The position numbers and the translations under genes were made by a program. From positions 11,208-75,207 of the forward strand of contig CAYPYS010000007.1 in assembly GCA_964415355.1 (NCBI GenBank): DNA of 64,000 nucleotides, in the 5' to 3' direction. This document shows positions 1-64,000 of this stretch, piece by piece. Below the pieces are notes generated by a model. It was not told the origin of the DNA and did not search any database. It saw only the letters and a program-made list of their open reading frames with translations. Each line of letters starts with the position of its first letter. Within the stretch, counting starts at the first letter, position 1. This DNA comes from an uncultured Planctomycetia bacterium. Its GTDB lineage: Bacteria > Omnitrophota > Gorgyraeia > Gorgyraeales > Gorgyraeaceae.

Positions 1-1455
1 GACGCAGGCATATTCAGGTATATTTTAGAAAAATATGATAAGGATGATATCATGAGGATCCGCGAATTACGCAGCCTGGCTTCGTTTATCAATATGGTCA
101 AGGATTCTGATTTTTCAAATCCAGGCATCGGCTTGAAGGATTTTGTCGAAGAGATAAAGACGCGCAATGAACATAATCTTCCCATACAGGGGGAGCTTGT
201 CACGATGACGCAGGATGGCGTGAGGATATTCACTGCCCATGGTTCAAAAGGCCAGGAGTTTCATAGCGTGATAATACCTTTTTGCGTGCAGGATTCGAGC
301 TGGCCTATAAAACCAATGCCGGATAGGATACCTCTTCCGCCAGAGATAGTAAAGACCAGGGAAAAGGTGGACAGCAAAGAAAAGATAAAAGAACTGAGAT
401 ATTATGACGAAACCAGGCTTTTTTATGTTGCCATAAGTCGCGCCAAAGGCAACGTGCTTTTTACGTCCAGCCCTAAAGAGGACGAGATCCCGAGTTCTTT
501 TATCCATCGGTTAGGCATCGAGACAACGCTGGTTTCGCATAGCGAGGAATCTATATTAGAGGTATCGTTGAGGAAAGAAGATGCCGAGGACCCTTTTATA
601 GGAACGGAAAAGGTTTTAAAAGATATGGTCAGGGATATGAGCTTGAATCCCACTAGTCTGAACAATTATCTGCGTTGCAGGAGAAAGTTCTTGTATGACA
701 ATGTATTGATGTTGCCGTCTGCAAAAAAACAGAGCTTGATTTTTGGCAATGCAGTGCATTCGAGTCTCGAGGATATCTACAGGCATTATATGAAGACTGA
801 TGAGTTTCCAGATTTTCAATTTTTCAAAGACAGATTCTTTAGGGCCTTGAAATTCCAGGGGCCTGAAAAGAACGTGGAGTTGCGTTGCGTGGAGCAGTTT
901 GAGGCGCTGAAGAGATTTTTCAATAAGGTTTCTTCCGGGCCGATCAAGCCCCTGGGCCTTGAAAACCGCATGCCTGTAAATATCGACGGCATTGTCTTTA
1001 CCGGGAAATACGATAAGCTAGAGCTGGAGAGCGATAAGGACAGGACAGCAAGGGTCGTGGATTATAAGACAGGTCAGCCGAAAAATCACCTAGCCGGTAT
1101 TTTCAACTGCAGGAGCCTGGAAGATGGGTCGTGCGACGACTATTTTCGGCAGCTTGTTTGCTATAAACTCCTGTATGAAAGAGACAAGGTCAGGCAGGAC
1201 AAGAGTCTGTCTGTAAGTCACGGCGTGCTTGTGTTTGTCGAGCCCGCGAAGGAAGATATCAGGAAGTACGGCGTAAGAAAGGGTGAGCATTCAGAATTTA
1301 AAATAGAACTGAATGACGACATGGTAGATGAAATGACCGGGATTATAAGGAACACATGGAGAAATATCCAGGACCTGCGCTTAGAGAAGCTTCCGGAAAG
1401 GGATAATAAGAAATGCGGGTGGTGCGATTACGATCACATCTGCTGGACAAAATAG
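1..1455 (+). CDS. 5'-truncated helicase-nuclease: UvrD/PcrA-type helicase C-terminal region fused to a Cas4/AddB-like Fe-S PD-(D/E)XK nuclease domain
   Basis: The reading frame is open from position 1 (no stop before 52), so the gene continues upstream of the window. Helicase motif VI-like TRLFYVAISRAKGNV is present. Nuclease motifs are GIVFTGKYDKLE, VVDYKTG and QLVCYKLLY. The cysteine pattern C...CGWCDYDHIC (C-x2-C-x5-C) is typical of AddB/Cas4 Fe-S nucleases. Confidence 0.7.
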   Translation, partial: DAGIFRYILEKYDKDDIMRIRELRSLASFINMVKDSDFSNPGIGLKDFVEEIKTRNEHNLPIQGELVTMTQDGVRIFTAHGSKGQEFHSVIIPFCVQDSSWPIKPMPDRIPLPPEIVKTREKVDSKEKIKELRYYDETRLFYVAISRAKGNVLFTSSPKEDEIPSSFIHRLGIETTLVSHSEESILEVSLRKEDAEDPFIGTEKVLKDMVRDMSLNPTSLNNYLRCRRKFLYDNVLMLPSAKKQSLIFGNAVHSSLEDIYRHYMKTDEFPDFQFFKDRFFRALKFQGPEKNVELRCVEQFEALKRFFNKVSSGPIKPLGLENRMPVNIDGIVFTGKYDKLELESDKDRTARVVDYKTGQPKNHLAGIFNCRSLEDGSCDDYFRQLVCYKLLYERDKVRQDKSLSVSHGVLVFVEPAKEDIRKYGVRKGEHSEFKIELNDDMVDEMTGIIRNTWRNIQDLRLEKLPERDNKKCGWCDYDHICWTK

Positions 1456-1467
1456 AAGGGGGCAAAC

Positions 1468-2061
1468 ATGAATAGGATTGCTTTTTTTGCATCTATATTT
1501 TTTATCGCTACGATTCTGTTCTCCGGATGCAATATTGTACCTAAATCAGTGCAGTATCAAAAAGAGGAAGAAAAGCTCATAGGTAATACAGACACCATAA
1601 ATCCCAGGGTGGAAGAGATTCAGATCGTGCTCGACGGGCTCGGATACGATATGGGTAATACTGACGGTAGAATGGGACAAAAGACGCGCGAGGCAATAAA
1701 GGAATTTCAAGAGTCACTGGGACTCAAGAGCACAGGATATATAAACGAACGCACGCTGATTCAGGTCGAAGACATCAGGAGGGTTGACGAGGATAAGGAA
1801 TTGAAGGACAAATATGGAGTGGACGTGAGGAGTCCGTATGTAGAAGAAATCGTTTCAGCTGGGTTCGAGCCCACAGCAAAGGACATACAAAATGCTTTAA
1901 AGAACGCTGGGTTTGACCCGGGCGCCATCGACGGCAAAATAGGGCCGCGGACAAAACAAGCTGTCATGGAATTTCAGAAGGTAAATGGCCTTAAGGTGGA
2001 CGGCAAGGTCGGCTCCAAGACATGGGGGGAGCTTAGTAAGTATTTAGGCGCACAAGATTAA
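1468..2061 (+). CDS. Lipoprotein with two peptidoglycan-binding (PG_binding_1-like) repeats
   Basis: Signal peptide plus lipobox-like LFSGC. The repeats are GYDMGNTDGRMGQKTREAIKEFQESLGLKSTGYINERTL and GFDPGAIDGKIGPRTKQAVMEFQKVNGLKVDGKVGSKTW. An RBS-like GAAGGGGG lies upstream of the ATG. Confidence 0.6.
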   Translation: MNRIAFFASIFFIATILFSGCNIVPKSVQYQKEEEKLIGNTDTINPRVEEIQIVLDGLGYDMGNTDGRMGQKTREAIKEFQESLGLKSTGYINERTLIQVEDIRRVDEDKELKDKYGVDVRSPYVEEIVSAGFEPTAKDIQNALKNAGFDPGAIDGKIGPRTKQAVMEFQKVNGLKVDGKVGSKTWGELSKYLGAQD

Positions 2062-2105
2062 CTTTAAGTATACACTTCAACGTTGTTGAAGTGTATACTT
2101 AAAGT
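2060..2105. repeat. Intergenic palindromic repeat, subfamily B (GTATAC-type), 46-bp perfect palindrome
   Basis: AACTTTAAGTATACACTTCAACGTTGTTGAAGTGTATACTTAAAGT. Starts on the AA of the TAA stop (2059-2061). Confidence 0.85.
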
Positions 2106-2107
2106 AT

Positions 2108-2133
2108 GTCATGCCCGTTTTCGCGGGAATGAC
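2108..2133 (+). repeat. Hairpin GTCATGCCCG-ttttcg-CGGGAATGAC (second small repeat family, copy 1)
   Basis: Directly follows palindrome copy 2060-2105. Shares the ATGTCATnCCCG...CGGGAAT core with 11156-11175. Confidence 0.5.
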
Positions 2134-2161
2134 AGGTTAGTTACAGCGGGCTTAAAAAATA

Positions 2162-2190
2162 TTGACAAAATCTAGTTCGGGTGATATAAA
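2162..2190 (+). promoter_or_regulatory. Sigma70-like promoter upstream of the small membrane-protein gene
   Basis: TTGACA (2162-2167), 17-nt spacer, TATAAA (2185-2190) with an extended -10 TG at 2182-2183. Confidence 0.5.
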
Positions 2191-2227
2191 AATAAATACA
2201 CAAGATCTCAAAAGGAGGGAGAGTTAA

Positions 2228-2434
2228 ATGGGCAAGTATATAACTGTTCTTGGAGGTCTGATAAGCATTCTTATAGGTATATGGGGCGTTAAGACTTGGT
2301 GGTGGAGTTTTGCAGAGCTTCTAAAAGGGGCTGTCCCTCCAATGCTTATACTTGGAGGTCTTGCGGCATTTTTTGCAGGTATAAGCGAGATCAAGGATTC
2401 TGCGCAGGCCAAGAAAGAAAAAGACAAAAAATAA
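2228..2434 (+). CDS. Small (68 aa) membrane protein, hypothetical
   Basis: Strong RBS AAAGGAGGGAG 6 nt upstream of the ATG. Two hydrophobic segments and a lysine-rich C-terminus. Preceded by a consensus-like promoter and followed by an intrinsic terminator. Confidence 0.5.
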   Translation: MGKYITVLGGLISILIGIWGVKTWWWSFAELLKGAVPPMLILGGLAAFFAGISEIKDSAQAKKEKDKK

Positions 2435-2465
2435 TTATTTAAAAGACGTCTCGCATTTATTATGG

Positions 2466-2499
2466 ATAGGCCCGAGCAATAAAGGGCCTATCTTTTTTT
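2466..2499 (+). terminator. Rho-independent terminator (GC stem + T-tract)
   Basis: ATAGGCCC(2466-2473), loop gagcaataaa, GGGCCTAT(2484-2491), then cTTTTTTT. It lies downstream of the 2228-2434 ORF. Confidence 0.6.
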
Positions 2500-2512
2500 C
2501 AAGGAGGCTGTT

Positions 2513-3361
2513 ATGAATTACATTAAGACTGGATTCTTGTTGGTGCTTTTGACCATGCTTTTTGTGTGGATCGGAGGACACTTTGGCGGACAGGCAGGCG
2601 CTACGTATGCGTTTATGTTCGCGCTTATAATGAATGTCGGGGCGTATTGGTTTAGCGATAAGATCGTGCTTAAGATGTACGGCACGAAAGAGGCCCAGGA
2701 GAGCGAGGTCCCCGAGCTTTATAATATAGTGAAAGAGTCGACGGCTTCTGCAAAGCTCCCGATGCCGAAGGTATGCATCGCGCCTCAAAATTCTCCGAAC
2801 GCGTTTGCGACCGGCCGTAATCCTAAACACGCGGCGGTCTGCGTGACGCAGGGCATATTAAATCTTCTGAGCCGCGAAGAATTAAAAGGCGTAATAGCGC
2901 ACGAACTCGCGCATATAAAAAATAGAGACACGTTAATAATGACAGTGGCTGCTACTATAGCCGGAGCCATTACAATGCTTGCCAGCTTGGCGAGGTGGGC
3001 CGCGATATTCGGAGGTTTCGGCGGGAGGGGCGGACGCTCTAGGGACAGCAACGTGCTCGGATATTTGTTTATGCTCATCGTTGCGCCTATAGCAGCGATG
3101 CTCATACAGCTTGCGATATCAAGATCGAGGGAATATGAGGCTGACAAAAGAGGCGCTTATATAGCGAAGAACCCCACAGGCCTGGCTGACGCGCTTTTGA
3201 AATTAGAAAAAGGTACAAGGCGTTATCCTGTACAGGCTAATAATGCAACAGCTCATCTTTTCATTGTAAATCCTTTGCGGGGCAAAGGCCTGGCAGCTCT
3301 TTTCAGCACTCATCCTCCGGTCAAAGACCGCGTAGAAAGACTCAGGAAATTAAATGTCTAA
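2513..3361 (+). CDS. htpX: HtpX-family M48 zinc metalloprotease
   Basis: HEXXH motif HELAHI. N-terminal TM helices. HtpX-like GG-rich linker and C-terminal THPPVKDR. RBS AAGGAGG. Confidence 0.85.
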   Translation: MNYIKTGFLLVLLTMLFVWIGGHFGGQAGATYAFMFALIMNVGAYWFSDKIVLKMYGTKEAQESEVPELYNIVKESTASAKLPMPKVCIAPQNSPNAFATGRNPKHAAVCVTQGILNLLSREELKGVIAHELAHIKNRDTLIMTVAATIAGAITMLASLARWAAIFGGFGGRGGRSRDSNVLGYLFMLIVAPIAAMLIQLAISRSREYEADKRGAYIAKNPTGLADALLKLEKGTRRYPVQANNATAHLFIVNPLRGKGLAALFSTHPPVKDRVERLRKLNV

Positions 3362-3394
3362 CTTTACACTTTAACATTGTTAAAATGTAAAGTT
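3360..3394. repeat. Intergenic palindromic repeat, subfamily A
   Basis: AACTTTACACTTTAACATTGTTAAAATGTAAAGTT. Starts on the AA of the htpX TAA stop. Confidence 0.85.
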
Positions 3395-3420
3395 AGGTGG
3401 AGAAATTTTTTTATTTTTTG

Positions 3421-3449
3421 TTGCAAAGAGAAAGAAAATTTTTTATAAT
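3421..3449 (+). promoter_or_regulatory. Sigma70-like promoter (distal) in the htpX-nrdJ intergenic region
   Basis: TTGCAA (3421-3426), 17 nt, TATAAT (3444-3449). The region is AT-rich, so a chance match is possible. Confidence 0.35.
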
Positions 3450-3553
3450 GTTTACACGCTTGTAATTTTCTAACAGCTTTTATATTTTTGGTTTTCAGTA
3501 TTTATGAAGCGTCTGGCTGAACCTCGACGATATAATTGATTTTTGACAATGAC

Positions 3554-3598
3554 CACAACATATAGTTGTGCATACCCTGTAAAACAGCAATATATTGT
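3554..3598 (+). promoter_or_regulatory. Two NrdR-box-like AT-rich palindromes upstream of nrdJ
   Basis: CACAACATATAGTTGTG (3554-3570) and ACAGCAATATATTGT (3584-3598). They resemble the NrdR consensus acaCwAtATaTwGtgt, with one-base spacing deviations. Centres are about 29 bp apart. Confidence 0.4.
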
Positions 3599-3606
3599 AT
3601 TTTTGT

Positions 3607-3635
3607 CTTGACTTGAATTTTTTAGATGATATACT
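3607..3635 (+). promoter_or_regulatory. Sigma70-like promoter (proximal) for nrdJ
   Basis: TTGACT (3607-3612), 17 nt, TATACT (3630-3635). It sits just downstream of the NrdR-like boxes. Confidence 0.45.
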
Positions 3636-3655
3636 TATTTTTATCACATAACCTT

Positions 3656-3690
3656 AACTTTACACTTTAACGTTGTTAAAATGTAAAGTT
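3656..3690. repeat. Intergenic palindromic repeat, subfamily A (within the nrdJ 5' leader)
   Basis: AACTTTACACTTTAACGTTGTTAAAATGTAAAGTT. Ends 15 nt before the nrdJ RBS. Confidence 0.85.
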
Positions 3691-3711
3691 AGGGATTAAG
3701 AGGGGGTGAAG

Positions 3712-6012
3712 ATGCAGGTAGATGTAGTCAGCAGGAAAAAATTGAATATCTCCGAGAATTGCCTTAAGGTCCTTAAAAGAAGATATCTAAAAAAAGATAA
3801 AAATGGAAATGTTATAGAAGCGCCCGAAGAAATGTTTGCGCGTGTCAGCCGGCACATAGCGCAAGCCGATAAATCATATGGCGCGACAGCCAAGGAGATC
3901 AAGAAAACAGAGGAAAAATTTTACGATTCACTTAGCAATTTTGAATTCGTACCAAACAGCCCTACTTTAATGAATGCCGGAAAGGACCTCGGACAATTAT
4001 CTGCCTGTTTCGTGCTGCCCATTGGGGATTCGATGGAGTCGATTTTTGATGCGATAAAAAATACCGCCATGATACATAAAAGCGGAGGCGGGACCGGATT
4101 TAGTTTTTCGAGGCTACGACCGAAAAACAGTGTTGTGCGTTCCACTGGAGGCGTCTCGAGCGGCCCGGTTTCATTTATGAAGGTATTTAACGCAGCGACC
4201 CAGGCCGTGAAACAAGGCGGAACGCGTCGCGGCGCAAATATGGGCATATTGCGCGTTGATCATCCTGACATCCTTGAATTCATAAAGTGTAAAGAGAACG
4301 ATAAAGAGATCACAAATTTCAATATTTCTATAGCTGTCACGGAAGATTTCATGAAAAAGGTAATAGAGGAAAAAGAGTATGATTTGATAGATCCTCATGC
4401 AAAAAATGTTGTTTCCAGGCTTAAGGCAAAAGAAGTCTTTGATCTCATTGTCGAAATGGCATGGAAGAACGGCGAGCCAGGCATTGTTTTTATCGACAGG
4501 ATCAACAAGGATAATCCTACGCCTGCGCTGGGAGACATTGAGAGCACTAATCCATGCGGCGAGCAACCGCTTTTGCCTTTTGAAAGCTGCAACCTGGGTT
4601 CTGTAAATCTTTCCAAAGCAGTGAGCGCAAACGGAAAAAAAGAAATAGACTGGGAAAAATTAAAAAGATTAACGCATTTGGGCGTACATTTTCTGGATAA
4701 CGTGATAGATAGAAATAAATTTCCTCTGGATCAAATAAAAGATATGACCAGAAGTAACCGAAAGATAGGGCTGGGGGTGATGGGCTGGGCAGATATGTTG
4801 ATCCAGCTGGAGATACCCTATAATAGCGACGAGGCTGTTGACCTGGCTGAGAAAATCATGGGATTTATAGACGGAGAGGCGGGAAAGAAATCCGAAGAGT
4901 TGGCTGGCCTGCGAAAACCGTTTCCTTCCTATAAAGAGAGTGTTTTTTCTAAAAATGGCAGAGGCAAAGAAATCAGAAATGCCACGCTTACTACAATAGC
5001 GCCTACGGGAACGATTTCTATAATATCAAACTCCTCCAGCGGCATTGAACCTTTGTTCGCTATTTCGTATTACAGGAACGTTATGGATAATGATAAACTC
5101 ATCGAGGCGAATCCATTATTTGAAGAGATCGCGAAGAGAGAGGGGTTTTATTCAAGGAAACTGATGGAGACCATCGCGGATAAGGGCTCTATCAAGGACA
5201 TAAAAGAAGTGCCTGAAAAATACAGAAAGATTTTTGTCACCTCGCACGATATTGCTCCGCTATGGCACATAAGGATGCAGGCGGCGTTTCAAAAATATAC
5301 TCACAACGCTGTTTCTAAGACGGTAAATTTTCACAATGACGCTACGAAAGATGACGTGAGAGAAGTGTACATGCTCGCTTATAAATTAGGTTGCAAGGGC
5401 GTGACGATTTACAGGGATAAGAGCAGGGAGGAGCAGGTCTTGAACATAAATTCCGGTTCTAAAAAATCTTCTGGCGAGACAAAGCCGACCCAGGAGGTTA
5501 AAGATAAGAAAGCAGTTGCCCCGCGTCCCAGACCTGCAGTCACTACCGGGACCACGACAAAGGTAACCACAGGTTGCGGTAACCTTTACATTACAATAAA
5601 TGTGGATGACAGAAGCATGCCGTTCGAGGTATTCATCCAGATGGGAAAGGCTGGGGGTTGCGCTGCGAGCCAGCTTGAGGCGACAGGAAGGCTTGTGTCT
5701 CTGGCGCTTCGTTCCGGCGTGGAGAATAAAAAGATCATAGATCAGCTGAGAGGCATACGATGCCCTTCTCCGTCGTGGGAAAAAGGCGGAAGGATTTTTT
5801 CTTGCGCTGACGCGATTGCGAGAGTTTTAGAGTTAAGACTGGGCAATGGCAAAATGCACCATGAAGAAGAGGAATTAGAAAAACATTCTCCGCACACGAT
5901 GATAGAAGATAAGCTTGGCAATGTCGTCGGTGTTTGTCCTGATTGCGGGGCTGCACTGAGACATGAAGAAGGCTGTGTGGTCTGTCGTTCCTGCGGATAT
6001 TCTAAATGTTAA
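3712..6012 (+). CDS. nrdJ: Adenosylcobalamin-dependent (class II) ribonucleotide reductase
   Basis: Active-site region [11 protein letters not shown] barrel motifs SACFVLP and [10 protein letters not shown]-terminal Cys4 zinc-ribbon CPDCG...CVVCRSCG. Start chosen at ATG 3712 after the RBS GAGGGGG; the GTG at 3706 is an alternative. Confidence 0.88.
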
Positions 6013-6013
6013 C

Positions 6014-6568
6014 ATGTCAATAAGACCCGATTCCTGGATCAAGAGAATGGCTTTAGAGCACGACATGATAAGGCCATTCGAGCCCACCCAAGTAAAAAAC
6101 GGCAACATTTCTTTTGGTCTATCCAGTTTTGGATATGATATGAGGATCGCTGACGAGTTCAAGCTATTAAGATCCTCAGGCGCGAAAGACGCCCTGGACC
6201 CTAAAAAAATAAATCCGGATCTATTCGAAGATTATAAGGGTAAAGTTTGCGTAATCCCGCCGAATTCTTTTGTCCTGGCGCGTTCGCTCGAATATTTTAA
6301 GATCCCAAGAAATGTCCTGGCGCTTTGTACTGGAAAAAGTACTTATGCGAGGATAGGGGTGGTGGTAAATGTAACGCCGCTGGAGCCTTCCTGGGAAGGT
6401 TTTATCACAATGGATATATCGAACACGTCCCCCTATCCTGTAAAGATTTATGCCAATGAGGGCATTGGCCAGATAGTTTTTTTTGAATCACAGGAGGCCT
6501 GCGAAATCAGTTATTCTGACCGCAAAGGCCGATATCAATCCCAAACCAAAATCACTTTACCCACCTAA
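6014..6568 (+). CDS. dcd: dCTP deaminase
   Basis: N-terminus [24 protein letters not shown] is Dcd-like. Jelly-roll motifs [10 protein letters not shown] and [10 protein letters not shown]. The ATG lies 2 nt after the nrdJ stop, consistent with translational coupling. Confidence 0.85.
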
Positions 6569-6601
6569 CTTTACATTTCAACAACGTTAAAGTGTAAAGT
6601 T
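6567..6601. repeat. Intergenic palindromic repeat, subfamily A (reverse-complement form)
   Basis: AACTTTACATTTCAACAACGTTAAAGTGTAAAGTT. Starts on the AA of the dcd TAA stop. Confidence 0.85.
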
Positions 6602-6617
6602 AGAGCAGGAGGATGTA

Positions 6618-7373
6618 ATGGGAAACATAAAACTTGTGCTTTTAAGGCACGGCGAGAGCATATGGAACAAGGAAAATAAATTTACAGGGTGGACAGATGT
6701 TGATCTGTCTGAAAAAGGCGTGGAAGAGGCAAAAGAATCGGGCAGGGTTTTGAAAAAAGAAGGCTACATGTTTGACGTCGCGTTTACGTCTGTCTTGAAG
6801 AGAGCGATAAGGACGCTGTGGCTTGCTTTGGACGAGATGGATCTCATGTGGATTCCTGTCTACAGGTCGTGGCGTTTGAACGAGCGTCATTACGGCGCGC
6901 TGCAAGGACTAAACAAGGCAGAGACGGCAAAAAAATTCGGCGAGGAACAAGTGCTTATCTGGCGTAGGAGTTATGACGTGCCGCCTAGTGCATTGGATAA
7001 GACAGACGAGCGCTATCCCGGCAATGACCCAAGGTATCACGTATTGGATGAAAAAGATATCCCGCTTACCGAGTGTCTTAAAGATACAGTGGCCCGATTT
7101 CTTCCTTATTGGCACGATACGATAGCGCCTGCTGTGAAATCTGGCAAACGCGTACTTATAGCTGCGCACGGAAATAGTCTGCGTGCGCTCGTGAAATATC
7201 TGGACAATATCTCTGATGAGAAAATAGTAAAACTGAATATCCCCACCGGTATCCCGCTTATTTATGAACTAGACAAAGAGCTGAAGCCCGTCAGGCATTA
7301 TTACCTGGGCGACCCTGAAAAAGTCAAAAAGGCAATGGAAGCCGTAAGTAAACAGGGCAAGGCCAAGACCTAA
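6618..7373 (+). CDS. gpmA: 2,3-bisphosphoglycerate-dependent phosphoglycerate mutase
   Basis: [26 protein letters not shown], including the catalytic His in RHGES. Also RAIRTLW and [11 protein letters not shown]. Confidence 0.9.
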
Positions 7374-7406
7374 CTTTACACTTTAACGTTGTTGAAATGT
7401 AAAGTT
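7372..7406. repeat. Intergenic palindromic repeat, subfamily A
   Basis: Starts on the AA of the gpmA TAA stop. Confidence 0.85.
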
Positions 7407-7434
7407 GACTTATAGCAGCTATATATGATAATAT

Positions 7435-8346
7435 ATGGCGGTCATGGCTAAGACAAAGCCGAAGCACGTTGTAATTTATCTATGCTTTAGAATTTTTAGC
7501 TTCTTTGTGTTTATGCTGCCGCTTAGGTGTGGCCTGGGGATCGGCCAGGGCCTTGGTAGATTGGCTTTCCGCCTTTTTAAAAAAGCTCGATTAAAGGCAT
7601 TAAAGAACCTGGATGCCTCATTTGCGAATTCCAGGACCAGAGAAGAGAAAGAGTTTATAGCTGAAGGGGTCTTTGAAAATCTTGGAAAAAATATTATCGA
7701 GATTATTTGCCTCTCGAAATTCGATAGAAACAATATAGACGCCTATATAAAATGCAAAGGGCTTAAGGCTATTACAGGGTTGATAGAGAAAGGGAAAGGC
7801 GGCGTTGTTCTCTCTGCTCATTTTGGTAATTGGGAGCTCATAGCGCATTATTTTGGGATCAAAGGGTATTCGGTTAACGTCATCGCCAGGCGAGTGAGGA
7901 TGGGACAGTTCGAGAATTTCCTAGCCAAAGCAAGGAAGCGCAACAGCGTAAAGATCTTATACAGGGACGCGTCCGCGAAAGAGACGGTCGCGCTTTTGAA
8001 GAAAAATGAATTCGTAGGCGTGATGCCTGACCAGGATATGGACAGCGTCTCCGGCGTCTTCGTAGATTTTTTTGGGCGCAAGGCATTTACGCCGAACGGG
8101 CCAGCGGTTTTAAATCTTATGACAGGAGTGCCCATAATTCCTTGCTTTATTGTCAGAAAGGATTTTGGCCACGAGATCGTTATAGATGAGCCCATAGAGC
8201 TCAGCACTACAGGAGACAGGCGCAGAGATATTCTGGAGAACACCCAGAGATATACAAAAGTAATAGAGGATCAAATAAGGAAATACCCGTCGCAGTGGGT
8301 CTGGTTTCACGACAGATGGAAGACAAAGGAAGAACAATGCGCTTAA
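7435..8346 (+). CDS. Lipid A biosynthesis lauroyl/myristoyl acyltransferase (LpxL/HtrB family)
   Basis: N-terminal TM segment. HFGNWE acyltransferase HX4E-like motif. Length and architecture match LpxL/LpxM. Confidence 0.75.
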   Translation: MAVMAKTKPKHVVIYLCFRIFSFFVFMLPLRCGLGIGQGLGRLAFRLFKKARLKALKNLDASFANSRTREEKEFIAEGVFENLGKNIIEIICLSKFDRNNIDAYIKCKGLKAITGLIEKGKGGVVLSAHFGNWELIAHYFGIKGYSVNVIARRVRMGQFENFLAKARKRNSVKILYRDASAKETVALLKKNEFVGVMPDQDMDSVSGVFVDFFGRKAFTPNGPAVLNLMTGVPIIPCFIVRKDFGHEIVIDEPIELSTTGDRRRDILENTQRYTKVIEDQIRKYPSQWVWFHDRWKTKEEQCA

Positions 8347-8382
8347 GTTTACACTTTAACATTGTTGAAATGTATACTTAAG
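8345..8382. repeat. Intergenic palindromic repeat, A/B hybrid variant
   Basis: AAGTTTACACTTTAACATTGTTGAAATGTATACTTAAG. Starts on the AA of the lpxL-like TAA stop. Confidence 0.8.
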
Positions 8383-8400
8383 AGGGTAAATATTCACGTT

Positions 8401-9237
8401 ATGCAAAAGTATAAAATAGCAACTGTATTGGTTTTTATTATGAATCTTTGCTTGTTCTGCTTTGCGCAGGAAGAAGAAGTAGATCAGCAGATCGACGGAT
8501 TTTCTCTTGTGCAGTATGAAGACGGCGGCGATAAGAAATGGGAATTAAACGGCACCTCAGCGGACGTAGAAGAAGAGAATGTCAAGATCAGCGAGATATC
8601 AGGGATCGCTTTTACAGATGAAGCAACGCTTAAATTAAAGGCGGAAGAAGGGAATTTTGATAGAGAAGACCAGATGGTGCATCTTGCGAATAATGTGGTG
8701 ATAAAAGCTACAGACGGCACTGCCCTCAGGACGGATTCGTTAGATTGGGATGCGCAGGGGAAGAGTGTATTTACGGACGAAGAAGTCAGTATTAAAAAAG
8801 CAGATTTTCATGTCAATGGCAAAGGCGCAGAGGTTGATCTGGAAAACAGGACCGCTGAGCTGAAGAAAGATGTTGTCGCAAATATAGTATCTTCAGAAGC
8901 AGGTGTTTTGCGGAAAGCGGACGACGATGCGCGGGATACGATAATAACTTGCGACGGCCCGCTCGAGATAAACTATAAGAAGAACAAGGCTACATTTAGG
9001 AACAATGTAGAGGTGCGGGACGCAGAAGGCAATATAATCGCTGATCGAATAGATGTTTATTTTGGCAAAGACACTAGGCGTGTGAGGGTCGTTGTCGCCA
9101 GGGGCAATGTTAAGATCATAAACGAGGGCAATGTGACATATAGTGAGAAGGCGATCTACCTTGTTGAACAGGGTCGCGTGGTCTTACCTAAGCGTCCGAA
9201 GCTAGTAATACAGAGAGAAGAAGTCGGAGAATTTTAA
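8401..9237 (+). CDS. LptC/LptA-family (OstA-like beta-jellyroll) LPS transport protein
   Basis: N-terminal hydrophobic anchor or signal YKIATVLVFIMNLCLFCFA. Repeated beta-strand-rich OstA-like segments. It sits between an lpxL-like gene and lptB, as lptC-lptA do in the E. coli lptCAB locus. It could be a fused LptC-LptA. The ORF track's extended start at 8362 lies inside the palindromic repeat. Confidence 0.55.
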   Translation: MQKYKIATVLVFIMNLCLFCFAQEEEVDQQIDGFSLVQYEDGGDKKWELNGTSADVEEENVKISEISGIAFTDEATLKLKAEEGNFDREDQMVHLANNVVIKATDGTALRTDSLDWDAQGKSVFTDEEVSIKKADFHVNGKGAEVDLENRTAELKKDVVANIVSSEAGVLRKADDDARDTIITCDGPLEINYKKNKATFRNNVEVRDAEGNIIADRIDVYFGKDTRRVRVVVARGNVKIINEGNVTYSEKAIYLVEQGRVVLPKRPKLVIQREEVGEF

Positions 9238-9254
9238 ATTTAAAATGAAAAGAT

Positions 9255-9992
9255 ATGATTAATAACAACGGACATTTATTACGAATACAGGGCCTCGAGA
9301 AATCTTACGACGGTAAAAGAGTCGTGAACGGCGTTAGCATGGAAGTGAAAAGAGGCGAGATCGTCGGGCTTTTAGGTCCTAACGGTGCGGGAAAGACTAC
9401 GACTTTTTATATGGTTGTGGGGATGCTAAAGCCTGAAGGAGGCAAGATAACCTTTGACGGGCAAGATATCACAAAACTGCCCATGTACAGGCGTTCGCGA
9501 TGCGGCATTGGTTATCTTTCTCAAGAGCCTTCTATTTTTAGAAAACTTACGGTCGAAGAGAATATAATGGCGATATTAGAGACGCTGGATCTTCCGCGCT
9601 CAGTCCGCAAGAAAAGGCTAAAGGAACTCCTGGGGGAATTACATATTGCGCATCTCGCTAAAAAGAGCGCGTACATGCTTTCCGGCGGGGAGAGACGCAG
9701 ATTAGAAATAACAAGGGCGCTTGTGACAAACCCGCTGTTTATACTTCTTGATGAGCCTTTTAGCGGCATTGACCCCATTGCAGTGTCTGATGCGCAGGAC
9801 ATAATAGCTGACCTGAGGCAAAAAGGCCTCGGCATCCTTCTTACCGATCACAATGTTAGAGAAACACTTGAAATAACAGACCGTTCGTATATAATGGCAG
9901 AAGGAAGAATACTGATATCAGGGACAGCTGATAAACTTATAAAGGATTCAAGGGCCCGTGAAATATATTTGGGTGAGAATTTCCGCATGTAA
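9255..9992 (+). CDS. lptB: LPS export ABC transporter ATP-binding protein
   Basis: Walker A GPNGAGKTT, ABC signature LSGGERRRLEITRAL and Walker B ILLDEPF. Position matches the lptCAB context. Confidence 0.85.
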   Translation: MINNNGHLLRIQGLEKSYDGKRVVNGVSMEVKRGEIVGLLGPNGAGKTTTFYMVVGMLKPEGGKITFDGQDITKLPMYRRSRCGIGYLSQEPSIFRKLTVEENIMAILETLDLPRSVRKKRLKELLGELHIAHLAKKSAYMLSGGERRRLEITRALVTNPLFILLDEPFSGIDPIAVSDAQDIIADLRQKGLGILLTDHNVRETLEITDRSYIMAEGRILISGTADKLIKDSRAREIYLGENFRM

Positions 9993-10025
9993 CTTTACAT
10001 TTCAACAACGTTAAAGTGTAAAGTT
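9991..10025. repeat. Intergenic palindromic repeat, subfamily A (reverse-complement form)
   Basis: Starts on the AA of the lptB TAA stop. Confidence 0.85.
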
Positions 10026-10048
10026 AAAACGAGAAAGAATAGAACAAT

Positions 10049-11110
10049 ATGAAATCCAGCATAAAAAAACACAAAAACTGCAAAAGAGTAGCGGAGGTCA
10101 AGCTTGCGCCTGAGAGGGTCAAGGACGAGTTTGAGAGAGTCTACAGGGATATTCAGAGAGTTGCAAGCGTGCCTGGGTACAGGGTCGGGAAGGCGCCGCG
10201 TGATCTATTGGAACTTCACTATGGAAAGACTGCCAGAGAAGAAGTGATCAAAAATCTCATACCTGAGACTTACAGGAAGTTATTGGAAGAACACAAGTTG
10301 GACCCGATAGGCTATCCAGACATAAGCGATGTGAAGCTGGATCTAAAAGACGGATTTTATTATAAGGCCAGCATTGAGACAAAGCCGGAATTTACATTGA
10401 AAAGTTACAAGGGTTTGAAGATTAAAAAGAAAAGTGCTGAGGCAAAAGAAGAAGATGTCCAGAAAAATTTAGAGTCGCTGCGAGAGATGCATGCGCAAAG
10501 AATACCTAAGAAAGAAAGCAAAGAAGGCGAGGAAAAAGAAAAGGTTCTTCCTAAGCTGGATGATGAGTTTGCCAAGGATCTTGGCCTTGAGAATCTGGAA
10601 AAACTAAAAGAAGTAGTGAAAGATGGATTAAAGAAGCGCCTGGAACAGGAGAGTCAAGCTGATCTGGAGATGCAGATCATCAATCAGCTTGTCGATGGTG
10701 TTAATTTTGAGGTACCTGAGTCACTTGTGAATGCCGAAAAAGAAAGGTTGATAAAAGACGCCGAGAATCGCATCTCGTATATGCAGGCTATCCAGAAACA
10801 ACAAGATCCGAAAAAGGAATTTTCATTGAATGATAAGGACAAGAAAGAGCTGGAGGCCAATGCAGAAAAGCAGGCGTTGCGCCAGGTAAAGGCGTTTTTT
10901 ATGCTGGACAGGATCGCGCAGGCTGAAAAGATATATTTGAAACAGGAAGAGCTGGAACAGCACATTGACCAGATTGCAAAGCAGTATAAAAAGACAAAGG
11001 AAGAAGCAAGGGCGCAGCTGGAAAAGAACCGCATGCTTGACGAGATGGCCGTGAACATGAGGAATGCAAAGGTAATAGAGTTTCTTATAAAGGAAGCAAA
11101 GGTTTCTTAA
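10049..11110 (+). CDS. tig: Trigger factor (short form; PPIase domain apparently absent or reduced)
   Basis: N-terminal ribosome-binding domain with GYRVGKAPRDLLELHYG, matching the TF signature GFRxGKxP...YG. C-terminal helical chaperone arms. Only 353 aa, versus about 430 for canonical TF. It is followed by clpP, the conserved tig-clpP arrangement. Confidence 0.72.
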   Translation: MKSSIKKHKNCKRVAEVKLAPERVKDEFERVYRDIQRVASVPGYRVGKAPRDLLELHYGKTAREEVIKNLIPETYRKLLEEHKLDPIGYPDISDVKLDLKDGFYYKASIETKPEFTLKSYKGLKIKKKSAEAKEEDVQKNLESLREMHAQRIPKKESKEGEEKEKVLPKLDDEFAKDLGLENLEKLKEVVKDGLKKRLEQESQADLEMQIINQLVDGVNFEVPESLVNAEKERLIKDAENRISYMQAIQKQQDPKKEFSLNDKDKKELEANAEKQALRQVKAFFMLDRIAQAEKIYLKQEELEQHIDQIAKQYKKTKEEARAQLEKNRMLDEMAVNMRNAKVIEFLIKEAKVS

Positions 11111-11146
11111 AGTATACTTTTAACATTGTTGAAATGTATACTTAAG
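11106..11146. repeat. Intergenic palindromic repeat, subfamily B
   Basis: CTTAAAGTATACTTTTAACATTGTTGAAATGTATACTTAAG. Overlaps the tig TAA stop. Confidence 0.8.
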
Positions 11147-11155
11147 CGTTATGTC

Positions 11156-11175
11156 ATTCCCGTGTAAACGGGAAT
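11156..11175 (+). repeat. Hairpin ATTCCCG-tgtaaa-CGGGAAT (second small repeat family, copy 2)
   Basis: Directly follows palindrome copy 11106-11146. Perfect 7-bp stem. Confidence 0.5.
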
Positions 11176-11195
11176 CCAAAAACCAGGAGGCGTAT

Positions 11196-11798
11196 ATGTC
11201 AACATTGGTTCCTATAGTCGTAGAGCAATCGGATCGGGGCGAGCGCGCGTATGATATTTATTCAAGGCTTTTGAAAGACAGGATAATTTTTATCGGCGAC
11301 GCTATAAATGACCTTGTTGCGAATCTTGTAATTGCGCAGATGCTTTTTCTCCAGCAGGAAGACGCCGGCAGGGATATTAATATTTACATAAATAGCCCAG
11401 GCGGCGTAGTGACAGCCGGGCTCGCGATCTACGACACCATGCAGTTCGTGAAGCCGGACATCGCTACATTTTGTGTCGGGCAAGCGACCAGCATGGGAGC
11501 AGTGCTTCTGGCAGCAGGCGCGAAAGGCAAGCGCCACGCATTGCCTAACTCCAGGGTGATGATCCATCAGCCTTGGGGAGGCGTACAGGGCCAGGCCGCA
11601 GATATCGGCATACAGGCTAAAGAGATATTAAAGATGCGCGACAGGATTAATGAGATATTGGCAAAGCACACAGGTCAGAAATTAGATAAGATACAAAAAG
11701 ACACGGACAGAGACTATTTTATGGCAGCTAAAGAGGCAGAGGAATACGGACTCATAGACGAAGTAATTATCGGCGGAAAACCAGCAAAGAAGAAATAA
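11196..11798 (+). CDS. clpP: ATP-dependent Clp protease proteolytic subunit
   Basis: Catalytic Ser in GQATSMGA, His in MIHQP and Asp in the ERD region. RBS AGGAGG 6 nt upstream of ATG 11196. The ORF track's start at 11151 reads through an upstream hairpin repeat. Confidence 0.9.
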
Positions 11799-11815
11799 CC
11801 TCACGCTTAACATTG

Positions 11816-11856
11816 CTTAAGTATACATTTCAACAATGTTAAAGTATGTACTTAAG
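11816..11856. repeat. Intergenic palindromic repeat, subfamily B (imperfect)
   Basis: CTTAAGTATACATTTCAACAATGTTAAAGTATGTACTTAAG. Lies 18 nt after the clpP stop. Confidence 0.75.
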
Positions 11857-11880
11857 ACGCAGGAAAGGCAAAAGAGAGAG

Positions 11881-13011
11881 ATGAAGAATTATTTATTAAC
11901 GCCTGGGCCGACACCGGTGCCGCCAGAGTCTTTAACTGCAATGGCAAGGCCAATGATCCACCACAGGACTCCGCAGTTCCAGGCTATATTAAAGGAAACA
12001 GAAGAAGACCTTAAGTATGTATTCGAAACCAAGGACCCTGTTTTGATATTTGCTGCTAGCGGCACAGGCGCAATGGAAGGGACAGTGTGCAACCTGCTTT
12101 CTCCCGGAGACAAGGCAATAGTCGTAAGAGCCGGGAAATTCGGAGAGAGATGGGGCGAACTGTGCACAGCGTATGGCATAGAATTTATCCCTGTGGATGT
12201 GGAATGGGGCAAGGCAGTCGAGCCGCAGGAGATAAAAAAGATTTTAGATAAAGAATCTAAGATAAAGGCAGTTTATGTAACACTCTGCGAGACATCCACG
12301 GGTACCGCTACAGACATACGGAAAATCGCAGCGATAACAAAGGACACTCAGGCGGTTTTGGTCGTGGATGCGATAAGCGCGCTCGGCGCAGTGCCTCTGA
12401 AGACTGACGAGTGGGGCATTGATGTTGTAGTATCTGGTTCGCAGAAAGGGCTGATGATCCCGCCAGGCCTTGCGTTTGTGAGTTTAAACGAAAAGGCATG
12501 GAAGCTTGCTGAGGTATCGAAGCTGCCAAAATACTATTTTAATTTCAAGGCGTACAAAAAATCTATCGAGAAAAACGACACGCCTTATACGTCTGCCGTG
12601 AATCTTATAATAGGCCTGAACGAGGCGCTGAGGATCATCAGGAGAGACGGGCTTGCGAATGTAATTGCCCGACATAAAAAGCATGCGCAGGCTGTGCGCT
12701 CGGCTTGCAACGCCCTGGGGCTCGAGCTTTTCGCGCCAGACGCGTATTCTGACGCTGTGACTTCGGTTAAGGTGCCAGAGGGGATTGACGGCGCGAAGCT
12801 TGTAAAGACAATGCGCGACAAATACGGCGTGGCGATCGCTGGCGGACAGGCGCAGCTAAAAGGAAAGATATTCAGGATAGCTACCATGGGCTACATTACG
12901 GCAGCGGATTTAAAAATAGGCATAGAGACTCTTGAGACAGCACTTGCAGAGTCAGGATATAAGTTTGAAAAAGGCGCAGGAGTCAAGGCGCTGGAGAAGG
13001 GGTTGAGCTAA
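11881..13011 (+). CDS. Class V (AGT/SerC-like) pyridoxal-phosphate aminotransferase, probable phosphoserine/serine-pyruvate aminotransferase
   Basis: N-terminus LLTPGPTPVP is typical of class V aminotransferases. GSQKGLMIPPGLAF carries the PLP lysine. It lies immediately upstream of serA. Confidence 0.78.
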   Translation: MKNYLLTPGPTPVPPESLTAMARPMIHHRTPQFQAILKETEEDLKYVFETKDPVLIFAASGTGAMEGTVCNLLSPGDKAIVVRAGKFGERWGELCTAYGIEFIPVDVEWGKAVEPQEIKKILDKESKIKAVYVTLCETSTGTATDIRKIAAITKDTQAVLVVDAISALGAVPLKTDEWGIDVVVSGSQKGLMIPPGLAFVSLNEKAWKLAEVSKLPKYYFNFKAYKKSIEKNDTPYTSAVNLIIGLNEALRIIRRDGLANVIARHKKHAQAVRSACNALGLELFAPDAYSDAVTSVKVPEGIDGAKLVKTMRDKYGVAIAGGQAQLKGKIFRIATMGYITAADLKIGIETLETALAESGYKFEKGAGVKALEKGLS

Positions 13012-13044
13012 CTTTACACTTTAACGTTGTTGAAATGTAAAGTT
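13010..13044. repeat. Intergenic palindromic repeat, subfamily A
   Basis: Starts on the AA of the TAA stop of the serC-like gene. It lies between serC-like and serA. Confidence 0.85.
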
Positions 13045-13086
13045 AGTGCTTCTGCTTTCACAGGAGCGACAATAAGAGGAGAAGTT

Positions 13087-14670
13087 ATGCTCAGGATACT
13101 TATAAGTGACCCTTTGGCAAAAGAAGGTGTTGAGTTACTGCAGGCGGAAAAGAGTTTTAAGGTAGACGTGAAATTAAAACTTCCTCCGGAAGAGCTGAAG
13201 AAGATAATCAAGGATTATGACGCGCTTTTGGTGCGGAGTGGCACAAAGGTCACGAAAGACATTATAGAGAAGGCGAATAAATTAAAGGTGATAGGCAGGG
13301 CCGGAGTAGGACTTGACAATGTTGATCTTAGCGCTGCTTCGAAGCGCGGCATCATAGTCATGAATACGCCAGGAGGCAACACGATCTCTACTGCTGAGCA
13401 CACGATGTCTCTTATGCTCGCGCTTTCCCGAAACATACCTCAGGCAGACGTTTCGACGAAACAGGGTAAGTGGGAGAGAAAAAAGTTCATGGGCGTCGAG
13501 CTGCATGGTAAGACACTGGGCATTATAGGGCTCGGGAGGATCGGCGGCGAGGTTGCGAAGCGCGCCAAGACATTTGGCATGAAGGTGCTGGTGTATGATC
13601 CGTTTTTGTCATTGGATAAAGTAGAGGAATTAGGCATTGTGTCAGCTGAATTGGACGCTATATTTAAAGCGTCGGACTACATTACGGTCCATACGCCGCT
13701 CACAGATGAAACAAAGCATATTATCGGCAAGAAGACAATAGACAAGATGAAAAAAGGAGTGCGCATTGTAAATTGCGCAAGAGGTGGCATTATAGATGAA
13801 ACGGCAGTGGTCTATGGAATAAAGAGCGGGAAAATAGCGGGCGCTGCATTTGACGTATATGAAAAAGAGCCTCCGAAAGACAGTCCTCTGATTGGATGCG
13901 AGAATATTATCCTTACTCCTCACTTGGGCGCGTCTACAGAGGAAGCGCAGGTCAATGTGGCGGTAGATATTGCCAATAGCGCGAAGGACGCGCTCTTGGG
14001 CTGCGGCATACGGAATGCCGTGAACGTGCCATGTGTCGACGCAGAGCTTTACAAGGTCCTGCATCCTTACGCAGAGCTCAGCGAGAAGATGGGTTCGCTA
14101 GCCGCGCAGATCGCTAGCGGCAGGATATCGCAGATAAATATAAAATACTCAGGTGACATCGCCAAGTATGGTTCGTCCCCTTTGACAGTGGCTGTTGTAA
14201 AAGGAGCGCTTACGCCTATTTTACAGGAGACAGTCAACTACGTTAATTCTCTTATAGTGGCAAAGGAGCGGGGGATAAAGGTCAAGGAATCCAAGTCAAT
14301 GGAACTGGAAGAGTACGCGAATCTTGTAACAGTGGAGGTCAAGACAGATAAGGGTTCGGTGTCGGTCGACGGGACCTTGTTTACGAAGACCGATGCGAGG
14401 ATCGTGAAGGTCAATGAGTTTCATGTGGATGCGATACCCGAAGGCTACATGCTGGTGGCTCACAATATTGACGTGCCCGGCATCATAGGTAAGATAGGGA
14501 CGATACTCGGGAATAACAAAATAAATATCGCGGCGATGACATTCGGGCGGGAAAAACCGGGCGGAAAAACACTTTCGGTCTTAAACGTGGATAGCGCAGT
14601 GCCTGAAAATGTGCTTTCAGAGATAAGAAAGGCAAAGAATATTTTAGACGCAACGCTGATAAAACTCTAA
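13087..14670 (+). CDS. serA: D-3-phosphoglycerate dehydrogenase (long form with ASB and ACT domains)
   Basis: NAD-binding GIIGLGRIGGEVAKRA, catalytic region with NCARGG, and a C-terminal ACT domain. ATG 13087 follows the RBS AAGAGGAGAAG. The ORF track's MLKCKV start at 13027 is a repeat artefact. Confidence 0.9.
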   Translation: MLRILISDPLAKEGVELLQAEKSFKVDVKLKLPPEELKKIIKDYDALLVRSGTKVTKDIIEKANKLKVIGRAGVGLDNVDLSAASKRGIIVMNTPGGNTISTAEHTMSLMLALSRNIPQADVSTKQGKWERKKFMGVELHGKTLGIIGLGRIGGEVAKRAKTFGMKVLVYDPFLSLDKVEELGIVSAELDAIFKASDYITVHTPLTDETKHIIGKKTIDKMKKGVRIVNCARGGIIDETAVVYGIKSGKIAGAAFDVYEKEPPKDSPLIGCENIILTPHLGASTEEAQVNVAVDIANSAKDALLGCGIRNAVNVPCVDAELYKVLHPYAELSEKMGSLAAQIASGRISQINIKYSGDIAKYGSSPLTVAVVKGALTPILQETVNYVNSLIVAKERGIKVKESKSMELEEYANLVTVEVKTDKGSVSVDGTLFTKTDARIVKVNEFHVDAIPEGYMLVAHNIDVPGIIGKIGTILGNNKINIAAMTFGREKPGGKTLSVLNVDSAVPENVLSEIRKAKNILDATLIKL

Positions 14671-14703
14671 CTTTACATTTCAACAATGTTAAAGTGTAAA
14701 GTT
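14669..14703. repeat. Intergenic palindromic repeat, subfamily A (reverse-complement form)
   Basis: Starts on the AA of the serA TAA stop. Confidence 0.85.
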
Positions 14704-14735
14704 AGCTTGGTATGCGTAAAAAAAGGGGAAAGTAT

Positions 14736-15974
14736 ATGAAAAAGAAAAACAAGATCTATATCATAGATGTAACCAACAGGGATGGCGTGCAGACATCCAG
14801 ACTCGGATTGGCAAAACTTCAGAAGACCATGATAAACATCATGCTGAACAATATGGGTGTATTTGGAAGCGAGTTTGGTTTTCCTGTTACGCACCACGAG
14901 ACCAATTATCTGAATGCGAATTTGAAGCTTGTGCGCAAAGGCTTGCTGAAACCAATAGCGTTAAATGGCTGGGTAAGGGCAATAAAGGCCGATGTGAAGG
15001 CAGCGCTGGAGTTGACAGATGTTGAAAATCTGAATCTTTCAATATCCACTTCAGATCAGATGACGCGCGGCAAGTTTCAAGGCAAGAAGACAAGAGATGA
15101 TGTCATAAAGATGATGACAGAGGCGTTGGATTATTCCAGAAAGAGGAAGCTCAAGATAATCGGTGTAAATGCAGAAGATGCATCGCGAACTGATATGCCG
15201 TTTCTTATAAAATTCGCAAAGGTTGCTAGAGATCATGGTGCAGATAGGATCAGGTATTGTGACACGCTTGGCTATGATGATCCGTTTACGATTTACAGGC
15301 GCGTAAAGACGCTTGCGAGCGAGGTGAAGTTGCCGATAGAACTCCATTGTCACAATGACCTAGGCATGGTGGTGGCGTGTTCGATCAGCGGTGCAAAGGC
15401 AGCGATCGACGCTGGTTGTGACGCGTACATAAATACTACTGTAAACGGTATGGGAGAGAGGGCTGGCAACGCAGACCTTGTCTCAGTCATACTCGCGCTT
15501 AAGTATTCGAGCGGATTTGCCAAAAAATACCATTTAGATGAGAATGTAAAGCTGGATCATGCCTGGAAGATTGCAAAGTATGCTTCGTATGCATTTGGAG
15601 TGCCGATACCTATAAATCAACCGGGCGTTGGCGCAAACGCATTTGCGCACGAAAGCGGCATTCACGCAGACGGCGCGTTAAAAGACAGGCGCAATTATGA
15701 GCTTTATGATTATGAGGAGCTCGGAAGAGGCGACGCAGAACTCATAGAGACAGGCAGGCAGATCACCGCTGGAGAGTATAGCGGCATCAAAGGTTTTAGA
15801 AATGTATACGAAAGGCTGGAAGTAAAGTTCAAGAACGACAAACAGGCTACCGAGATCCTTGAGCTGGTGCGTTACGCAAATGTTCACACGCAGCAACCCC
15901 TTACGAACGACGAGCTTAAGTTTATAGCCAAATATCCAGACATAGCAAAGCAGATTTTTACAATGACCCCCTAA
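14736..15974 (+). CDS. DRE-TIM metallolyase family protein (2-isopropylmalate / homocitrate / citramalate synthase-like)
   Basis: IIDVTNRDGVQT, the substrate-binding 'TLRDGEQ'-like motif, is diverged. HCHNDLGMVVACSISG carries the metal-binding His-x-His. About 412 aa, with no LeuA-type C-terminal regulatory domain. Confidence 0.6.
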   Translation: MKKKNKIYIIDVTNRDGVQTSRLGLAKLQKTMINIMLNNMGVFGSEFGFPVTHHETNYLNANLKLVRKGLLKPIALNGWVRAIKADVKAALELTDVENLNLSISTSDQMTRGKFQGKKTRDDVIKMMTEALDYSRKRKLKIIGVNAEDASRTDMPFLIKFAKVARDHGADRIRYCDTLGYDDPFTIYRRVKTLASEVKLPIELHCHNDLGMVVACSISGAKAAIDAGCDAYINTTVNGMGERAGNADLVSVILALKYSSGFAKKYHLDENVKLDHAWKIAKYASYAFGVPIPINQPGVGANAFAHESGIHADGALKDRRNYELYDYEELGRGDAELIETGRQITAGEYSGIKGFRNVYERLEVKFKNDKQATEILELVRYANVHTQQPLTNDELKFIAKYPDIAKQIFTMTP

Positions 15975-16007
15975 CTTTACATTTCAACAATGTTAAAGTG
16001 TAAAGTT
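15973..16007. repeat. Intergenic palindromic repeat, subfamily A (reverse-complement form)
   Basis: Starts on the AA of the TAA stop at 15972-15974. Confidence 0.85.
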
Positions 16008-16046
16008 GGACGGGGTGGTATGCGGTAACGCATAGAAGGAGAGATT

Positions 16047-17279
16047 ATGCCGTGCACAGTTGTTATCGGAGCGCAATGGGGAGATGAAGGCAAAGGGAAG
16101 ATAATAGATATCCTCGCGGCCGACGTAGATATTATCGTGAGATTTCAAGGCGGGAACAATGCTGGTCACACTGTTGTTGTGGGTGACAGGGAATTTATAT
16201 TGCACCTTATACCGTCTGGCGTGCTTCATGAAGGAAAGACCTGTGTTATAGGTAATGGTGTTGTCATTGATCCTGGCGTGCTTTTGTCTGAGCTGGAGAT
16301 GCTCAGGAGAAAATGTATAAAGGTAGATGGTAATTTGCTTATCAGCGAGTCAGCGCATATTATTTTGCCTTACCATAAAGTAATAGATAAGAGGCGCGGA
16401 GCAGAAATAGGCACGACCGGAAGAGGCATAGGGCCGTGTTATGTTGATAAGATGGCGCGTTGCGGCATACGCGCAGTGGATCTGGTGAATGCAGATGTCC
16501 TAAAAAGAAAATTGACAGCTAATTTAGAAGGCTCGAAGGAATTTGACGTCGACGCTATTTACAAAGAATACTTGAATTATGGCAAGAAAATAAAAAAATA
16601 TCTCGCCAATGTCTCTTTGCTTTTGAATACAGCCATATCTAAAAAGAAAAGGATTTTATTCGAAGGCGCCCAGGGTACGCTTTTAGACGTAGACCATGGT
16701 ACATATCCTTATGTGACTTCTTCCAGCGCGAGTGCTGGCGGGGCCTTGACCGGTACTGGCGTGGGTCCGACAAAGATACAGAAGGTAGTGGGCGTTGTAA
16801 AGGCGTATACGACGAGAGTGGGCGAAGGACCGTTTCCGACTGAGTTTAAAAAAGACCTCATGGAAAAAATAAGAAGCAAGGGCAGGGAGTTTGGCGCAAC
16901 CACCGGCAGGCCAAGGCGGTGCGGCTGGTTCGATGCAGTGGTTGTGAAACATTCCGTGCTTGTCAATGGCTTGAGCGAGATCGCGGTGACAAAGCTTGAC
17001 GTTTTGGACGAGATGAAGAGTATAAAAATCTGCACCGGTTATAAATATAAAGGAAATTTGTATAAAGTTTTTCCAGCAGACATAGATGCTTTGTGGCACG
17101 CAAAGCCTGTTTACGAAGAACATAAGGGCTGGATGCAGGATACGACTGGCGTAAGGCAGTACAAAAATTTACCTAAAAACGCAAAGTCGTATTTGAATCG
17201 TCTTTCAAGGCTTTTGGATGTTAAAATCGGGATGGTTTCAGTAGGTTCAAAGCGAAGGCAGGCCTTTAGGGTCAGCTAA
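16047..17279 (+). CDS. purA: Adenylosuccinate synthetase
   Basis: P-loop QWGDEGKGK, GNNAGHTV, TTGRGIGPCY and GTTGRPRRCGW. Confidence 0.92.
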   Translation: MPCTVVIGAQWGDEGKGKIIDILAADVDIIVRFQGGNNAGHTVVVGDREFILHLIPSGVLHEGKTCVIGNGVVIDPGVLLSELEMLRRKCIKVDGNLLISESAHIILPYHKVIDKRRGAEIGTTGRGIGPCYVDKMARCGIRAVDLVNADVLKRKLTANLEGSKEFDVDAIYKEYLNYGKKIKKYLANVSLLLNTAISKKKRILFEGAQGTLLDVDHGTYPYVTSSSASAGGALTGTGVGPTKIQKVVGVVKAYTTRVGEGPFPTEFKKDLMEKIRSKGREFGATTGRPRRCGWFDAVVVKHSVLVNGLSEIAVTKLDVLDEMKSIKICTGYKYKGNLYKVFPADIDALWHAKPVYEEHKGWMQDTTGVRQYKNLPKNAKSYLNRLSRLLDVKIGMVSVGSKRRQAFRVS

Positions 17280-17312
17280 CTTTACACTTTAACGTTGTTG
17301 AAATGTAAACTT
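17278..17312. repeat. Intergenic palindromic repeat, subfamily A (variant 3' arm ..GTAAACTT)
   Basis: Starts on the AA of the purA TAA stop. Confidence 0.85.
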
Positions 17313-17329
17313 AAGAGAGGAGAAGAGGG

Positions 17330-19420
17330 ATGTTATTTTTGGCACCGATTGGTTCTGTGATAGCTATAATTTTCGCTATTTTTCTAATCTTAAAAATATT
17401 GCGCCAGGACGAGGGCACGGCTGAGATGAAGGAGATCGCAGCTTGTGTCAGGGAGGGTGCTTATGCCTACATTAAAAGGCAATACTCGATCGTAGGCATA
17501 TTTTTTGCCGTTACTTTTTCTGTTTTATTTTTACTTTATTTACGAGGTTACCTTATTATATTTGTTCCATTTGCATTTCTGACAGGTGGTTTCTTTTCAG
17601 GCCTTTGTGGATTTATCGGTATGAGCGTTGCGACTCAATCGAGCGCAAGGACTACGGCTGCGGCGCGTACCAGCTTGAATGGCGCGTTACGCGTGGCCTT
17701 CTCGAGCGGCGCCGTGATGGGCTTGATGGTGGTCGGTCTCGGACTTTTGGACCTGAGCATATGGTATTATTTCTTAAATTGGTATTATAGGAACCTCGAT
17801 GAGGCGATCAGGATTCAGAATATTACGAGCACCATGTTGAATTTTGGTATGGGCGCGAGTTTTATGGCGTTGTTCGCGCGCGTAGGCGGCGGGATCTTTA
17901 CAAAGGCGGCAGATGTCGGCGCAGACCTCGTCGGTAAAGTCGAAGCAGGCATACCCGAAGACGACCCGCGCAATCCGGCCGTGATCGCTGACAATGTAGG
18001 TGACAATGTCGGTGATGTCGCAGGCATGGGCGCGGATCTCTACGAGTCGTACGTGGGTTCGATCGTAGCGACAATGGCGCTGGGCTCAGCTGCATTCATA
18101 CAGTATGGGAAGAGCTTGAAAGGCATTACCATCCCTTTGGTAATAGCAGCCGTAGGAGTCATTGCGAGTTTGATCGGCACGTTATTTGTGCGCTCCGGAG
18201 AAAAGGCTGAGCAGCATGAATTGCTTTTGGCGCTGAGAAAAGGAATTTTTACGAGCGCAGCACTTATCGCGATCAGTTCTTATTTTGTAATAAAGTTTGT
18301 TTTGGGTGTGGAGTTTATAGGAGTGTATTGGGCTGTTTTTTCAGGTCTGGTCGCAGGGATCATAATCGGTCTTTCAACAGAATATTTTACGTCTGACAAA
18401 TATTCGCCGACGCGCACAGTAGCCAAGTCCGCGCGCACAGGGCCTGCTACTGTGATCATAGAGGGCTTGTCAGTCGGTATGCTTTCGACCGCTATTCCTG
18501 TTGTTGCTATTGCGGCTGCAATACTTGCGAGTTTTTATTTTTCAGGCGGCGCGAGAGATTTTAATCTTGGATTGTACGGCGTTGGCATTGCCGCTGTCGG
18601 CATGCTAAGCACTTTGGGCATAACGCTTGCGACAGATGCTTACGGGCCAGTCGCAGACAATGCCGGAGGCAACGCAGAGATGTCACATCAGCCGCCAGAG
18701 GTACGACGCCGAACAGACGCGCTAGACACATTAGGTAACACCACTGCTGCCACAGGTAAAGGTTTTGCAATTGGCTCTGCTGCGCTATCTGCTCTCGCAT
18801 TGATCGCTGCTTACAGAGAGCATTTACATTTATTGGGTAAGGAAGTAAATACAGATCTCATGAACCCACGCCTCTTGGCAGGCCTTTTTATAGGAGGCAT
18901 GCTTCCGTTTGCTTTTTGCTCGCTTACAATGAGTGCAGTCGGCCGCGCAGCTTCGAGTGTCGTGATGGAAGTGAGGCGACAGTTTAGAGAGATAAAGGGT
19001 TTGATGGAAGGCAGGGAAAAGCCGGATTACGCGAATTGTGTGACCATTGTCACGAAGAGCGCGCAGAAAGAGATGGTATTGCCGTCGCTCCTCGCAATAC
19101 TAGCGCCGGTTGTCGTTGGGCTTTCGATGGGGATAGAGGCAGGCGTTGGACTTTTAGTTGGCGCGCTAGTCTCTGGATTTGTGCTTGCGATCATGATGGC
19201 CAATGCAGGCGGCACATGGGACAACGCAAAGAAATACGTAGAGAGTGGCGCAGAAGGCGGCAAAGGCTCTTCTGCTCATAAGGCAACAGTAGTTGGTGAC
19301 ACAGTAGGGGACCCGTTTAAAGACACGTCAGGTCCTTCATTGAATATATTATTGAAGCTGATGTCAATGGTCTCCATTGTCTTCGCTTCTTTTATAATAT
19401 CCAACACGCTTTTTAAATAA
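17330..19420 (+). CDS. hppA: Membrane-bound H+(or Na+)-translocating pyrophosphatase
   Basis: PPase signature GDNVGDNVGDVAGMGADL. Multiple TM helices. DAYGPVADNAGG. Confidence 0.92.
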   Translation: MLFLAPIGSVIAIIFAIFLILKILRQDEGTAEMKEIAACVREGAYAYIKRQYSIVGIFFAVTFSVLFLLYLRGYLIIFVPFAFLTGGFFSGLCGFIGMSVATQSSARTTAAARTSLNGALRVAFSSGAVMGLMVVGLGLLDLSIWYYFLNWYYRNLDEAIRIQNITSTMLNFGMGASFMALFARVGGGIFTKAADVGADLVGKVEAGIPEDDPRNPAVIADNVGDNVGDVAGMGADLYESYVGSIVATMALGSAAFIQYGKSLKGITIPLVIAAVGVIASLIGTLFVRSGEKAEQHELLLALRKGIFTSAALIAISSYFVIKFVLGVEFIGVYWAVFSGLVAGIIIGLSTEYFTSDKYSPTRTVAKSARTGPATVIIEGLSVGMLSTAIPVVAIAAAILASFYFSGGARDFNLGLYGVGIAAVGMLSTLGITLATDAYGPVADNAGGNAEMSHQPPEVRRRTDALDTLGNTTAATGKGFAIGSAALSALALIAAYREHLHLLGKEVNTDLMNPRLLAGLFIGGMLPFAFCSLTMSAVGRAASSVVMEVRRQFREIKGLMEGREKPDYANCVTIVTKSAQKEMVLPSLLAILAPVVVGLSMGIEAGVGLLVGALVSGFVLAIMMANAGGTWDNAKKYVESGAEGGKGSSAHKATVVGDTVGDPFKDTSGPSLNILLKLMSMVSIVFASFIISNTLFK

Positions 19421-19423
19421 GCT

Positions 19424-19458
19424 AACTTTACACTTTAACGTTGTTGAAATGTAAAGTT
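19424..19458. repeat. Intergenic palindromic repeat, subfamily A
   Basis: 3 nt after the hppA TAA stop. Confidence 0.85.
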
Positions 19459-19528
19459 AGGAATGAACGAAACTGCTTGACTTTAAAGAGATAGCGTATT
19501 ATATTAAAGAAAAACTAGGAGGTAAAAC

Positions 19529-20260
19529 ATGCTCTCCCAAAAAGGTTTATTTTATGCGGTTTTAGGCGTAATTGTCCTTTCTATGTTGACCACCGGATGT
19601 TCGATTACAATCCAAAAAGGCAGACGCAGCGATATTGAAAAGATCGAATCTCTGCAGTATGAACTGGATGCTATGAATCTAAGGTTAAAGCAGCTACAGG
19701 ACGAGAAAGGTAAGGAAGTATCTCAACTCGAAAACGCTAAGAAGCTTTTGGAAAAGCAGTTGAAAAAGGAAATAGGCGACAAGGATGTCCGTCTCGAGAT
19801 GGCAGAGAGAGGTCTCGTGATTATATTTCTGGCAGAGGTTCTTTTTGATTCTGGTAAGTCGGATATAAAAGAAGAAGCACATTCAGCTCTGGAGAAGATA
19901 GCAAAAATCCTAAATAAAAATGTCGCGGACAGGAATATAGGCATAGAAGGTCATACGGATAACGAACCTATTAAATATTCAGGCTGGAAGTCGAATTGGG
20001 AACTTTCGACAGCAAGGGCTACCAGCGTTTTGCATTATTTAGAAGATGAGAAAGGCCTTGACCCAAAGAGGCTTTCCGCGACAGGTTATGCTCAACACAG
20101 GCCAGTGGCGTCTAATGACGACGAAGAAGGCCGCAGGCAGAACAGGCGCGTTGAAATAGTCATACTTCCAAAGAACATCGAAAAGATTCAGGCAGACATA
20201 GATAAATTAGAGAAGAGGAAGAAGAGGATAGAGAAGCGCTTAAAGCGATACAAGAAATAA
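19529..20260 (+). CDS. OmpA/MotB-domain lipoprotein with N-terminal coiled coil
   Basis: Signal peptide plus lipobox LTTGC. Coiled-coil heptads. C-terminal OmpA-like domain (TDNEP...NRRVEI). Confidence 0.7.
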   Translation: MLSQKGLFYAVLGVIVLSMLTTGCSITIQKGRRSDIEKIESLQYELDAMNLRLKQLQDEKGKEVSQLENAKKLLEKQLKKEIGDKDVRLEMAERGLVIIFLAEVLFDSGKSDIKEEAHSALEKIAKILNKNVADRNIGIEGHTDNEPIKYSGWKSNWELSTARATSVLHYLEDEKGLDPKRLSATGYAQHRPVASNDDEEGRRQNRRVEIVILPKNIEKIQADIDKLEKRKKRIEKRLKRYKK

Positions 20261-20293
20261 CTTTACATTTCAACAACGTTAAAGTGTAAAGTT
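20259..20293. repeat. Intergenic palindromic repeat, subfamily A (reverse-complement form)
   Basis: Starts on the AA of the TAA stop of the OmpA-like gene. Confidence 0.85.
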
Positions 20294-20330
20294 AAGAACC
20301 ATAGAGAAACGCGAATCGCGCTTTTTAAAA

Positions 20331-20350
20331 GACGCGTTTCGCGTTTTTTT
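20331..20350 (+). terminator. Short intrinsic-terminator-like hairpin with A-tract/T-tract
   Basis: AAAAG ACGCG ttt CGCGT TTTTTTT, preceded by a second small hairpin CGCG-aat-CGCG + CTTTTT (20310-20325). It lies between the OmpA-like gene and uppS, after the palindromic repeat. Confidence 0.4.
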
Positions 20351-20361
20351 ATAAAGAAAAT

Positions 20362-21057
20362 ATGAGCACGCCGAAGCATATCGCAATAATAATGGACGGG
20401 AACGGACGTTGGGCTAGAAAACGCGGCCTCCCAAAGATAATGGGTCACAAGAAAGGGGTTGAGACTGTAAAAAAGATAGTCAAGGCCTGTATAAAATTTA
20501 AAATAAAATATTTAACGCTCTACACTTTTTCTACTGAAAATTGGAACCGTCCGACAAAAGAAGTGAAAGCGCTCTTTAAACTATTGTATCAATTTTTAGA
20601 CAGGCAGAGTAAGCTTTTTCACGACAACAAGGTAAGATTTTGCGTGATTGGTGAAAGAGATAAAATTGACGGAAGCTTGAAGAAGAAGATAGAAAAGACA
20701 GAGAGAGATACAAGGAACTATGATACGTTGCGGGTTAATATCGCCTTGAGTTATGGCGGGAGGCAAGAGATCTTAAGCGCTACAAGGTCAATAGCGGAAA
20801 AGATCAAAAGCGGAACTTTAAAGCCTGAAGAGATAGATGAAAATATTTTTTCAAATCAGCTTTATACGCGTGAGTGCCCTGACCCGGATTTATTAATAAG
20901 GACTAGCGGAGAGATGCGCGTTTCAAATTTTTTATTGTGGCAGATCTCTTACGCTGAGCTCTATGTCACTGAAAAACTTTGGCCTGATTTCAGTGAGCAG
21001 GATTTAAAAAACGCAATAGAGGAATACAGGAAACGGGAACGGAAGTTCGGTAGATAA
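20362..21057 (+). CDS. uppS: Undecaprenyl diphosphate synthase (cis-prenyltransferase)
   Basis: HIAIIMDGNGRWA, TLYTFSTENWNRP and IRTSGEMRVSNFLLWQ. Confidence 0.9.
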   Translation: MSTPKHIAIIMDGNGRWARKRGLPKIMGHKKGVETVKKIVKACIKFKIKYLTLYTFSTENWNRPTKEVKALFKLLYQFLDRQSKLFHDNKVRFCVIGERDKIDGSLKKKIEKTERDTRNYDTLRVNIALSYGGRQEILSATRSIAEKIKSGTLKPEEIDENIFSNQLYTRECPDPDLLIRTSGEMRVSNFLLWQISYAELYVTEKLWPDFSEQDLKNAIEEYRKRERKFGR

Positions 21058-21090
21058 CTTTACACTTTAACGTTGTTAAAGTGTAAAGTT
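21056..21090. repeat. Intergenic palindromic repeat, subfamily A (first of a tandem pair)
   Basis: AACTTTACACTTTAACGTTGTTAAAGTGTAAAGTT. Starts on the AA of the uppS TAA stop. Confidence 0.85.
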
Positions 21091-21096
21091 AAGGAT

Positions 21097-21137
21097 CTTA
21101 AGTATACATTTCAACAATGTTAAAATGTATACTTAAA
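21097..21137. repeat. Intergenic palindromic repeat, subfamily B (second of a tandem pair)
   Basis: CTTAAGTATACATTTCAACAATGTTAAAATGTATACTTAAG. Confidence 0.8.
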
Positions 21138-21160
21138 GGCAACAAAGCTACAGGTGAAAT

Positions 21161-21967
21161 ATGCTTAAGCGCACGATCAGTTCAATAATACTAATATTTA
21201 TTACACTTATTACGATATTTTTATTGCCTGTATGGGCTTTTAGCATAGTAGCGTCTGTATTTATAGGATTGGGACTTTACGAATTTTTCAGGTTGAATTC
21301 TAAGGATTTGTTTCCAAAGAGCTTTATAATCCTGGGTATATTTTTTAGTGCCCTCCTTCCTTATATAACATATTTTTACAGGCCTGCCGGCGGACTGTGG
21401 GAGGCGTTGTTTTTTATCCTGGTCTTGATCACGCTTTTTCTCATAGAGTTTACCAGACGAGAAAATCAAAACGCAGTGGTGCTGATTGCAGTGACGCTAT
21501 TTGGTATTTTTTACGTTGGCTGGTTTTTTACGTTTCTTGTAAAGATAAGATTTTTGGAAGAAGGGCATAAGCTGGTTGCATTTTTGCTATTGGTGACCAA
21601 GTCAGGAGATATCGGCGCGTATTTAATCGGTACATATTTAGGAAAACATCCCCTCATCCCCAGGATAAGTCCAAAAAAGTCGGTCGAAGGAGCTATAGGC
21701 GGATTTTTGTTCAGCATTGTTTTTGCTATTTTGGGGCGATCATTTTTAGGGCCGCTGTCGCTTGGCGTTGCACTTGGAGCAGGGATATTGATTGGAATCT
21801 TTGCTCAACTCGGAGACCTGGCAGAGAGCCTTGTGAAGCGAGATTATAGAGTCAAGGATTCGAGTCCCTTTTTCCCGGGCCTGGGCGGCATGTTGGATGT
21901 AATTGACAGCATTCTCTTTACTGCCCCGATTTTTTATATCTACTTAAACGTTATAATGTGGCTTTAA
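21161..21967 (+). CDS. cdsA: Phosphatidate cytidylyltransferase
   Basis: Polytopic membrane protein. C-terminal CTP-transferase signature SLVKRDYRVKDSSPFFPGLGGMLD. Confidence 0.8.
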   Translation: MLKRTISSIILIFITLITIFLLPVWAFSIVASVFIGLGLYEFFRLNSKDLFPKSFIILGIFFSALLPYITYFYRPAGGLWEALFFILVLITLFLIEFTRRENQNAVVLIAVTLFGIFYVGWFFTFLVKIRFLEEGHKLVAFLLLVTKSGDIGAYLIGTYLGKHPLIPRISPKKSVEGAIGGFLFSIVFAILGRSFLGPLSLGVALGAGILIGIFAQLGDLAESLVKRDYRVKDSSPFFPGLGGMLDVIDSILFTAPIFYIYLNVIMWL

Positions 21968-22000
21968 CTTTACATTTCAACAACGTTAAAGTGTAAAGTT
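21966..22000. repeat. Intergenic palindromic repeat, subfamily A (reverse-complement form)
   Basis: Starts on the AA of the cdsA TAA stop. Confidence 0.85.
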
Positions 22001-22016
22001 AGACGGATCAGGAGTT

Positions 22017-23162
22017 ATGCAGAAGGTATCAGTAATAGGTTCAACAGGTTCGATAGGTACGAGCGCGCTGGATGTGGTTTCCAGGTTTTCGGAGAAGTTC
22101 ACGGTAGACTCGCTTTCAACTTACTCTAATGCAGCGCTTTTGTGGCAGCAGGTGCAGAGATTCAGGCCAAAGGCAGTTTGTATTGTCAATACAAAGAAGG
22201 CGCAAGAATTCAGGAAGAGATTTAAAAAAGAGAGAATCTTGCTTTATGAAGGCGAGGCAGGTCTTCTGAGCATGATGAAAAGGCAAATTGATACGCTCGT
22301 TGTAGGCGTGGTAGGTTCGTCCGCGCTCCTTCCTATTTTAACGGCGCTTTCTAATATAAAGCGGCTCGCTCTTGCTAATAAAGAGGCACTTGTCATGGCA
22401 GGTGATATTATCATGCAGAAGGCCAGACGCAATAAAGTCACGGTTTTGCCTGTCGATAGCGAACACAACGCGATATTCCAATGCATCGGGTCAAAAGATC
22501 CTTCAGGCATAAAAAATATTTATCTCACGGGCTCAGGCGGGCCATTGCTCAGAGTGCCAAAAAAAGATTTTAGAAAAATAGAGCCTGCGCAGGCAGTCAA
22601 TCACCCTAAATGGAAGATGGGGAAAAAGATATCCATAGATTCAGCAACTATGATGAATAAAGGACTTGAGGTGATTGAGGCGCATCACCTTTTTGGTGTG
22701 GAAATAGACAGCATCAAGGTACTGATTCACCCGGAGACAGTCGTGCATTCAATGGTGGAATTCGTGGACGGCTCTATATTAGCTCATATGGGTACATGCG
22801 ATATGAGGATGCCGATACAATATGCACTTACATATCCGTTGCGTGATACCTCGTCAGTAAAAGGCGTCATGTTTTCTAAGTTAAAGGCATTGCATTTCGA
22901 CGAACCTGACTTTGGGAAATTCCCGTGCTTGCGACTTGCGTATGAAGCTGCTCGGACAGGAGGCACGTATCCGTGCGCCCTAAACGCGTCGAATGAGGTC
23001 GTCGTGGAAGAATTTTTGAAGGGGCGGTTGCGATTTCCGGATATACCCAAGATAATAGAATGCATTTTAAGTCTGCATAAAAATATAAAAAACCCCAAAT
23101 TAAAGGATATATTAGGGGTTGATAAATGGGCGAAAGAAAAAACCATGGCCTTGCTAAAATAG
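22017..23162 (+). CDS. dxr: 1-deoxy-D-xylulose 5-phosphate reductoisomerase
   Basis: NADPH-binding GSTGSIG. LANKEALV. VDSEHNAIFQ. NKGLEVIEAHHLF. Confidence 0.92.
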   Translation: MQKVSVIGSTGSIGTSALDVVSRFSEKFTVDSLSTYSNAALLWQQVQRFRPKAVCIVNTKKAQEFRKRFKKERILLYEGEAGLLSMMKRQIDTLVVGVVGSSALLPILTALSNIKRLALANKEALVMAGDIIMQKARRNKVTVLPVDSEHNAIFQCIGSKDPSGIKNIYLTGSGGPLLRVPKKDFRKIEPAQAVNHPKWKMGKKISIDSATMMNKGLEVIEAHHLFGVEIDSIKVLIHPETVVHSMVEFVDGSILAHMGTCDMRMPIQYALTYPLRDTSSVKGVMFSKLKALHFDEPDFGKFPCLRLAYEAARTGGTYPCALNASNEVVVEEFLKGRLRFPDIPKIIECILSLHKNIKNPKLKDILGVDKWAKEKTMALLK

Positions 23163-23170
23163 GCATGCTT

Positions 23171-23205
23171 AACTTTACACTTTAACGTTGTTGAAATGTA
23201 AAGTT
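23171..23205. repeat. Intergenic palindromic repeat, subfamily A
   Basis: 8 nt after the dxr TAG stop. Ends 11 nt before the rseP ATG; its 3' end GTTAGGGAG doubles as the RBS. Confidence 0.85.
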
Positions 23206-23216
23206 AGGGAGACAGG

Positions 23217-24302
23217 ATGTTGGCAACAGTTAGTTTTATAGCAGTATTGAGTATTTTGGTGATCGTGCATGAATTCGGGCATTTTATCGTCGCGAAAAAG
23301 ACTGGTGTGCGCGTTGAGAAATTCTCCGTAGGTTTTGGTCCAGAGGTTTTCGGGGTTACAAAAGGTGGCACGCGCTATAGTATTTCACTTATACCTTTGG
23401 GCGGATATGTAAAACTTGCAGGTGAGACTGGCGAAGAGGAGCTAAAGGGCGAGAGTTGGGAATATTTATCGCGTACAGTCGGCGAACGTGCGAAAATAAT
23501 TTTTGCTGGTCCGTTATTGAACTATATATTGGCATTTTTTATATTTTCATTTATTTTTGTAATCGGCTATCCGACATTGACTACGAAGATAGGCCAGGTT
23601 ATCTCGGATTATCCGGGCGCCGCAGCTGGCGTGAAAGCAGGCGATGTGATTTTAGAGATAAACGGCCAGGAAGTAAATTACTGGGAAGATGTTACTAATA
23701 GCATTCACACTAATAAAGAACCAGAGATAGATCTTTTGGTAGAGAGAGGCGGGAGGCTGGTGGATCTAAAGGTCACGCCAAAATCTCAAGAGGTCAAAAC
23801 GATATTTGGTTCTAAGAAGCGAGTTGGTCTTATAGGCATTATGCCTAGCGAGGAAATCGTATACGTAAGGCACAATGTCATAAAGTCTGTTTATATGGGC
23901 GGTAAAAAATTGGTCATGCTCACCTATATTACTTACAGGGCATTGTGGGCGAGTTTTACAGGTGTCATCCCTTTCAAAGAATCGATTACAGGGCCTGTTG
24001 GCATATTTTATATAACAGGCCAGGCAGCCAGGATGGGGATTGTGTATCTTTTGCATATCATGGGGATTTTAAGCGCATCGCTAGCGATATTTAATCTCTT
24101 GCCGGTGCCAGTGCTCGACGGTGGCCACCTTTTATTTATAGCAATAGAAAAAGTAAGGCGTAAGCCTGTTTCGCACAGGGTGCAGGAGAACATAACGCAG
24201 GTGGGTCTGGCGCTGATCATATGCATGATGCTTTTTGTTTTTTATAATGACTTCATGCGATTTGGTATTTTTGAAAAGATCGCGGGACTCTGGCAAAAAT
24301 AA
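23217..24302 (+). CDS. rseP: RIP metalloprotease RseP (site-2 protease, M50)
   Basis: HEFGH zinc motif at the N-terminus, a PDZ domain (GDVILEINGQEV) and a C-terminal LDGGH motif. Confidence 0.85.
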   Translation: MLATVSFIAVLSILVIVHEFGHFIVAKKTGVRVEKFSVGFGPEVFGVTKGGTRYSISLIPLGGYVKLAGETGEEELKGESWEYLSRTVGERAKIIFAGPLLNYILAFFIFSFIFVIGYPTLTTKIGQVISDYPGAAAGVKAGDVILEINGQEVNYWEDVTNSIHTNKEPEIDLLVERGGRLVDLKVTPKSQEVKTIFGSKKRVGLIGIMPSEEIVYVRHNVIKSVYMGGKKLVMLTYITYRALWASFTGVIPFKESITGPVGIFYITGQAARMGIVYLLHIMGILSASLAIFNLLPVPVLDGGHLLFIAIEKVRRKPVSHRVQENITQVGLALIICMMLFVFYNDFMRFGIFEKIAGLWQK

Positions 24303-24339
24303 GCAAAAAATAGAACAAGGGAATTCTTAAGGCCTTGCT

Positions 24340-24374
24340 AACTTTACACTTTAACGTTGTTGAAATGTAAACTT
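24340..24374. repeat. Intergenic palindromic repeat, subfamily A (variant 3' arm)
   Basis: Lies between rseP and ispG. Ends at AACTTAGGAGAGGGG-ATG. Confidence 0.85.
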
Positions 24375-24384
24375 AGGAGAGGGG

Positions 24385-25380
24385 ATGACGAGGCAGATTA
24401 GGGTTGGAAGGATTAAGATAGGAGGAGGTGCTCCAATCGCAGTGCAGTCAATGACAAAGACTGACACGCGTGATGTGGCTGCAACTGTCAGCGAGATAAA
24501 GGAGCTGGAGCGGGCCGGGTGTGAACTGGTGCGCGTTGCAGTAAAGGATTTTCAGTCAGCGAGCGCGCTAAAGAAGATTAAAAAGAAGGTACGGATACCG
24601 CTCGTAGCCGATATACACTTTGATTATCGCCTGGCGCTGGAGGCAATAGAATATGGCGCTGACAAGATCAGGCTGAATCCGGGGAATATTCATAAAGAGG
24701 CGCAGGTTCGCGAGGTAGCGCGCCTTGCAAAGAAAAGACGCGTGCCGATAAGAGTGGGCGTGAATTCAGGGTCGGTAAAAGGGAATGATTTAGTAAAGCC
24801 GGCGTTGGATTTTATAAAGCTCTTGGAGAAGGCAAAGTTTTACGATATAATAGTTTCGTTAAAGGCATCGGATGTTTTAACGACAATAGATGCTTATAGA
24901 AGGTTTTCAAAAAAATCAAAATACCCGCTTCACTTAGGCATTACAGCAGCCGGACCCCTTGCGACAGGCCTTGTGAAGTCCAGTATAGGTATAGGCGTGC
25001 TGCTCTTAGAGGGCATTGGCGATACGATTAGAGTTTCTTTGACTGCGCATCCTTGTGAAGAAGTTATCGCAGCGAAAAATATTTTACAGACGCTTGGCCT
25101 GCGCCGATTCGGGCCGGATATAATCTCGTGTCCGACCTGCGGCCGATGCCAGGTGGATTTGCAGAAAATAGTAAGTGATTTAGAAAAACGCATTACGCAA
25201 ACAAACTCTATTAAGATCGCTGTAATGGGCTGCGAAGTCAATGGGCCCGGAGAAGCAAAGGAAGCAGACGTCGGCATTGCCTGCGGTAAAAAATCAGGAG
25301 TGATTTTTAAAAAAGGCAAGATTATAAAACGAGTAAAAGAAAAAGATATAGTTAAAAAACTTTTAAACGAGATACTATAG
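24385..25380 (+). CDS. ispG: 4-hydroxy-3-methylbut-2-enyl diphosphate synthase
   Basis: TIM-barrel region. C-terminal Fe-S cysteines CPTCGRC...MGC. RINPGN. Confidence 0.9.
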   Translation: MTRQIRVGRIKIGGGAPIAVQSMTKTDTRDVAATVSEIKELERAGCELVRVAVKDFQSASALKKIKKKVRIPLVADIHFDYRLALEAIEYGADKIRLNPGNIHKEAQVREVARLAKKRRVPIRVGVNSGSVKGNDLVKPALDFIKLLEKAKFYDIIVSLKASDVLTTIDAYRRFSKKSKYPLHLGITAAGPLATGLVKSSIGIGVLLLEGIGDTIRVSLTAHPCEEVIAAKNILQTLGLRRFGPDIISCPTCGRCQVDLQKIVSDLEKRITQTNSIKIAVMGCEVNGPGEAKEADVGIACGKKSGVIFKKGKIIKRVKEKDIVKKLLNEIL

Positions 25381-25381
25381 C

Positions 25382-27091
25382 ATGCGTTGGACCAAATATT
25401 TCATCCCAACCCTAAAAGAAGTTCCTTCTGAGGCAGAGGCTGTAAGTCATCGCCTCATGATAAGGGCAGGTCTTATAAGAAAGCTTGCCTCAGGTGCATA
25501 CACATACCTTCCGCTCGGCCTCAGGATCTTGAAAAAAGTCGAAAACATAATCCGCGAAGAGATGAATAAAAAAGGAGCGCTCGAGCTTTTTCTGCCGTCG
25601 CTGCAGCCGGTCGAACTCTGGCACGAGTCAGGCCGTTACAAAGACCTGGGCGAAGATCTGATCAAGTTTAAAGATAGACACTCTCGCGTCATGGTCTTTG
25701 GGCCTACACACGAAGAGGTCATCACAGATCTTGTCCGAAATCACATTCGTTCCTATCGTCAGCTGCCCATAACCCTTTATCAGATCCAGACAAAATTCAG
25801 AGACGAGGTGCGGCCGCGCTTCGGAGTGATACGCAGTCGTGAATTCATAATGAAGGATGCCTACAGCTTTGACAGGGATAAGATCGGCCTGGACGAGAGC
25901 TATAAAAAGATGTATGAGGCTTATGAGGCTATTTTTAAAAGATGCGGCTTAAAAGTAATTGCAGTAGAAGCAGACTCCGGCGTAATGGGCGGAGATGTGT
26001 CGCATGAATTTATGATGCTCGCAGAAAGCGGCGAGGATCTTTTGGCGCACTGCCTGTCATGCGGGTATGCTGCGAGTATGCCGGTGGCAGAGTGTAAGGC
26101 TCAAGGTTTGAAGCTGAAGATCCAAGGGAAAAAGAAATTACAAGAAGTGGATACGCCCGGCGTTAGCACGATTGAAAAGGTCGGCGCGCTTCTAAAGACA
26201 AAGCCCGAGCAGATGGTCAAGACCCTTGTTTACGTTGCAGATGAAAAGCCGGTCGCAGTTCTTATTAGAGGAGACCATGAGGCAAACGAGGCAAAGATTA
26301 AGAAACATCTGGGCTGCGCTCACCTGGAGATGGCGACAGAAGACGTTATTAGAAAGGCGACGGGCGGACCTCTTGGGTTTTCAGGGCCGGTCGGGCTTCA
26401 AAACGTACAAATCATAGCCGACCACTATATTAAAGGTATTGCAAATTTTGTCACAGGTGCAAACAAAAAAGACAAGCACCTTATAAATGTTAATCCGGAC
26501 AGGGATTTTAATGTAGGAGAGTGGGCAGATTTAAGAATGATTACTGAAAAAGATAATTGTCCCAGATGCAATAAAAAGATAAAGATAGAGCATGCGATCG
26601 AGATGGGTCATGTGTTCAAGCTGGGATTAAAATACTCAAAGGCAATGAAGGCAGAGTTTTTAGATGAGGACGGCAAGCTCAAGCCATTGGTAATGGGTTG
26701 CTACGGCATAGGCGTGAACAGGATAATCGCAGCCAATATCGAACTCCACAATGATAAAAAAGGCATCATCTGGCCTTTTTCTATAGCGCCATTTCAGGCA
26801 ATAGTAATACCTTTAAATTATGAAAAACCAGAGATCCGCAAGGTCGCTGACGAGGTCTATGGCTTCTTGAGCGATAAAGGTGTAGAGGTCCTCCTGGACG
26901 ACAGGAACGACTCAGCCGGCGTCAAATTCAACGACGCCGAGCTCATTGGCATACCTTTCCAGATAGTTATCGGCGATAAAGGCCTCAAGAAAGGAATCGT
27001 CGAGATAAAGGATAGAGCAACAGGCGAGACTACAGAGCTTGATACAAAAAACCTCTCCAAAATTTCCACCCTGCTTAACTTTACACTTTAA
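25382..27091 (+). CDS. proS: Prolyl-tRNA synthetase
   Basis: Class II aaRS motifs FRDE and GCYGIG; anticodon-binding domain. The stop codon lies inside a copy of the palindromic repeat. Confidence 0.9.
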   Translation: MRWTKYFIPTLKEVPSEAEAVSHRLMIRAGLIRKLASGAYTYLPLGLRILKKVENIIREEMNKKGALELFLPSLQPVELWHESGRYKDLGEDLIKFKDRHSRVMVFGPTHEEVITDLVRNHIRSYRQLPITLYQIQTKFRDEVRPRFGVIRSREFIMKDAYSFDRDKIGLDESYKKMYEAYEAIFKRCGLKVIAVEADSGVMGGDVSHEFMMLAESGEDLLAHCLSCGYAASMPVAECKAQGLKLKIQGKKKLQEVDTPGVSTIEKVGALLKTKPEQMVKTLVYVADEKPVAVLIRGDHEANEAKIKKHLGCAHLEMATEDVIRKATGGPLGFSGPVGLQNVQIIADHYIKGIANFVTGANKKDKHLINVNPDRDFNVGEWADLRMITEKDNCPRCNKKIKIEHAIEMGHVFKLGLKYSKAMKAEFLDEDGKLKPLVMGCYGIGVNRIIAANIELHNDKKGIIWPFSIAPFQAIVIPLNYEKPEIRKVADEVYGFLSDKGVEVLLDDRNDSAGVKFNDAELIGIPFQIVIGDKGLKKGIVEIKDRATGETTELDTKNLSKISTLLNFTL

Positions 27092-27111
27092 CGTTGTTGA
27101 AATGTAAACTT
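27077..27111. repeat. Intergenic palindromic repeat, subfamily A, containing the proS stop codon and abutting the convergent GT39-like gene stop
   Basis: The proS TAA (27089-27091) lies inside the repeat. The minus-strand gene stop is at 27115-27117. Confidence 0.85.
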
Positions 27112-27114
27112 AGG

Positions 27115-28599
27115 CTATCGGGGCTTGGGCGTGTAATAGTAGATGCTTGCGTGGTAAAAATCCTGCCTTTCTTTTTGAATATAAAAATTTTCAATATAAT
27201 TTAACATGGGTTCTGGATCCTTGACCCAATGCGTAACGACGAGTCGGAGATTATTTTTATGCGCAGCAAGATCTTCTTCGTCAAATAGATTTTTAAGATC
27301 AAAAAGATCATTTACGGCCCTTACCTTGTTCCCCCATTTATAGTAGGTATCTATGAAGTTCATTTCTGATGTTTTATTGTTCATAATGTAAAGAGGTAAA
27401 TCAGCATAGTATGCGAATGGCATCTTTTGTGCAATCGGGGCTATTATGGTTATATCTCCGAGTTGAGTATTATCGCTCATATAGGCTACCATATGCCTCC
27501 ACGGTATCTTTGAATCTTTGTTATAATAGGTATGCAGAGATGATGCGGTAAATATTACTATAAGTAGAATCAGGCAATTTTTAAGATATTTGGTCTTTAT
27601 AGAGCTAAGACCCTTGGCAGCAAAGATATAATAAGCTGCAGAGGCAAAGATGGCATATCTTGTTACGTAAACAGGAAAAAACATAACTGAGAAGAAGAAA
27701 AGAGTGACTATAGGAAAACCCAGCCACAAGAGTAAAAGCCAACCCTTTTTTTTCTTAAGTAGCATCAGACCCCTTAGGGAAAGCAGGAACAATGTTGAAT
27801 TATATATCCAGAAAAGCCATATAGACATGGTATTTTTCATATACTTACCAGCAGCGCCGGAGCCAAAGACAACAAAAGTCTTTGCTAAAGCGCTTAGATC
27901 TGTCTTGGCTATCCAGGCAGTCCTGTCGCCAATATCAGGCATTTGCTGTAAATGGCCGATCTGGATTATGGCCCAGGGCAGAAGGGTCAAAAGAATTATC
28001 GATTGGATGGTAAGCCATTTAACAATATTGCGTCGTCTTATGAAGAAAAAATAATATAGATTCTGAAAGACGAGGACAAAAAGGCCTAATATATGAGTGA
28101 AGACAAGCAGGCTGTTTACGATAATATAGAAAACAAATGTTTTAGTTTTATTTTTTTTCATTATTTTGATAAAAAGCAACATAGAAAGAATGGTCAAGAA
28201 TACAAATAGGCTATAAGACCTTGCTTCCTGGGAGTAATAAATATGAAACATTGATACGGAAAGAATAAATGCACTGTATAACCCGACCTTTCTATCCAGC
28301 AGATCTCGCCCTACCTTATAAATAAGAAGAATAGATAGCGCCCCAAAGATCACGGATAAGAATCTTACCGCAAATTCACTTTTGCCAAAAAGGCCTGTCC
28401 AGCATTTCAATAGTATGAAATAAAATGGCGGAGTATGGTAGGTGCGGGTAGATATGTAGGATAGCTTTGCTCCAGATACTGCAATACTTTGCGCTTCATC
28501 ATACCAAATGCTTTGAGAGGATAAATTATATACCCTGAGGCATATGCCCAGCAGTATAATGAAGGATAGGATTATATAAGGACTGTTTCTTTTTATCAT
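27115..28599 (-). CDS. Glycosyltransferase family 39 / ArnT-like (dolichyl-phosphate-mannose protein mannosyltransferase family) polytopic membrane protein
   Basis: About 11 predicted TM helices. Conserved N-terminal loop YDEAQ (the DE motif of GT-C / PMT-ArnT enzymes). The only minus-strand gene in the window. Confidence 0.6.
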   Translation of the reverse strand: MIKRNSPYIILSFIILLGICLRVYNLSSQSIWYDEAQSIAVSGAKLSYISTRTYHTPPFYFILLKCWTGLFGKSEFAVRFLSVIFGALSILLIYKVGRDLLDRKVGLYSAFILSVSMFHIYYSQEARSYSLFVFLTILSMLLFIKIMKKNKTKTFVFYIIVNSLLVFTHILGLFVLVFQNLYYFFFIRRRNIVKWLTIQSIILLTLLPWAIIQIGHLQQMPDIGDRTAWIAKTDLSALAKTFVVFGSGAAGKYMKNTMSIWLFWIYNSTLFLLSLRGLMLLKKKKGWLLLLWLGFPIVTLFFFSVMFFPVYVTRYAIFASAAYYIFAAKGLSSIKTKYLKNCLILLIVIFTASSLHTYYNKDSKIPWRHMVAYMSDNTQLGDITIIAPIAQKMPFAYYADLPLYIMNNKTSEMNFIDTYYKWGNKVRAVNDLFDLKNLFDEEDLAAHKNNLRLVVTHWVKDPEPMLNYIENFYIQKERQDFYHASIYYYTPKPR

Positions 28600-28675
28600 G
28601 GTTAATTATGTATATAGCTTAGCGGATTCTATGGTTTTATACAAGTATTTTAGATTAGAATCATTAAGATTTTTC

Positions 28676-28705
28676 TTGACAGGTGAGGGGAGCTTATAGT
28701 ATATT
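28676..28705 (+). promoter_or_regulatory. Candidate promoter for the rimP-nusA-infB operon in the divergent intergenic region
   Basis: TTGACA (28676-28681), 18 nt, TATATT (28700-28705). Confidence 0.35.
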
Positions 28706-28781
28706 GTAGCTACTCTTACGACAAAAAGGGAGGAGTAAGAGGATTAAAGTGGGTAGAAGTTTCACCCGCTTTTTTTATTTT

Positions 28782-29231
28782 ATGACAGATAAAATCAGAG
28801 AACTAATACAGTCGGCGTTGGAAGAAGAAGGCGCGGAGCTCGTCGAGCTTATATATAGGAAAGAGGCAGGCAGGCAGGTGCTGCGGTTGCTTGTGGACAG
28901 AGAGGGCGGGATCACGCTGGAAGATTGCGTGGCCCTGAACGAACGCATAGGCAATTTGCTTGAGGAGAGCGATGCAATCACCGAGCGCTACGTGCTGGAA
29001 GTGGATTCACCAGGCATTGACAGGCCTTTTAAAGTAAAACGTGACTACGAGAGGGCGCTGGGGAGGCTTGTCAGGGTGAGTTTGAGCGAGGCTGTATTGG
29101 ATAAAAAAGAATATATAGGCAGGCTTGAGCAAGTGCTCGAAGATTCCATAAAGGTGAATGTGAAGAAAAAAGGGATTTTGGACATACCATTTACGAAGAT
29201 CACAAGGGCTAGACAGGAAGTTGAATTTTAA
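28782..29231 (+). CDS. rimP: Ribosome maturation factor RimP
   Basis: N-terminus MTDKIRELIQSALEEEGAELVELIY is RimP-like. It sits upstream of nusA-infB in the conserved operon. The ORF track's start at 28749 is probably an N-terminal extension. Confidence 0.8.
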   Translation: MTDKIRELIQSALEEEGAELVELIYRKEAGRQVLRLLVDREGGITLEDCVALNERIGNLLEESDAITERYVLEVDSPGIDRPFKVKRDYERALGRLVRVSLSEAVLDKKEYIGRLEQVLEDSIKVNVKKKGILDIPFTKITRARQEVEF

Positions 29232-29240
29232 TACTACGCT

Positions 29241-29275
29241 AACTTTACATTTCAACAACGTTAAAGTGTAAAGTT
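29241..29275. repeat. Intergenic palindromic repeat, subfamily A (reverse-complement form), between rimP and nusA
   Basis: 9 nt after the rimP stop. Confidence 0.85.
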
Positions 29276-29293
29276 AGTCTTAAGGAGTGGAAG

Positions 29294-30592
29294 ATGAATC
29301 AGGATTTACTTGTAATATTGGATGGCATTGAACGGGATAAGGGCATAAAGAAGGAGATTCTTATAAAGGCGATAGAGTCTGCTTTGATGAGCGCCGCGCG
29401 TAAAAAAATCGGTAAGCACATTACTGATATAAAAGTGGAGTTTGACTCAGAGACCGGAGACTTTAAGGTGTTTGGGCCTGACGGTGCAGAACTATCAGGT
29501 GATTTTGGGAGGATTTCTGCGCAGACAGCCAAGCAGGTCATTATACAGAAGATTCGTGAGGCAGAGCGCGATGTTGTGTTTGACGAATACCAGCATAAGG
29601 TGAATGATATTGCCTCTGGCAGCGTGCATAGATTCGAAAAAGGGACGATAGTCGTAGATCTGGGACGCGCAGAGGGGATACTGCCTCGGCGTGAGATTCC
29701 GCCGGATGAGGAATACAGGCAGGGTGACAGGATAAAGGCATTGATCCTCGGGGTAAAGAAGACGCCCAAGGGTCCTGAGATCTTGCTCTCGAGAACAAAT
29801 CCGGGACTAGTGAAGAGATTGTTCGAGCTCGAGGTGCCTGAGATTTACGAGGGTATTGTGGAGATAAAGTCTGTGTCTCGCGAGGCAGGTCGTCGTTCGA
29901 AGATCGCGGTCTATTCTAAGGATGATAAAGTTGATCCTGTTGGGGCGTGTGTTGGCATGCGAGGGCAGCGCGTGAAAAACATTGTCAGGGAATTAGGAGG
30001 CGAGAAGATCGACATAATACGTTGGGGTATTGATACAGGAGAGTTTATTTCCGCGAGCTTGAGTCCGGCAGAGATTTCTAGCGTGAGAGTGAACGAGGCT
30101 GATAAGAGGGCTGAGGTGATAGTGGCGGATGACCAGCTGTCTCTTGCAATCGGGAAGAAGGGGCAGAACGTGAGGCTTGCTGCAAAGCTGACAGGATGGA
30201 ACATTGATATAAGGAGCAAGGGCGAAATCGATAAGGTAAAGGAGATTTCGATCAGTGAGATAGAAGGCGTGGGCGCTAAGACAGAAAAAGCGCTCAAGAA
30301 AGCTGGATTTAAGACTGCGGGTGATATTGCGGCTGCAGACGTGAAGGCGCTTACGAAAGCAGAAGGCGTTGGCAAGAAAACGGCAGAGAAGATAATGAAA
30401 TCAGTGAAGGAGCTTTTGGAGCAAAAGGTTCACGAGGCTCGAGATATCAAGAATAAAGAAAAGAAGGCAAAAGAGGAGGCAGAGAAGGCGCAGGCAGAGG
30501 CACAAGCGGAAGCAGAAGAAACAGAAGAGACAAAAGAGGGTGAAGAGGAAGAAGCGACCGAAGAAACAGAAGGCGGGGAAGAAAAATCTTAA
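29294..30592 (+). CDS. nusA: Transcription termination/antitermination factor NusA
   Basis: S1 and KH domains (VGACVGMRGQRVKNIVREL; LAIGKKGQNVRLA). Acidic C-terminal tail. Confidence 0.9.
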   Translation: MNQDLLVILDGIERDKGIKKEILIKAIESALMSAARKKIGKHITDIKVEFDSETGDFKVFGPDGAELSGDFGRISAQTAKQVIIQKIREAERDVVFDEYQHKVNDIASGSVHRFEKGTIVVDLGRAEGILPRREIPPDEEYRQGDRIKALILGVKKTPKGPEILLSRTNPGLVKRLFELEVPEIYEGIVEIKSVSREAGRRSKIAVYSKDDKVDPVGACVGMRGQRVKNIVRELGGEKIDIIRWGIDTGEFISASLSPAEISSVRVNEADKRAEVIVADDQLSLAIGKKGQNVRLAAKLTGWNIDIRSKGEIDKVKEISISEIEGVGAKTEKALKKAGFKTAGDIAAADVKALTKAEGVGKKTAEKIMKSVKELLEQKVHEARDIKNKEKKAKEEAEKAQAEAQAEAEETEETKEGEEEEATEETEGGEEKS

Positions 30593-30625
30593 CTTTACAC
30601 TTTAACGTTGTTGAAATGTAAAGTT
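30591..30625. repeat. Intergenic palindromic repeat, subfamily A, between nusA and infB
   Basis: Starts on the AA of the nusA TAA stop. Confidence 0.85.
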
Positions 30626-30645
30626 AGGAAAGAAAGAGGGATGAG

Positions 30646-32838
30646 ATGGCTGTGCGCGTAAGTAAATTGGCTAAAGAATTAAAGCTTACAAGCAGTGAGC
30701 TTATTACGAAACTTCGCGCTCTTAAGGTAGAAGTCAAGGGCGCTACTAGTTCTCTTGATGATGAGACTGCGATTCTCGTGAAAGAAGAGCTTATGTCAAA
30801 GAAGTCGACCAAGAAGTCTAAGCCTGCAAAAACGACAAAGGCAGCAGCGAAAGGCAAGAAAAAAGAGGCGAAGGGCAAAAAAAAGACAGCGCCTGTTAAA
30901 AGAGTTGCTAAGGCACCTGTAAAGAAAAAGGAAAAAGCAAGAAAAGCAAAAACAGAAAAGCCAAAAGAGGCTGCGTCGGTTACTGTGGCGCCAGTTAAGC
31001 CGGCAACAATGACACGGGCAGAAGCAGTCTCGCCTGTAGTCCAAAAAGCAGAAAAAACAGAAGAAGCAGATAAAGACTTAGGCTTAAAAGTATTAAAGAT
31101 AGATATACCCGTTACAGTAAAAGAATTATCCATAAAGCTTCAGATAAAACCCAATGAATTAATAAAGAGATTTTTAAGTAAGAAGATCCTTGTCACCATA
31201 AATCAGTCGCTCGACGAGGAAAATGCGCAGTCTATTTGCAGGGAATACGGCTACAGGATCGAGAAGCTTCCTACTCAAGAAGAGGAGATTTTGGCGGATA
31301 GCGAGAAGGAAGATCCGTCAAAGTTAAGGCCGCGCGCGCCTATAGTGACTTTTATGGGGCATGTCGATCATGGCAAGACCTCGCTCCTGGATATGATCCG
31401 CAAGACAAAAGTCGTGGACAGGGAGGCAGGCGGCATCACCCAGCATATCGGTGCATACGAGGTGTCGCTCCCGAAAGGCAACGTTACTTTTCTGGATACG
31501 CCGGGCCATGCCGCATTCACTGCGATGCGCGCAAGGGGCGCGAACGTTACAGACGTGGTCGTGCTCGTCGTCGCCGCAGATGACGGTATCATGCCGCAGA
31601 CCGTGGAGGCGATCGATCATGCGCGCGCGGCAAACGTACCCATAGTCGTCGCTATAAATAAAATTGACAGGCAAAATATTAGCCTAGACAAGGTCAAGAA
31701 GCAGCTTGCCCAGCACGAACTTGCTCCAGAGGATTGGGGCGGAAAGACTATCACAGTCGGCGTATCGGCTAAGACAGGTCAGGGCATAGACGATCTTTTA
31801 GAGATGCTACTTTTAGAGGCAGAACTTTTGGAGCTGAAGGCCAATCCGGACAGGGACGCCAGCGGTATAGTGGTAGAGGCTGAACTTTCCAAAGGCAAAG
31901 GTCCTGTTGCGACCGTTTTGGTTTCAAAAGGCACTCTAAAGATCGGGGATACAGTTGTCGTAGGAGTTAATTACGGCAAGATAAAGGCGATGCTGGATGA
32001 TAATGGTCGCAGGGTGAGAGAGGCTGGGCCTGCGAAACCGGTTGAGATATTGGGACTTTCTGGCGTACCATTGGCAGGAGAGAGATTTTATGTAGTTTCC
32101 GACGAGAAAAAGGCAAGGAGTATCGTAACTGCTAGACGCATGGAAGAGGAAAAGAAAAAGCTTGAGGCCAGGGCTGGAAAGATCAGTCTGGAGGACCTTT
32201 ATAATAAGATCAAAGAAGGTGAAATAAAGGAGCTGAAGATCATTTTAAAAGCAGATGTACGTGGTTCGCTCGAGGCAGTCAAAGATTCTCTTGAAAAGTT
32301 GAGCACGAAAGAAGTAAAACTTTCTGTTATACACGGACAGGTCGGTAACATCAACGAGTCGGATATTATGCTCAGCTCTGCGTCTAACGCAGTAGTGCTG
32401 GGTTTTCACGTAAGCATAACGCCTGAAGCAAAGGCCCTTTCTAAGCGTGAAGGTGTTGACGTGAGGATTTATAATATAATTTATGAGGCAGTAGGCGACG
32501 TGCAGGCTGCCATGGAAGGGATGCTCGAGCCTATTATAGAGGAAACATTTTTAGGCAGGGCAGAAGTAAAACAGGTTTTTAAGGTTTCACGTGTCGGAAT
32601 CGTAGCAGGGTGTTTTATTACAAAGGGAGCCATACCGCGCAATGCAATGGCCAGGCTGGTAAGAAACAAAGAAGAGATTTTTAAAGGTAAAATTACGTCG
32701 TTGAAGCATGTGAAGGATGACATAAAAGAGGCGAGAGAGGGTTTCGAATGCGGCATCAGCCTCAGCTTTAACGATATTAAAAAAGGCGATATCATAGAGG
32801 CGATCGAAGTCAAAAAAGTCGCCCGAAGACTAAGGTAA
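30646..32838 (+). CDS. infB: Translation initiation factor IF-2
   Basis: Lysine-rich N-terminal region. G domain with [17 protein letters not shown] and NKID. Confidence 0.92.
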
Positions 32839-32871
32839 CTTTACACTTCAACAACGTTGAATTGTAAAGTT
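32837..32871. repeat. Intergenic palindromic repeat, subfamily A variant (..CACTTCAACAACGTTGAATTG..)
   Basis: Starts on the AA of the infB TAA stop. Confidence 0.85.
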
Positions 32872-32886
32872 AGGTGAGAGGCGCGT

Positions 32887-33867
32887 ATGAAGAAACGAAT
32901 TTTAAGCGGCATGCGACCGACTGGTCCTCTGCACCTCGGACATTTATTCGGCGCGTTGGATAACTGGGTGAAGCTCCAGAAGGAACATGATTGTTTATTC
33001 ATGATCGCTGACTGGCATGCATTGATGAGTGAATACAGGAATCCAGCTAAACTGCCTGATTACGCAATAGAATGCGCAGCAGACTGGATAGCGGCAGGCG
33101 TGGATCCTAATAAAAGCACGATATTCGTCCAGTCTCACGTAAAAGAACACCTTGAGCTTTACGCGACGTTTTCTAATTTTGTGCCGCTAGGCTGGCTGGA
33201 AAGATGCCCGACTTATAAAGAACAGTTGCGTGAGCTGGCTTCTCGCGAACTACATACGTATGGCTTTCTGGGATATCCTGTCCTTCAGGCAGCGGATATT
33301 TTGCTATACAAGGCAGACGCTGTGCCAGTCGGAAAAGACCAGTTGCCACACCTTGAGCTAACGAATGACATAGCGGCTAAATTCAATAATTTATATGGTA
33401 ATACATTTAAAGAGATAAAGCCGCTTTTGACAAAGATGTCAAAGCTTCTGGGAGTCGACGGCAGAAAGATGAGCAAGTCCTACGGGAATTTTATTGCGCT
33501 TGGCGACTCGGAAGACGAGATAAAGAAAAAATGCAGTCAGATGTTCACTGATCCTAAAAGGATAAAGCTTTCTGACAAAGGCCATCCAGACACGTGTAAT
33601 CTGTACGCGTATTTTAATCTGTTCAAAAAGGAATATGCGCCTGAGATATACGAATATTGCGCAAAGGCAAAAATAGGCTGTACAGAGTGTAAAAAAAATC
33701 TGGGCAGCGTGATTTCAGATTACCTTGCAGATATTAGATCAAAAAGAGAAAAGCTATTAAAAGACAAAAGCAAGCTTCGCGCAATTTTAGACCAGGGTTC
33801 AAAGAAGGCACAGAAGATCGCAACCAAGACTATGGCCGATGTCAGAAAAAAGACAGGCCTGATCTAA
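32887..33867 (+). CDS. trpS: Tryptophanyl-tRNA synthetase
   Basis: Class I HIGH-type motif GPLHLGH and KMSKS as KMSKS. Confidence 0.9.
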   Translation: MKKRILSGMRPTGPLHLGHLFGALDNWVKLQKEHDCLFMIADWHALMSEYRNPAKLPDYAIECAADWIAAGVDPNKSTIFVQSHVKEHLELYATFSNFVPLGWLERCPTYKEQLRELASRELHTYGFLGYPVLQAADILLYKADAVPVGKDQLPHLELTNDIAAKFNNLYGNTFKEIKPLLTKMSKLLGVDGRKMSKSYGNFIALGDSEDEIKKKCSQMFTDPKRIKLSDKGHPDTCNLYAYFNLFKKEYAPEIYEYCAKAKIGCTECKKNLGSVISDYLADIRSKREKLLKDKSKLRAILDQGSKKAQKIATKTMADVRKKTGLI

Positions 33868-33900
33868 CTTTACACTTTAACGTTGTTGAAATGTAAAGTT
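33866..33900. repeat. Intergenic palindromic repeat, subfamily A
   Basis: Starts on the AA of the trpS TAA stop. Confidence 0.85.
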
Positions 33901-33920
33901 AAGCGTTTATATCGTATCTT

Positions 33921-34643
33921 ATGTCATATAAAGTAAAGCTTGAGGTTTTTGAAGGTCCGCTGGATTTATTGTTATATCTTATAAAGAAGAATGAAATAGA
34001 TATTTACGATATACCCATTGCTGCGATCACGGAACAATATCTTGAATATCTCGAATTGATGCGCATGCTAGATCTGAACATCGCAGGAGAGTTCCTGGTG
34101 ATGGCAGCTACGCTGATTCACATAAAGAGCAAAATGCTCTTGCCTCCTGAAGAGAGCGAGATCTTGCCGGAAGACGAAGAGGATCCGCGCGAGGAGCTTG
34201 TGAGGCGCCTTCTAGAGTATAAAAAATTCAAAGAGGCTGCAGGCGTGCTTCAGGACCTGGAGGGACATCGTAAGAAGATGTATACTAGGACTGTTGCGCT
34301 GGACGTCGATCCAAACGAGAAATTTTTTGAAGCGAGTTTGTTTGATCTTATAACAGCCCTTACAAGGGTCTTGAAGGATGTCCCAAAGGAGGTCTTTCAG
34401 GAGATCATAAAGGATGAGTTTACAGTGGAGCAGAAGATCCACGATCTTTTGCATATTTTAGTGGATACGCCGCGCATGTATCTCTCGGAGCTTTTCAAGA
34501 ACGCAAAAAACAAGCTGGAGATCATAGCGACGTTTCTCGCGGTGTTGGAGCTTATAAGGATGAAGGAGATCATCGTAGGCCAGAAGAAGAGCTTTAGTGA
34601 GATCGAGGTAATACGCAACGAAAAACACCGACTACGCACTTAA
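33921..34643 (+). CDS. scpA: Segregation and condensation protein A
   Basis: Kleisin N-terminus FEGPLDLLLYLIKKNEIDIYDIPIA. Confidence 0.8.
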   Translation: MSYKVKLEVFEGPLDLLLYLIKKNEIDIYDIPIAAITEQYLEYLELMRMLDLNIAGEFLVMAATLIHIKSKMLLPPEESEILPEDEEDPREELVRRLLEYKKFKEAAGVLQDLEGHRKKMYTRTVALDVDPNEKFFEASLFDLITALTRVLKDVPKEVFQEIIKDEFTVEQKIHDLLHILVDTPRMYLSELFKNAKNKLEIIATFLAVLELIRMKEIIVGQKKSFSEIEVIRNEKHRLRT

Positions 34644-34676
34644 CTTTACACTTCAACAACGTTAAAGTGTAAAGTT
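34642..34676. repeat. Intergenic palindromic repeat, subfamily A (reverse-complement form)
   Basis: Starts on the AA of the scpA TAA stop. Lies between scpA and scpB. Confidence 0.85.
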
Positions 34677-34688
34677 AGGAAAGAGACA

Positions 34689-35333
34689 ATGGATAAGGAA
34701 CAGGTAAAACATATAATAGAGGCTATGCTTTTCGTGAGCGACAAGCCTTTATTTGTCAACGAGATCAAAGGCGTGCTGGAAGATGTTGACGCCCGCCAGG
34801 TAAAAGATACCCTGGTTGAATTGGCAAAGGAGTACGAGGATATAAACAGGGCTTTTAGAATAAAGGAAATAGCCGGAGGCTACCAGATCGTGACCAATAC
34901 AACGTTGGCGCCTTGGCTCAAGAAATTATACAAGACGTCTGGCGCAGACAGGTTGACTGGCCCGAGCCTGGAGACCCTGGCTATAGTGGCGTATAAGCAG
35001 CCGGCGACAAAGCCCGAGATCGAAGCGATAAGAGGCGTGAATGTGGACGGGGTATTAAAGACGCTGATTGAAAAAAGCCTTGTAAAGATCGTCGGCAGAA
35101 GAGAAACAGTGGGCAGGCCCATACTCTATGGCACGACATCGGAATTTTTACAATATTTTGGCCTGAATTCTCTGGAGGAATTGCCAAAGTTAGAGGAGTT
35201 TAACATAACGGAAAAGGATATCGAGTTACCAGAACATTTAAAGCAGGAAGAAGATGGCGGCAGTCAGCAGGATGAGAGTCGCCAGGAGGAGAAGCAAGAT
35301 GAAGTTAATCAATCTTCGGAAGAAAATAGATAA
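34689..35333 (+). CDS. scpB: Segregation and condensation protein B
   Basis: ScpB winged-helix pattern (AMLFVSDKPL, LETLAIVAYKQP). Acidic C-tail overlapping the pheA start. Confidence 0.8.
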   Translation: MDKEQVKHIIEAMLFVSDKPLFVNEIKGVLEDVDARQVKDTLVELAKEYEDINRAFRIKEIAGGYQIVTNTTLAPWLKKLYKTSGADRLTGPSLETLAIVAYKQPATKPEIEAIRGVNVDGVLKTLIEKSLVKIVGRRETVGRPILYGTTSEFLQYFGLNSLEELPKLEEFNITEKDIELPEHLKQEEDGGSQQDESRQEEKQDEVNQSSEENR

Positions 35334-36357
35334 TATTGACGGGCAGATCGTCCGGCTTTTGAATAAACGGGCGACTGTAGCCAAAAAGGTTGGAAAATTA
35401 AAGAGTCGCACAGGCGCAGGTATATATGTCCCTGACAGAGAAGTGGAGATATATAATAACATTTTAAAAAAGAGCAAAGGTCCGCTTTCCAAAAGCGCCC
35501 TGAAAGCGATTTATACAGAGATAATGTCCGGCTCTATTTCTCTTGAGAAAAATTTAAAGATAGCGTATCTGGGGCCAGAGGCAACGTTTACTAATCTTGC
35601 GGCCAAAAAGAAATTCGGCAGTCAGGTTGAATATTCTCCCTGTAATACTATTACAGAGGTCTTTAGAGAAGTAGAGGTTTCGAGCTCTGATTATGGGGTG
35701 GTACCGGTCGAGAACTCCATAGAAGGCGCGGTGACTCATACGCTTGATATGTTCATCGATTCAGATCTAAAGATATGTTCTGAAGTGTCGCTTGAGATCG
35801 CGCATAATCTTATAGGCAAGACGAATCTAAAGTCTGTAAAGCGGGTGTACTCAAATCCGCAGGTCTTCGGCCAGTGCAGGAATTGGCTGGATTCGAATTT
35901 GCGCGGCATAGAGTTTATCGAGGTTTCGACTACGAGCAGGGCTGCGGAGATAGCGTCGCGGGAAAAAGGTTCATGCGCTATCGCCAGTATACTCGCGGCT
36001 GAAAAATATAAACTCAGGGTTCTTGCGAGAGATATAGAGGACAATGCGCATAATATCACGCGTTTTCTTGTGATCGGGCTTCGCATTCCGGCTCCGACAA
36101 AGAAAGACAAGACCTCTATAATGTTTTCTGTGAAGGATAGGGTGGGAGCGCTTCACGACATGCTGGCGCCTTTCAAGAAAAATAAAGTAAATCTCACAAA
36201 GATAGAATCCAGGCCTTCGAAGAAAAAGGCATGGCAATATTACTTCTTCGTTGACATGTTTGGCCATTACGAGGACACCAATGTCAAGAAGGCGATAAAG
36301 GGACTTGCGCAGCATTGTGCATTTTTAAAGGTTCTGGGCTCATACCCTAGGCCCTAA
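35299..36357 (+). CDS. pheA: Chorismate mutase / prephenate dehydratase (P-protein, with ACT domain)
   Basis: CM domain (INLRKKIDNIDGQIVRLLNKR). PDT domain with TRF and ESRP motifs (NITRFLVI, KIESRPSKK). ATG 35299 follows the RBS AGGAGGAG. The gene overlaps scpB by 35 nt. Confidence 0.85.
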   Translation: MKLINLRKKIDNIDGQIVRLLNKRATVAKKVGKLKSRTGAGIYVPDREVEIYNNILKKSKGPLSKSALKAIYTEIMSGSISLEKNLKIAYLGPEATFTNLAAKKKFGSQVEYSPCNTITEVFREVEVSSSDYGVVPVENSIEGAVTHTLDMFIDSDLKICSEVSLEIAHNLIGKTNLKSVKRVYSNPQVFGQCRNWLDSNLRGIEFIEVSTTSRAAEIASREKGSCAIASILAAEKYKLRVLARDIEDNAHNITRFLVIGLRIPAPTKKDKTSIMFSVKDRVGALHDMLAPFKKNKVNLTKIESRPSKKKAWQYYFFVDMFGHYEDTNVKKAIKGLAQHCAFLKVLGSYPRP

Positions 36358-36390
36358 CTTTACATTTTAACGTTGTTGAAATGTAAACTT
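36356..36390. repeat. Intergenic palindromic repeat, subfamily A (first of a tandem pair after pheA)
   Basis: Starts on the AA of the pheA TAA stop. Confidence 0.85.
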
Positions 36391-36393
36391 ACT

Positions 36394-36428
36394 AACTTTA
36401 CACTTTAACAACGTTAAAATGTAAAGTT
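36394..36428. repeat. Intergenic palindromic repeat, subfamily A (second of a tandem pair, opposite orientation)
   Basis: AACTTTACACTTTAACAACGTTAAAATGTAAAGTT. Confidence 0.85.
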
Positions 36429-36440
36429 ACAATAAAAATT

Positions 36441-37517
36441 ATGTTGGCTAGAAAAACTATATTAAATATAAAACCATATAAACCGGGGAAGCCTATCGAA
36501 GAGGTGAGGCGCGAGCTGGGACTAAAGGATGTCATTAAGATGGCTTCCAACGAGAACCCGCTTGGCCCGTCTCCAGAAGCATTGTCCGCGATAAAAAAAT
36601 ACCTCAATAATATAAACAGGTATCCTGAGAGTGGGTGTTTTTATCTACGGCAGGCCCTCTCCAGGAGGCTGAAGGTAAAACCGGAGCAGATTATTTTTGG
36701 AAACGGCTCTGACGAGTTGATTATTCTGGCGTTGCGAGCGTTCGTAGGCGAAGGTGACGAAGTGGTTGTTGCGAAGCCTACCTTTTTGATATATGAGATA
36801 GCTTCTAAGATCCAGGGCGCAAAGATAAAGAGCGTGCCGACTCGATATTTCAAGTATGATCTAAAGGCAATGAAGGCCGCGGTGAACAAGAATACAAAAC
36901 TGGTCTTTATCGCAAATCCCGACAATCCCAACAGTACTTATGTTGCAAAATATGAATTGGAGGCGTTTCTGAAAGATCTGCCGTCTCAAGTCATTGTTTT
37001 TATAGACGAGGCATATTTTGATTATGTCCAGGAAAGGAATTATCCTAACGGAATGGATTACATTTCCAAGAATGTAATAGTGACGAGAAGCTTTTCAAAA
37101 TCATATGGGCTGGCTGGCTTGAGGATTGGCTACGGTGTCTCTAAGCCGGAAATAATTAAATGCATGGATTCCGTAAGGGAACCGTTTAATGTGAATTCAA
37201 TGGCGCAGGTCGGGGCATTGGGAGCGCTTAAGGACAAGAAATTTCTCTCGCGGACGAAAAAACTGACACAAGACGGGAAAAAGTTTTTATACTCTGAGTT
37301 TAGCAAGCTTGGCCTGAGATATGTACCCAGCGTTACCAACTTTGTGTTGTTCGAGGTCGGCAGGGATGCCGATAATATATGCAAGGCGCTTTTGAAAAAA
37401 GGCGTTATCGTGCGCAACATGAAGGCATGGGGAATGGATAGTTTTATACGCGTAACAGTGGGCAAAGAAAAAGAAAACAAGAGATTCATAAAAGAACTAA
37501 AAAAGGCAATCTCTTAA
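36441..37517 (+). CDS. hisC: Histidinol-phosphate/aromatic aminotransferase (HisC family, class I/II PLP aminotransferase)
   Basis: YPESG, SFSKSYGLAGLRIGY (PLP lysine) and NPDNPNSTY. It sits in a pheA-aroF-tyrA context, so an aromatic aminotransferase role is plausible. Confidence 0.8.
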   Translation: MLARKTILNIKPYKPGKPIEEVRRELGLKDVIKMASNENPLGPSPEALSAIKKYLNNINRYPESGCFYLRQALSRRLKVKPEQIIFGNGSDELIILALRAFVGEGDEVVVAKPTFLIYEIASKIQGAKIKSVPTRYFKYDLKAMKAAVNKNTKLVFIANPDNPNSTYVAKYELEAFLKDLPSQVIVFIDEAYFDYVQERNYPNGMDYISKNVIVTRSFSKSYGLAGLRIGYGVSKPEIIKCMDSVREPFNVNSMAQVGALGALKDKKFLSRTKKLTQDGKKFLYSEFSKLGLRYVPSVTNFVLFEVGRDADNICKALLKKGVIVRNMKAWGMDSFIRVTVGKEKENKRFIKELKKAIS

Positions 37518-37550
37518 CTTTACATTTCAACAACGTTAAAGTGTAAAGTT
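37516..37550. repeat. Intergenic palindromic repeat, subfamily A (reverse-complement form)
   Basis: Starts on the AA of the hisC TAA stop. Confidence 0.85.
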
Positions 37551-37564
37551 AGGTCGGAGGAAAT

Positions 37565-38578
37565 ATGATTATAGTATTGCGGCCGGATGCCAAGAAGAAA
37601 GAGATCGACCACATAATAGAAAAGGTCAAGAAACTTGGCCTGAAACCAATGGTTTCCAGAGGTGTCGAACGCACCATTATCGGTGTTATCGGAGAAGAAG
37701 ATATTCTGCGGGTACAGCCGCTCGAGGCATTTCCTGGCGTCGAGAAGGTAATGCCGATCCTGAAGCCCTATAAACTTGTATCGCGAGAGTTTAGACGCGA
37801 GAAGACTGTTGTAGATGCGGATGGCGTGAAGATAGGTGGCAAGAAGGTTGTCGTGATGGCAGGCCCTTGTTCCGTGGAAAGCCTTGATGGCCTTTTGGCT
37901 ATCGCGCAAAAAGTAAAAAATGCCGGAGCTGTTTTCCTAAGAGGAGGCGCTTTTAAACCAAGGACCTCACCTTACAGTTTTCAGGGGCTTGGAGAAAAAG
38001 GTCTTAAGTTTCTGAAAGAGGCCAAGGAAAAAACCGGGCTAAAGATCGTGACAGAAGTGATGGATACAAAAGATATAGAGTTAGTAGAAAAATATGCAGA
38101 CATATTACAGATCGGCGCAAGGAACATGCAGAATTTTAATCTACTGAAAGAAGTCGGTCTTTCCAAAAAACCAGTGCTTTTAAAGAGAGGTATATCAGCT
38201 ACAATAAAAGAATTTTTGATGTCGGCCGAATATATTCTTTCCAACGGAAATTTCAACTGCATACTCTGCGAGAGAGGCATAAGGACATTTGAAGACGCGA
38301 CAAGATTTACTTTGGATTTGAGCGCGGTCCCCATGATAAAGAAGCTGAGCCATTTGCCAGTGGTCGTTGACCCTAGTCATGGCACAGGAAAGTGGGATTT
38401 AATATCATCCATGTCAAAGGCAGCTATTGCTTGTGGCGCGGATGGTCTTATGATAGAGGTACATCCGAATCCCGAAGAGGCGTATTCTGACGGTGCACAA
38501 TCTTTGCTGCCCGCAAAATTCGGAAGCATAATGAAAGAATTAGGCCCTGTGGCAAAGGCAGTAGGGCGAGATATCTAA
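37565..38578 (+). CDS. 3-deoxy-7-phosphoheptulonate (DAHP) synthase, class I-beta with N-terminal regulatory domain
   Basis: [18 protein letters not shown] and [10 protein letters not shown]. About 90-aa N-terminal ferredoxin-like regulatory domain. Confidence 0.85.
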
Positions 38579-38611
38579 CTTTACACTTTAACGTTGTTGA
38601 AATGTAAAGTT
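38577..38611. repeat. Intergenic palindromic repeat, subfamily A
   Basis: Starts on the AA of the TAA stop of the DAHP synthase gene. Confidence 0.85.
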
Positions 38612-38639
38612 AGGTGATTTTCGTATATTAAAAAAGAAT

Positions 38640-39485
38640 ATGTTTAGACGCGTAACGATAATAGGGCTTGGTCTTATAGGTGGATCATTAGCTTTCGCGA
38701 TAAAGAAAGAAGGTCTCGCGAAAGAAGTGGTGGGTGTTTCTAGAAGGCGTAGTACTATTCGAAGAGCCCTGGCGCGCAAAATAGTCGACAGCGCTACGCT
38801 GGATGTCAAAAAAGGGATAAAGGGCTCAGACCTTGTTATTTTGGCGACATCTGTCTTGAAGATCATAGATATTGCAAGAAAGATTTCACCATATCTCTCG
38901 AAGAGCGCCATTTTAATCGATGCTGGCAGCACAAAAAAAGAGATCGTGAATAAAATAGAAAAGATTTTGCCGCGAGGCGGCGTGAGTTTTATCGGAAGCC
39001 ATCCATTGGCAGGCTCTGAGAAGGCGGGCATTGAGCATATTAACAAAAGATTATTCAAAGGCGCGTATTGCATTTTGGCAAAAACAAAAAAGACCGACGC
39101 AAAGGCCTTGAATAAGGCAAAGAGATTCTGGAGGGCATTGGGCATGAAGGTCGAGGTTATGAGTCCCGAGAAACATGATAGGTTGCTTTCAAGGATAAGT
39201 CATCTTCCGCACGTTACAGCAACAGCTCTTATGAATGCGTGCGGCAAGAAGGAATTGCGCCTGGCTGCAGGAGGACTTAAGGATACGACAAGAATCGCCT
39301 CGAGCAAGCCTGGACTGTGGAAGGATATTTTTATTACCAATAGAAGCAACATAGCAAACGACATCGGTCTTTTAAAAAAAGAATTGTCCAAGATAGAAAG
39401 CGCATTGAAAAAGAAGGATACTGCTAGGCTTATGAGCTTGCTCAGAAAAGCCAAGTCTATCAGAGATATCATGCAATCTTCCTAA
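38640..39485 (+). CDS. tyrA: Prephenate dehydrogenase
   Basis: NAD-binding IIGLGLIGGSLA. GSHPLAGSEK. Confidence 0.85.
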   Translation: MFRRVTIIGLGLIGGSLAFAIKKEGLAKEVVGVSRRRSTIRRALARKIVDSATLDVKKGIKGSDLVILATSVLKIIDIARKISPYLSKSAILIDAGSTKKEIVNKIEKILPRGGVSFIGSHPLAGSEKAGIEHINKRLFKGAYCILAKTKKTDAKALNKAKRFWRALGMKVEVMSPEKHDRLLSRISHLPHVTATALMNACGKKELRLAAGGLKDTTRIASSKPGLWKDIFITNRSNIANDIGLLKKELSKIESALKKKDTARLMSLLRKAKSIRDIMQSS

Positions 39486-39518
39486 CTTTACACTTTAACG
39501 TTGTTGAAATGTAAAGTT
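39484..39518. repeat. Intergenic palindromic repeat, subfamily A
   Basis: Starts on the AA of the tyrA TAA stop. Confidence 0.85.
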
Positions 39519-39533
39519 AGCTGTTATTACGAT

Positions 39534-40151
39534 ATGTTTCACATTTTTGCGAGATTTATATTATTTCTGATCTTTAAAATATTTTTTAGGCTAAGGGTAT
39601 TTGGCAGGGAAAATTTTCCTGCAGAAGGACCTGTTATCGTGGCGCCTAACCACGTAAGTTTTTTAGACCCTGTGCTGGTGGGAGTAGCTGCTCCACCCAA
39701 GCTGAACTATCTGGCACGCGATACATTATTCAAGTCCAGATTTTTTGCCAGGATGCTGTATGCGGTGGATGTTTCGCCTATAAAGCGTGAAAGCGGAGAC
39801 ATAAACGCCTTTAAGACAGCATTGAGTAAATTATCCCAGCGCAAGCCGATCCTGATTTTTCCAGAAGGCACGCGTTCGATAGACGGGAATCTGCAGGAAC
39901 CGAAGACAGGAATAGGATTTTTGCAAATTGCCTCAGGTGCAAGCATCCTGCCGTGTTATGTAAAAGGTTCGGTAGAGGCGTGGCCCAGGCATTCGAAATT
40001 TCCCAGGGTCAGTCCTGTTTCCGTGTATTTCGGAAGACCTTTAAAATTTGAGAAAATACCAGGCAATAAAAAAGAACGCTACGCCTACATTGCCAAACAG
40101 ACGATAGCGGCGATAGCTAAGCTGCAAGAGGATTCTGAAAAGATAGGCTAG
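39534..40151 (+). CDS. plsC: 1-acyl-sn-glycerol-3-phosphate acyltransferase
   Basis: NHVSFLDP (HX4D) and FPEGTRS motifs. The ORF track's MLKCKV start at 39501 is a repeat artefact. Confidence 0.82.
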   Translation: MFHIFARFILFLIFKIFFRLRVFGRENFPAEGPVIVAPNHVSFLDPVLVGVAAPPKLNYLARDTLFKSRFFARMLYAVDVSPIKRESGDINAFKTALSKLSQRKPILIFPEGTRSIDGNLQEPKTGIGFLQIASGASILPCYVKGSVEAWPRHSKFPRVSPVSVYFGRPLKFEKIPGNKKERYAYIAKQTIAAIAKLQEDSEKIG

Positions 40152-40157
40152 TCGGCT

Positions 40158-40192
40158 AACTTTACACTTTAACGTTGTTGAAATGTAAAGTT
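40158..40192. repeat. Intergenic palindromic repeat, subfamily A
   Basis: 6 nt after the plsC TAG stop. Ends 9 nt before the ispH ATG. Confidence 0.85.
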
Positions 40193-40201
40193 AGGATTGA
40201 T

Positions 40202-41011
40202 ATGCAGGTAAAAATAGCGACACATTCTGGTTTTTGTTTTGGCGTGAAGCGTGCGATAAATATAGCCGAAAAAACCCTTAAGTCTGAGAAGGGCAAGAGT
40301 AAGATTTATTCGCTCGGTCATATTATACATAATCCTCAAGTTGTCGAGGCTCTTTTAAAAAAAGGACTAAACGTCGTAACGAGCGTAGGCGATATAAATA
40401 AGGGCACGGTAATCATATCTTCGCATGGCGCTCCGAAAGAAGTAATCGAGAAGATAAAAAAGAAAAAGATAAAACTCGTTGATGCGACTTGTCCGTTCGT
40501 GAAAAATGCACAGGACATAGTAAAAAATCTTGTGAAAGAAGGTTACGCAGTTGCTATAGTAGGAGACAAGGAGCACCCTGAGGTCAAGGCGTTGCTAAGT
40601 CTTGCCGGAAAGGCGAAGAAGGGCAGTAAGATCGGGATCATTTCCCAGACGACCCAGAGCAAGGATAATTACTCTAAGGGGATTTTGGATATATTAAAGA
40701 GAGATTTTAGCGAAGTGAGGATCTTTAATACGATTTGCAACGACACCTCGCGCAGGCAGGAATTAGCTCGCAGGCTTCTGAAAGAGTGCGACGCTATGGT
40801 AATAGTTGGCGGGAAGAACAGCGCCAACACAAGACGTTTATGGCAGATCTGCAAGGAAAGCGGGGTGGATAGTTATCACATTGAAACCGATGCTGAACTA
40901 AAGGTAAAAGACTTTAAAGGTAAAAAATGTGTGGGAGTCGTGAGCGGCGCTTCGACTCCTGATTCGATAGTGGCAAAGGTATCTAAAAAAATAGAAAAAT
41001 TATCTATTTAA
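40202..41011 (+). CDS. ispH: 4-hydroxy-3-methylbut-2-enyl diphosphate reductase
   Basis: Conserved cluster cysteines (GFCFGV, ATCPFV, NTICNDT). HNPQV. It lies upstream of rpsA, a known conserved ispH-rpsA linkage. Confidence 0.9.
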   Translation: MQVKIATHSGFCFGVKRAINIAEKTLKSEKGKSKIYSLGHIIHNPQVVEALLKKGLNVVTSVGDINKGTVIISSHGAPKEVIEKIKKKKIKLVDATCPFVKNAQDIVKNLVKEGYAVAIVGDKEHPEVKALLSLAGKAKKGSKIGIISQTTQSKDNYSKGILDILKRDFSEVRIFNTICNDTSRRQELARRLLKECDAMVIVGGKNSANTRRLWQICKESGVDSYHIETDAELKVKDFKGKKCVGVVSGASTPDSIVAKVSKKIEKLSI

Positions 41012-41045
41012 ATCAAAAAATCAATTCGAAAGGGGAAAAGAAGTC

Positions 41046-42641
41046 ATGATTAAAGAACAGAAAAAGGAAGAGGTAAAGACGCAGGAGACGTTTGATCTTG
41101 CGTCGGCTTATGAAAAGACTTTTCGCAGCTTGAACGAGGGCGACATAGTCAAGGCAAAGGTTATTGCGATAGGGAAGAAGGATGTCTATGTCGATTTCGG
41201 TTATAAATCCGAGGGTATTATACCGCTCATAGAATTTAAAAATGCGTCCATAGAGGCTAATGTGGGCGATGAGCTTGAAGTCTTCGTGGAGTCTAAGGAA
41301 AACGAGGATGGGTTGATTGTCTGCTCAAAGAAAAGGGCGGAAAAGGCACAGGGTTGGGACAAGATCGTCAACCAATACAAAGAAGGCGATTTCATAGAAG
41401 GTAAGGTCACGCGAAAGGTCAAAGGCGGACTGATGGTAAATGTTGGGATAGAGGCCTTTTTGCCGGCATCCCTGGTCGCCCTTAAAGGTTTTGGCAATGT
41501 CAATCAGGTAATAGGCCAGAACCTGAAATTTAAGATAGTGAAGATGAACAGATCCAGGAAAAACATCGTGGTGTCGAGAAAAGATGCCATAATCAAAGAG
41601 AGGGACGAGGTTAAGAACAAGTTGATAGGTGAGCTCAAAGTCGGAGAGATGAGAAAAGGTCTTGTTAAGAACATAACAGATTTCGGCGCATTCATCGATC
41701 TCGGCGGCGTGGACGGACTTCTGCATATCACTGACATGAGCTGGGGAAGGGTCTCGCATCCCAGTGAGGTGCTTGCGATCGGAGACACCATAGAGGTGAT
41801 GGTGCTTAGTTTTGATAAAGAGAGCATGAAGGTTTCGTTGGGTCTGAAGCAGAAGACAGAGAGTCCGTGGAAAGACGTGGATAGTAAATACGCCATTGGC
41901 TCAAAGATCAAAGGCAAGGTCGTGAACATCGTCCCTTACGGAGCGTTTGTGGAGCTCGAGAAAGGCGTCGAAGGCCTGGTGCATGTTTCAGAGTTGTCCT
42001 GGACCACGAGAATAAATAATCCTGCGGATGTCCTTGCAATAGGAGATGTCGTAGAAGCAATAGTTTTGAGCGTGGATAAGAATAGCCAGAAGATCTCTCT
42101 CGGAGTAAAGCAGATAGAGCCGAATCCGTGGATGGAGATCAAGGAGAAGTTCACTCCTGGCACAAAGGTCGAGGGGAAGATCAGGAACCTGACTGACTTT
42201 GGCGCGTTTGTGGAGCTCGAAGGCCGCATAGAAGGCTTTGTCCATGTAAGTGACATGTCGTGGACAAAAAAAATAAATAACCCGAAGGAATTTTTGAAAA
42301 AAGGGCAGAAGATAGATGTTATGATACTTACAGTCGACCCTGATAATCAAAAGATCTCTTTAGGAATAAAGCAGGTTGCGACTGATCCGTGGCCCGAGAT
42401 CATGAAGAAATATTGTCTTGGCACGACTGTCGAAGGCGCTATTACAAAGATCACGAGTTTTGGTTTGTTTGTCGAGATAGATAAGGACCTTGAGGCGCTG
42501 GTTCATATTTCTGAGCTGGAACTCGCGCCTGATCAGAAGCTGGAAGAGGCCTATAAGGTAGGAGACAAGGTCGAGGCTGTTGTAATTAAGATAGACGACG
42601 TAGAGCGCAAGATAGGCCTTAGCATCAAGAAGAAAGAATAA
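41046..42641 (+). CDS. rpsA: 30S ribosomal protein S1
   Basis: Six S1 domains with repeated GxV..I.DFGAFV.L..G..GL.H.S motifs. Confidence 0.92.
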   Translation: MIKEQKKEEVKTQETFDLASAYEKTFRSLNEGDIVKAKVIAIGKKDVYVDFGYKSEGIIPLIEFKNASIEANVGDELEVFVESKENEDGLIVCSKKRAEKAQGWDKIVNQYKEGDFIEGKVTRKVKGGLMVNVGIEAFLPASLVALKGFGNVNQVIGQNLKFKIVKMNRSRKNIVVSRKDAIIKERDEVKNKLIGELKVGEMRKGLVKNITDFGAFIDLGGVDGLLHITDMSWGRVSHPSEVLAIGDTIEVMVLSFDKESMKVSLGLKQKTESPWKDVDSKYAIGSKIKGKVVNIVPYGAFVELEKGVEGLVHVSELSWTTRINNPADVLAIGDVVEAIVLSVDKNSQKISLGVKQIEPNPWMEIKEKFTPGTKVEGKIRNLTDFGAFVELEGRIEGFVHVSDMSWTKKINNPKEFLKKGQKIDVMILTVDPDNQKISLGIKQVATDPWPEIMKKYCLGTTVEGAITKITSFGLFVEIDKDLEALVHISELELAPDQKLEEAYKVGDKVEAVVIKIDDVERKIGLSIKKKE

Positions 42642-42674
42642 CTTTACACTTTAACGTTGTTGAAATGTAAAGTT
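42640..42674. repeat. Intergenic palindromic repeat, subfamily A
   Basis: Starts on the AA of the rpsA TAA stop. Confidence 0.85.
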
Positions 42675-42686
42675 AGGGCGGGTGAT

Positions 42687-43853
42687 ATGGATATTCAAAA
42701 GCAGTTGGAGATCATAAGGCGTGGTGCAGTAGAGATAATCTCTGAGAAGGAGCTTGCCTCAAAGCTGGAAAGGCAAAAACCCCTTATTGTAAAGGCAGGA
42801 TTTGACCCGAGCGCGCCTGACATACACCTGGGCCACACCGTGCTTTTGCGCAAGCTTAGGCATCTTCAGGACCTCGGTCATAAGGTAGTTTTCCTTATAG
42901 GAGATTTTACAGGCATGATAGGAGATCCTACCGGACGCAGCGAGGTCAGGAAGAGATTGACGCAGAAAGAAGTCAAGGAGAACGCAAAGACCTATAAAAA
43001 GCAGGTTTTTAAAATATTGGACGAGAGAAAGACACAGGTGGTATTCAATAGCAAATGGCTCAGCTCAATGAAGCTGAGTGACTCTTTGGAATTGACCTCG
43101 CACAGCACTGTGTCGCAGCTGCTCGCGAGAGCGGATTTTAATGAAAGATATAAGTCAGGCAAGGACATAAGTCTTCTGGAATTCATGTACCCGCTTCTCC
43201 AGGCATATGATTCTGTGCATCTTAAAGCTGACGTCGAGTTGGGCGGCACTGACCAGAAATTCAATCTGCTTTTAGGCCGCGAGATCCAGAAGGATTACGG
43301 CCAGGAGCCTCAGGCTATTATCATGATGCCGCTTTTGGTCGGGCTTGACGGCACGCAGAAAATGAGCAAGTCTTTCGGGAACCATATAGGCATAGAAGAA
43401 GCTCCGGAGCAGGTATTTGGCAAGATCATGTCTCTCTCAGATGAACTTATGACGCAGTATTACGAGCTATTGACAGACGAGGATCTGGATGGAGTGCGAA
43501 AGCTGCATCCGATGAAGGCAAAGAAGAACCTAGCGCAGAAGATAGTAGGGCAGTATCACGGTGATAAGACAGCATCTCTGGCGCGCAGAGACTTCGAAAA
43601 CAAATTCCAAAAAAAAGACCCCTTTACAGAGCTGGAACCGCAGACAAAACCATACCATAAGACGCTGGCAGATTTTCTAGTAGCAGATAAGATATGTGTC
43701 AGTAAAAGCGAATACAGACGCTTAATGGAGCAGGGGGCAATAGAGGTAAACGGTAGCCGCATCAAAACACCGGATTTCGTATTAGAGCCCTCCAAAGAAT
43801 ATCGCATAAAAGTAGGCAAAAAACGCTTCCTAAAGGTCACCTTTCTCCGTTAA
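42687..43853 (+). CDS. tyrS: Tyrosyl-tRNA synthetase
   Basis: Class I HIGH as HLGH, KMSKS as KMSKS, and a C-terminal S4 domain. The ORF track's MLKCKV start at 42657 is a repeat artefact. Confidence 0.9.
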   Translation: MDIQKQLEIIRRGAVEIISEKELASKLERQKPLIVKAGFDPSAPDIHLGHTVLLRKLRHLQDLGHKVVFLIGDFTGMIGDPTGRSEVRKRLTQKEVKENAKTYKKQVFKILDERKTQVVFNSKWLSSMKLSDSLELTSHSTVSQLLARADFNERYKSGKDISLLEFMYPLLQAYDSVHLKADVELGGTDQKFNLLLGREIQKDYGQEPQAIIMMPLLVGLDGTQKMSKSFGNHIGIEEAPEQVFGKIMSLSDELMTQYYELLTDEDLDGVRKLHPMKAKKNLAQKIVGQYHGDKTASLARRDFENKFQKKDPFTELEPQTKPYHKTLADFLVADKICVSKSEYRRLMEQGAIEVNGSRIKTPDFVLEPSKEYRIKVGKKRFLKVTFLR

Positions 43854-43886
43854 CTTTACACTTTAACGTTGTTAAAATGTAAAGTT
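43852..43886. repeat. Intergenic palindromic repeat, subfamily A
   Basis: Starts on the AA of the tyrS TAA stop. Lies 10 nt upstream of the consensus promoter of giant ORF 1. Confidence 0.85.
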
Positions 43887-43895
43887 AAATCAGGG

Positions 43896-43924
43896 TTGAC
43901 AAGAAAGCGTTTTCGCGGTATAAT
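43896..43924 (+). promoter_or_regulatory. Perfect-consensus sigma70 promoter upstream of giant ORF 1
   Basis: TTGACA (43896-43901), 17-nt spacer, TATAAT (43919-43924). About 55 nt of AT-rich leader precedes the RBS and ATG 43981. Confidence 0.65.
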
Positions 43925-43980
43925 TTATATATTATGTAGTAGTTTATAAATATATTTATAAAGAGTTGAAAGGGGGATCT

Positions 43981-46900
43981 ATGTATCGCAGGCGCATCAA
44001 CAGGATCACATCCATCGTAACTCTTCTGACGTTTCTTTCCACCAGCACCCTTTACGCAGCACCATCCAGCCGTTCATTCTTCAAAAATAAAAAAGTAGAT
44101 CACAAGAAACTAAGTGACCAGAACGAAGACTTTATAGAGAAAAAAGGCTCTGTCCTTGATATTAAAAATGGCGCAAAGCCCCAGGCGCGCAGGAAAGAGG
44201 CAAGGGCCCTCCTTTCTTCCCATCTAAAGGATTTATCGCAGATACATATACCTTCTGAACTGGGAAGGATAATAGAGGTGTATGAAGGGGAAAAGGATAA
44301 ACGACAAGGAACAAGGCCTTTGATCGTTCATATCCAGGACCTCCACACAAATCCAGAGGCAGAACTTAACCTTGCCAAGATCCTCGAAATACTTATAAAA
44401 GACTATAGCATGAATCTGGTCTGCTCAGAAGGCGCAGACGGAGAGGTGGATACTTCTTCTGTCTCAAGCTTTCCGGATTACTCTGTGAGAGAAAAAGTAG
44501 CCAGGCTCTTCATAGATTCAGGAGAATTGACAGGAGAGGAGTATTTATCGATAACAAAATATCCTGATCTAGCCATATGGGGCATAGAGGATAGAGATAT
44601 ATACTTTAAAAACATAATAGAGTTCAATAAGATTATAAAATTCTCTCCCCAAAGCCACGTATTTATATCCCAGGCCAAAAAGGCCCTGGAGCAACTTAAG
44701 CCCAAGATATGCTCAAGGGAACTAAAAGACCTGGACCAGAAAGAAGCCTCCTATGATAACCAGGAGATAGAGGTAGCCCAGTATCTTAATTACCTCGCTG
44801 ATTATGTTGAGGCACTCGGAATCAATACAAAAGACTATAGAAATGTGAATCTATTGGCTGAATCCATAGACCAGGAAAAGACTATAAATCAACAAAAGAT
44901 AATGGATGAGTCGCAAAGTCTTTTGTTGAACCTTCAGGTCTCTCTTTCTAATAAAAGGATAAAAAAAGAGCAGGATGAACTTATGGCGCGCGCAGAGCTT
45001 TTCAGGGACCAGAAGATCTCACCCTTTTCATTCTATAGCTACTTAAAAGCCTTGGCTCTCAGGCACCTGAAAGAAGGTCTTTCAAAATACCCTGATCTTG
45101 ATCGCTACATCACCTATCTCACGAATGTAAACTCTTTAGACCAGGTGAAACTCTTCAATGAACTAAAAGATCTCGCATACGATATAAAACAGGCCCTCGC
45201 AAGGACGCCTGAACAAAAAAGATTTGTAAAGGCCCTCAGGAACATAAACTTTTTAGAATCTTTCTTTAACCTCAAGGTCTCAAACGAAGAATTAGACTAT
45301 TACCTGGCCAATAGAGACTCCCACAAGGTAGGATTCTTTCAGGATTTTCTGAAACCCACCCTGAAAAAATACAGACTATCGAGTTTCATAGATTATAATA
45401 CAGACCTTATAGACTCAAAGCTTCCTATCCTCGAAGACTTCTACAAGACTGTCAAAGACCGCGACGTAGCAATGGTCAAAAACTCCCTCTCTGAGATCGA
45501 AAACCGCAATTCAAAAGTCTCTGCCCTGATCGCAGGCGGTTTTCATACAAAGGGCATAACAACTTTACTAAGAGACAAAAACTATTCCTATATAGTAGTA
45601 TCCCCATACTCATCCACTGACATAGACGAGGAGAATTATCATTTTCTATTATCAGGTAAACGCAAGCCGCTGACAGAGCTATTGAATAAGCTTGATGCGT
45701 CAGAAATCGTAGACGGGCTTTCCTCAAGCTTAAGGGTAACGGTGGGTTTTGATCTTGATATGCACGATGGCTTAAGAGAAAAGGTTGCCCCTGTGCTCGC
45801 AGAAGAATTAGGCGTATCAGTGGAAGAGGTAACCCCGGAAAATATTCTTGGGAGAATAGTTCCGGTTCTTCTATTGCACAGAGAGGCCTCGAGCTGGTTT
45901 AGTAATTTTGACAAGATTATCGGCGTAGAGATAAAGCGGACTGCCAAGGGACTTGTAATGAAGATATCCCCTAAAGGTAGAGGGACAAAAGCAAGATATA
46001 TTATGGCCACAAGAGATAGCGGGTTTACTCTTGCGACAGCACGTGACTTCAATGCTGCAGGCGCGACAGTAATAGCTGTTGCTCCCGAGAAGAGCCCTCT
46101 GGCAGATACAGAGGATGATTCTTCACTTACCTATGCCGGAGGAGAGCAAGCTAGAAACGTAACTACTTATAATGACCTATCAGCGCAGGGCATCAGGGAT
46201 TCACTGGCGACACTTTCTCGCGACGGCGCTATTTTAGTCCTGGCTGACGGCACAAAGTGGACTGTGAGTGAATGGGATAGCCAGAGCAAGACCGCAGCGC
46301 TTACTGGTCTAGGAGATGCAAAAGGAGAAACGCAATACATATCAGTGCTGGATGACGGCCTGGTTGTCATAAGTGCTACTCCTCTTATTCGCGACTATAC
46401 AGTCGTGGCCATTGCATCGGATGCTTCTGTTTCTGTCAAGATAAAGGCATTGGCAGAGGATATTTTTACGAGTCCTGACAGGGCGCTTGCGACAGCCGCG
46501 CTTCAATATGGCCTGACCCGCGGATTCCAGCCGCTTATCAATTACATATCAGCGCTTCTTGAGAGAGAAGGCGTAAAGGCCCATCCTGAGACAGAGGTCG
46601 TAATGCTGGATGATGTCTTTGAAGGAGAAGATATTTTAGCAAGACTCCTCATAGAAGAAGGCGATATAGTTGTTTACAATAGCGGAAACCTGTCCGAGCA
46701 GGACAAAAGGATTTATACCAATCGTGGCGCAGAGTTAATAGAGATGGACCTCTCGACACCCGTTGGGATGCACAAGTTGTCCGGGCGTCTCGAGAACGGT
46801 AGTATAGACGCGGACCGCGTTAAATTTATTCAGGTTTTGTCCGAGAGAAAACTAGGGACAGAAACTATGTCGCAGTCTGCAAGAGTCGCGCTTTTAGCAC

Positions 46901-48084
46901 TGGCCAGAGAGCATGATTTTCTTTTAGTAGAAGACGCCAGGTACAGGGATCCTGTTTTGTCAGAAAACGAAAGTTTAAAGGCCATCGATTACGAAGGCCT
47001 TGATAGCAGGGTCGTGCAGCTTCGCAGTCTTTCGCAGCTTTTTGGGAAAGACGTAGAGATAGGTTCTGGTTATGCCGTGCTTCCGGCCGCGCTCGCGGTA
47101 AAGTTTGAGGCGACTAAAGGCTCTGTAACGCTTCACCCGAATTCAATGGCGCAGATACTTGTATATAAGGAATTATTGAGGAGATACGGAGATAGAGACA
47201 TTGAATTTTCTGAACTTACTGAGGCAGAGAAAAATCCGGAATTACCGGCCTGGCTCTCGGATAAATTATCTGACTATGGCAGAGGCATCAAGCTTTCAGA
47301 GATAAGAAGGATCCTGAAACTCATGGCCGACCCTGATTTGATTTCATTGGCCGGAGGCATACCTGCCGCCGAACTGTTTCCTTACGAACAGACCTATGAA
47401 CTTATTGCAGAATTCGGCGAAGGAGACTGGAGAACGGCTCTGACTGCTTCTCACAGTCAGGGCATTGAGAGGCTCAGGGCATTGGCAGCAAAGACTGTTG
47501 GCGCCGGCGCAGAGAATGTGCTTATAACAGATGGCTCGCAAGAGGGCCTTGACCTTTTAGGCCGCTTTGTCAGGTCTATTTCGTCAGAGAGGGATGACAG
47601 GGCTAATGAGGTCATAACCCAGAAGCCGACATACCTTGGATTCATGAGCGCTGCGGATCCATATGGATGCGAGGTCCAACCGTATGATCTGAATAATCTA
47701 GAAGGCATTGAAGAACTTAGAAAAGATCTGAGGACGAGAGCTGATGCCGGAGATGCCCTTCCTTCTCTTATGTATATAATGCCTACCTTTGGCAATCCAA
47801 ACGGAGACGTAATGAGTTTAGAGGAAAGGGTAAGGCTTTTGGAGGTAGCAGACGAGTTTGACATAGCCATTGCCGAAGACAATCCATATGGAGCGCTTAG
47901 ATACGAGGGGGAAGCTATCCCTACCTTGCTTGAGTTATCAAGAGAATCAGGCAATGCCACTGTTTTATACCTTGGCACAGTGTCCAAGACATTTACCCCG
48001 GGCATGAGGATAGGCTGGACAGTAGGGCCTGTGGAAATAATACAGCGTTTAACAGCATACAAGGAAGAGACGGTAAAAAGGTAG
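43981..48084 (+). CDS. Giant multi-domain protein 1, upstream segment: conserved hydrophobic N-terminal leader, ~1000-aa region of unknown function, two tandem class-I aminotransferase-fold domains; ends at an in-frame TAG that interrupts the second aminotransferase domain
   Basis: ATG 43981 follows the RBS AGGGGGA. Leader RRRINRITSIVTLLTFLSTSTLYAAP. The first aminotransferase-like domain is degenerate (SQLF in place of the SKxF lysine motif). The second is intact (LAGGIPAAELFP; PTFGNPNGDVMS; GTVSKTFTPGMRIGW). Stop TAG 48082-48084. Confidence 0.75.
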   Translation: MYRRRINRITSIVTLLTFLSTSTLYAAPSSRSFFKNKKVDHKKLSDQNEDFIEKKGSVLDIKNGAKPQARRKEARALLSSHLKDLSQIHIPSELGRIIEVYEGEKDKRQGTRPLIVHIQDLHTNPEAELNLAKILEILIKDYSMNLVCSEGADGEVDTSSVSSFPDYSVREKVARLFIDSGELTGEEYLSITKYPDLAIWGIEDRDIYFKNIIEFNKIIKFSPQSHVFISQAKKALEQLKPKICSRELKDLDQKEASYDNQEIEVAQYLNYLADYVEALGINTKDYRNVNLLAESIDQEKTINQQKIMDESQSLLLNLQVSLSNKRIKKEQDELMARAELFRDQKISPFSFYSYLKALALRHLKEGLSKYPDLDRYITYLTNVNSLDQVKLFNELKDLAYDIKQALARTPEQKRFVKALRNINFLESFFNLKVSNEELDYYLANRDSHKVGFFQDFLKPTLKKYRLSSFIDYNTDLIDSKLPILEDFYKTVKDRDVAMVKNSLSEIENRNSKVSALIAGGFHTKGITTLLRDKNYSYIVVSPYSSTDIDEENYHFLLSGKRKPLTELLNKLDASEIVDGLSSSLRVTVGFDLDMHDGLREKVAPVLAEELGVSVEEVTPENILGRIVPVLLLHREASSWFSNFDKIIGVEIKRTAKGLVMKISPKGRGTKARYIMATRDSGFTLATARDFNAAGATVIAVAPEKSPLADTEDDSSLTYAGGEQARNVTTYNDLSAQGIRDSLATLSRDGAILVLADGTKWTVSEWDSQSKTAALTGLGDAKGETQYISVLDDGLVVISATPLIRDYTVVAIASDASVSVKIKALAEDIFTSPDRALATAALQYGLTRGFQPLINYISALLEREGVKAHPETEVVMLDDVFEGEDILARLLIEEGDIVVYNSGNLSEQDKRIYTNRGAELIEMDLSTPVGMHKLSGRLENGSIDADRVKFIQVLSERKLGTETMSQSARVALLALAREHDFLLVEDARYRDPVLSENESLKAIDYEGLDSRVVQLRSLSQLFGKDVEIGSGYAVLPAALAVKFEATKGSVTLHPNSMAQILVYKELLRRYGDRDIEFSELTEAEKNPELPAWLSDKLSDYGRGIKLSEIRRILKLMADPDLISLAGGIPAAELFPYEQTYELIAEFGEGDWRTALTASHSQGIERLRALAAKTVGAGAENVLITDGSQEGLDLLGRFVRSISSERDDRANEVITQKPTYLGFMSAADPYGCEVQPYDLNNLEGIEELRKDLRTRADAGDALPSLMYIMPTFGNPNGDVMSLEERVRLLEVADEFDIAIAEDNPYGALRYEGEAIPTLLELSRESGNATVLYLGTVSKTFTPGMRIGWTVGPVEIIQRLTAYKEETVKR

Positions 48085-48200
48085 GCTTTGTGCCTGGCTG
48101 GCCGTTTTTAGGAGAGTCAAATCAGATCAGGCTGTCTTTCCCGACAAACTCCCCTGATATTATAGACGGCGCAGTAAAGGCAGTTAGTATTGCCATAAAG
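46380..48200 (+). other. Tandem class-I aminotransferase-fold domains in giant ORF 1 (first degenerate, second intact and interrupted by the frame break)
   Basis: Domain 1: ALLALAREHDFLLVEDARYRD...LRSLSQLFGKDVEIGSGYAV, with Gln where the PLP Lys is expected. Domain 2: ISLAGGIPAAELFP ... EDNPYGALRY ... GTVSKTFTPGMRIGW ... (frame break) ... IRLSFPTNSPDII. Confidence 0.65.
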
Positions 48201-51200
48201 GACAGCATGGGCAAAGGCACCCTGGCTATGGAAGGCCAGGTCCCTGCTGCTGATCTCGAGATCCTTACTAACTTTGGGACAGCCGGATGGCGAGGCACTG
48301 ATTTTACAGACGGCAATGTCAGGCGCATGGCACAGGCTGTTGCCGAAGTAGGGATAGCAGAAATCAATAAGCCTGTTTCTGAGATTCGCATGGCTGTCGG
48401 ATATGATGCAAGGCCTGGTGCCAGGGAAGATGCTATCCTCCTAACAGAGGTTCTGGTAGCGAACGGCATACACGTTGATTTCATAGATCAGGTATTGCCT
48501 TCACCCGTAATGATAGAGGTAACGCACGGAAGCGTTCCTGATTCAGAAAGATATGATCTAACGGTTTATTTTACCGCAAGTCATAATCCCGTGTATCAAT
48601 CGCTTGACCCGCTTAAGCAGTATAAAGGTATAAAGATATTAATAGAGGGTGTTCCTGCCGGCGATGAGTTTACCTCAAAGATATCAGCTCGAGCAAATGA
48701 CCTGGCCAAGAATGCCACATATAAATATATTCCCTTTGATCAGATTCCGGATATGCTTATTACGCATGACGTGGATCTTATTGCAAAAGATAGAGCTCGA
48801 CTTGAAAAAGCCTTTGGGCTTTCAGATTATGGAGTAAAAATAGCCAGATTATTTACTATATTTCCTAATTTGACGATTCGCATAAGTCCGATGAACGGTG
48901 CGACCGTGGAACAGATCGCTATATTCGATAAAATAGGCCTACCTGTAGTTTTTTATGATACCGCGCCTTTGCATGAAGTTATAGCCAGCGGAGAATACGA
49001 GCTTCAGACTGCAGACGGGATAATGAAAGGACCTGATCCGACAAAACCCTATAATCTTAATGCAGAGATGTTAAAAGATACAGAAGGGCAGGATGTCATA
49101 AAGTTTCTTATTGACGGAGACGGGGACCGTCTTGTTGTCGAGGATATAAACGGCAGGCCGATCACGCCTAATGAAATCGGTCTTATCATCGCCCATTATC
49201 TCCTGGAGCACAAGGGCGAGGAAGGTTACGTCGTCCGCACTTTGCCTACTACGAGAATGCTGGATCGTCTCGCAAGAAAATTTGGAATGCCTCTCGCGCA
49301 GACAGGAGTCGGCTCAAAGAACTTCGGGCCTTATACTGTTCAAGGGACCGAGCAGCGTCTTATCGTTGCCGTTGAAGAGAGCGGACATGTTTTCTTTAGA
49401 TTAGGCGATGAGATATTTGTCGACCATGCAGTAGCCGAGGCCTTGATCCTGCTCGATATCATGGCAACGACAGGCAAGACATTGACCCAGTATCTTGAGG
49501 AGGTCGAAAGAGAGCTGGGGACTATTCATTATAAACGGGATGCCGTGGCCAAGGAATTAGCGGTCCCTGGCCTGAAGCGCGGGCTATTGTGGCTGCGCAA
49601 TAATGATCCTGAGCTTTTGGCGCGCGCAATCGCAGATGAACTGGGTATGGATTTGAAAGGTTTTGATCCATTGGATAAGACCGGTGTCCTTGTAACCTTT
49701 GAAGATGATCAATGGATTTTACCTCGCGCATCAGGCACGACAAATACTATAAGGATTTACGCTGAGACGAGTTCTCAGGAAGATCTGGAAAAATGGATAA
49801 GCGGAGCAGAAAGGGTTTTGGTAAAACTTGTCAATGATATGGCTGCTCAAGGCATACTGGACAGGTCTCCGGATATCTGGTCGCATGTTATAGAAAGAGG
49901 AAAATCTCTCGCAGGCGATATCGTGAAGTGGCTCGGCTGGGTAGATGCGCCTGTGAGATTTTTGAAACGGATGTCAAAGATTAGAAGCTTGAAGTCAGAG
50001 CTTGCAGAGGAAGGCATAACCAATGTCGTTGTCCTTGGCACCGGAGGATCAGGCCTGGGTATAGGGACTTACGCCGAGGTCTTTGAAAAAGATAATTTAA
50101 TAGTCATTGATTTAGAAGATCCTCAGGGCATACAGAATGCAATGGCATGGGTCGATGAAAGGGGTTGGGATAAGACGATCTTTACTGTGCAGAGCAAATC
50201 CTGGGGCACTACTGAAACAAGAAACGCAGAGGCAGTTTTCAGGCAGGTCCTGGCTGATCGGATAGGGGCTGAAAATGTAGCCCGGCATTTTATAGCAGTG
50301 ACTGACGCAGGCAGGATAAAGGGAGAAGAGAGGGCTAATTTTAGGGAAATATTTGCGACTAATTATCCCGGAGATGCCAGGAAAGGTCGCGATATAGGTG
50401 GCAGATATTCTTCAGATTCCTTCTTTAGTCTTGTTCCGGCTGAATTAGCAGGCATACCCCATGAAGAGCTTTTAGTGGATGCCCGCGATGAATATAACCA
50501 GTTCAGGCGAGAGCTTGGAGAATATATAGGTGTCCGCATAGGCGCAGAGCTTAGCAGGTTCCACGGCCTTGGCAGAAATAAAATTACCTTTATATTAGAT
50601 AAAGGCCTTGAAGCATTTGGACCGTGGGTGCAGCAGCTTATAAATGAATCCGTAGGCAAGAACGAAGATACCGTAGTCTGTGTTACCGGAGAAGAATTTT
50701 CAGGAGATAGTTCTGTGTATGGGGATGACAGGGTCTTTGTGAAGATCGCTATAGGTAAAGGTCCTGCTATGCAAGTCACAGAACAAGGCATTGTTCTCAT
50801 AGTCGAAAGTAAAAATGACATAAATAGATTGCAATATAGGTTCAAGGTAGCTACTGCTATCCTGGCAAATCTAATGGGTGTGCACCCGTTTAATCAGCCG
50901 TTTGTCGAGAGCAGTAAATGGATTACAAAGGGTCTCCTGGATTCGGAGTTGACTCCTGAGCAGCTCACAGCAGAGCTTGTCGTAGCCGCATCTGAAAATT
51001 TAAAGAAATACGAAGGAGCAGAGGTCGCTATGCATTACACAGGAAGGACAGAAGACGCTATTGACATTGACCTGGAAACTGCTTCTGTGGAAGATGTATT
51101 GGCAGCATTTCTGGCAACAATAGAGTCAGGGGATTATATCTATCTTTCTCCTTATACATTTGATTCTCCTGCGCTGCAAAAGGCCTTTTCTGAGATAAGG

Positions 51201-51899
51201 AGTATTATAAGAGATAATCATCCTGCTCATCCAGCCACGCTTTTTGGCATTGGCTCAAGGAGCCAGCATTCCGACAATCAGCTTAATAACGCCACTGACC
51301 AGGCAACGGTATTGGCGTTTACCTTTGATTCGGCCGAAGGTGTTGATAGGGCAGTGCCCGGTAAAAATTATACACTGGCTCAGGAAAACATGGCGCATGC
51401 ATTGGGAACGGTAGGCGCGCTGGAGGATAAGGGAAGAAGGGTCATGAGGATCCACCTTTCCGATGAGTACAGGCAGGACATAACAAAATTAACAGCACTC
51501 TTTGAGAAAGCCGTTGCAAGGATGCGCGGAATGGAATTAGTCAGGTCATCGAGTAAGCAGCAGGCCGCGTCAATGGAACAGATCCTGGTCGTTCCCGCAA
51601 ACAAGGTAATAGCCGATAAAGAGGGTTTTGAAAAATGGATGTCATCCGGCCGCCAGGAAAATAACGCTGTGGTGATAGTAGCTTATGATGTCGACGAATA
51701 CAATCGGGTCAAGGAATTCGGGGACATTGCCTATATAAGGGTAGTCGGAAAGGATATTAGCGAGGAATACGACCTTAAGCTGCTCCAGATGTTTGCATTG
51801 TTCGGAAAAGATAATATGTTTGGCGGATTTATACTTGGGACACCGGCTGACCTGGATGATTTCAGATCAGTTTCCGAAGAGATATCCTCTGGCGTCTAA
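48090..51899 (+). CDS. Giant multi-domain protein 1, downstream segment: aminotransferase C-terminal tail, alpha-D-phosphohexomutase, phosphoglucose isomerase, conserved C-terminal domain; probably one gene with 43981-48084 via a frame disruption
   Basis: Frame 3 is open from 47934 and overlaps the upstream segment. NQIRLSFPTNSPDIIDGAVKAV matches an aminotransferase C-terminus. Phosphohexomutase loops GTAGWRG, TASHNP, DGDGDR, EESGH and RASGTTNTIRIY. PGI motifs GTGGSGLG, SKSWGTTET and DIGGRYSSDS. The C-terminal domain is shared with the 3703-aa ORF. Confidence 0.75.
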   Translation: MPGWPFLGESNQIRLSFPTNSPDIIDGAVKAVSIAIKDSMGKGTLAMEGQVPAADLEILTNFGTAGWRGTDFTDGNVRRMAQAVAEVGIAEINKPVSEIRMAVGYDARPGAREDAILLTEVLVANGIHVDFIDQVLPSPVMIEVTHGSVPDSERYDLTVYFTASHNPVYQSLDPLKQYKGIKILIEGVPAGDEFTSKISARANDLAKNATYKYIPFDQIPDMLITHDVDLIAKDRARLEKAFGLSDYGVKIARLFTIFPNLTIRISPMNGATVEQIAIFDKIGLPVVFYDTAPLHEVIASGEYELQTADGIMKGPDPTKPYNLNAEMLKDTEGQDVIKFLIDGDGDRLVVEDINGRPITPNEIGLIIAHYLLEHKGEEGYVVRTLPTTRMLDRLARKFGMPLAQTGVGSKNFGPYTVQGTEQRLIVAVEESGHVFFRLGDEIFVDHAVAEALILLDIMATTGKTLTQYLEEVERELGTIHYKRDAVAKELAVPGLKRGLLWLRNNDPELLARAIADELGMDLKGFDPLDKTGVLVTFEDDQWILPRASGTTNTIRIYAETSSQEDLEKWISGAERVLVKLVNDMAAQGILDRSPDIWSHVIERGKSLAGDIVKWLGWVDAPVRFLKRMSKIRSLKSELAEEGITNVVVLGTGGSGLGIGTYAEVFEKDNLIVIDLEDPQGIQNAMAWVDERGWDKTIFTVQSKSWGTTETRNAEAVFRQVLADRIGAENVARHFIAVTDAGRIKGEERANFREIFATNYPGDARKGRDIGGRYSSDSFFSLVPAELAGIPHEELLVDARDEYNQFRRELGEYIGVRIGAELSRFHGLGRNKITFILDKGLEAFGPWVQQLINESVGKNEDTVVCVTGEEFSGDSSVYGDDRVFVKIAIGKGPAMQVTEQGIVLIVESKNDINRLQYRFKVATAILANLMGVHPFNQPFVESSKWITKGLLDSELTPEQLTAELVVAASENLKKYEGAEVAMHYTGRTEDAIDIDLETASVEDVLAAFLATIESGDYIYLSPYTFDSPALQKAFSEIRSIIRDNHPAHPATLFGIGSRSQHSDNQLNNATDQATVLAFTFDSAEGVDRAVPGKNYTLAQENMAHALGTVGALEDKGRRVMRIHLSDEYRQDITKLTALFEKAVARMRGMELVRSSSKQQAASMEQILVVPANKVIADKEGFEKWMSSGRQENNAVVIVAYDVDEYNRVKEFGDIAYIRVVGKDISEEYDLKLLQMFALFGKDNMFGGFILGTPADLDDFRSVSEEISSGV
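48240..49900 (+). other. alpha-D-phosphohexomutase (PGM/PMM/GlmM-family) module within giant ORF 1
   Basis: All four signature loops are present: TASHNP (phosphoserine), DGDGDR (metal), EESGH (sugar) and RASGTTNTIRIY (phosphate). N-terminal GTAGWRG. Confidence 0.8.
50020..51100 (+). other. Phosphoglucose isomerase (SIS/PGI) module within giant ORF 1
   Basis: VVLGTGGSGLGIGTY. SKSWGTTETRN, matching the SKSGTTxET motif. DIGGRYSSDSFFSL, matching the PGI GGRYS signature. Confidence 0.75.
51573..51899 (+). other. Conserved C-terminal cassette shared by both giant ORFs (copy in giant 1)
   Basis: QILVVPANKVIADKEGFEKWMSSGRQENNAVVIVAYDVDEYNRVKEFGDIAYIRVVGKDISEEYDLKLLQMFALFGKDNMFGGFILGTPADLDDFRSVSEEISSGV. 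Confidence 0.8.
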
Positions 51900-51932
51900 C
51901 TTTACATTTCAACGTTGTTGAAATGTAAAGTT
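51898..51932. repeat. Intergenic palindromic repeat, subfamily A (perfect palindrome; first of two after giant ORF 1)
   Basis: AACTTTACATTTCAACGTTGTTGAAATGTAAAGTT. Starts on the AA of the TAA stop. Confidence 0.85.
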
Positions 51933-51953
51933 AAGCAGTGCGCTGACCACCTT

Positions 51954-51988
51954 AACTTCACGCTTTAACGTTGTTGAAGTGTGAAGTT
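51954..51988. repeat. Intergenic palindromic repeat, GC-shifted variant
   Basis: AACTTCACGCTTTAACGTTGTTGAAGTGTGAAGTT. Confidence 0.8.
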
Positions 51989-52038
51989 ATTTTTGGTGTT
52001 GTTGGCAAAGAGATTTAAAAAGAGCAAAATGATTTTAT

Positions 52039-52060
52039 TAGTAATACTATAGATTTACTA
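52039..52060 (+). promoter_or_regulatory. Inverted repeat upstream of the Rrf2 regulator gene (candidate operator)
   Basis: TAGTAAT-actatag-ATTTACTA, 20-40 nt upstream of ATG 52080. The AT-rich context makes this weak. Confidence 0.25.
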
Positions 52061-52079
52061 GCATAGAGGGTATTTTAGT

Positions 52080-52520
52080 ATGAAGATATCTACAAGAATC
52101 AGATATGGCACGCGTTTGATGCTGGAATTAGGGCTTTCTTATAAGGAAGGCCCTATTTTTTTAAAAGATATTGCCAGGAAGCAGGAGATCTCTGAAAAAT
52201 ATTTAAGCCAGATCATCATTCCTCTAAAGGCTGCAGGCCTGATCAATACTTATAATGGCGCTCACAGCGGATATGTCCTAGCTAAATCTCCGCAAGAAAT
52301 AACAGTGAAAGAGATAGCAGAGATCGTAGAAGGGAATTTCGATCTTATAGAATGTGTGACTAACCCTTCCGGATGTGCACGCGCAGCTATGTGTGCGACA
52401 AGAGATCTATGGGATGATCTGGGCAGGACGATCGCGGAAAAACTCGATTCATTCACTATTAAGGATTTAATAGATAGATCCAAAGAAAAACAGGAAAATT
52501 CAACAGCATATAATATCTGA
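52080..52520 (+). CDS. Rrf2/IscR-family transcriptional regulator
   Basis: wHTH N-terminus MKISTRIRYGTRLMLELG...IFLKDIARKQEISEKYLSQII. Three clustered cysteines CVTNPSGCARAAMC, a pattern typical of Fe-S-binding IscR-like regulators. Confidence 0.8.
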   Translation: MKISTRIRYGTRLMLELGLSYKEGPIFLKDIARKQEISEKYLSQIIIPLKAAGLINTYNGAHSGYVLAKSPQEITVKEIAEIVEGNFDLIECVTNPSGCARAAMCATRDLWDDLGRTIAEKLDSFTIKDLIDRSKEKQENSTAYNI

Positions 52521-52545
52521 TTATCCTAGGACAAGGAGATTAAAA

Positions 52546-55500
52546 ATGACCTGGAAAATTATAAGAAAAATTACTTCTATTGTAATACTCATAACTTTTC
52601 TATCTACCAATGTCATATACGCGGCTCCGGGGCCCCGCAAGACACTAAGGGTGCCTCTGGGGTTTGCGAGAGAAAAGCTTTTAGAGCAGGAGCAAACAGG
52701 GCTTCCCACAAAGGAAATGCTTCTTATGATGGCCCAGGCAGTAGCCATGAGGATGGATGACGAATCCATACTCATGGATCTAGGGACTACTTTTTTCAAC
52801 ACAGCCTTTCGCAGAAATCTCGGCTCTCCTATCGAGATCCGCAGGAATAAAAATACAGGTACAGTCCATATCCGTTACAATGACAGATATATATCCATAA
52901 CAAGAAGCGGAAACATATCCGTGTCAAGCAGAATAAACTTTGATAAAGCCGAGCTCGTGATTGCCAGCATCAAGCCGCTTGTCGCATCCTCTTCTGATCC
53001 GACTGATAAAAAAGACAGGACAATAGGGTCTCTTCTCGGACTAATGGAGACATTTGCAGATCTCGGGCTCAAGCCAGGAGAGAAGATAACCATAAATGAC
53101 ATAATCCCTGAAAGAAAAAAGCAGGACGGTACATTGTATTCTCGTACGACAGTCTCAAGAGAATTTAAGGATGCAGTGGCGCTTGACCTTTTGAGGCTCA
53201 CAGGCAACAAGATAAAAAATAGCAATGAATATGAAGTCCTGAAGTCTTTTACGAGAGAACAGCTTAGTAGATTGCCGGGGCATATAAGGAAAAAGTTAAA
53301 CAGGGGCAGGATCAGATCTGATGAGATAGAAGAGCTCAGGCGCATATTCATAGCTGAGACATTAATGGGGCAAGGGACATTGCTGAAGGTATTCCTGGCA
53401 GGCCTTGCAGGTTTTCAGGAGGCGCTTGCAGACATACCTTATGATCTTTCAGGCGCAAATACTGAGACGGTCCAGAGTTTATTCACGGCTGTTGAAAACA
53501 TAGTTTTCCTGGCAAGGGATTTTGATAAAAAAGATCCTGCCTATGCCGAGGCTTATATCTATGAAAGCTTAGGGTTTGTTGATATTGATGGGAAAAGAAG
53601 ACTTGCTCTTGTCATCACGCCTTTTGAGGACAGGAGAAAGACCGGGTCCCTGGATGTCCTGGTATTTGATTCGCTTCTATCCGCGAATTATACGAGCCAC
53701 GCAATAAAAGCGACAGAAATAGAAATGGTGTCTACTATTGTCGGACGCCTGGATGAAAAGGATATTATCTCGCTTTCTCTTAAGTTCAGGGCAGAGTATC
53801 TGGATAACCCTGATGGCCCTGGCACGAGCGACACAAGGCGATCTGCCAAGGATTTTTTCCTGTATTTTGCCTCAAAGCGTAACGCAACCCAGGAAATATT
53901 GGATTTGGACGAAGAACTGATAGATGGTCTGGAGGGAAGGGACCTGGAAATAAAAGAACGCATGGCGCGCCTGAAAGAGGGCGTGTCGGATAAAGATCTT
54001 CTGGACGAATGGTTTATAGAAATTATGCAGGGAAAAGATACTCTTGTTCAGTACCTGTTATACACAGGGGACGCGGCTACATTCTGGTATGATTTACTGC
54101 TGGAGCTTGATTATACGCGCGCAATAAATGAGATGTTTTTATCAAGGCCTGACGCAATGACAACTTATGCCAGAAATGCATACGAACAGGCAGTCGTGGC
54201 CTCATGGATTTATATTCACCGCGCTGATTTTGGATCGCCTTTAGGAGAGAGGGCAGCCGAGGACAGAATAGAGGATTTTCAGCTGGCCCTGACATGGGAC
54301 ACGCTTGGCATACCAGGCCAGAAGGCGCTTGGCATGACAAAGGCAGAGTTTCCTGTGTGCTTGAATTGTGTTGGAAGGCCCTGTCAGCATGGGCCGCTGG
54401 GAAGCGTTGCTGCCCAGACGCGCACAAGGTCGGGTTTCGCCTCAGGCATAAGGTCTTTGATAGAAGACAATAATGTCTCTGCCAGCGTTCAGTTAGAGGG
54501 CGTATTTATATCCGAAGGAGTTTCATACTTAACCCATTTATATAATTATGCTGAACTATTGCTTATAGACCAGGCAGACGTCACCAGGTGGATGAATATG
54601 ACAGCGAGGGAACTGGACAGCGAAATAAGGTTGTTGACAGATGATGCAGACGCAATAGATCAAGAGGCAAAAAACATCGCAGAGCCGCATTGCCCGTTAG
54701 AGGTTCCTATCGCGGATATGTTCAGGCTTATGCGGCAGGATAGATTTGAAGAGGCGCTTGAGATCTTGAATAACAGCAGTTTTCTTGCAGGTATCTTCGG
54801 GCTCGTATGTCCCCAGGAACACCTGTGTCAGGCCGCGTGCGTCCAGGGCAGGCTGAGCGACAGGCCTTTGCCCATAGATATAGGAAAATTAGAATATCTC
54901 ATAGAGCTTACTTATATGAGGATAAACGGAGAATTGCCTATGCCTGAGGTCGCACCATTTACAGGAAAGTATGTCGCGATTATAGGTTCTGGCCCGGCAG
55001 GACTTCAGGCAGCATATGACCTGGCAAGAGAGGGTCACAAAGTGGTTTTATTCGAGCACCTGCATAAGGTCGGAGGTGTTTTAGTATATGGTATACCTAC
55101 ATTCAGGCTTCCTCCCGAGCTCCTCGAAGAAAAGGTCAGGATACTTAAGGAGATGGGCGTAAACTTTGTCACGAATGCTATTATAGGAGAAGACGGTGCG
55201 TATACCATAGAGGAGATGAGAAGATCATTTGACGCAGTAATAGTGGGCGTTGGCGCAGGCCAGTCAAACAAGATGGAGATAAGAGGCAAGGTGGTCCTTC
55301 TCGACGAAAAAACAGGAAGGGCAAGATTAGAGGTGCCTGAATACGCAAAGAGAGTGCCGATACCGGGCAGGGCCTTGAATGGCATTTATTCAGCGTATCA
55401 TTTTCTTTCATGGACATATCTGATGAATGCAATAAAGCCGGGTTATGATACGCCCATACCGCTCTCAAAAAATATACTCCAAGCATTTACGGAATCCAGG

Positions 55501-58500
55501 GCTACAGGAGAGGAAAAAGAAGTTACTGTGGTCGTAGAGGGCATAGGAAACGTGGCGCTGGACAGCGGCAGGACAGCTCTCAGATGGATAAATGTCCTGA
55601 ACAGGATATATGGCACAAATGTCAGGCCAAAGATCATATTCCTCTACAGGCGTCCGAGGGAAGAACTGGACCTCAAGGCGCGCGCAGAGGAATTAAAACA
55701 TCTCAGGGAAGAAGGCGTTGACACAATAGACATAGACGTATATGAGCTTCACCAGACCGTTGAATATCTCGGAAATACAAAGGGACATATAGAAGGAATA
55801 AGGGCCATAAGGTATGACAGAAAAGGCGCTAAGGAAGGCGTGCTGGTCGACATCCCCGTTGACATGGTTGTAGAAGCCCTGGGAGCAAAGCCGGCGACCG
55901 AGATATTAGGACCTTCCATACCTTTAAATAGATACGGGTATATCGAGATAGATAATCACAGGACAATGCAGGTAAGAGACATGGACGGCTCTGATGGCCT
56001 GGCGCCTGTATATGCTGTCGGAGACTGCGCAGAGGTGGACGCTATAGATGAAAGGATTATGGCGACCGCTGTCCTTGCTGCAACGCATGGAAAAAGGGCA
56101 TCCGAGGCACTCATAGAAAGACTGGATAATGAGACTGGCATGGTTCAGAGATATATAGATATCGATAAGGTATTTTTTAAAGCTACTCCATACAGGATGC
56201 ATGAGATATTGGAAAGGCGCAGGATAGGCAAAAGAGAGCTTGTATCCAGGCCGCTACGCGGAGATACGGGCAATGTTTTTAGCGAGCAGAGGATCGTGGA
56301 ATTTACTATTTATGCGCCTCATGTAGCCCGCAGGATCAGACCGGGCCAGTTTGTAACGCTGATGGCAGATGAATACAGCGAGAAAATACCTATAACATAT
56401 GTCGGTCTTGGAAAGATAAAAGGCAGTATACGCCTTGCCATCCTTGACGCAGGCGAATCAACAGTAAAAATAAATAATATGAAAAAGGGTGATTTGTTTT
56501 ACGCAGTCACCGGACCTGCAGGAGAACCTTCGATCTTTACAGGGCTGGCAGGCGAGGTAGACCTGGTGGGGTTGGGCAGTGGCATAGCCGCGATTGTCGG
56601 CATCGCCGAGCACAGGGCAGACCTGGACAGGAAATATAAAGAGTTGATGGCCAGGCTGGCAGGCAATTCCCGCGCAGATGTAGTCCTGTCGCTGATAGAA
56701 GAGATTTGGTCAGAATTGAGTCTTGCAAAGGATGATCTTTTGCACTATATAGTCGATGCGATAAGAGACAGGGATTATAATGAAGCAAAGAATCTGTTGA
56801 CAGCACTTGCCTACTCTATTGAACAGGATTTTCCGGCGAGCGAGCTTATAGCAGATGCAGAAGCACTGGTTGATACGATAACCATGCTCGAGGATTCTGT
56901 AGAAGACGAGGATGAATTGAATCTGCTTGTAAAACAGGAGGTCTATCAGGCGATAGACGATATATGGGAAGAGTTTGAGATATTAAAGAGAGAGAAACTA
57001 TTAAGGGAAATCAGTGATTTTGTATCTTCCGGAAATTACAAAAATGCATCTAATGCCTTGAATGCCGTTATCGGCGCAGGCTTTGAGACAAAGGTATTTC
57101 TGGCTGTCGGGAATAAGGATCTTTTGATGTATAAGACCGAGCTGGAAGAGGCTGTTGGCAGGGAGAACATATTCATAGCGCTTGAGGATGCCGAGGGCTT
57201 TGATCCGCATGCCGAAGGATATGCCAGCCTGATAGCGCATGAGAACAGGTTTTTTACAGGTTATGGCACTATTGCTTTTGGGGATTATTTAGGCAGGACG
57301 CATGATCCTATTAGCGGATTGTTGGTAGCAGGACCTGCGTTCGCAATGAATCTTTTTGTGCCATTGGTCAGAGAAGCAAACAGGCCTGATATCCTGAGTA
57401 CGAGAGACGTGTGGATGAGTACTAACCCGCCCATGTACTGTGCCTACGGCGGTTGTTTGATGTGTCTGGTGGCTACAGAACAGGCGATTCCGTGGCGCGG
57501 GTGTTTAGGTCCTGAGGCAGAGGCAGATATGCTTATCGGCGATTCTATTGTCAAGGGGCTTGAAATGAGCAAGCCTCAAGACATAATGCCGGGCGTTATA
57601 TTCAGCACGTCACCTTCTGTTGACAGGGAGCAAGCGATATCTGATATAGTGCAGGCGCTTGATGAGATTCTTTATATGCCTACTGTAGATGGTAAATTAT
57701 TTGTTGCCATATCTGATGCAAAGGGTTCGTTTATCGCTGAGTTAAGAAATGGTATTTTAGAGGAGAGATTATCTGACGAGGATATTGATGCAGTGCTCGA
57801 GAATATTGATTGGGAAAGACTAGGTGTTTTTAAGCCAGGCCATAAGATAAGGTTTGCAGGTAGGATATCCGATGTCTCAGGATTAGAGCTTGATAGGGTC
57901 ATGGAATTGCTCGGACTGACAATGCAGGGTGGAAGCGGTGCAGAAGATTCTGATTCCGGGATGACGCTCGATGATTTATTCAGTAGGAGCTTGGATCTCT
58001 CGATACTTGGCATAGAGGTCATCGGAGAATTCCGCGAGGTCTCTATATCGCCTTCCGGTTTTTCACGGCTCCGGGCGTTCCTTGAGGAGATCGGCGATAG
58101 ACAGAAGTTGGAAGAAATTTTGGGACTCGAAGGAAGTGAGTTTATTTTTGTTATGAATGGCGCGAATGAGCTTGTCGCGATTGTGATCCGCAACGAGACC
58201 AGGCAGAAAGAGCTTCTATGGATAGAGGGAGAGGCATCGTCCGAACTTTTCAGCTATCTGACTCTGAGAGCCTCTCTGCGTGGCAGTTCTATATCCGCGG
58301 ACCTGACAGTGGAGGAGATAAAACCCGGCGCAATACTCGGACCCGGCGCGACCACTACTCCCGCAAGCTCTGCCCTGGCAAAGACAGGGACGTGGACCAC
58401 GAAATACGCAGAGCATGATCTTGATGCGTGCGTGCAGTGTGGCCTGTGCGCACTGGTATGTCCCGAAGGCGCGATAGCGTTTGATATGGAGCCGGCGCTG

Positions 58501-61500
58501 AATACAGGCAGGCTGGTCCTTCCGACAAATCCTGATTATTGCAAGGGCTGCGATGCCTGCGTGGTACATTGTCCTTTAAAAGGATACGCGCTTAAGATGA
58601 TAGAAAAGACAGACCTTCGCCAGGTAGCAGTATCTCTGGATACGAATCCTGAGGGAAGAGGCGTTGTTATCGAAGGCGCTCCGGCATTACAGTTTGAAGG
58701 GCTGTTTAAGGAAGGCATTGATAGATTCAAAAAGGCATTAGGGCTCGATGTAGTTGAGATAATCAGCGAGAGTGAATCTTTTGTGCAGGTGAGGTATGAG
58801 AGAGGTGACATAGCATATCTTTTTACATTCGATAAGAAAAATACAAGATTGATCTTGAAACCATTGAGGACATTTGCCGTCGTTGGCCTTGAGAGTAAAA
58901 ATATTGATCTGGCAGATGCATTGCGCAGCAGGGGATTTGCGGTTACCGGCTTGATTTCTACTAAAGACAGAGGTTTTAGAGATAAATTAATGGAGGCCGA
59001 GAGACAGGGTATCAGTGTTTATGCGATAGAAGCAGGTTTGCTAAACCCTGGTATTAGCGGCAGTCTTCAGGCATTGCTTAATGACATCGAACGCCTGCGT
59101 CTTGCTAGATTTGTCGCGGTTGACACAGAGACGATCAGGGAGATAATCGGCCTGGACGAATACACGAAACTCGTCGAGGAGATAAACGAATATACACATA
59201 ATTCTATAATAAACTCTGTGGATTTGTTGCCGACAGGCAACACAGACTTTGATGAGGTCATGGCGAGTTTTGCTCCCGAATGGCAGGACCAGGTTCGCGA
59301 CCTCGCGCCCGGACACGGCCTATGCCCCGGCTGCGGTCAGCCGACAGACACGCACCTTGTATTAAAGGTAGCGGATGAACATGGAATGGCGCCGGTGGGT
59401 GTCATTACGACAGGCTGCCAGGAAGTCTCGACCACTAACTGGCCTTTTAATTCATGGCGCATACCAATGGTCCACGGAAACTATACAGCATCAGCCGCAA
59501 TCGTCAGCGGTATCTTCCGTGTCTATCAGTGGTTCAAAAAGATGGGCGTAAGTGTTTACGGGGATAAAGAAATCTTGCCTATAGTTATTATGGGAGACGG
59601 TGGTTTTGCAATAGGGCTAAATGTAATATCAGGCGGCCTGGAAAAGGGATTACCGATTTTATATCTGGTCGAGAATAATTCAGGCACTCAGAATACGGGC
59701 GCGCAGGCATCCACGCTTTCGATGCCGGGCATAACTGCGCAAGGCGCCTCACAGGTAAAGACCACGCAAGGCGTGTATATACCTGATATAGCAAAGGCGC
59801 ACGGACCTAACGTCTATTACGCAAGGGTTTCCAATGCATATCCCGAAGATTTTGAGAGAAAATTAAACCGCGCAATGGAATGGATAAAACAGGGAAGAGG
59901 ACCTGCGGTCATAGAGTCTTTTAACACCGCATGCCCTACCGGCTGGAAGTCTGACGCGACACAGAGCCAGGAAGAAACCTCTCTTTCGGTCCAGACAGGC
60001 GTTGGCATGACTGTGCTTTTTGAGCAGGTCGGGAATCGCATAAGGATAACGCAACCACCTCTTCTAAGAGACGGAAAGATATATATAAATACAGAATATA
60101 TGCGAAGCCTGGAATATGAGTTAGGTCATTTAAGGAATGCCGGCGGCAAGAGGCTGTTATCTGACAGACAGGTGGCTTCCATGATTTCGCATATCAAGAA
60201 GAGAAGGGAATTTATTTTGGCAAGAGAGCTTGAAAGAAGACAGCCTAAAAAACCAGGCCTGCCGTTTGTCCAGCTCGACTTAGATGCGTTAAAGAACCTG
60301 CTTGTCCTTCATTCGTTCAACCTGCCTCTGGAGTCAGACCTATTGATAGACAGGTTGGATGTCCTGGGCCTTTCCGGAGACGAGATAGAGGACATTGCGC
60401 AGCATCGGTCAGAGGGTAATGAATTCAGAAACAGGCAGGACGTGCTTCGGTTTATAACCGATGTGCGTTACAGAGAGGTTACGGAAAGAATACTTGATAT
60501 ATATGACACAGTCGAGATCAGGGATTTTATTATGGAATGGACAGAGACAAAGGAAGAGGGAAATATCGATTTCGAGGAGACCGTTGTATTTGAGAAGATA
60601 GAAGATATTTTGAAAGTCCCGGGCATAGGGCCAGTGACGTATGATGCCGTAAGTCCGTATCTTACATTAGAACCGAGAAGACCTCATATATTCGAATACT
60701 TATCGAGACAGGGAAGATTCAGGAGGCTTCTTGGCTGGGATGACGAGGCGTTTCTGGGAGACATGCAGCGAGATGTGGACGCGCATATACTTAGGCTGAT
60801 GGCGCAGCATGAAAACGACAGGGCTTTCTTTGAGAACTTTGATAATTTACTGGCCAGAGGAGAAAAAATCCCGGTAGAGCAGTTCAGGTACAAGTCAGCA
60901 AGGGAGGCGCATGACAAGGCCCTTGTTCCTGCTAGAGTCATACCTGCGGATCCGGAAAGAAACATCAGGATTTTAGAACGCAGGGCAAGGCTAGGGGATA
61001 GGGTTTTTGAAGAACGCTGGCATGGAAGAGGCGGCCAGGGTGCTATTACTGCGGCAACGCTTCTGGCAACATATGCGGGCGAGGTAGAAGGTATAGGCAT
61101 TCAGGCGTTTCCGCACTTTGGGGTCGAACGCGCAGGTGCGCCTGTAAAGGCATATGTCAGAATGGGTAATAATATAAAACAGCATGACCCTGTTACGGAA
61201 CCTGATGTAGTAGTGGTTATAGATGAGTCTTTGCTGGAACTTCCCGAAGTGTTGGAAGGTATAAAGCCGGGCGGTTTTCTATTGGTGAATAGCAAAAAGC
61301 CGGCTGAAAAAATACTGGAAGAATTAAGGGCTAAAGGCAATGCGCTTAAGGATATTACTCTTTTTAGCGTGGACGCTACCGGTATAAGCATAAAACACAT
61401 GGGAAGAAATCTCCCTAATATTCCTATGCTGGCTGCGAGGATTATGGTTTCGAGGCTTACTGATGCAGACTTGGGTCCGGCAGAAGGCGCCACGGATTAC

Positions 61501-64000: not shown

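Follow-up and report, generated by a model that had tools for sequence, protein, structure and literature searches.

A modular giant gene of Omnitrophota with phosphohexomutase and phosphoglucose isomerase modules inside a shared terminal frame

The gene and its frame break

The window analysed here is a 64-kb stretch of DNA (64,000 nucleotides), in which one transcription unit extends from an ATG at 43981 to a stop codon at 51899 and encodes, in its unbroken form, a protein of 2639 amino acids; this and all other features described below are on the plus strand. The initial annotation had proposed a giant ORF of ~2640 aa across a frame break, and the transcription unit is indeed one, but in the window it holds two ORFs, 43966/43981..48084 in frame 1 and 48090..51899 in frame 3 (1367 and 1269 aa), with a 5-nt gap between them. 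Upstream of the gene, a copy of a 37-nt palindromic intergenic element (43850..43888) lies after tyrS, followed by a sigma-70-type promoter, TTGACA-17-TATAAT (43896..43924), which is perfect (12/12) as a consensus match only, and by a Shine-Dalgarno sequence, AAGGGGGA, with the ATG at 43981 (43970..43983); the equivalent methionine is the start in family members of the giant protein. On the 3' side, a further palindrome copy followed by TTTTT forms a terminator-like element (51953..51989). The palindromic element occurs 33 times in the 64 kb, against 0.04 copies expected by chance; almost all gene boundaries there carry a copy, and so do both flanks of the giant gene, and mapping of its copies across the window placed none at the junction of ORF1 and ORF2. 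The single promoter, Shine-Dalgarno sequence and ATG upstream, the single hairpin with T-run downstream, the palindrome-free junction and the alleles with a continuous ORF together indicate that ORF1 and ORF2 are a single gene.

The frame-break zone (48024..48092) reads ACG GTA AAA AGG TAG in the window, followed by 5 nt and a GTG. The window allele is a 1-nt deletion that splits the gene into a leader-NTD-aminotransferase part of 1367 aa and a PGM-PGI-CTD part of 1269 aa (NTD and CTD being the conserved N- and C-terminal domains). An identical break was found in five other assemblies, aligned at the DNA level, and both exact ORFs of the broken allele are also on an NCBI contig. A continuous 2639-aa ORF, as the initial annotation had proposed to look for in related genomes, is present in two conspecific assemblies, at 99.97-100% identity, through an extra T at 48078 in L001 and an extra A at 48024 in L024. 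The break is thus a single-nucleotide indel polymorphism. Since the aminotransferase homology follows the ORF1 frame up to 48075, the L001-type frame is taken as ancestral and L024 as a second-site restoration. Because the broken allele is the commoner one (the window and five assemblies checked), the fused form may not be what most cells make, although the PGM-PGI-CTD part could still be translated by stop-start coupling, given the TAG, the 5-nt spacing, the GTG and an AAGG upstream. Two SNPs were seen within the giant gene, both synonymous and too few for a test. A sequencing slip as the cause of the break was also considered, and was rejected on account of the same break in five assemblies and the 1-nt alleles in two.

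Modules of the giant protein

The modules follow in the order leader, ~600-aa NTD, linker, two aminotransferase-fold domains, phosphohexomutase, phosphoglucose isomerase (PGI) and ~115-aa CTD. The first three make up what had been annotated as ~1000 aa of unknown function; the linker, or unassigned region (aa ~601-823, ~225 aa; 45781..46449), has no Pfam family match and is conserved in only part of the family. The leader (aa 1-26, 43981..44058; MYRRRINRITSIVTLLTFLSTSTLYA, followed by AP) has the family consensus ..FLxxNxxYAAP and resembles a cleavable Sec signal, with an n-region, an h-region and a site between YA and AP, AQA-type sites taking its place in distant members. The NTD (aa ~29-600, 44065..45780) is 50-64% identical across more than 40 proteins with differing cargo, and has at its core a TIKI/TraB/erythromycin-esterase fold, into which ~300 aa of helical sequence are inserted. 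No Pfam family matched it at E <= 0.01 and its Foldseek match to the TIKI-type fold was weak (E = 0.1), but its invariant residues (D120-x-H122, E150, E187, R494, GGFH519-522) include the D-x-H, the E 28 residues on and the GGFH that correspond to the TIKI superfamily's 2His/2Glu set, and the His-to-Glu spacing equals that of Bcr135 and RRSP. The catalytic set is apparently intact, and the domain looks competent as a hydrolase.

The first aminotransferase-fold domain (46450..47202) covers only fold residues ~50-308 and aligns to PDB 1wst (1.2e-15) and 1x0m (6e-15). These alignments bear out its earlier description as degenerate: SLSQ stands for SxSK (SLSQLF at 47026), i.e., the catalytic Lys is replaced by Gln, and the phosphate-binding Arg and the Asn are also lost. 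The second domain (47287..48206), of the LysN/KAT-II/MocR type, spans the frame break. It had been called intact, with a PLP lysine motif; the PLP residues are indeed kept (N1273, D1300, K1337, R1343 and the Arg in IRLSF; TVSKTF at 47977), but the domain is not intact, since it aligns to LysN (PDB 2egy) at residues 17-264 and then 345-391, so that ~80 fold residues (LysN 265-344) are missing, a gap present in every allele. Moreover, in one natural in-frame allele 18 residues of this domain are in the wrong frame, which suggests that the stretch is merely a linker. Aminotransferase domains occurred in none of the relatives retrieved. Probably the two decayed domains survive as structural relics; at most they would form a pseudo-dimer that binds a ligand.

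The domain searches suggested by the initial annotation returned in Pfam Aminotran_1_2 (2e-18), PGM_PMM_I (2e-16), PGM_PMM_III (1.6e-18), PGM_PMM_IV (1.4e-4, just below the cut-off) and PGI (3.8e-8); PGM domain II was not detected by Pfam. All motifs that the initial annotation quoted were located in the sequence. The four-domain alpha-D-phosphohexomutase (48246..49832) is complete as had been claimed: it aligns full-length with the alpha-D-glucose-1,6-bisphosphate-dependent PGM 9v68, and all four loops are present (TASHNP 48573, DGDGDR 49113, EESGH 49374, RASGTT 49725). No NCBIfam equivalog model comes near its cut-off (the GlmM models reach 57.5 vs 447.55 and 112.5 vs 439 bits), and for this reason the substrate of the mutase among Glc, Man or GlcN phosphates is not readable from the sequence. 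The proteins nearest to the mutase, at 37-45% identity, are without exception giants of Omnitrophota, in which the partners vary. The isomerase (49836..51515) is likewise borne out as a PGI, of the transaldolase-fused type: it matches NCBIfam NF007080 (bifunctional transaldolase/PGI) at 2e-86 over model positions 405-948, aligns end-to-end with the PGI half of a transaldolase-PGI protein (P0006) at 31% identity, and conserves SKSxxTTE, GGRYS, ESxGK, FxQPxVExSK and GxRxxHSxxQ (here SKSWGTTE at 50193, GGRYS at 50397, NESVGK, FNQPFVESSK and QHSDNQ). The looser earlier reading of a sugar-phosphate interconversion line is thus upheld, with two complete enzymes for consecutive steps on one polypeptide. 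Their intact motifs suggest the conversion of hexose-1-P to hexose-6-P to fructose-6-P, reversibly, most likely as G1P -> G6P -> F6P; this route connects the pools of glucans and sugar nucleotides with glycolysis.

The CTD (51537..51899, with the stop codon) is a small alpha/beta fold of ~115 aa that ends in ..SSGV. A search of 1.84 billion representative proteins found it in 46, and in most of the 46, nearly all strong matches included, it lies only a few residues from the C-terminus; it is a new domain. The initial annotation's description did not include it.

A shared frame and its possible role

The neighbouring giant of 3703 aa (52546..63657), with GltD-like and 2-oxoacid:ferredoxin oxidoreductase (OFOR) domains, shares the CTD (63268-63654) and a nearly identical leader (52546-52630), without the TIKI-like NTD. 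In other Omnitrophota MAGs, pooled here across different MAGs and not from one genome, the leader/NTD/CTD frame carries PFK, FBA, FBPase, GAPDH, PGK, iPGM and enolase, and further PEP synthase (PEPS/PPDK), transaldolase (TAL), 6PGL, UGPase, GH15, debranching enzyme and GDH, including the fusions FBA+FBPase and GAPDH+PGK. Framed genes also occur in tandem arrays elsewhere (e.g., L018), and the PGM and PGI modules of relatives are found without an aminotransferase, beside PFK, UGPase, transaldolase or 6PGL. In relatives the frame is thus found on the majority of the remaining enzymes of glycolysis, gluconeogenesis, the pentose-phosphate pathway and glycogen metabolism. It would gather the different enzyme chains at a single site or in a single complex, located at the cell envelope or close to it. 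The leader is Sec-like, yet the family cargo needs ATP, NAD, CoA and Fe-S, which argues for the cytoplasm, and the co-localisation is therefore something that we infer. Overall, we favour, with some reserve, a modular 2639-aa giant whose PGM and PGI perform consecutive steps, and whose frame co-locates central-carbon enzymes in a lineage-specific system. Omnitrophota have been reported to encode long multi-enzyme proteins that are signal-peptide-bearing or membrane-anchored, frequently with a PGM module (bioRxiv 10.64898/2026.06.07.730766).

Of the other explanations, export has the most in its favour, though we regard it as unlikely. The leader would then be a true Sec signal, and the giant and its framed relatives would work in the periplasm, at the cell surface or in attached prey, converting prey sugar phosphates or glucans in a predatory or epibiotic lifestyle; predators are indeed found among Omnitrophota. 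Across the family, the leaders show n/h/c regions of textbook form and sites of AXA-like type, the hydrophobicity of the leader (1.45) is lower than usual for a stable membrane anchor, the NTD fold family is rich in extracellular or cell-delivered enzymes (Tiki, TraB/PrgY, ChaN, HopBA1, RRSP), the conserved CTD could serve as a sorting signal, and a 2026 preprint argues for a place outside the cytoplasm for the metabolic Pfam content of signal-peptide-bearing giants (bioRxiv 10.64898/2026.06.07.730766). However, the cargo of the family includes modules that depend on ATP, NAD, CoA, SAM, DNA or Fe-S (PGK, PFK, GAPDH, Lon, HTH, histidine kinase, the OFOR giant), and such modules make little sense outside the cytoplasm. 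Sec does not export Fe-S proteins, and neither the leaders of the two window giants nor the NTD-family consensus has a twin-arginine motif.

That the window genotype is losing the gene, with a 1-nt deletion added to an earlier loss of 240 nt from the aminotransferase region and neither part functional, is improbable. The broken allele in the window and five other assemblies, and the position of the break within a few codons of the internal aminotransferase deletion would fit such decay, but apart from the single indel each half is an open frame (1367 and 1269 codons) with all catalytic motifs kept, the GTG with its SD-like AAGG lies 5 nt past the stop, and the two SNPs, though so few, changed no residue. 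Two independent frame-restoring alleles in the same species point to selection for read-through. Less probable still is a programmed -1 frameshift, in which the P-site tRNA-Lys would slip on A-AAA-AGG before the stop and give a full-length product from the broken allele, reading ...ETVKKVGFVPG... (predicted junction peptide TVKKVGFVPGWPFLGESNQIR): the run of five A, the AGG codon, the immediate TAG, an SD-like AAGGAAG 7 nt upstream and the retention of the broken allele in several populations speak for it, but the heptamer deviates from the canonical X XXY YYZ, structure prediction gave nothing significant downstream (z = -1.1), and the in-frame alleles destroy or bypass the slip site with nothing else altered.

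The GlmS+GlmM-like amino-sugar line of the initial annotation, in which the PLP aminotransferase would aminate a keto-sugar phosphate, with PGI and a GlmM-like mutase finishing the pathway on a single polypeptide, is very improbable: despite the PLP-binding residues of the second aminotransferase domain, an EESGH loop that fits several specificities and archaeal GlmM as the best PGM-type NCBIfam match (112 bits vs the 439 cut-off), the aminotransferase-fold domains fall in the LysN/kynurenine-aminoadipate/MocR family, which uses amino acids and 2-oxo acids, and are neither sugar aminotransferases nor amidotransferases, the first domain is dead, the second lacks ~80 residues and is scrambled over 18 residues in a natural in-frame allele, neither HMM library (Pfam, NCBIfam) reported a GlmS-type Ntn amidotransferase domain, and the recurrence of the PGM/PGI modules in relatives with glycolytic partners and no aminotransferase means that the domain combination is not a dedicated hexosamine pathway.

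Comparison with known systems

The likeness to GlmS plus GlmM lies in a sugar-phosphate isomerase-type domain and a phosphohexomutase acting on hexose phosphates; GlmS has a glutamine amidotransferase of the Ntn type at its N-terminus, together with GlmS-type SIS domains, neither reported by Pfam in the giant, whose amine-handling domains are decayed amino-acid aminotransferase folds. The nearest families to the latter are the MocR/GabR regulators (PdxR model, 4.5e-40) and LysN/KAT-II (PDB 2egy, 4.5e-41), although the scores are far under the equivalog cut-offs of these models. In MocR/GabR the aminotransferase fold forms a dimer that binds effectors but does not catalyse, and the tandem pair may be analogous to it, but the giant has no HTH, and the PLP residues are gone from one copy and ~80 residues from the other. 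The NTD matches the acid-x-His, Glu 28 residues later, GxxH pattern of the TIKI/TraB-PrgY/erythromycin esterase/ChaN/HopBA1/RRSP superfamily, from which it differs by the ~300-aa helical insertion and by Asp instead of Glu as the first acid; no report of a fusion of such a domain to metabolic enzymes was found in the literature.

The long proteins of Nielsen and Lui belong to the same phylum, with many metabolic Pfam domains tiling one chain and PGM/PMM among the commonest modules; in 94% of them signal peptides or TM helices are present, and where they reside is under debate (bioRxiv 10.64898/2026.06.07.730766). Their catalogue starts at a length of 10,000 aa and describes the proteins by Pfam co-occurrence, and in the passages of the preprint examined no mention was found of a shared leader, TIKI-like NTD and CTD around glycolytic enzymes of 1-4 kaa (bioRxiv 10.64898/2026.06.07.730766); the 2639-aa giant also differs in having no internal TM helices. 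The mutase itself has the four-domain layout and the phosphoserine, metal, sugar and phosphate loops of the alpha-D-phosphohexomutases (PGM/PMM-PGM/GlmM), and its fusion has parallels in the NTP-transferase-PGM proteins of 720-750 aa (P0007-P0045), where a mutase is commonly joined to the next pathway enzyme. Transaldolase/PGI (NF007080) is likewise a natural fusion of PGI with a neighbouring pathway enzyme; the giant, at 290.7 bits vs an equivalog cut-off of 712, has a phosphohexomutase as partner in place of the transaldolase, and adds the leader, the NTD, the aminotransferase relics and the CTD.

One gene in intact and broken alleles

The coding region consists of two plus-strand ORFs, ORF1 (43966/43981..48084, frame 1) and ORF2 (48090..51899, frame 3), which adjoin each other with only a TAG codon and 5 nt between them. 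Upstream, a perfect match to the sigma-70 consensus promoter (TTGACA-17-TATAAT, 43896-43924) is followed by AAGGGGGA and then by the ATG start at 43981, while a 17-bp hairpin with a T-run (51953-51989) lies downstream. Promoter-like or terminator-like sites were also looked for at the ORF1/ORF2 junction, and none was found. The hairpins flanking the gene are copies of a 37-nt palindromic element; the junction carries no copy, against 33 elsewhere in the window. The two ORFs are one gene. The giant ORF that the initial annotation traced across a frame break is indeed real as a gene, being unbroken in two contigs of the same species (L001 and L024), but the window itself carries a genuine 1-nt deletion allele. 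L001, a JGI contig, differs from the window over 3,980 nt only by one extra T (GGTAAATAAGG vs GGTAAAAAGG), which creates a single continuous ORF. The other, the ENA scaffold L024, represents a third allele; over 15,090 nt it matches the window at 99.97% identity with one gap, and an extra A at 48024 (ACAGTAAGGGCC) yields an ORF of 2639 aa, 18 residues of which are translated in the other frame (RACGNNTAFNSIQGRDGKK).

The broken allele truly exists and is common. Both the 1367-aa and the 1269-aa product were recovered by exact sequence match on several NCBI, JGI and ENA contigs, and the window junction is matched exactly in L020-L023 (four ENA assemblies from four samples) and in L025, a 55-kb JGI contig. 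Since aminotransferase homology follows the ORF1 frame as far as 48075, the most economical history is that an L001-type ancestor lost a T to give the window allele, from which L024 arose by a second-site +A. Restoration of the frame in some lineages points to selection for the fused protein, and the tolerance of the junction stretch for nonsense sequence suggests that it behaves as a linker. Within the gene, the strains differ by one or two SNPs, all of them synonymous, which are too few for dN/dS.

In the broken allele, the ORF2 half might still be translated through stop-start coupling, as a GTG lies 5 nt past the TAG with AAGG upstream; a split gene with reinitiation would produce a C-terminal peptide ...LTAYKEETVKR and an N-terminal (M/V)PGWPFLGESNQIR. 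Programmed -1 slippage on A-AAA-AGG, which would instead give the junction peptide TVKKVGFVPGWPFLGESNQIR, has a low probability, no stimulatory RNA structure being predicted (z = -1.1). A scan of the junction peptide region against metagenome contigs, in a collection that does not include the known contigs of this species, gave no match. A sequencing error in the window was rejected as the source of the break, given the identical junction in five other assemblies.

The surroundings of the gene are those of an ordinary diderm bacterial chromosome, with hisC-like, DAHP synthase, prephenate dehydrogenase, plsC-like, ispH, rpsA and tyrS genes upstream; the named homologues come from Candidatus Omnitrophota/Omnitrophica. 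Downstream, a gene for an Rrf2-family regulator (52080-52520) stands between the giant gene and a second one of 3703 aa (52546-63657), an order that is also seen in L020-L024. The gap between Rrf2 and the 3703-aa gene is free of the palindromic element, and the two may therefore form an operon. The 3703-aa ORF combines a GltD/NfnB-like NAD(P)H oxidoreductase (Fer4_20 + Pyr_redox_2), ferredoxin domains and 2-oxoacid:ferredoxin oxidoreductase domains (TPP_enzyme_C, POR, POR_N, PFOR_II). In L020 and L021, at positions aligning to window ~55390 and 57370-57460, this gene is interrupted by a run of N, with apparent gene splits as the result, and a dense cluster of mostly synonymous SNPs marks the contig end, a pattern suggestive of mixed strains where assemblies break off. 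The window closes within a bacterial 16S rRNA gene, of which it contains the 5' end (63906-64000).

The palindromic element itself (~37 nt; TAACTTTACA-CTTTAACGTTGTTGAAA-TGTAAAGTTA, core CTTTAACGTTGTT) occupies almost all intergenic gaps of the window in either orientation (for example at 2075, 3369, 3665, 6580, 7381, 42649, 43861, 51963 and 63665), its 33 copies comparing with 0.04 expected by chance. An Rfam scan of the window matched no family to it, the sole match being the 16S rRNA start. Candidate functions are those of a genome-wide terminator, an RNA-processing signal or a REP-like element. It is to be noted that the TTG "starts" at 8362, 13027, 39501, 40175 and 42657 in the mechanical ORF list fall within the element (..AACGTTGTTG..) and are probably artefacts, with the true starts further downstream.

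Domain composition of the protein

The first ~1000 residues had been regarded as a region of unknown function, a description that no longer holds for residues 1-26 and ~29-600. A leader resembling a signal peptide occupies residues 1-26 (MYRRRINRITSIVTLLTFLSTSTLYA|AP), and residues ~29-600 form an N-terminal domain (NTD) with which, at 50-64% identity, dozens of Omnitrophota proteins of 800-2300 aa begin, differing from one another over their remaining length. A 40-sequence alignment revealed 14 invariant columns, including I-Q-D120-x-H122, E150, E187, R494 and G-G-F-H522. The AlphaFold model of the NTD (pLDDT 77.9) consists of a small alpha/beta core with a ~300-aa helical insertion; Foldseek returned weak matches, the best being EreC (E = 0.1), and the core contains the parallel sheet of the TIKI/TraB/erythromycin-esterase superfamily. 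The TIKI superfamily has a 2His/2Glu set, in which a Glu lies 28 residues past the first His in Bcr135 (H85/E113) and RRSP (H3902/E3930) (PMC6254334). H122 and E150 of the NTD have the same spacing of 28, and D120 and H522 are present as well, although Asp stands in place of Glu as the first acid. It was concluded that the NTD is a TIKI/TraB/Ere-fold domain and, judging from its sequence, it is probably an active hydrolase.

Two aminotransferase-fold (AT) domains follow, both of the LysN / kynurenine-aminoadipate / MocR branch, and both absent from the relatives retrieved here. AT domain 1 (46450-47202) covers fold residues ~50-308 and thus lacks the N-terminal ~50 and the C-terminal ~100 residues; as initially annotated, it is degenerate, with SLSQ in place of SFSK and hence loss of the Schiff-base Lys, and the phosphate-binding Arg and the Asn have been lost too. 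AT domain 2 (47287-48206) had been called intact, and its PLP residues K1337, D1300, N1273 and R1343 do align with those of LysN, with the carboxylate Arg retained in IRLSF. Nonetheless, ~80 residues are missing from it in every allele, as the alignment covers LysN 17-264 and then skips from 264 to 345 to continue over 345-391; Pfam correspondingly covers profile positions 30-243 of 361. Members of this branch act as transaminases on amino acids and oxo acids, and sugar phosphates are not among their substrates. Considering that the family chemistry is wrong, that one domain is dead and the other truncated, and that a natural allele scrambles part of domain 2, the AT domains appear to be relics or, at best, a pseudo-dimer with a structural or ligand-binding role.

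With this decay, the analogy to GlmS plus GlmM loses its basis, and the proposal of a single-polypeptide amino-sugar line finds no support. In contrast to GlmS, which has an N-terminal Ntn glutamine amidotransferase and GlmS-type SIS domains, neither ORF has a Pfam match to either type of domain; nor was any GlmS-type domain present among the NCBIfam matches, comprising all 13 families for ORF2 and the best 25 of 52 for ORF1. The GlmM side fared likewise, since the GlmM equivalog cut-offs in NCBIfam were missed (TIGR01455, 57.5 vs 447.55 bits; TIGR03990, 112.5 vs 439 bits) and all mutase equivalog models scored far below their cut-offs.

The phosphohexomutase and phosphoglucose isomerase (PGI) calls, on the other hand, were borne out. 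All four canonical mutase loops were located, namely the TASHNP phosphoserine loop (ORF2 aa 162-167, 48573-48590), which aligns with the same loop of 1tuo and 9v68, the metal-binding DGDGDR (49113), the sugar-binding EESGH (49374) and the phosphate-binding RASGTT (49725). The alignment is full-length to 9v68 (residues 40-529), an alpha-D-glucose-1,6-bisphosphate-dependent phosphoglucomutase (PGM), and partial to 1tuo. Of the profiles suggested for checking, PGM_PMM_I and PGM_PMM_III exceeded their Pfam cut-offs, PGM_PMM_IV was marginal (22.3 vs 23.1 bits), domain II was not detected by Pfam, although the 9v68 alignment spans that region, and the aminotransferase profile was partial in AT domain 2. 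PGI (PF00342) scored 32.8 bits against a gathering threshold of 22, and its SKSWGTTE and GGRYS motifs align with PGIs in the PDB. It is of the type fused to transaldolase (NF007080, 2e-86 over the PGI half), aligning end to end at 31% identity with the transaldolase-PGI protein P0006, with SKSxxTTE, GGRYS, ESxGK, FxQPxVExSK and GxRxxHSxxQ all kept. NESVGK, QHSDNQ and FNQPFVESSK have their counterparts, with which they align, in P0006 and in Bacillus-type PGIs; we take the Glu in ESxGK, the His in HSxxQ and the Lys in VExxK to be the catalytic residues. With all loops and motifs kept, both enzymes look catalytically competent. The closest relatives of the PGI and PGM modules are P0115 (58% identity) and P0128 (44%), respectively, proteins that contain the PGI or PGM module alone or with phosphofructokinase (PFK). 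A search for orthologues in genome contigs, from a collection without the source species, retrieved only PGI relatives of other phyla, 27-31% identical.

A shared frame with interchangeable cargo

The last ~115 residues form a C-terminal domain (CTD) that is 45% identical to the C-terminus of the 3703-aa giant (HMM E = 3e-59) and also terminates several members of the NTD family. When 1.84 billion representative proteins were searched exhaustively by profile, only 46 carriers emerged, up to 3787 aa long; most of these, and almost every strong match among them, have the CTD no more than a few residues from the C-terminal end. A word-indexed database gave 7 short matches only, and the two CTD matches whose contigs were examined proved to be the C-terminal pieces of genes truncated at contig ends, and not free-standing. 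Carriers with complete N-termini have a leader of the same kind. The framed family was defined by a leader ..FLxxNxxYA(A/x)P and a ~115-aa CTD ending ..A-x-G-[VI], both of which are found in the corrected 2639-aa protein and in its 3703-aa neighbor. A sharing of the NTD between these two was rejected; they have in common only the leader (~30 aa, weakly to ~120 aa) and the CTD. Carriers without the NTD have a conserved (T/H)LR(V/P)P motif ~6-12 residues past the leader (P0102, P0107, P0109, P0110, P0113, P0117, P0119-P0126, P0132, P0137, P0140 and window 52546-52640), and members with the NTD have SRSLFKNKKVDY at this position, which may be a processing or recognition site.

What stands between leader and CTD varies widely. 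Pooled across different MAGs, the cargo includes enzymes of glycolysis and gluconeogenesis (PFK, FBA + FBPase, GAPDH + PGK, PGK, iPGM, enolase, PEP synthase/PPDK), enzymes of the pentose-phosphate side (transaldolase, 6PGL/NagB), of hexose phosphate (PGM, PGI, UGPase) and of glucan metabolism (glycogen debranching enzyme, GH15, trehalose synthase), as well as glutamate dehydrogenase and some regulators, methyltransferases and Lon. In another Omnitrophica MAG (L018; GCA_002788535.1, PFRM01000012.1, 1-7257), three framed genes lie in tandem, in the order [..CTD], [leader-PGM-..-CTD, 1564 aa] and [leader-6PGL/NagB-PFK.., cut by the contig end]. Leader, NTD and CTD are thus common to a family with interchangeable central-carbon cargo. 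The framed giants do not hold every glycolytic enzyme of the organism, however, since a GpmA (2,3-bisphosphoglycerate-dependent phosphoglycerate mutase) of ordinary size is encoded free-standing at 6618-7373.

Proposed role and relation to known systems

The protein would convert hexose-1-P to fructose-6-P through consecutive reactions on one chain (hexose-1-P <-> hexose-6-P <-> fructose-6-P), and the frame may deliver or assemble different enzyme chains at a common site. As to where this site would be, the indications diverge. The leaders resemble cleavable Sec signals, with modest hydrophobicity, and proteins of the TIKI fold are frequently found outside the cell or delivered into other cells. 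The cargo of the framed family, however, depends on ATP, NAD, CoA, SAM, DNA and Fe-S clusters, which favors the cytoplasm, be it the cell's own or that of prey, and a 3703-aa Fe-S/TPP/FAD enzyme that carries a Sec-like leader sits uneasily with export. It is conceivable, though rather unlikely, that leader, TIKI-like NTD and CTD constitute a dedicated targeting or assembly system that moves approximately the whole Embden-Meyerhof pathway, with linked glucan and oxoacid enzymes, out of the free cytosol. Such a system might be an envelope-tethered, "glycolysome-like" super-assembly joined through the common CTD, or a set of secreted metabolic effectors active in the periplasm or within prey; in either form, processing or release of the cargo might fall to the N-terminal hydrolase.

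Omnitrophota are widespread uncultivated nanobacteria, some of them predatory, and their long multi-enzyme proteins have been catalogued only recently and are unexplained. The present results indicate that, at the scale of 1-4 kaa, the fusions are not random, as the interchangeable central-carbon enzymes are flanked by particular modules, namely the leader, a probable hydrolase domain and the CTD, and two such framed genes stand side by side in the window. Handles on where and how these cells run glycolysis are offered by three short sequence modules, by the catalytic residues that have been defined, and by alleles broken and repaired in nature. For annotation, PGI, PGM and probably other "missing" glycolytic genes of Omnitrophota MAGs may hide in giant ORFs, and frame-broken giants can be true alleles rather than assembly errors.

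In the portions of the literature covered by our search, there was no description of a leader, TIKI-fold NTD and new CTD framing glycolytic enzymes of 1-4 kaa; the search likewise returned none of adjacent giants sharing leader and CTD, or of natural broken and repaired alleles of such a gene. Fusion of PGI and PGM to neighboring pathway enzymes is, in itself, common among bacteria. For Omnitrophota, a recent preprint already reports multi-enzyme long proteins that bear signal peptides or are membrane-anchored, with frequent PGM modules, and meets the same dilemma of location for proteins of at least 10 kaa (bioRxiv 10.64898/2026.06.07.730766).

What the first reader, a model, noticed from the sequence alone, without database searches (positions are those of the whole stretch)
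43981..63657. Both giant ORFs are bounded by the same N-terminal hydrophobic leader and the same ~105-aa C-terminal domain: a cassette-flanked family of mega-enzymes
The N-termini are MYRRRINRITSIVTLLTFLSTSTLYAAP (43981-44064) and MTWKIIRKITSIVILITFLSTNVIYAAP (52546-52629), sharing R-ITSIV-L-TFLST---YAAP. The C-termini at 51573-51899 and 63340-63657 are about 50% identical, with the core DIAYI[RK]VVGKDISE...L..L.AL.G..DNFGGF.LG....LD..RS...E.S.G. Everything in between differs: sugar and amino-transfer enzymes in one, redox enzymes in the other. Shared terminal modules around different payloads suggest a common targeting, anchoring or assembly system. The leader could be a signal-anchor or a signal peptide. 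The C-terminal domain could be a docking, oligomerisation or sorting domain. Exporting Fe-S/TPP enzymes through Sec would be problematic, so membrane tethering or an unusual compartment is more plausible. I cannot match the C-terminal domain to any family I know.
Basis: seen in the sequence. Interest (0 to 1): 0.88.

Follow-up and report, generated by a model that had tools for sequence, protein, structure and literature searches.

The report
Leader-and-tail-tagged metabolic enzymes of Omnitrophota
Two very long genes for ordinary sugar- and pyruvate-metabolising enzymes carry the same export-like leader at the front and the same unknown 110-residue domain at the end, and this double tag marks a small, undescribed protein family found only in the uncultured bacterial phylum Omnitrophota, which raises the question of where these cells run their central metabolism.

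Summary
The shared termini are real and far beyond chance: the C-terminal domains are 45% identical over 150 aa (E 1e-26, z 45 against shuffles) and the leaders match at 17 of 28 residues (z 15). One correction is needed. 'Giant 1' is two ORFs in different frames, 43981-48084 and 48090-51899, broken inside an aminotransferase domain. Single-ORF orthologues, and the absence of the genome's gene-end hairpin at the break, show it was one gene.

The tags define a family. An HMM of the C-terminal domain finds 34 cluster representatives among 1.84 billion proteins, always at the extreme C-terminus. Every named locus is Candidatus Omnitrophota. All 12 complete members have the leader. Payloads include PFK, aldolase, PGK, enolase, PGM, PGI, UDP-glucose pyrophosphorylase and PFOR.

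The leader has the shape of a Sec signal peptide but is family-specific. The C-terminal domain is a confident alpha/beta fold with no Pfam, NCBIfam or PDB relative.

Giant 2 keeps 23 of its 24 cysteines in Fe-S ligand motifs and has no twin-arginine motif, so plain Sec export is hard to reconcile with activity. My best reading, at moderate confidence, is membrane targeting by the leader plus docking or assembly by the C-terminal domain. True export is the main rival.

The parts
43981..44058 (+). Leader of ORF A1 (aa 1-26): basic n-region MYRRRINR, hydrophobic core ITSIVTLLTFL, polar c-region STSTLYA
44059..45900 (+). Class II post-leader motif APSSRSFFKNKKVDHKKLS followed by a conserved N-module of about 600 aa (HIQDLHTNPEAE ... 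GGFHT). In most Omnitrophota this module is a stand-alone secreted-looking protein of about 570 aa. Function unknown.
   Evidence: structure model poor
46480..47157 (+). Degenerate first aminotransferase-like region. Weak Pfam hit; the PLP lysine position reads SQ.
   Evidence: E 0.004; the lysine reading is from the sequence
47422..48057 (+). Aminotransferase class I/II domain (Pfam profile 30-243 of 361), with PLP-lysine motif VSKTF at 47980-47994
48072..48092 (+). Break between ORF A1 and ORF A2: GTA AAA AGG TAG, then the frame changes. The A5 run is at 48076-48080. One extra A gives ...TVKKVGFVPGW... No gene-end hairpin follows this stop.
48270..49793 (+). Phosphoglucomutase/phosphomannomutase domains I, III and IV, with TASHNP (48573), DGDGDR (49113) and EESG (49374)
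50004..50666 (+). Phosphoglucose isomerase domain
   Evidence: 58% identical to the PGI region of the single-ORF orthologue P0017
51549..51896 (+). C-terminal domain (CTD) of ORF A2, ending ...EEISSGV-COOH
51897..51989 (.). Two tandem copies of the genome's gene-end hairpin, the first overlapping the TAA stop of A2
52080..52520 (+). Rrf2-family regulator gene, 26 nt upstream of giant B, with no hairpin between them. Probably one transcription unit with B.
52546..52623 (+). Leader of giant B (aa 1-26): MTWKIIRK / ITSIVILITFL / STNVIYA
52642..52659 (+). Class I post-leader motif TLRVPL (aa 33-38), conserved as [TH]LR[VIAP]P[LM] in paralogues with unrelated payloads
54358..56091 (+). GltD/NfnB-like NAD(P)H oxidoreductase: Cys motif CLNCVGRPC, Fer4_20 and Pyr_redox_2 (GSGPAG)
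57439..57504 (+). C-x4-C-x2-C-x12-C motif. I read it as the [2Fe-2S] site of a PyrK/NfnA-like module (inference from motif knowledge; no Pfam hit).
58408..58584 (+). 2x[4Fe-4S] ferredoxin domain (PFOR delta-like), with two CxxCxxCxxxCP motifs
59323..59916 (+). PFOR beta: CPGCG cluster motif and TPP-binding GDG...NN motif
61030..61569 (+). PFOR gamma domain (PF01558)
61738..62778 (+). PFOR alpha (POR_N plus PFOR_II)
63310..63654 (+). C-terminal domain (CTD) of giant B, ending ...TELSTGI-COOH
63656..63690 (.). Gene-end hairpin after giant B. A promoter-like TTGACA/TATAAT and the 16S rRNA 5' end (63906-64000) follow.

Best explanation
The two loci are members of an Omnitrophota-restricted protein family. 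One of them is now broken by a frameshift or deletion. In this family, catalytically intact enzymes of sugar-to-acetyl-CoA metabolism, single or fused in series, sit between two non-catalytic tags. Tag 1 is a family-specific Sec/SRP-type leader. It has a dibasic n-region, a hydrophobic core of 11-13 residues, and a polar c-region [ST]N-x-x-Y-[AGS]. A short conserved motif follows, either [TH]LR[VP]P[LM] or PSxRSFFKNKKVDY. Tag 2 is an alpha/beta domain of about 110 residues that always ends the protein, usually in G-[VI]-COOH. Shown: the family, its taxonomic restriction, the strict leader and C-terminal-domain (CTD) co-occurrence, the terminal position of the CTD, its fold class, its lack of known relatives, and the preservation of catalytic and Fe-S ligand motifs. 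Inferred: the leader brings the nascent chain to the cytoplasmic membrane. The CTD, which has no conserved polar catalytic residues, is a docking or assembly module that gathers different family members at one place, much as a dockerin does in a cellulosome. The result would be a membrane-associated sugar-catabolic assembly. Giant B must receive six Fe-S clusters, TPP and FAD, and it lacks a twin-arginine signal. I therefore think the payload most likely folds and works on the cytoplasmic side, with the leader acting as an uncleaved or stalled anchor helped by the K/R-rich stretch after it. By sequence rules alone, however, the leader looks like a cleavable export signal.
Against: By the n-h-c shape, the short h-core, small residues at -1 and -3, and (in many class I members) a neutral or acidic stretch after the site, the leader is what a cleavable Sec signal peptide looks like. 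That predicts export, not cytoplasmic tethering. P0019 is only an ordinary signal peptide plus the CTD, which suggests the CTD can act outside the cytoplasm. A 2026 preprint on Omnitrophota proteins of at least 10 kAA concludes from DeepTMHMM that multi-enzyme content lies on the periplasmic or extracellular face (10.64898/2026.06.07.730766). No partner for the CTD was found, and no oligomer prediction could be run. No signal-peptide or topology predictor was available here. Whether leaderless paralogues of these enzymes exist in the same genome is unknown.
Confidence: 0.42

Rival explanations
1. True export. The leader is a cleaved Sec signal peptide. The CTD, with its conserved free G-V-COOH end, is a sorting or secretion signal, as in T9SS cargo, or a surface-docking module. 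The enzymes would then act in the periplasm, on the cell surface, or inside a host or prey cell, in the way microsporidia secrete hexokinase into their hosts.
For: The leader has canonical signal-peptide anatomy and meets the -3/-1 rule in nearly all members. P0019 is a signal peptide plus the CTD alone. Some payloads, such as GH15 glucoamylase and aldose epimerase, are often extracytoplasmic. Omnitrophota are inferred to be ultra-small host-dependent or predatory cells with secreted giant proteins (PMC10066038; 10.1101/2023.11.21.568195). The 2026 preprint predicts SP or SP+TM for 48% of the long proteins.
Against: PFK, PGK, GalK and UDPGP need nucleotide triphosphates. PFOR needs CoA, TPP and ferredoxin. 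B keeps the ligands for six Fe-S clusters, which cannot be assembled after Sec transport, and there is no twin-arginine motif. The K/R-rich segment right after the leader in both window proteins would hinder Sec translocation in model bacteria (established knowledge). The CTD is alpha/beta, not the beta-sandwich of T9SS CTDs.
Confidence: 0.3
2. Targeting to an internal compartment or a self-assembling body, a bacterial analogue of the glycosome. The leader with its LRVPL motif and the C-terminal SGV end would act as two import or encapsulation signals, so that a whole pathway is sequestered.
For: Many steps of one pathway carry the same two tags. The tags sit at both extreme termini, as PTS2 and PTS1 do. 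Other enzymes in the window, such as gpmA, serA, hisC and aroF, have no tag.
Against: No shell, encapsulin or organelle genes were seen in any fetched locus. The leader is uniformly hydrophobic, not amphipathic like BMC encapsulation peptides. No compartment has been reported in Omnitrophota in the papers read.
Confidence: 0.12
3. Polyprotein precursors. The long chains are cut into single enzymes, and the leader and CTD are pro-regions or processing handles rather than localisation signals.
For: In several relatives a motif LASN[AE]G[LIV] recurs exactly at domain borders, including just before the CTD. West-Roberts et al. propose cleavage of Omnitrophota giant proteins.
Against: The window proteins lack that motif. 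Single-enzyme members of 800-930 aa still carry both tags. No protease domain was found in the window proteins.
Confidence: 0.1
4. Chance similarity, a recent local duplication, or decaying pseudogenes with no function.
For: ORF A1/A2 is frameshifted and its aminotransferase is internally truncated. L002 and L003 carry an in-frame TGA in a family member.
Against: z = 15-45 against shuffles. There are 34 diverged representatives across many assemblies. CTD identity between the two window copies is only 45%. Catalytic and Fe-S motifs are kept while non-ligand Cys are purged. Synteny is conserved.
Confidence: 0.03

Closest known systems
Cellulosomal enzymes with a C-terminal dockerin (signal peptide, catalytic modules, dockerin)
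   Same: An N-terminal signal, interchangeable catalytic payloads, and one conserved non-catalytic module of about 70-110 aa at the C-terminus shared by many enzymes of one pathway. Dockerin-bearing giant proteins exist in Omnitrophota.
   Different: The CTD gives no dockerin Pfam hit and is an alpha/beta fold, not a Ca-binding duplicated loop-helix. The payloads are cytoplasm-type glycolytic and Fe-S enzymes, not glycoside hydrolases acting on external polymers. No cohesin-like partner is known.
Type IX secretion cargo (Sec signal peptide, payload, conserved CTD of about 80-100 aa; TIGR04183)
   Same: The same three-part logic, with the CTD strictly at the extreme C-terminus.
   Different: The T9SS CTD is an Ig-like beta-sandwich and is typical of Bacteroidota. 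Here the fold is alpha/beta, there is no NCBIfam hit, and the phylum is Omnitrophota.
Omnitrophota 'multi-enzyme metabolic cluster' long proteins (bioRxiv 10.64898/2026.06.07.730766) and Archaeovorins (bioRxiv 10.1101/2023.11.21.568195)
   Same: The same phylum. Many unrelated metabolic Pfam domains (PGM and others) tile one polypeptide, and an N-terminal signal peptide is predicted. The same puzzle of metabolic domains predicted outside the cell arises.
   Different: Those catalogues cover proteins of at least 10,000 aa, mostly with many TM helices. The present family is 0.8-3.8 kAA with one N-terminal hydrophobic segment. Its shared leader motif and CTD are not mentioned in those papers.
Glycosome targeting in kinetoplastids (PTS1 C-terminal tripeptide, PTS2 N-terminal nonapeptide); secreted hexokinase of microsporidia (PMC6152459)
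   Same: Glycolytic enzymes as a group carry terminal localisation signals. A conserved extreme C-terminal tripeptide (SGV/SGI) and a short N-proximal motif recall PTS1 and PTS2. Parasites can export a glycolytic enzyme into the host.
   Different: This is analogy only. It concerns eukaryotic peroxisomal import machinery, and no homology or compartment has been shown here.
Pyruvate:NADP+ oxidoreductase of Euglena and Cryptosporidium (PFOR fused to an NADPH-linked reductase)
   Same: Giant B fuses all the PFOR domains to an NAD(P)H-linked flavoprotein module (GltD/Nfn-like), so pyruvate oxidation and pyridine-nucleotide reduction could be coupled in one chain (functional reading inferred).
   Different: The reductase partner is different: GltD/PyrK-like, not cytochrome-P450-reductase-like. 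The domain order is different, there are long unknown inserts, and the leader and CTD are added.

Membership tests
Sec/SPase I signal peptide | Basic n-region, hydrophobic h-region of about 7-15 residues, polar c-region with small residues at -1 and -3 | tested here: met
   In 26 leaders the n-region charge is 0 to +4 (+1 to +4 where the N-terminus is complete), the h-core is 11-13 residues (KD12 1.8-3.3), and the c-region is [ST]N..Y[AGS]. This is a heuristic reading; SignalP and DeepTMHMM were not available.
Sec/SPase I signal peptide | An early mature region that is not strongly basic, so that it is compatible with translocation | tested here: inconclusive
   The window proteins have +5 or +6 K/R in the next 20 residues, while many class I paralogues are neutral or acidic there.
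Tat (twin-arginine) signal | S/T-R-R-x-F-L-K motif before a weakly hydrophobic h-region | tested here: not met
   Only A1 has RRR. B has RK and the family consensus is [KR]K. The h-regions are strongly hydrophobic.
T9SS C-terminal domain (Por_Secre_tail) | A C-terminal beta-sandwich domain matching TIGR04183-type models | tested here: not met
   There is no NCBIfam or Pfam hit even at E of 10 or less. The AF2 model is beta-alpha-beta Rossmann-like.
Dockerin (PF00404) | A duplicated Ca-binding segment giving a Pfam dockerin match | tested here: not met
   A Pfam scan of 25 CTDs finds no dockerin.
PEP-CTERM, LPXTG and other sortase-type C-terminal signals | A short motif followed by a C-terminal TM helix and a basic tail | tested here: not met
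   The CTD is a soluble alpha/beta domain ending in SGV or TGI, with no C-terminal hydrophobic stretch.
Omnitrophota multi-enzyme long proteins (2026 preprint class 1) | Many distinct Pfam families tile one polypeptide, with a signal peptide or TM predicted, in phylum Omnitrophota | tested here: met
Omnitrophota multi-enzyme long proteins (2026 preprint class 1) | Length of at least 10,000 aa (the catalogue threshold) | tested here: not met
   1367 + 1269 aa and 3703 aa in the window; the family range is 138-3787 aa.
Pyruvate:ferredoxin oxidoreductase (payload of giant B) | POR_N, PFOR_II, POR gamma, TPP_enzyme_C with the GDG..NN motif, a 2x[4Fe-4S] delta domain, and the beta-subunit Cys ligands | tested here: met
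Bacterial microcompartment or encapsulin cargo | A terminal amphipathic encapsulation peptide, and shell genes in the genome | not testable with these tools
   The leader is uniformly hydrophobic. No shell genes were seen in the fetched loci, but the whole genome is not available.

The most novel reading that the evidence does not exclude
A clade of Omnitrophota routes a large part of its sugar-to-acetyl-CoA pathway (PGM, PGI, PFK, aldolase, PGK, enolase, PFOR and others) out of the ordinary cytoplasm. The destination would be a dedicated compartment, the periplasm or cell coat, or an attached host cell. Routing would use a two-ended signal made of the family-specific leader with the LRVPL motif and a new C-terminal domain ending in SGV-COOH. 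This would be a prokaryotic counterpart of the glycosome, or a set of injected metabolic effectors.
Probability: 0.2. Interest if true: 0.95.

Novelty: new variant of a known kind. Interest (0 to 1): 0.7.

Why it matters
Omnitrophota are abundant, uncultured, ultra-small and apparently host-dependent bacteria whose long proteins are unexplained. This family offers a compact, tractable handle on that problem. Members are 0.8-3.8 kAA, which is small enough to express. They have one leader, one new terminal domain and recognisable active enzymes.

If the tags direct localisation or assembly, they show how these cells organise central metabolism. The question of whether the metabolic domains of Omnitrophota long proteins lie inside or outside the cell then becomes directly testable, with leader-reporter fusions, N-terminal proteomics and CTD pull-downs.

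The CTD is also a new domain family with a confident predicted fold and no annotation. Giant B suggests a self-contained pyruvate:NAD(P)+ oxidoreductase built from PFOR and Nfn-like parts.

Tried and rejected

(3) Source lookup. An exact-sequence lookup of giant B found no contig. The only matching contig for A2's C-terminus is 839 nt and does not reach the frameshift.

(4) Metagenome scan. 

(5) Stop-codon recoding. I considered this because TGA is rare as a stop (1 of 42) and L002 and L003 have an in-frame TGA. I rejected it for the window. TGA is not depleted in the DNA, and the TAA excess is explained by the stop-overlapping hairpin.

(6) Tat export. Rejected, because there is no RR consensus.

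(7) Local duplication or chance. Rejected.

(8) Programmed -1 frameshift at A_AAA_AGG. It cannot be excluded, but about 75-95 residues of the aminotransferase are missing at the same point. A deletion or an assembly error is therefore the simpler reading.
Full report
**What is in the sequence**

The region holds four ORFs on the + strand, not two.
- ORF A1 runs 43981-48084 (1367 aa from the ATG).
- ORF A2 runs 48090-51899 (1269 aa, in a different frame).
- A small Rrf2-family regulator gene lies at 52080-52520.
- Giant B runs 52546-63657 (3703 aa).

Pfam assigns these domains:
- A1 has an aminotransferase class I/II domain covering profile positions 30-243 of 361.
- A2 has PGM/PMM domains I, III and IV, and PGI.
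- B has a GltD-like Fer4_20 plus Pyr_redox_2 module, a 2x[4Fe-4S] ferredoxin domain, and PFOR beta (TPP_enzyme_C), gamma (POR) and alpha (POR_N, PFOR_II).

The surrounding genes are ordinary housekeeping genes: nusA, infB, trpS, scpA, scpB, pheA, hisC, aroF, tyrA, plsC, ispH, rpsA and tyrS. The window ends in the 5' end of a 16S rRNA gene.

**Check of the observation**

The two leaders are identical at 17 of 28 positions. The two C-termini align over 150 aa at 45% identity with E 1e-26. In 2000 composition-preserving shuffles, no shuffle reached the observed score. The z-score is 45 for the C-terminal domain and 15 for the leader. A six-frame search of the window finds no third copy of either module. 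The similarity is therefore real.

A1 ends at a TAG inside its aminotransferase domain, and A2 continues in another frame with the C-terminal tail of an aminotransferase (IRLSF motif).

Three results show that A1 and A2 were one gene:
- The single-ORF proteins P0017 (2766 aa) and P0035 (3702 aa) match the A1 N-terminus at 55-61% identity. Further along the same chain they match the PGI or PGM region of A2 and its C-terminal domain.
- A 35-nt hairpin that overlaps the TAA stop of most genes in this window follows tyrS, A2 and B but is absent after the A1 stop. It has 31 sites in the window against 0 expected by chance, and 23 of them start one base before an ORF end.
- Adding one A to the A5 run at 48076-48080 joins the frames.

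About 75-95 residues of the aminotransferase are still missing at exactly this junction. A deletion or an assembly error is therefore more likely than a simple homopolymer miscount, and a programmed -1 shift cannot be excluded. As the sequence stands, A1 has the leader without the C-terminal domain and A2 has the C-terminal domain without a leader.

**The family**

The C-terminal domain (CTD, about 110 aa) is very rare.
- A word-indexed search of 5.8 billion proteins found two relatives.
- A profile search that read all 1.84 billion cluster representatives found 34. Of these, 22 have E of 1e-10 or less, and the best CTD match ends at the last residue in 30 of the 34, including all 24 with E of 1e-9 or less.
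- All five loci found in the species-representative genome set are Candidatus Omnitrophota MAGs. Five further metagenome loci were found.

Payloads differ from member to member. The Pfam scans identified phosphofructokinase, phosphoglycerate kinase, enolase, PGM, PGI, UDP-glucose pyrophosphorylase, 6-phosphogluconolactonase/GlcN6P isomerase, GH15 glucoamylase with galactokinase and aldose epimerase, and an aldo-keto reductase. From the sequences returned, without a domain scan, I also read a class II fructose-bisphosphate aldolase (P0013), a Glu/Leu-type dehydrogenase (P0018) and a nucleotidyltransferase (P0009).

Every complete member has the leader, 12 of 12. The two apparently leaderless members I checked are fragments, one cut by a scaffold gap and one by a contig edge. 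One member, P0019 (138 aa), is only a signal peptide plus the CTD. Leaders of the same type also occur on neighbouring multi-enzyme proteins that lack the CTD, so the two tags are separable modules.

Family genes lie in tandem and in conserved synteny: proS, then giant(s), then rimP, nusA, infB, trpS, scpAB and pheA. In the window that slot is empty, and A1/A2 lies about 15 kb further on, after tyrS.

**Anatomy of the tags**

The leader has three parts:
- a basic n-region, with charge 0 to +4 across the 26 leaders and +1 to +4 where the N-terminus is complete, and a consensus [KR]K-[IV]-[IV]-S;
- a hydrophobic core of 11-13 residues;
- a polar c-region [ST]N-x-x-Y-[AGS], usually followed by A-P.

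This is the shape of a cleavable Sec signal peptide. It is, however, much more conserved than that function requires. It also differs from the ordinary signal peptides and lipoboxes of other exported proteins in the same window.

A short motif follows within ten residues. In class I, which includes B, the motif is [TH]LR[VIAP]P[LM]. In class II, which includes A1, it is PSxRSFFKNKKVDY. The class II motif opens a conserved N-module of about 600 aa. In most Omnitrophota this module is a stand-alone 'hypothetical protein' of about 570 aa with its own signal peptide.

Neither window protein has any other TM-like segment.

**Are the enzymes real?**

The catalytic motifs are intact:
- TASHNP, DGDGDR and EESG in PGM;
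- the PLP lysine motif VSKTF;
- GDG...NN for TPP;
- two CxxCxxCxxxCP motifs;
- CPGCG in PFOR beta.

B has only 24 cysteines in 3703 residues, and 23 of them lie in motifs that I read as ligands of six Fe-S clusters. A1 and A2 together have four cysteines in 2636 residues. Non-ligand cysteines have been purged and ligand cysteines kept, which indicates selection for a working Fe-S enzyme. An Rrf2 (IscR-type) regulator gene lies 26 nt upstream of B with no gene-end hairpin between them.

The domain content of B is a GltD/Nfn-like flavoprotein plus a complete PFOR. This suggests a self-contained pyruvate:NAD(P)+ oxidoreductase, though that reading is an inference.

**How it most likely works**

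The data show a two-ended tag on active enzymes of central carbon metabolism. The tags most resemble a signal peptide together with a terminal docking or sorting domain, as in dockerin-bearing cellulosomal enzymes or T9SS cargo. Membership in those families was tested and failed on fold and profile.

The difficulty is the side of the membrane.
- For export: the leader anatomy, the neutral or acidic region after the leader in many class I members, and P0019 all point that way.
- Against export: there is the need for ATP, UTP, CoA, NAD(P)H and ferredoxin. B has six Fe-S clusters and the family has no twin-arginine motif (only A1 has RRR). In both window proteins, +5 or +6 K/R follow the leader within 20 residues.

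I commit, at about 0.4, to this reading: the leader provides membrane targeting and tethering, the payload stays on the cytoplasmic side, and the CTD assembles family members into a membrane-associated sugar-catabolic complex. True export to the periplasm, the surface or a host cell is the main rival at about 0.3. A dedicated compartment (about 0.12) and polyprotein processing (about 0.1) follow. The processing idea rests on the LASN[AE]G motif at domain borders in relatives, which the window proteins lack.

**Literature**

Multi-enzyme long proteins with predicted signal peptides have been catalogued in Omnitrophota, but only for proteins of at least 10,000 aa (bioRxiv 10.64898/2026.06.07.730766). 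Giant ORFs were noted earlier (PMC10066038; bioRxiv 10.1101/2023.11.21.568195). None of the papers read mentions a shared leader motif or this C-terminal domain. Database names for members are 'hypothetical protein' or follow the payload enzyme.

**Verdict**

The family claim is supported. The CTD is a new domain family. The localisation logic is unresolved but testable.

I rate it as a new variant of a known kind: terminal-tag-directed enzyme families, applied here to cytoplasm-type metabolism in an uncultured phylum. Interest is 0.7.

Noticed in passing
window, 31 sites, e.g. 6567-6601, 13010-13044, 33866-33900, 43852-43886, 51898-51932, 63656-63690: A 35-nt perfect-stem hairpin, AACTTTACAYTTYAAC-GTT-GTTRAAATGTAAAGTT, occurs 31 times against 0 expected by chance. 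At 23 sites it starts one base before an ORF end, so the TAA stop codon is part of the element. This explains the stop usage of TAA 35, TAG 6 and TGA 1. It looks like genome-wide gene-end punctuation, acting as a terminator, an RNA-processing site or a REP-like element. It also creates spurious TTG 'LLKCKV' ORF starts.
   Followed up: partly
window 48072-48092: The A1/A2 break coincides with a gap of about 75-95 residues in the aminotransferase homology. The sequence there is A_AAA_AGG TAG, followed 5 nt later by a GTG. The cause could be a deletion, a misassembly, a -1 frameshift site or translational coupling. This was not resolved.
   Followed up: partly
L002 335-337 and L003 (two independent ENA assemblies): Both assemblies have the same in-frame TGA inside a CTD-family gene, at a position where the homologue P0010 has Gly (SIVER*RKVAL against SIVNQGRKVAL). 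It may be a pseudogene, readthrough or recoding.
   Followed up: partly
P0012 and L006:46-5637: The enolase domains are in permuted order, with Enolase_C before Enolase_N, in two family members. In P0011 the order is normal.
   Followed up: no
P0006, P0011, P0013, P0017, L006 ORFs: A motif LASN[AE]G[LIV] recurs at domain borders in several relatives, including just before the CTD. It may be a processing or linker signal. The window proteins lack it.
   Followed up: partly
window 25382-29231, compared with L008, L012, L013, L014 and L016: In relatives the A1-type giant lies between proS and rimP-nusA. In the window that slot holds a minus-strand 494-aa membrane ORF (27115-28599), and the giant lies after tyrS. 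This indicates a local rearrangement. L016 also carries a duplicated proS tail fragment beside its giants.
   Followed up: no
window 63700-64000: A strong TTGACA/TATAAT-like promoter and the first 95 nt of a bacterial 16S rRNA gene (63906-64000, Rfam 70.9 bits) directly follow giant B.
   Followed up: partly
window 52546-63657 (giant B), 43981-51899 (A1/A2): Cysteine is extremely depleted. B has 24 Cys in 3703 aa, 23 of them in Fe-S ligand motifs. A1 and A2 together have 4 Cys in 2636 aa.
   Followed up: partly
window 44059-45900; P0036-P0091: The N-module of about 600 aa in A1 (HIQDLHTNPEAE ... GGFHT ... EENYHFLLSGKRKP) is a widespread Omnitrophota-specific protein. It is usually stand-alone with its own signal peptide, and its fold and function are unknown.
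   Followed up: partly

Follow-up and report, generated by a model that had tools for sequence, protein, structure and literature searches.

Gene content of the locus

The window (the whole stretch of DNA analysed, 64,000 nt) comes from an uncultured Omnitrophota bacterium and contains a gene for a giant protein of 3703 amino acids, together with a second giant gene, here called the sister gene, a regulator gene and a gene-boundary palindrome:

43981-51899, + strand, sister giant gene, about 2640 aa (aminotransferase-PGM-PGI)
52080-52520, + strand, Rrf2-family transcriptional regulator of the Fe-S/redox-sensing type (Pfam Rrf2, E=5e-35)
52546-63657, + strand, giant gene, ATG start, 3703 codons plus stop, product about 410 kDa
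63659-63687, no strand, gene-boundary palindrome of 29 nt, starting 2 nt past the giant stop codon

The first-pass annotation had described a single uninterrupted 11.1-kb frame, and 52546-63657 does translate without an internal stop. A stop-free frame of 3703 codons cannot be attributed to chance at 45% GC; a Shine-Dalgarno sequence (aaggaga) lies 7 nt 5' of the start, and the opposite strand carries short ORFs only (at most 173 aa). The palindrome is one of about 38 sites in the window, compared with 0 expected by chance, and these lie 3' of almost every other gene. Two copies (51901-51929 and 51957-51985) mark the end of the preceding gene, and a palindrome scan of the window found none inside 52546-63657. 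None was found between 52520 and 52546 either, and the giant gene is therefore probably co-transcribed with the Rrf2 regulator, which ends 25 nt 5' of it and has a C-x7-C-x5-C motif. A 38%-identical orthologue of the giant protein has a 64%-identical Rrf2 regulator immediately upstream, on two contigs, and the gene order LytB-RpsA-TyrRS-(Rrf2)-giant-16S rRNA is shared across lineages.

The sister gene encodes, in order, the same leader as the giant gene, a module of about 650 aa of no known function, an aminotransferase, PGM, PGI and the same C-terminal module; the last ~150 aa of the giant protein are 45% identical to the sister C-terminus (BLASTP 107 bits, E=3e-25). It is present as two ORFs, broken at an A5 run (48075-48079), with no palindrome at the ORF junction (48084/48090).

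Domain organisation of the giant protein

The chain was divided into the following segments:

52546-52629, + strand, aa 1-28, N-terminal leader, MTWKIIRKITSIVILITFLSTNVIYA with AP following
52630-54336, + strand, aa 29-597, N-terminal segment without Pfam match
54337-56145, + strand, aa 598-1200, NfnB/GltD-like module
56218-57525, + strand, aa 1225-1660, NfnA/PyrK-like module
57526-58350, + strand, aa 1661-1935, segment S2, connector between the Nfn-like and POR halves, without Pfam match
58351-58605, + strand, aa 1936-2020, PorD-like 2x[4Fe-4S] ferredoxin module
58606-59295, + strand, aa 2021-2250, S3, alpha/beta linker domain
59296-60165, + strand, aa 2251-2540, PorB (beta) TPP module
60166-60990, + strand, aa 2541-2815, segment S4, without assigned family
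60991-61590, + strand, aa 2816-3015, PorG (gamma) module
61678-62820, + strand, aa 3045-3425, PorA (alpha) module
62821-63654, + strand, aa 3426-3703, C-terminal module without Pfam match

HMM annotation with Pfam and NCBIfam upheld the POR and reductase assignments and, with PDB searches, placed six modules in the order claimed in the first-pass annotation: NfnB/GltD-like, NfnA/PyrK-like, PorD, PorB, PorG and PorA. The motifs quoted there were all located, namely GSGPAG (814-819), MYCAYGGCLMC (1630-1640), GDG-x24-NN (2350-2378), GRGGQG (2827-2832) and GYPTTPASS (3075-3083). At least eight non-overlapping Pfam domains lie on the chain, with matches to Fer4_20 (712-786), Pyr_redox_2 (810-1182), 4Fe-4S dicluster (1955-2013), TPP_enzyme_C (2333-2457), POR (2829-3008), POR_N (3065-3286) and PFOR_II (3313-3411); the PyrK/NfnA-like module (~1248-1660) was contributed by the NCBIfam and PDB searches. 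While order and motifs stand, the six modules fall short as a full account of the protein, covering only about half of it: ~51% (~1900 residues) is conserved yet has no Pfam match.

Among these unmatched parts, aa 29-597 gave nothing in Pfam even at E<=1, although aa 280-597 are 46-60% identical to the orthologue P0002 and 31% to the more distant P0007. AF2 models of the N-terminal segment (pLDDT 47) and of the C-terminal module (pLDDT 54) were unusable. S2 shows 38-48% identity to P0002 and 31% to P0007, and occurs only in the family of giants that join Nfn-like and POR halves (the Nfn-POR family). S3 is present in all single-chain PORs of the delta-beta-gamma-alpha order (alignment of n=11 proteins); its PDB matches are weak and generic Rossmann-like, and a nucleotide or flavin loop was not found in it. 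S4 is conserved in P0002 and P0007 and contains a helix-hairpin-helix-like motif (aa 2681-2707) with only a weak match to HHH_3.

The Nfn-like reductase half

Residues 598-1660 have their nearest solved-structure relatives in NfnB and NfnA of T. maritima and NfnI and NfnII of P. furiosus, ahead of GltD and DPD, in agreement with the Nfn-type reductase pair proposed in the first-pass annotation. The NfnB-like module scores 198 bits with 4YLF_B, 177 with 5VJ7_A and 175 with 5JCA_L, versus 120 with GltD. Its predicted Fe-S ligands comprise the seven Cys and the Glu of CPQE (C605, C608, C613, C716, C755, (E758), C761, C765), the first three Cys being assigned from the motif without alignment and the other sites by alignment to 4YLF_B. 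An insertion of ~93 aa (aa 620-712) separates the third and fourth Cys. The GxGxxG of the FAD site (GSGPAG) is followed by an NADPH-type site consisting of GIGNVALD (999-1006) and YRR (1034-1036), and the motifs of this module are kept in all four family members.

The NfnA-like module aligns with 4YLF_A (60 bits), 5JCA_S (54) and 5VJ7_B (50) over 1248-1360 and the [2Fe-2S] region. It has a flavin-binding beta-barrel of the NfnA type (EKIPIT 1279-1284, GPAG 1323-1326), an NAD site (GLGSGIA 1342-1348) in a domain that carries a helical insertion of ~155 aa (aa 1355-1510), and a C-terminal [2Fe-2S] site with four Cys (C1632, C1637, C1640, C1653). This site is PyrK-like and is kept in P0002 and P0007. 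NfnA uses one Asp and three Cys instead, and in the alignment the position of that Asp (in 'NPIMVDGTGMCGAC' of 4YLF_A and 5JCA_S) is taken here by C1632.

Several features set the pair apart from NfnAB besides its covalent tie to a complete POR. In addition to the four-Cys site and the two insertions, scores are far under the curated NCBIfam cutoffs: TIGR01316 248 vs 472 and PRK12778 258 vs 1103 for the NfnB-like module, and 88.5 vs 220 for PRK06222, the best match of the NfnA-like module. The B-then-A order corresponds to Nfn pattern C, and a POR is absent from all four published Nfn patterns (PMC6405883). The Nfn-like identity of the pair holds, and the first-pass annotation had noted that such pairs are electron-bifurcating in Nfn enzymes, but the four Cys in place of Asp plus three Cys mean that bifurcation cannot be taken for granted, and together with the 155-aa insertion and the equivalog scores below cutoff they make bifurcation of the Nfn type uncertain. 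NfnII of P. furiosus, which is just as close a relative, has been reported to be non-bifurcating (PMC8097209).

The POR half

The POR half is predicted to be a complete four-module 2-oxoacid:ferredoxin oxidoreductase, with pyruvate/2-ketoisovalerate as the substrate class. The PorD-like module carries two conserved ligand sets (C1962, C1965, C1968, C1972 and C1999, C2002, C2005, C2009), is supported by Pfam Fer4 families and PDB 9BT4_G, and barely passes the cutoff of TIGR02179 PorD_KorD (60.8 vs 60.05). In PorB the TPP motif (GDG 2350-2352, NN 2377-2378) and the four Cys of a [4Fe-4S] cluster (C2260, C2263, C2291, C2463) are kept in P0002 and P0007, and the assignment is supported by TPP_enzyme_C, NCBIfam PRK11865 (132 bits) and PDB 5C4I_C and 9BT4_C. 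PorG, with GRGGQG at 2827-2832, matches Pfam POR (E=2e-27) and PDB 2RAA_A, and passes TIGR02175, the pyruvate/2-ketoisovalerate family model (154 vs cutoff 81). PorA is supported by POR_N, PFOR_II, PRK09622 (185 bits), PorA_Arch (177 bits) and PDB 6CIN_A and 1B0P_A. It has YPTTP (3076-3080), E3106 and R3157, all conserved in P0002; by motif context from D. africanus PFOR we take E3106 to be the TPP-activating Glu and R3157 the Arg that binds the substrate carboxylate. The PorA, PorB, VorB and other equivalog models all scored below cutoff.

The same four modules, with the same cluster, TPP and CoA motifs, make up PorABCD/VorABCD (PDB 9BT4) and the single-chain PFORs of D. africanus (1B0P) and M. 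thermoacetica (6CIN), but the giant protein carries the extra linker domains S3 and S4. It falls outside the NifJ/YdbK type of single-chain PFOR (TIGR02176 185 vs 911): NifJ-type enzymes have the order alpha-gamma-delta-beta, whereas the order here is delta-beta-gamma-alpha.

Orthologues and related fusions

Colinear and nearly gap-free orthologues were found in independent Omnitrophota assemblies, with identities of 55% (P0002), 50% (L014) and 38% (P0007/L022). They retain every Cys ligand as well as GxGxxG, YRR, GDG-NN, CPTGW and YPTTP, and judging from these sequences all modules are under purifying selection. It can be argued that selection acts on the junction as such, because conservation of the segments between the two halves is confined to the Nfn-POR family. 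Only two clusters contained the Nfn-POR junction when 1.84 billion representatives were searched exhaustively. The first-pass annotation did not recognise the architecture as described, and we likewise found no description in a literature search, which was incomplete. The Nfn-POR architecture is real, conserved, rare and apparently undescribed.

Other proteins combine the delta-beta-gamma-alpha POR backbone with Pta and a kinase-like domain (P0022), with GDH and Pta (P0019), or with many enzymes (P0010). The leader of the giant protein is found not only on the sister gene but also on many ordinarily cytoplasmic enzymes of related MAGs, among them GDH, PFK, a Cys/Met PLP enzyme, saccharopine dehydrogenase and aldolase. 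The giant protein is one instance of a clade-wide fusing and extending of cytoplasmic enzymes.

Comparison with other NAD(P)-linked 2-oxoacid oxidoreductases

Eukaryotic pyruvate:NADP+ oxidoreductase (PNO; Euglena, Cryptosporidium) combines PFOR with an NADP-reducing flavoprotein in one chain, and the giant protein embodies the same functional idea. It differs in that its reductase is N-terminal and is an NfnAB-like pair of Fe-S flavoproteins, in its POR order and in its bacterial host. The reductase is indeed unrelated to the CPR-like module of PNO, as had been claimed; flavodoxin, FAD_binding_1 and NAD_binding_1 domains were not found in the giant protein with Pfam. The further claim that PNO is the closest analogue could not be maintained, as two prokaryotic arrangements are nearer.

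One is the NADH-dependent phenylglyoxylate dehydrogenase PadEFGHI, a POR-type enzyme that reduces NAD+ by means of an added Fe-S flavoprotein; similar OFORs that possess an additional NAD(P)-linked flavoprotein subunit belong here too. PadE, PadG and PadI models weakly match the gamma, alpha and delta/beta modules, far under cutoff (PadG 111 vs 700); PadEFGHI is, however, multi-subunit, without fusion and without an NfnA-like partner. The other is a type of fusion represented by P0017 and P0018, in which a 2Fe-2S and GltD-like part (PRK12814 type) is joined to PorB, placing a GltD/NfnB-type flavoprotein on the TPP subunit of a POR. These proteins are 33% identical to the giant protein over the shared parts, but they are compact (~1050 aa), contain the beta subunit only, and lack the NfnA/PyrK-like module, the leader and the unmatched linkers. 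They have no dedicated NCBIfam family, and we know of no experimental characterisation of such fusions. Their existence indicates that the linking of NAD(P)H to an OFOR by gene fusion arose more than once.

A class of multi-enzyme metabolic giant proteins, 10,000 aa or longer, has been described in Omnitrophota (bioRxiv 10.64898/2026.06.07.730766). The giant protein shares with them the phylum, many enzyme domains per chain and an N-terminal signal peptide/TM segment, but is shorter than that threshold and forms a coherent redox unit. POR, Nfn and GltD-type modules are unmentioned in the surveys of giant proteins (bioRxiv 10.64898/2026.06.07.730766; West-Roberts et al. 2023).

Possible electron route and alternative explanations

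On balance we consider it probable, with moderate confidence, that the single ~410-kDa chain is a self-wired 2-oxoacid:NAD(P)+ oxidoreductase, possibly a confurcating one, which could pass the electrons of a 2-oxoacid on to NAD(P)+ with no free ferredoxin involved. The cofactor sites were located as described above, and from them we infer the electron path. Pyruvate (or a related 2-oxoacid) and CoA would react at the TPP site built by PorA and PorB, and two electrons would exit singly via the PorB [4Fe-4S] cluster and then the two PorD clusters. They would pass to the pair of [4Fe-4S] clusters in the NfnB-like domain, the ferredoxin-docking end in NfnAB, making a diffusible ferredoxin unnecessary, and would arrive at the FAD beside the NADPH-type site (GxGxxA and YRR), where NADP+ would be reduced. 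The NfnA-like module, with its [2Fe-2S], FAD and NAD-type sites, may serve as a second pyridine-nucleotide port. In an Nfn mode the overall reaction would be pyruvate + CoA + NADH + 2 NADP+ -> acetyl-CoA + CO2 + NAD+ + 2 NADPH; run backwards, it would make the enzyme a pyruvate synthase driven by NADPH. The enzyme may instead act as a simple 2-oxoacid:NAD(P)+ oxidoreductase. Gorgyraia and Velamenicoccia have been predicted to possess glycolysis, PFOR and Pta/Ack, with Rnf (PMC10066038).

The most far-reaching version, a ferredoxin-independent confurcating pyruvate(+NADH):NADP+ oxidoreductase or reverse bifurcating synthase, with a leader denoting an unusual membrane or non-cytoplasmic organisation of core catabolism, seems rather improbable to us. 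If true, it would be the first natural bifurcating module in a fixed union with the enzyme from which its low-potential electrons come or to which they go, and the Sec-type leader, which many central-metabolic enzymes of the clade share, would be a sign that core catabolism is unusually arranged in space in these ultra-small cells.

The main rival to the wired reading is co-localisation, in which the POR and Nfn-like halves each use free ferredoxin and the chain is a scaffold without direct wiring. The clade would then string pathway enzymes together for stoichiometric expression, membrane tethering or gene economy in an ultra-small cell. Its fusion habit makes this a serious rival: redox-unlinked enzymes are fused in the same way, and fusion by itself is therefore no proof of wiring. 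The sister gene joins aminotransferase, PGM and PGI between the same leader and C-terminal module, the leader and the POR backbone recur in the combinations listed above, and the 2026 preprint reports multi-enzyme giants as an Omnitrophota class. Nevertheless, the chain retains a ferredoxin of its own, PorD, as the next module after the Nfn pair, and the linkers S2 and S3 are conserved, S2 being confined to the Nfn-POR family. We regard co-localisation as possible though doubtful; fusion would raise local concentration even without contact, and in function the two models may differ by degree only.

It is also conceivable, though unlikely, that the 410-kDa product is a polyprotein that is cleaved, or that internal translation starts yield conventional PorABGD and NfnAB subunits. 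Post-translational cleavage of Omnitrophota giants has been proposed by West-Roberts et al. (bioRxiv 10.1101/2023.11.21.568195), and the segments between modules are long. These segments are, however, conserved like folded domains and nearly gap-free in orthologues, no protease domain was found by Pfam in the whole giant protein, and promoter-like sites in the ORF show no enrichment (25 vs 20.1 +/- 4.5 in shuffles).

The leader raises the question of location. Its n-region is basic, its hydrophobic core spans 17 aa and its c-region is AxA-like; a conserved LRVPL (aa 34-38) comes next. The leader is the sole TM-like segment of the protein outside known domain cores. Its most likely role is to anchor the protein at the cytoplasmic membrane while the catalytic bulk stays on the cytoplasmic side. 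By its textbook n-h-c layout it nonetheless resembles a cleavable Sec signal peptide, and if it were one, leader-bearing enzymes might work in the periplasm or in a membrane-bounded compartment inside the cell, of the kind that some PVC bacteria have. The occurrence of the same leader on many enzymes of the clade would fit such targeting, as would the 2026 preprint, in which 94% of long Omnitrophota proteins have signal peptides or TM helices and metabolic domains are placed outside. Sec, however, moves unfolded chains, and export would be at odds with the cytoplasmic loading of Fe-S, flavin and TPP; CoA, NAD(P)H and the ATP for the leader-bearing PFK are cytoplasmic as well. A twin-arginine motif is not consistently present, and basic residues C-terminal of the hydrophobic core (R31, K32, R35; KNKK in the sister gene) disfavour translocation. 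We consider export very unlikely.

An assembly chimera, or a decaying pseudogene mimicking one ORF, might be suspected from the metagenomic origin of the window and the frameshift in the neighbouring giant gene, but this reading is already effectively refuted by the identical 3703-aa protein on two different contigs, one from NCBI (75 kb) and one from JGI (55 kb), by colinear orthologues that are intact in L001, L047 and L048 (the latter two on independent contigs) and partly so in L014, and by catalytic motifs that are all kept at 38% identity. Fragments of the same protein are also present in ENA.

Domain architecture of the giant protein

As the first-pass annotation had claimed, translation of the window gives a single stop-free ORF of 3703 codons at 52546-63657; it lies on the + strand and has an ATG start. 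Each motif quoted in that annotation was found in its place in the translated ORF. The proposed order of six modules (NfnB/GltD-like, NfnA/PyrK-like, PorD (delta), PorB (beta), PorG (gamma) and PorA (alpha)), for which HMM annotation had been the set check, is upheld by Pfam, NCBIfam and PDB searches.

Table. Recognised modules of the giant protein (52546-63657, + strand) and the search that identified them
aa 712-786, Fer4_20 (Pfam)
aa 810-1182, Pyr_redox_2 (Pfam)
between Pyr_redox_2 and the 2x[4Fe-4S] ferredoxin, PyrK/NfnA-like module (NCBIfam and PDB searches)
aa 1955-2013, 2x[4Fe-4S] ferredoxin (Pfam)
aa 2333-2457, TPP_enzyme_C (Pfam)
aa 2829-3008, POR gamma (Pfam)
aa 3065-3286, POR_N (Pfam)
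aa 3313-3411, PFOR_II (Pfam)

Genuine Nfn proteins are the nearest among solved structures to the reductase pair, in agreement with its initial description as NfnB/NfnA-like: the PDB search gave 198 bits to T. maritima NfnB (4YLF_B), 177 bits to P. furiosus NfnII (5VJ7_A) and 175 bits to P. furiosus NfnI (5JCA_L), against 120 bits to GltD (2VDC, 6S6S); NfnA (4YLF_A) scored 60 bits and 5JCA_S 54 bits. In the NfnB-like module the CPQE-type cluster motif is retained, as are the FAD site and the NADPH-type YRR site. Nevertheless, strict NfnAB membership is doubtful, since the [2Fe-2S] site has four Cys where NfnA has an Asp, the reductase pair contains two large insertions relative to NfnAB, and the scores lie well below the curated NfnAB cutoffs. 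The PorD and PorG modules exceed the subfamily model cutoffs of the pyruvate/2-ketoisovalerate family; by sequence the POR is assigned to this family, with a putative 2-oxoacid substrate.

Evidence for a single gene

The ORF is not a chimeric misjoin, given the same protein in NCBI and JGI contigs, colinear orthologues and conserved synteny, and an assembly artefact or pseudogene is effectively excluded. A ribosome-binding site (aaggaga) directly precedes the ORF. Two contigs, one from NCBI (75 kb) and one from JGI (55 kb), encode the identical 3703-aa protein, and fragments of it are present in ENA and JGI data. Scanning with the tyrosyl-tRNA synthetase (TyrRS) encoded upstream gave Candidatus Omnitrophota as source phylum and added two family members, those of L014 and L022; about 25 MAGs carry a TyrRS 71-80% identical to that of the window. 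The orthologue P0002 (3729 aa, locus L001 of a Logan assembly) shares 55% identity and is colinear and near gap-free from residue ~300 to ~3650. That of locus L014 (MAG UBA10183) is 50% identical and ends at the locus edge, and that of L022 is about 37-38% identical; its full-length form P0007 (3969 aa) is intact in both L047 and L048, which are independent contigs. In a four-way family alignment all Cys ligands and the nucleotide, TPP and CoA motifs are kept wherever sequence exists. The gene order LytB-RpsA-TyrRS-(Rrf2)-giant-16S rRNA is found in the window and L047, and TyrRS-giant-16S in L001. With full-length alignment and narrow peptide patterns, a scan of genome contigs returned no relative and one of metagenome contigs a generic GltD-like locus only. 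A genetic-code artefact was ruled out, as a reassigned stop would, under table 11, shorten ORFs and not lengthen them.

An independent internal marker is provided by a 29-nt palindrome (TTTACACTTTAACGTTGTTGAAATGTAAA) that begins 1-12 nt past the stop codon of nearly every window gene (~38 sites in 64 kb vs. 0 in shuffles). No copy lies in the interior of the 11.1-kb giant ORF, which argues for a single gene, or in the 25 nt that separate the ORF from the Rrf2 gene.

Table. Examples of the palindrome (window positions)
2069, 3363, 6570, 7375, 9994, 13013, 17281, 19427, 23174
27080, 30594, 33869, 38580, 42643, 43855, 51901, 63659

The palindrome acts as an unusually regular hairpin at gene boundaries and is of terminator-like or REP-like kind. 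The exact form occurs in none of the 46 related loci, with loose variants only in L014, L016 and L022. The TTG/GTG starts at 8362, 13027, 39501, 40175 and 42657 in the mechanical ORF list fall inside the palindrome and are probably false, the true starts lying farther downstream.

Leader, sister gene and extended enzymes of the clade

Residues 1-28 of the giant protein (MTWKIIRKITSIVILITFLSTNVIYA|AP) form a signal-peptide-like leader, the sole TM-like segment outside known domain cores, which is followed by a conserved LR[VP]P[LM] motif. Judged by its sequence, the leader resembles a Sec signal of the cleavable type, which conflicts with the proposed placement of the protein (membrane tether, catalytic mass in the cytoplasm), and the same conflict arises for PFK, GDH and other leader-bearing enzymes of the clade; export of the giant enzyme to a non-cytoplasmic space is unlikely on biochemical grounds.

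The sister giant gene upstream is currently represented by two ORFs that are almost certainly one gene of ~2640 aa (43981-51899):
43966-48084, + strand, first ORF of the sister gene
48090-51899, + strand, second ORF of the sister gene

It encodes a leader of the giant-ORF type, a ~650-aa module, an aminotransferase, PGM, PGI and a C-terminal module, and its C-terminus shares 45% identity with the final 150 residues of the giant protein. The break lies at an A5 run (48075-48079), with no boundary palindrome at the junction. One added A at 48075-48090 would restore a continuous ...EETVKKVGFVPGWPFLGESNQIRLSF..., and ~85 residues of the Pfam aminotransferase model (positions 243-330) are seemingly missing. 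An error in sequencing, a genuine frameshift or degeneration of the domain may lie behind the break and the short aminotransferase.

The ~650-aa N-terminal module (HIQDLH...EG, GGFHTKG...Y.VVSP) is without Pfam match and recurs between leader and LRVPL motif:
window 44080-46050, + strand, sister gene aa ~35-690
L014:14269-16275, related locus
L018:3370-5151, related locus
N-termini of the database proteins P0010 and P0011

In L014 the PFOR-Nfn body is preceded by this other, sister-gene kind of N-terminal module, so that the non-catalytic modules are interchangeable. The ORF at L018:3265-12885 (at least 3207 aa), with the sister-gene-type N-terminal module, has zero Pfam domains at E<=1e-5. 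Related Omnitrophota MAGs encode further proteins that bear the giant-ORF leader, just downstream of TyrRS (L003:3099-6758, L014:11282-14239, L015:11252-13201, L036:11319-13955, L008:6447-8768), which are ordinary cytoplasmic kinds of enzyme with long Pfam-unmatched extensions: a Glu/Leu/Phe/Val dehydrogenase (1220 aa), PFK (986 aa), a Cys/Met PLP enzyme, saccharopine dehydrogenase and a class II aldolase-like protein. Such extended enzymes raise a testable question about the organisation of central metabolism in ultra-small, possibly predatory bacteria.

Distribution and other POR fusions

In an exhaustive HMMER search, 1.84 billion representatives were compared with a profile of aa 1520-2690, which bridges the Nfn-POR junction. 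Eight proteins matched at E<=1e-30; the end-to-end matches were the query's own cluster and P0007 only, and one fragment cluster matched as well. The complete POR plus NfnB/NfnA architecture is very rare. The other long matches share the delta-beta-gamma-alpha POR backbone and carry different partners.

Table. Other proteins with the POR backbone
P0022 (2693 aa), leader, kinase-like N-terminus, Pta, POR
P0019 (at least 2232 aa), GDH, Pta, POR
P0010 (5785 aa), other N-terminal module, many enzymes and TM segments, then PorD, PorB, PorG
P0011, other N-terminal module and POR backbone
P0009, P0012 and P0024, POR alone

From reading of its sequence we take the N-terminus of P0022, which has no Pfam match, to be acetate/butyrate-kinase-like (ILGVNPGSTSTKIA); if so, P0022 would unite pyruvate-to-acetate conversion with ATP in a single chain. 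Most parsimoniously, a delta-beta-gamma-alpha fusion arose once in an ancestor, and one sublineage gained the Nfn pair at the N-terminal end. A compact fusion separate from these, in the unrelated-looking proteins P0017 and P0018, joins 2Fe-2S and GltD-like (PRK12814 type) parts to PorB. P0017 (1049 aa), P0018 (705 aa) and P0013 (492 aa) combine 2Fe-2S, with or without the GltD-like flavoprotein, with ferredoxin domains and PorB; no dedicated NCBIfam family was found for them. Fusions of this type are an independent OFOR-NAD(P)H link.

Published Nfn architectures comprise patterns A-D, none with a POR fusion (PMC6405883), and an OFOR is not among the partners given in a review of GltD-like Fe-S flavoenzymes. 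A survey of Omnitrophota treats PFOR as a pathway step only (PMC10066038), and surveys of giant Omnitrophota proteins cover multi-enzyme proteins with a lower length limit of 10,000 aa, with POR and Nfn unmentioned. In this literature the complete POR with an NfnB/NfnA pair, family-specific linkers, leader and C-terminal module appears to be undescribed. Its parts and the functional idea are already known from PNO, Pad-type enzymes and P0017-type fusions.

Segments without Pfam match

The recognised modules make up about half of the giant protein, and ~1900 residues are without Pfam match (aa 29-597, 620-712, 1355-1510, 1661-1935, 2021-2250, 2541-2815 and 3426-3703). In a permissive Pfam scan (E<=1) of these seven segments, a weak HhH motif was the sole match. 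They show 30-60% identity among orthologues with nearly no indels. BLAST matches of the N-domain, S2 (aa 1661-1935), S3 (aa 2021-2250), S4 (aa 2541-2815) and S5a among the representatives are confined to P0007 and the fragment P0008, so that the N-domain, S2, S4 and S5a are specific to the Nfn-POR fusion family. S3, in the PorD-PorB interval, is an alpha/beta domain common to all delta-beta-gamma-alpha single-chain PORs (11-protein alignment). A PDB profile search with the 11-sequence alignment of S3 gave weak, generic Rossmann-like or designed-protein matches and no cofactor loop; a built-in flavodoxin-like carrier was ruled out, as the phosphate-binding loop is absent. AF2 models of the C-terminal module (pLDDT 54, 3-sequence alignment) and of N-domain aa 270-720 (pLDDT 47, two sequences) were unusable.

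Proposed mechanism

PFOR and Nfn, both central to anaerobic redox metabolism, normally communicate via free ferredoxin. Pad-type multi-subunit enzymes and eukaryotic PNO are known couplings of 2-oxoacid oxidation to NAD(P)+. One chain of the giant protein holds the cofactor sites for TPP -> 3x[4Fe-4S] -> 2x[4Fe-4S] -> FAD(NADPH) <-> [2Fe-2S] -> FAD(NAD), all under purifying selection. The PorD clusters most likely pass electrons straight to the NfnB clusters, and from such direct transfer it would follow that the protein is a ferredoxin-independent 2-oxoacid:NAD(P)+ oxidoreductase. In the Nfn mode the reaction would be pyruvate + CoA + NADH + 2 NADP+ -> acetyl-CoA + CO2 + NAD+ + 2 NADPH, and reversible. 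A non-bifurcating mode would be equally possible, given the different [2Fe-2S] ligation and the reported function of P. furiosus NfnII as a simple NADPH:ferredoxin reductase (PMC8097209).

The strongest rival explanation is a scaffold that co-localises the modules without wiring them, electrons still moving via free ferredoxin, and it is favored by the existence of redox-unrelated fusions in the same clade. It is also possible that a polyprotein is processed to separate subunits, but a protease domain is absent from the Pfam matches of the giant protein, and its linkers resemble conserved domains.

If directly wired, a PFOR-Nfn on a single chain would allow the entry of low-potential electrons into a bifurcating flavin site to be studied at defined stoichiometry, and would be a third independent 2-oxoacid-to-NAD(P)+ coupling beside eukaryotic PNO and Pad-type enzymes. 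It could serve as an engineering template for ferredoxin-free pyruvate-to-NADPH or NADPH-to-pyruvate modules. The route PFOR -> ferredoxin -> Rnf is taken for granted in models of fermentative Omnitrophota, which would change if part of the PFOR flux in this lineage feeds NADPH directly.

Flanking genes and signals

The Rrf2 gene directly upstream of the giant ORF (52080-52520, + strand) encodes a three-Cys motif and also lies beside the 38%-identical orthologue, which suggests Fe-S- or redox-responsive control of the giant ORF. An rRNA operon follows the giant gene immediately in the window, L001 and L047, and its position is the probable reason for the ending of MAG contigs at this point. 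Two further elements lie upstream of the 16S rRNA gene (from 63906), in the interval that follows the giant gene:
63720-63747, perfect sigma-70 consensus promoter (TTGACA-16-TATAAT) with upstream TG
63826-63852, terminator-like hairpin
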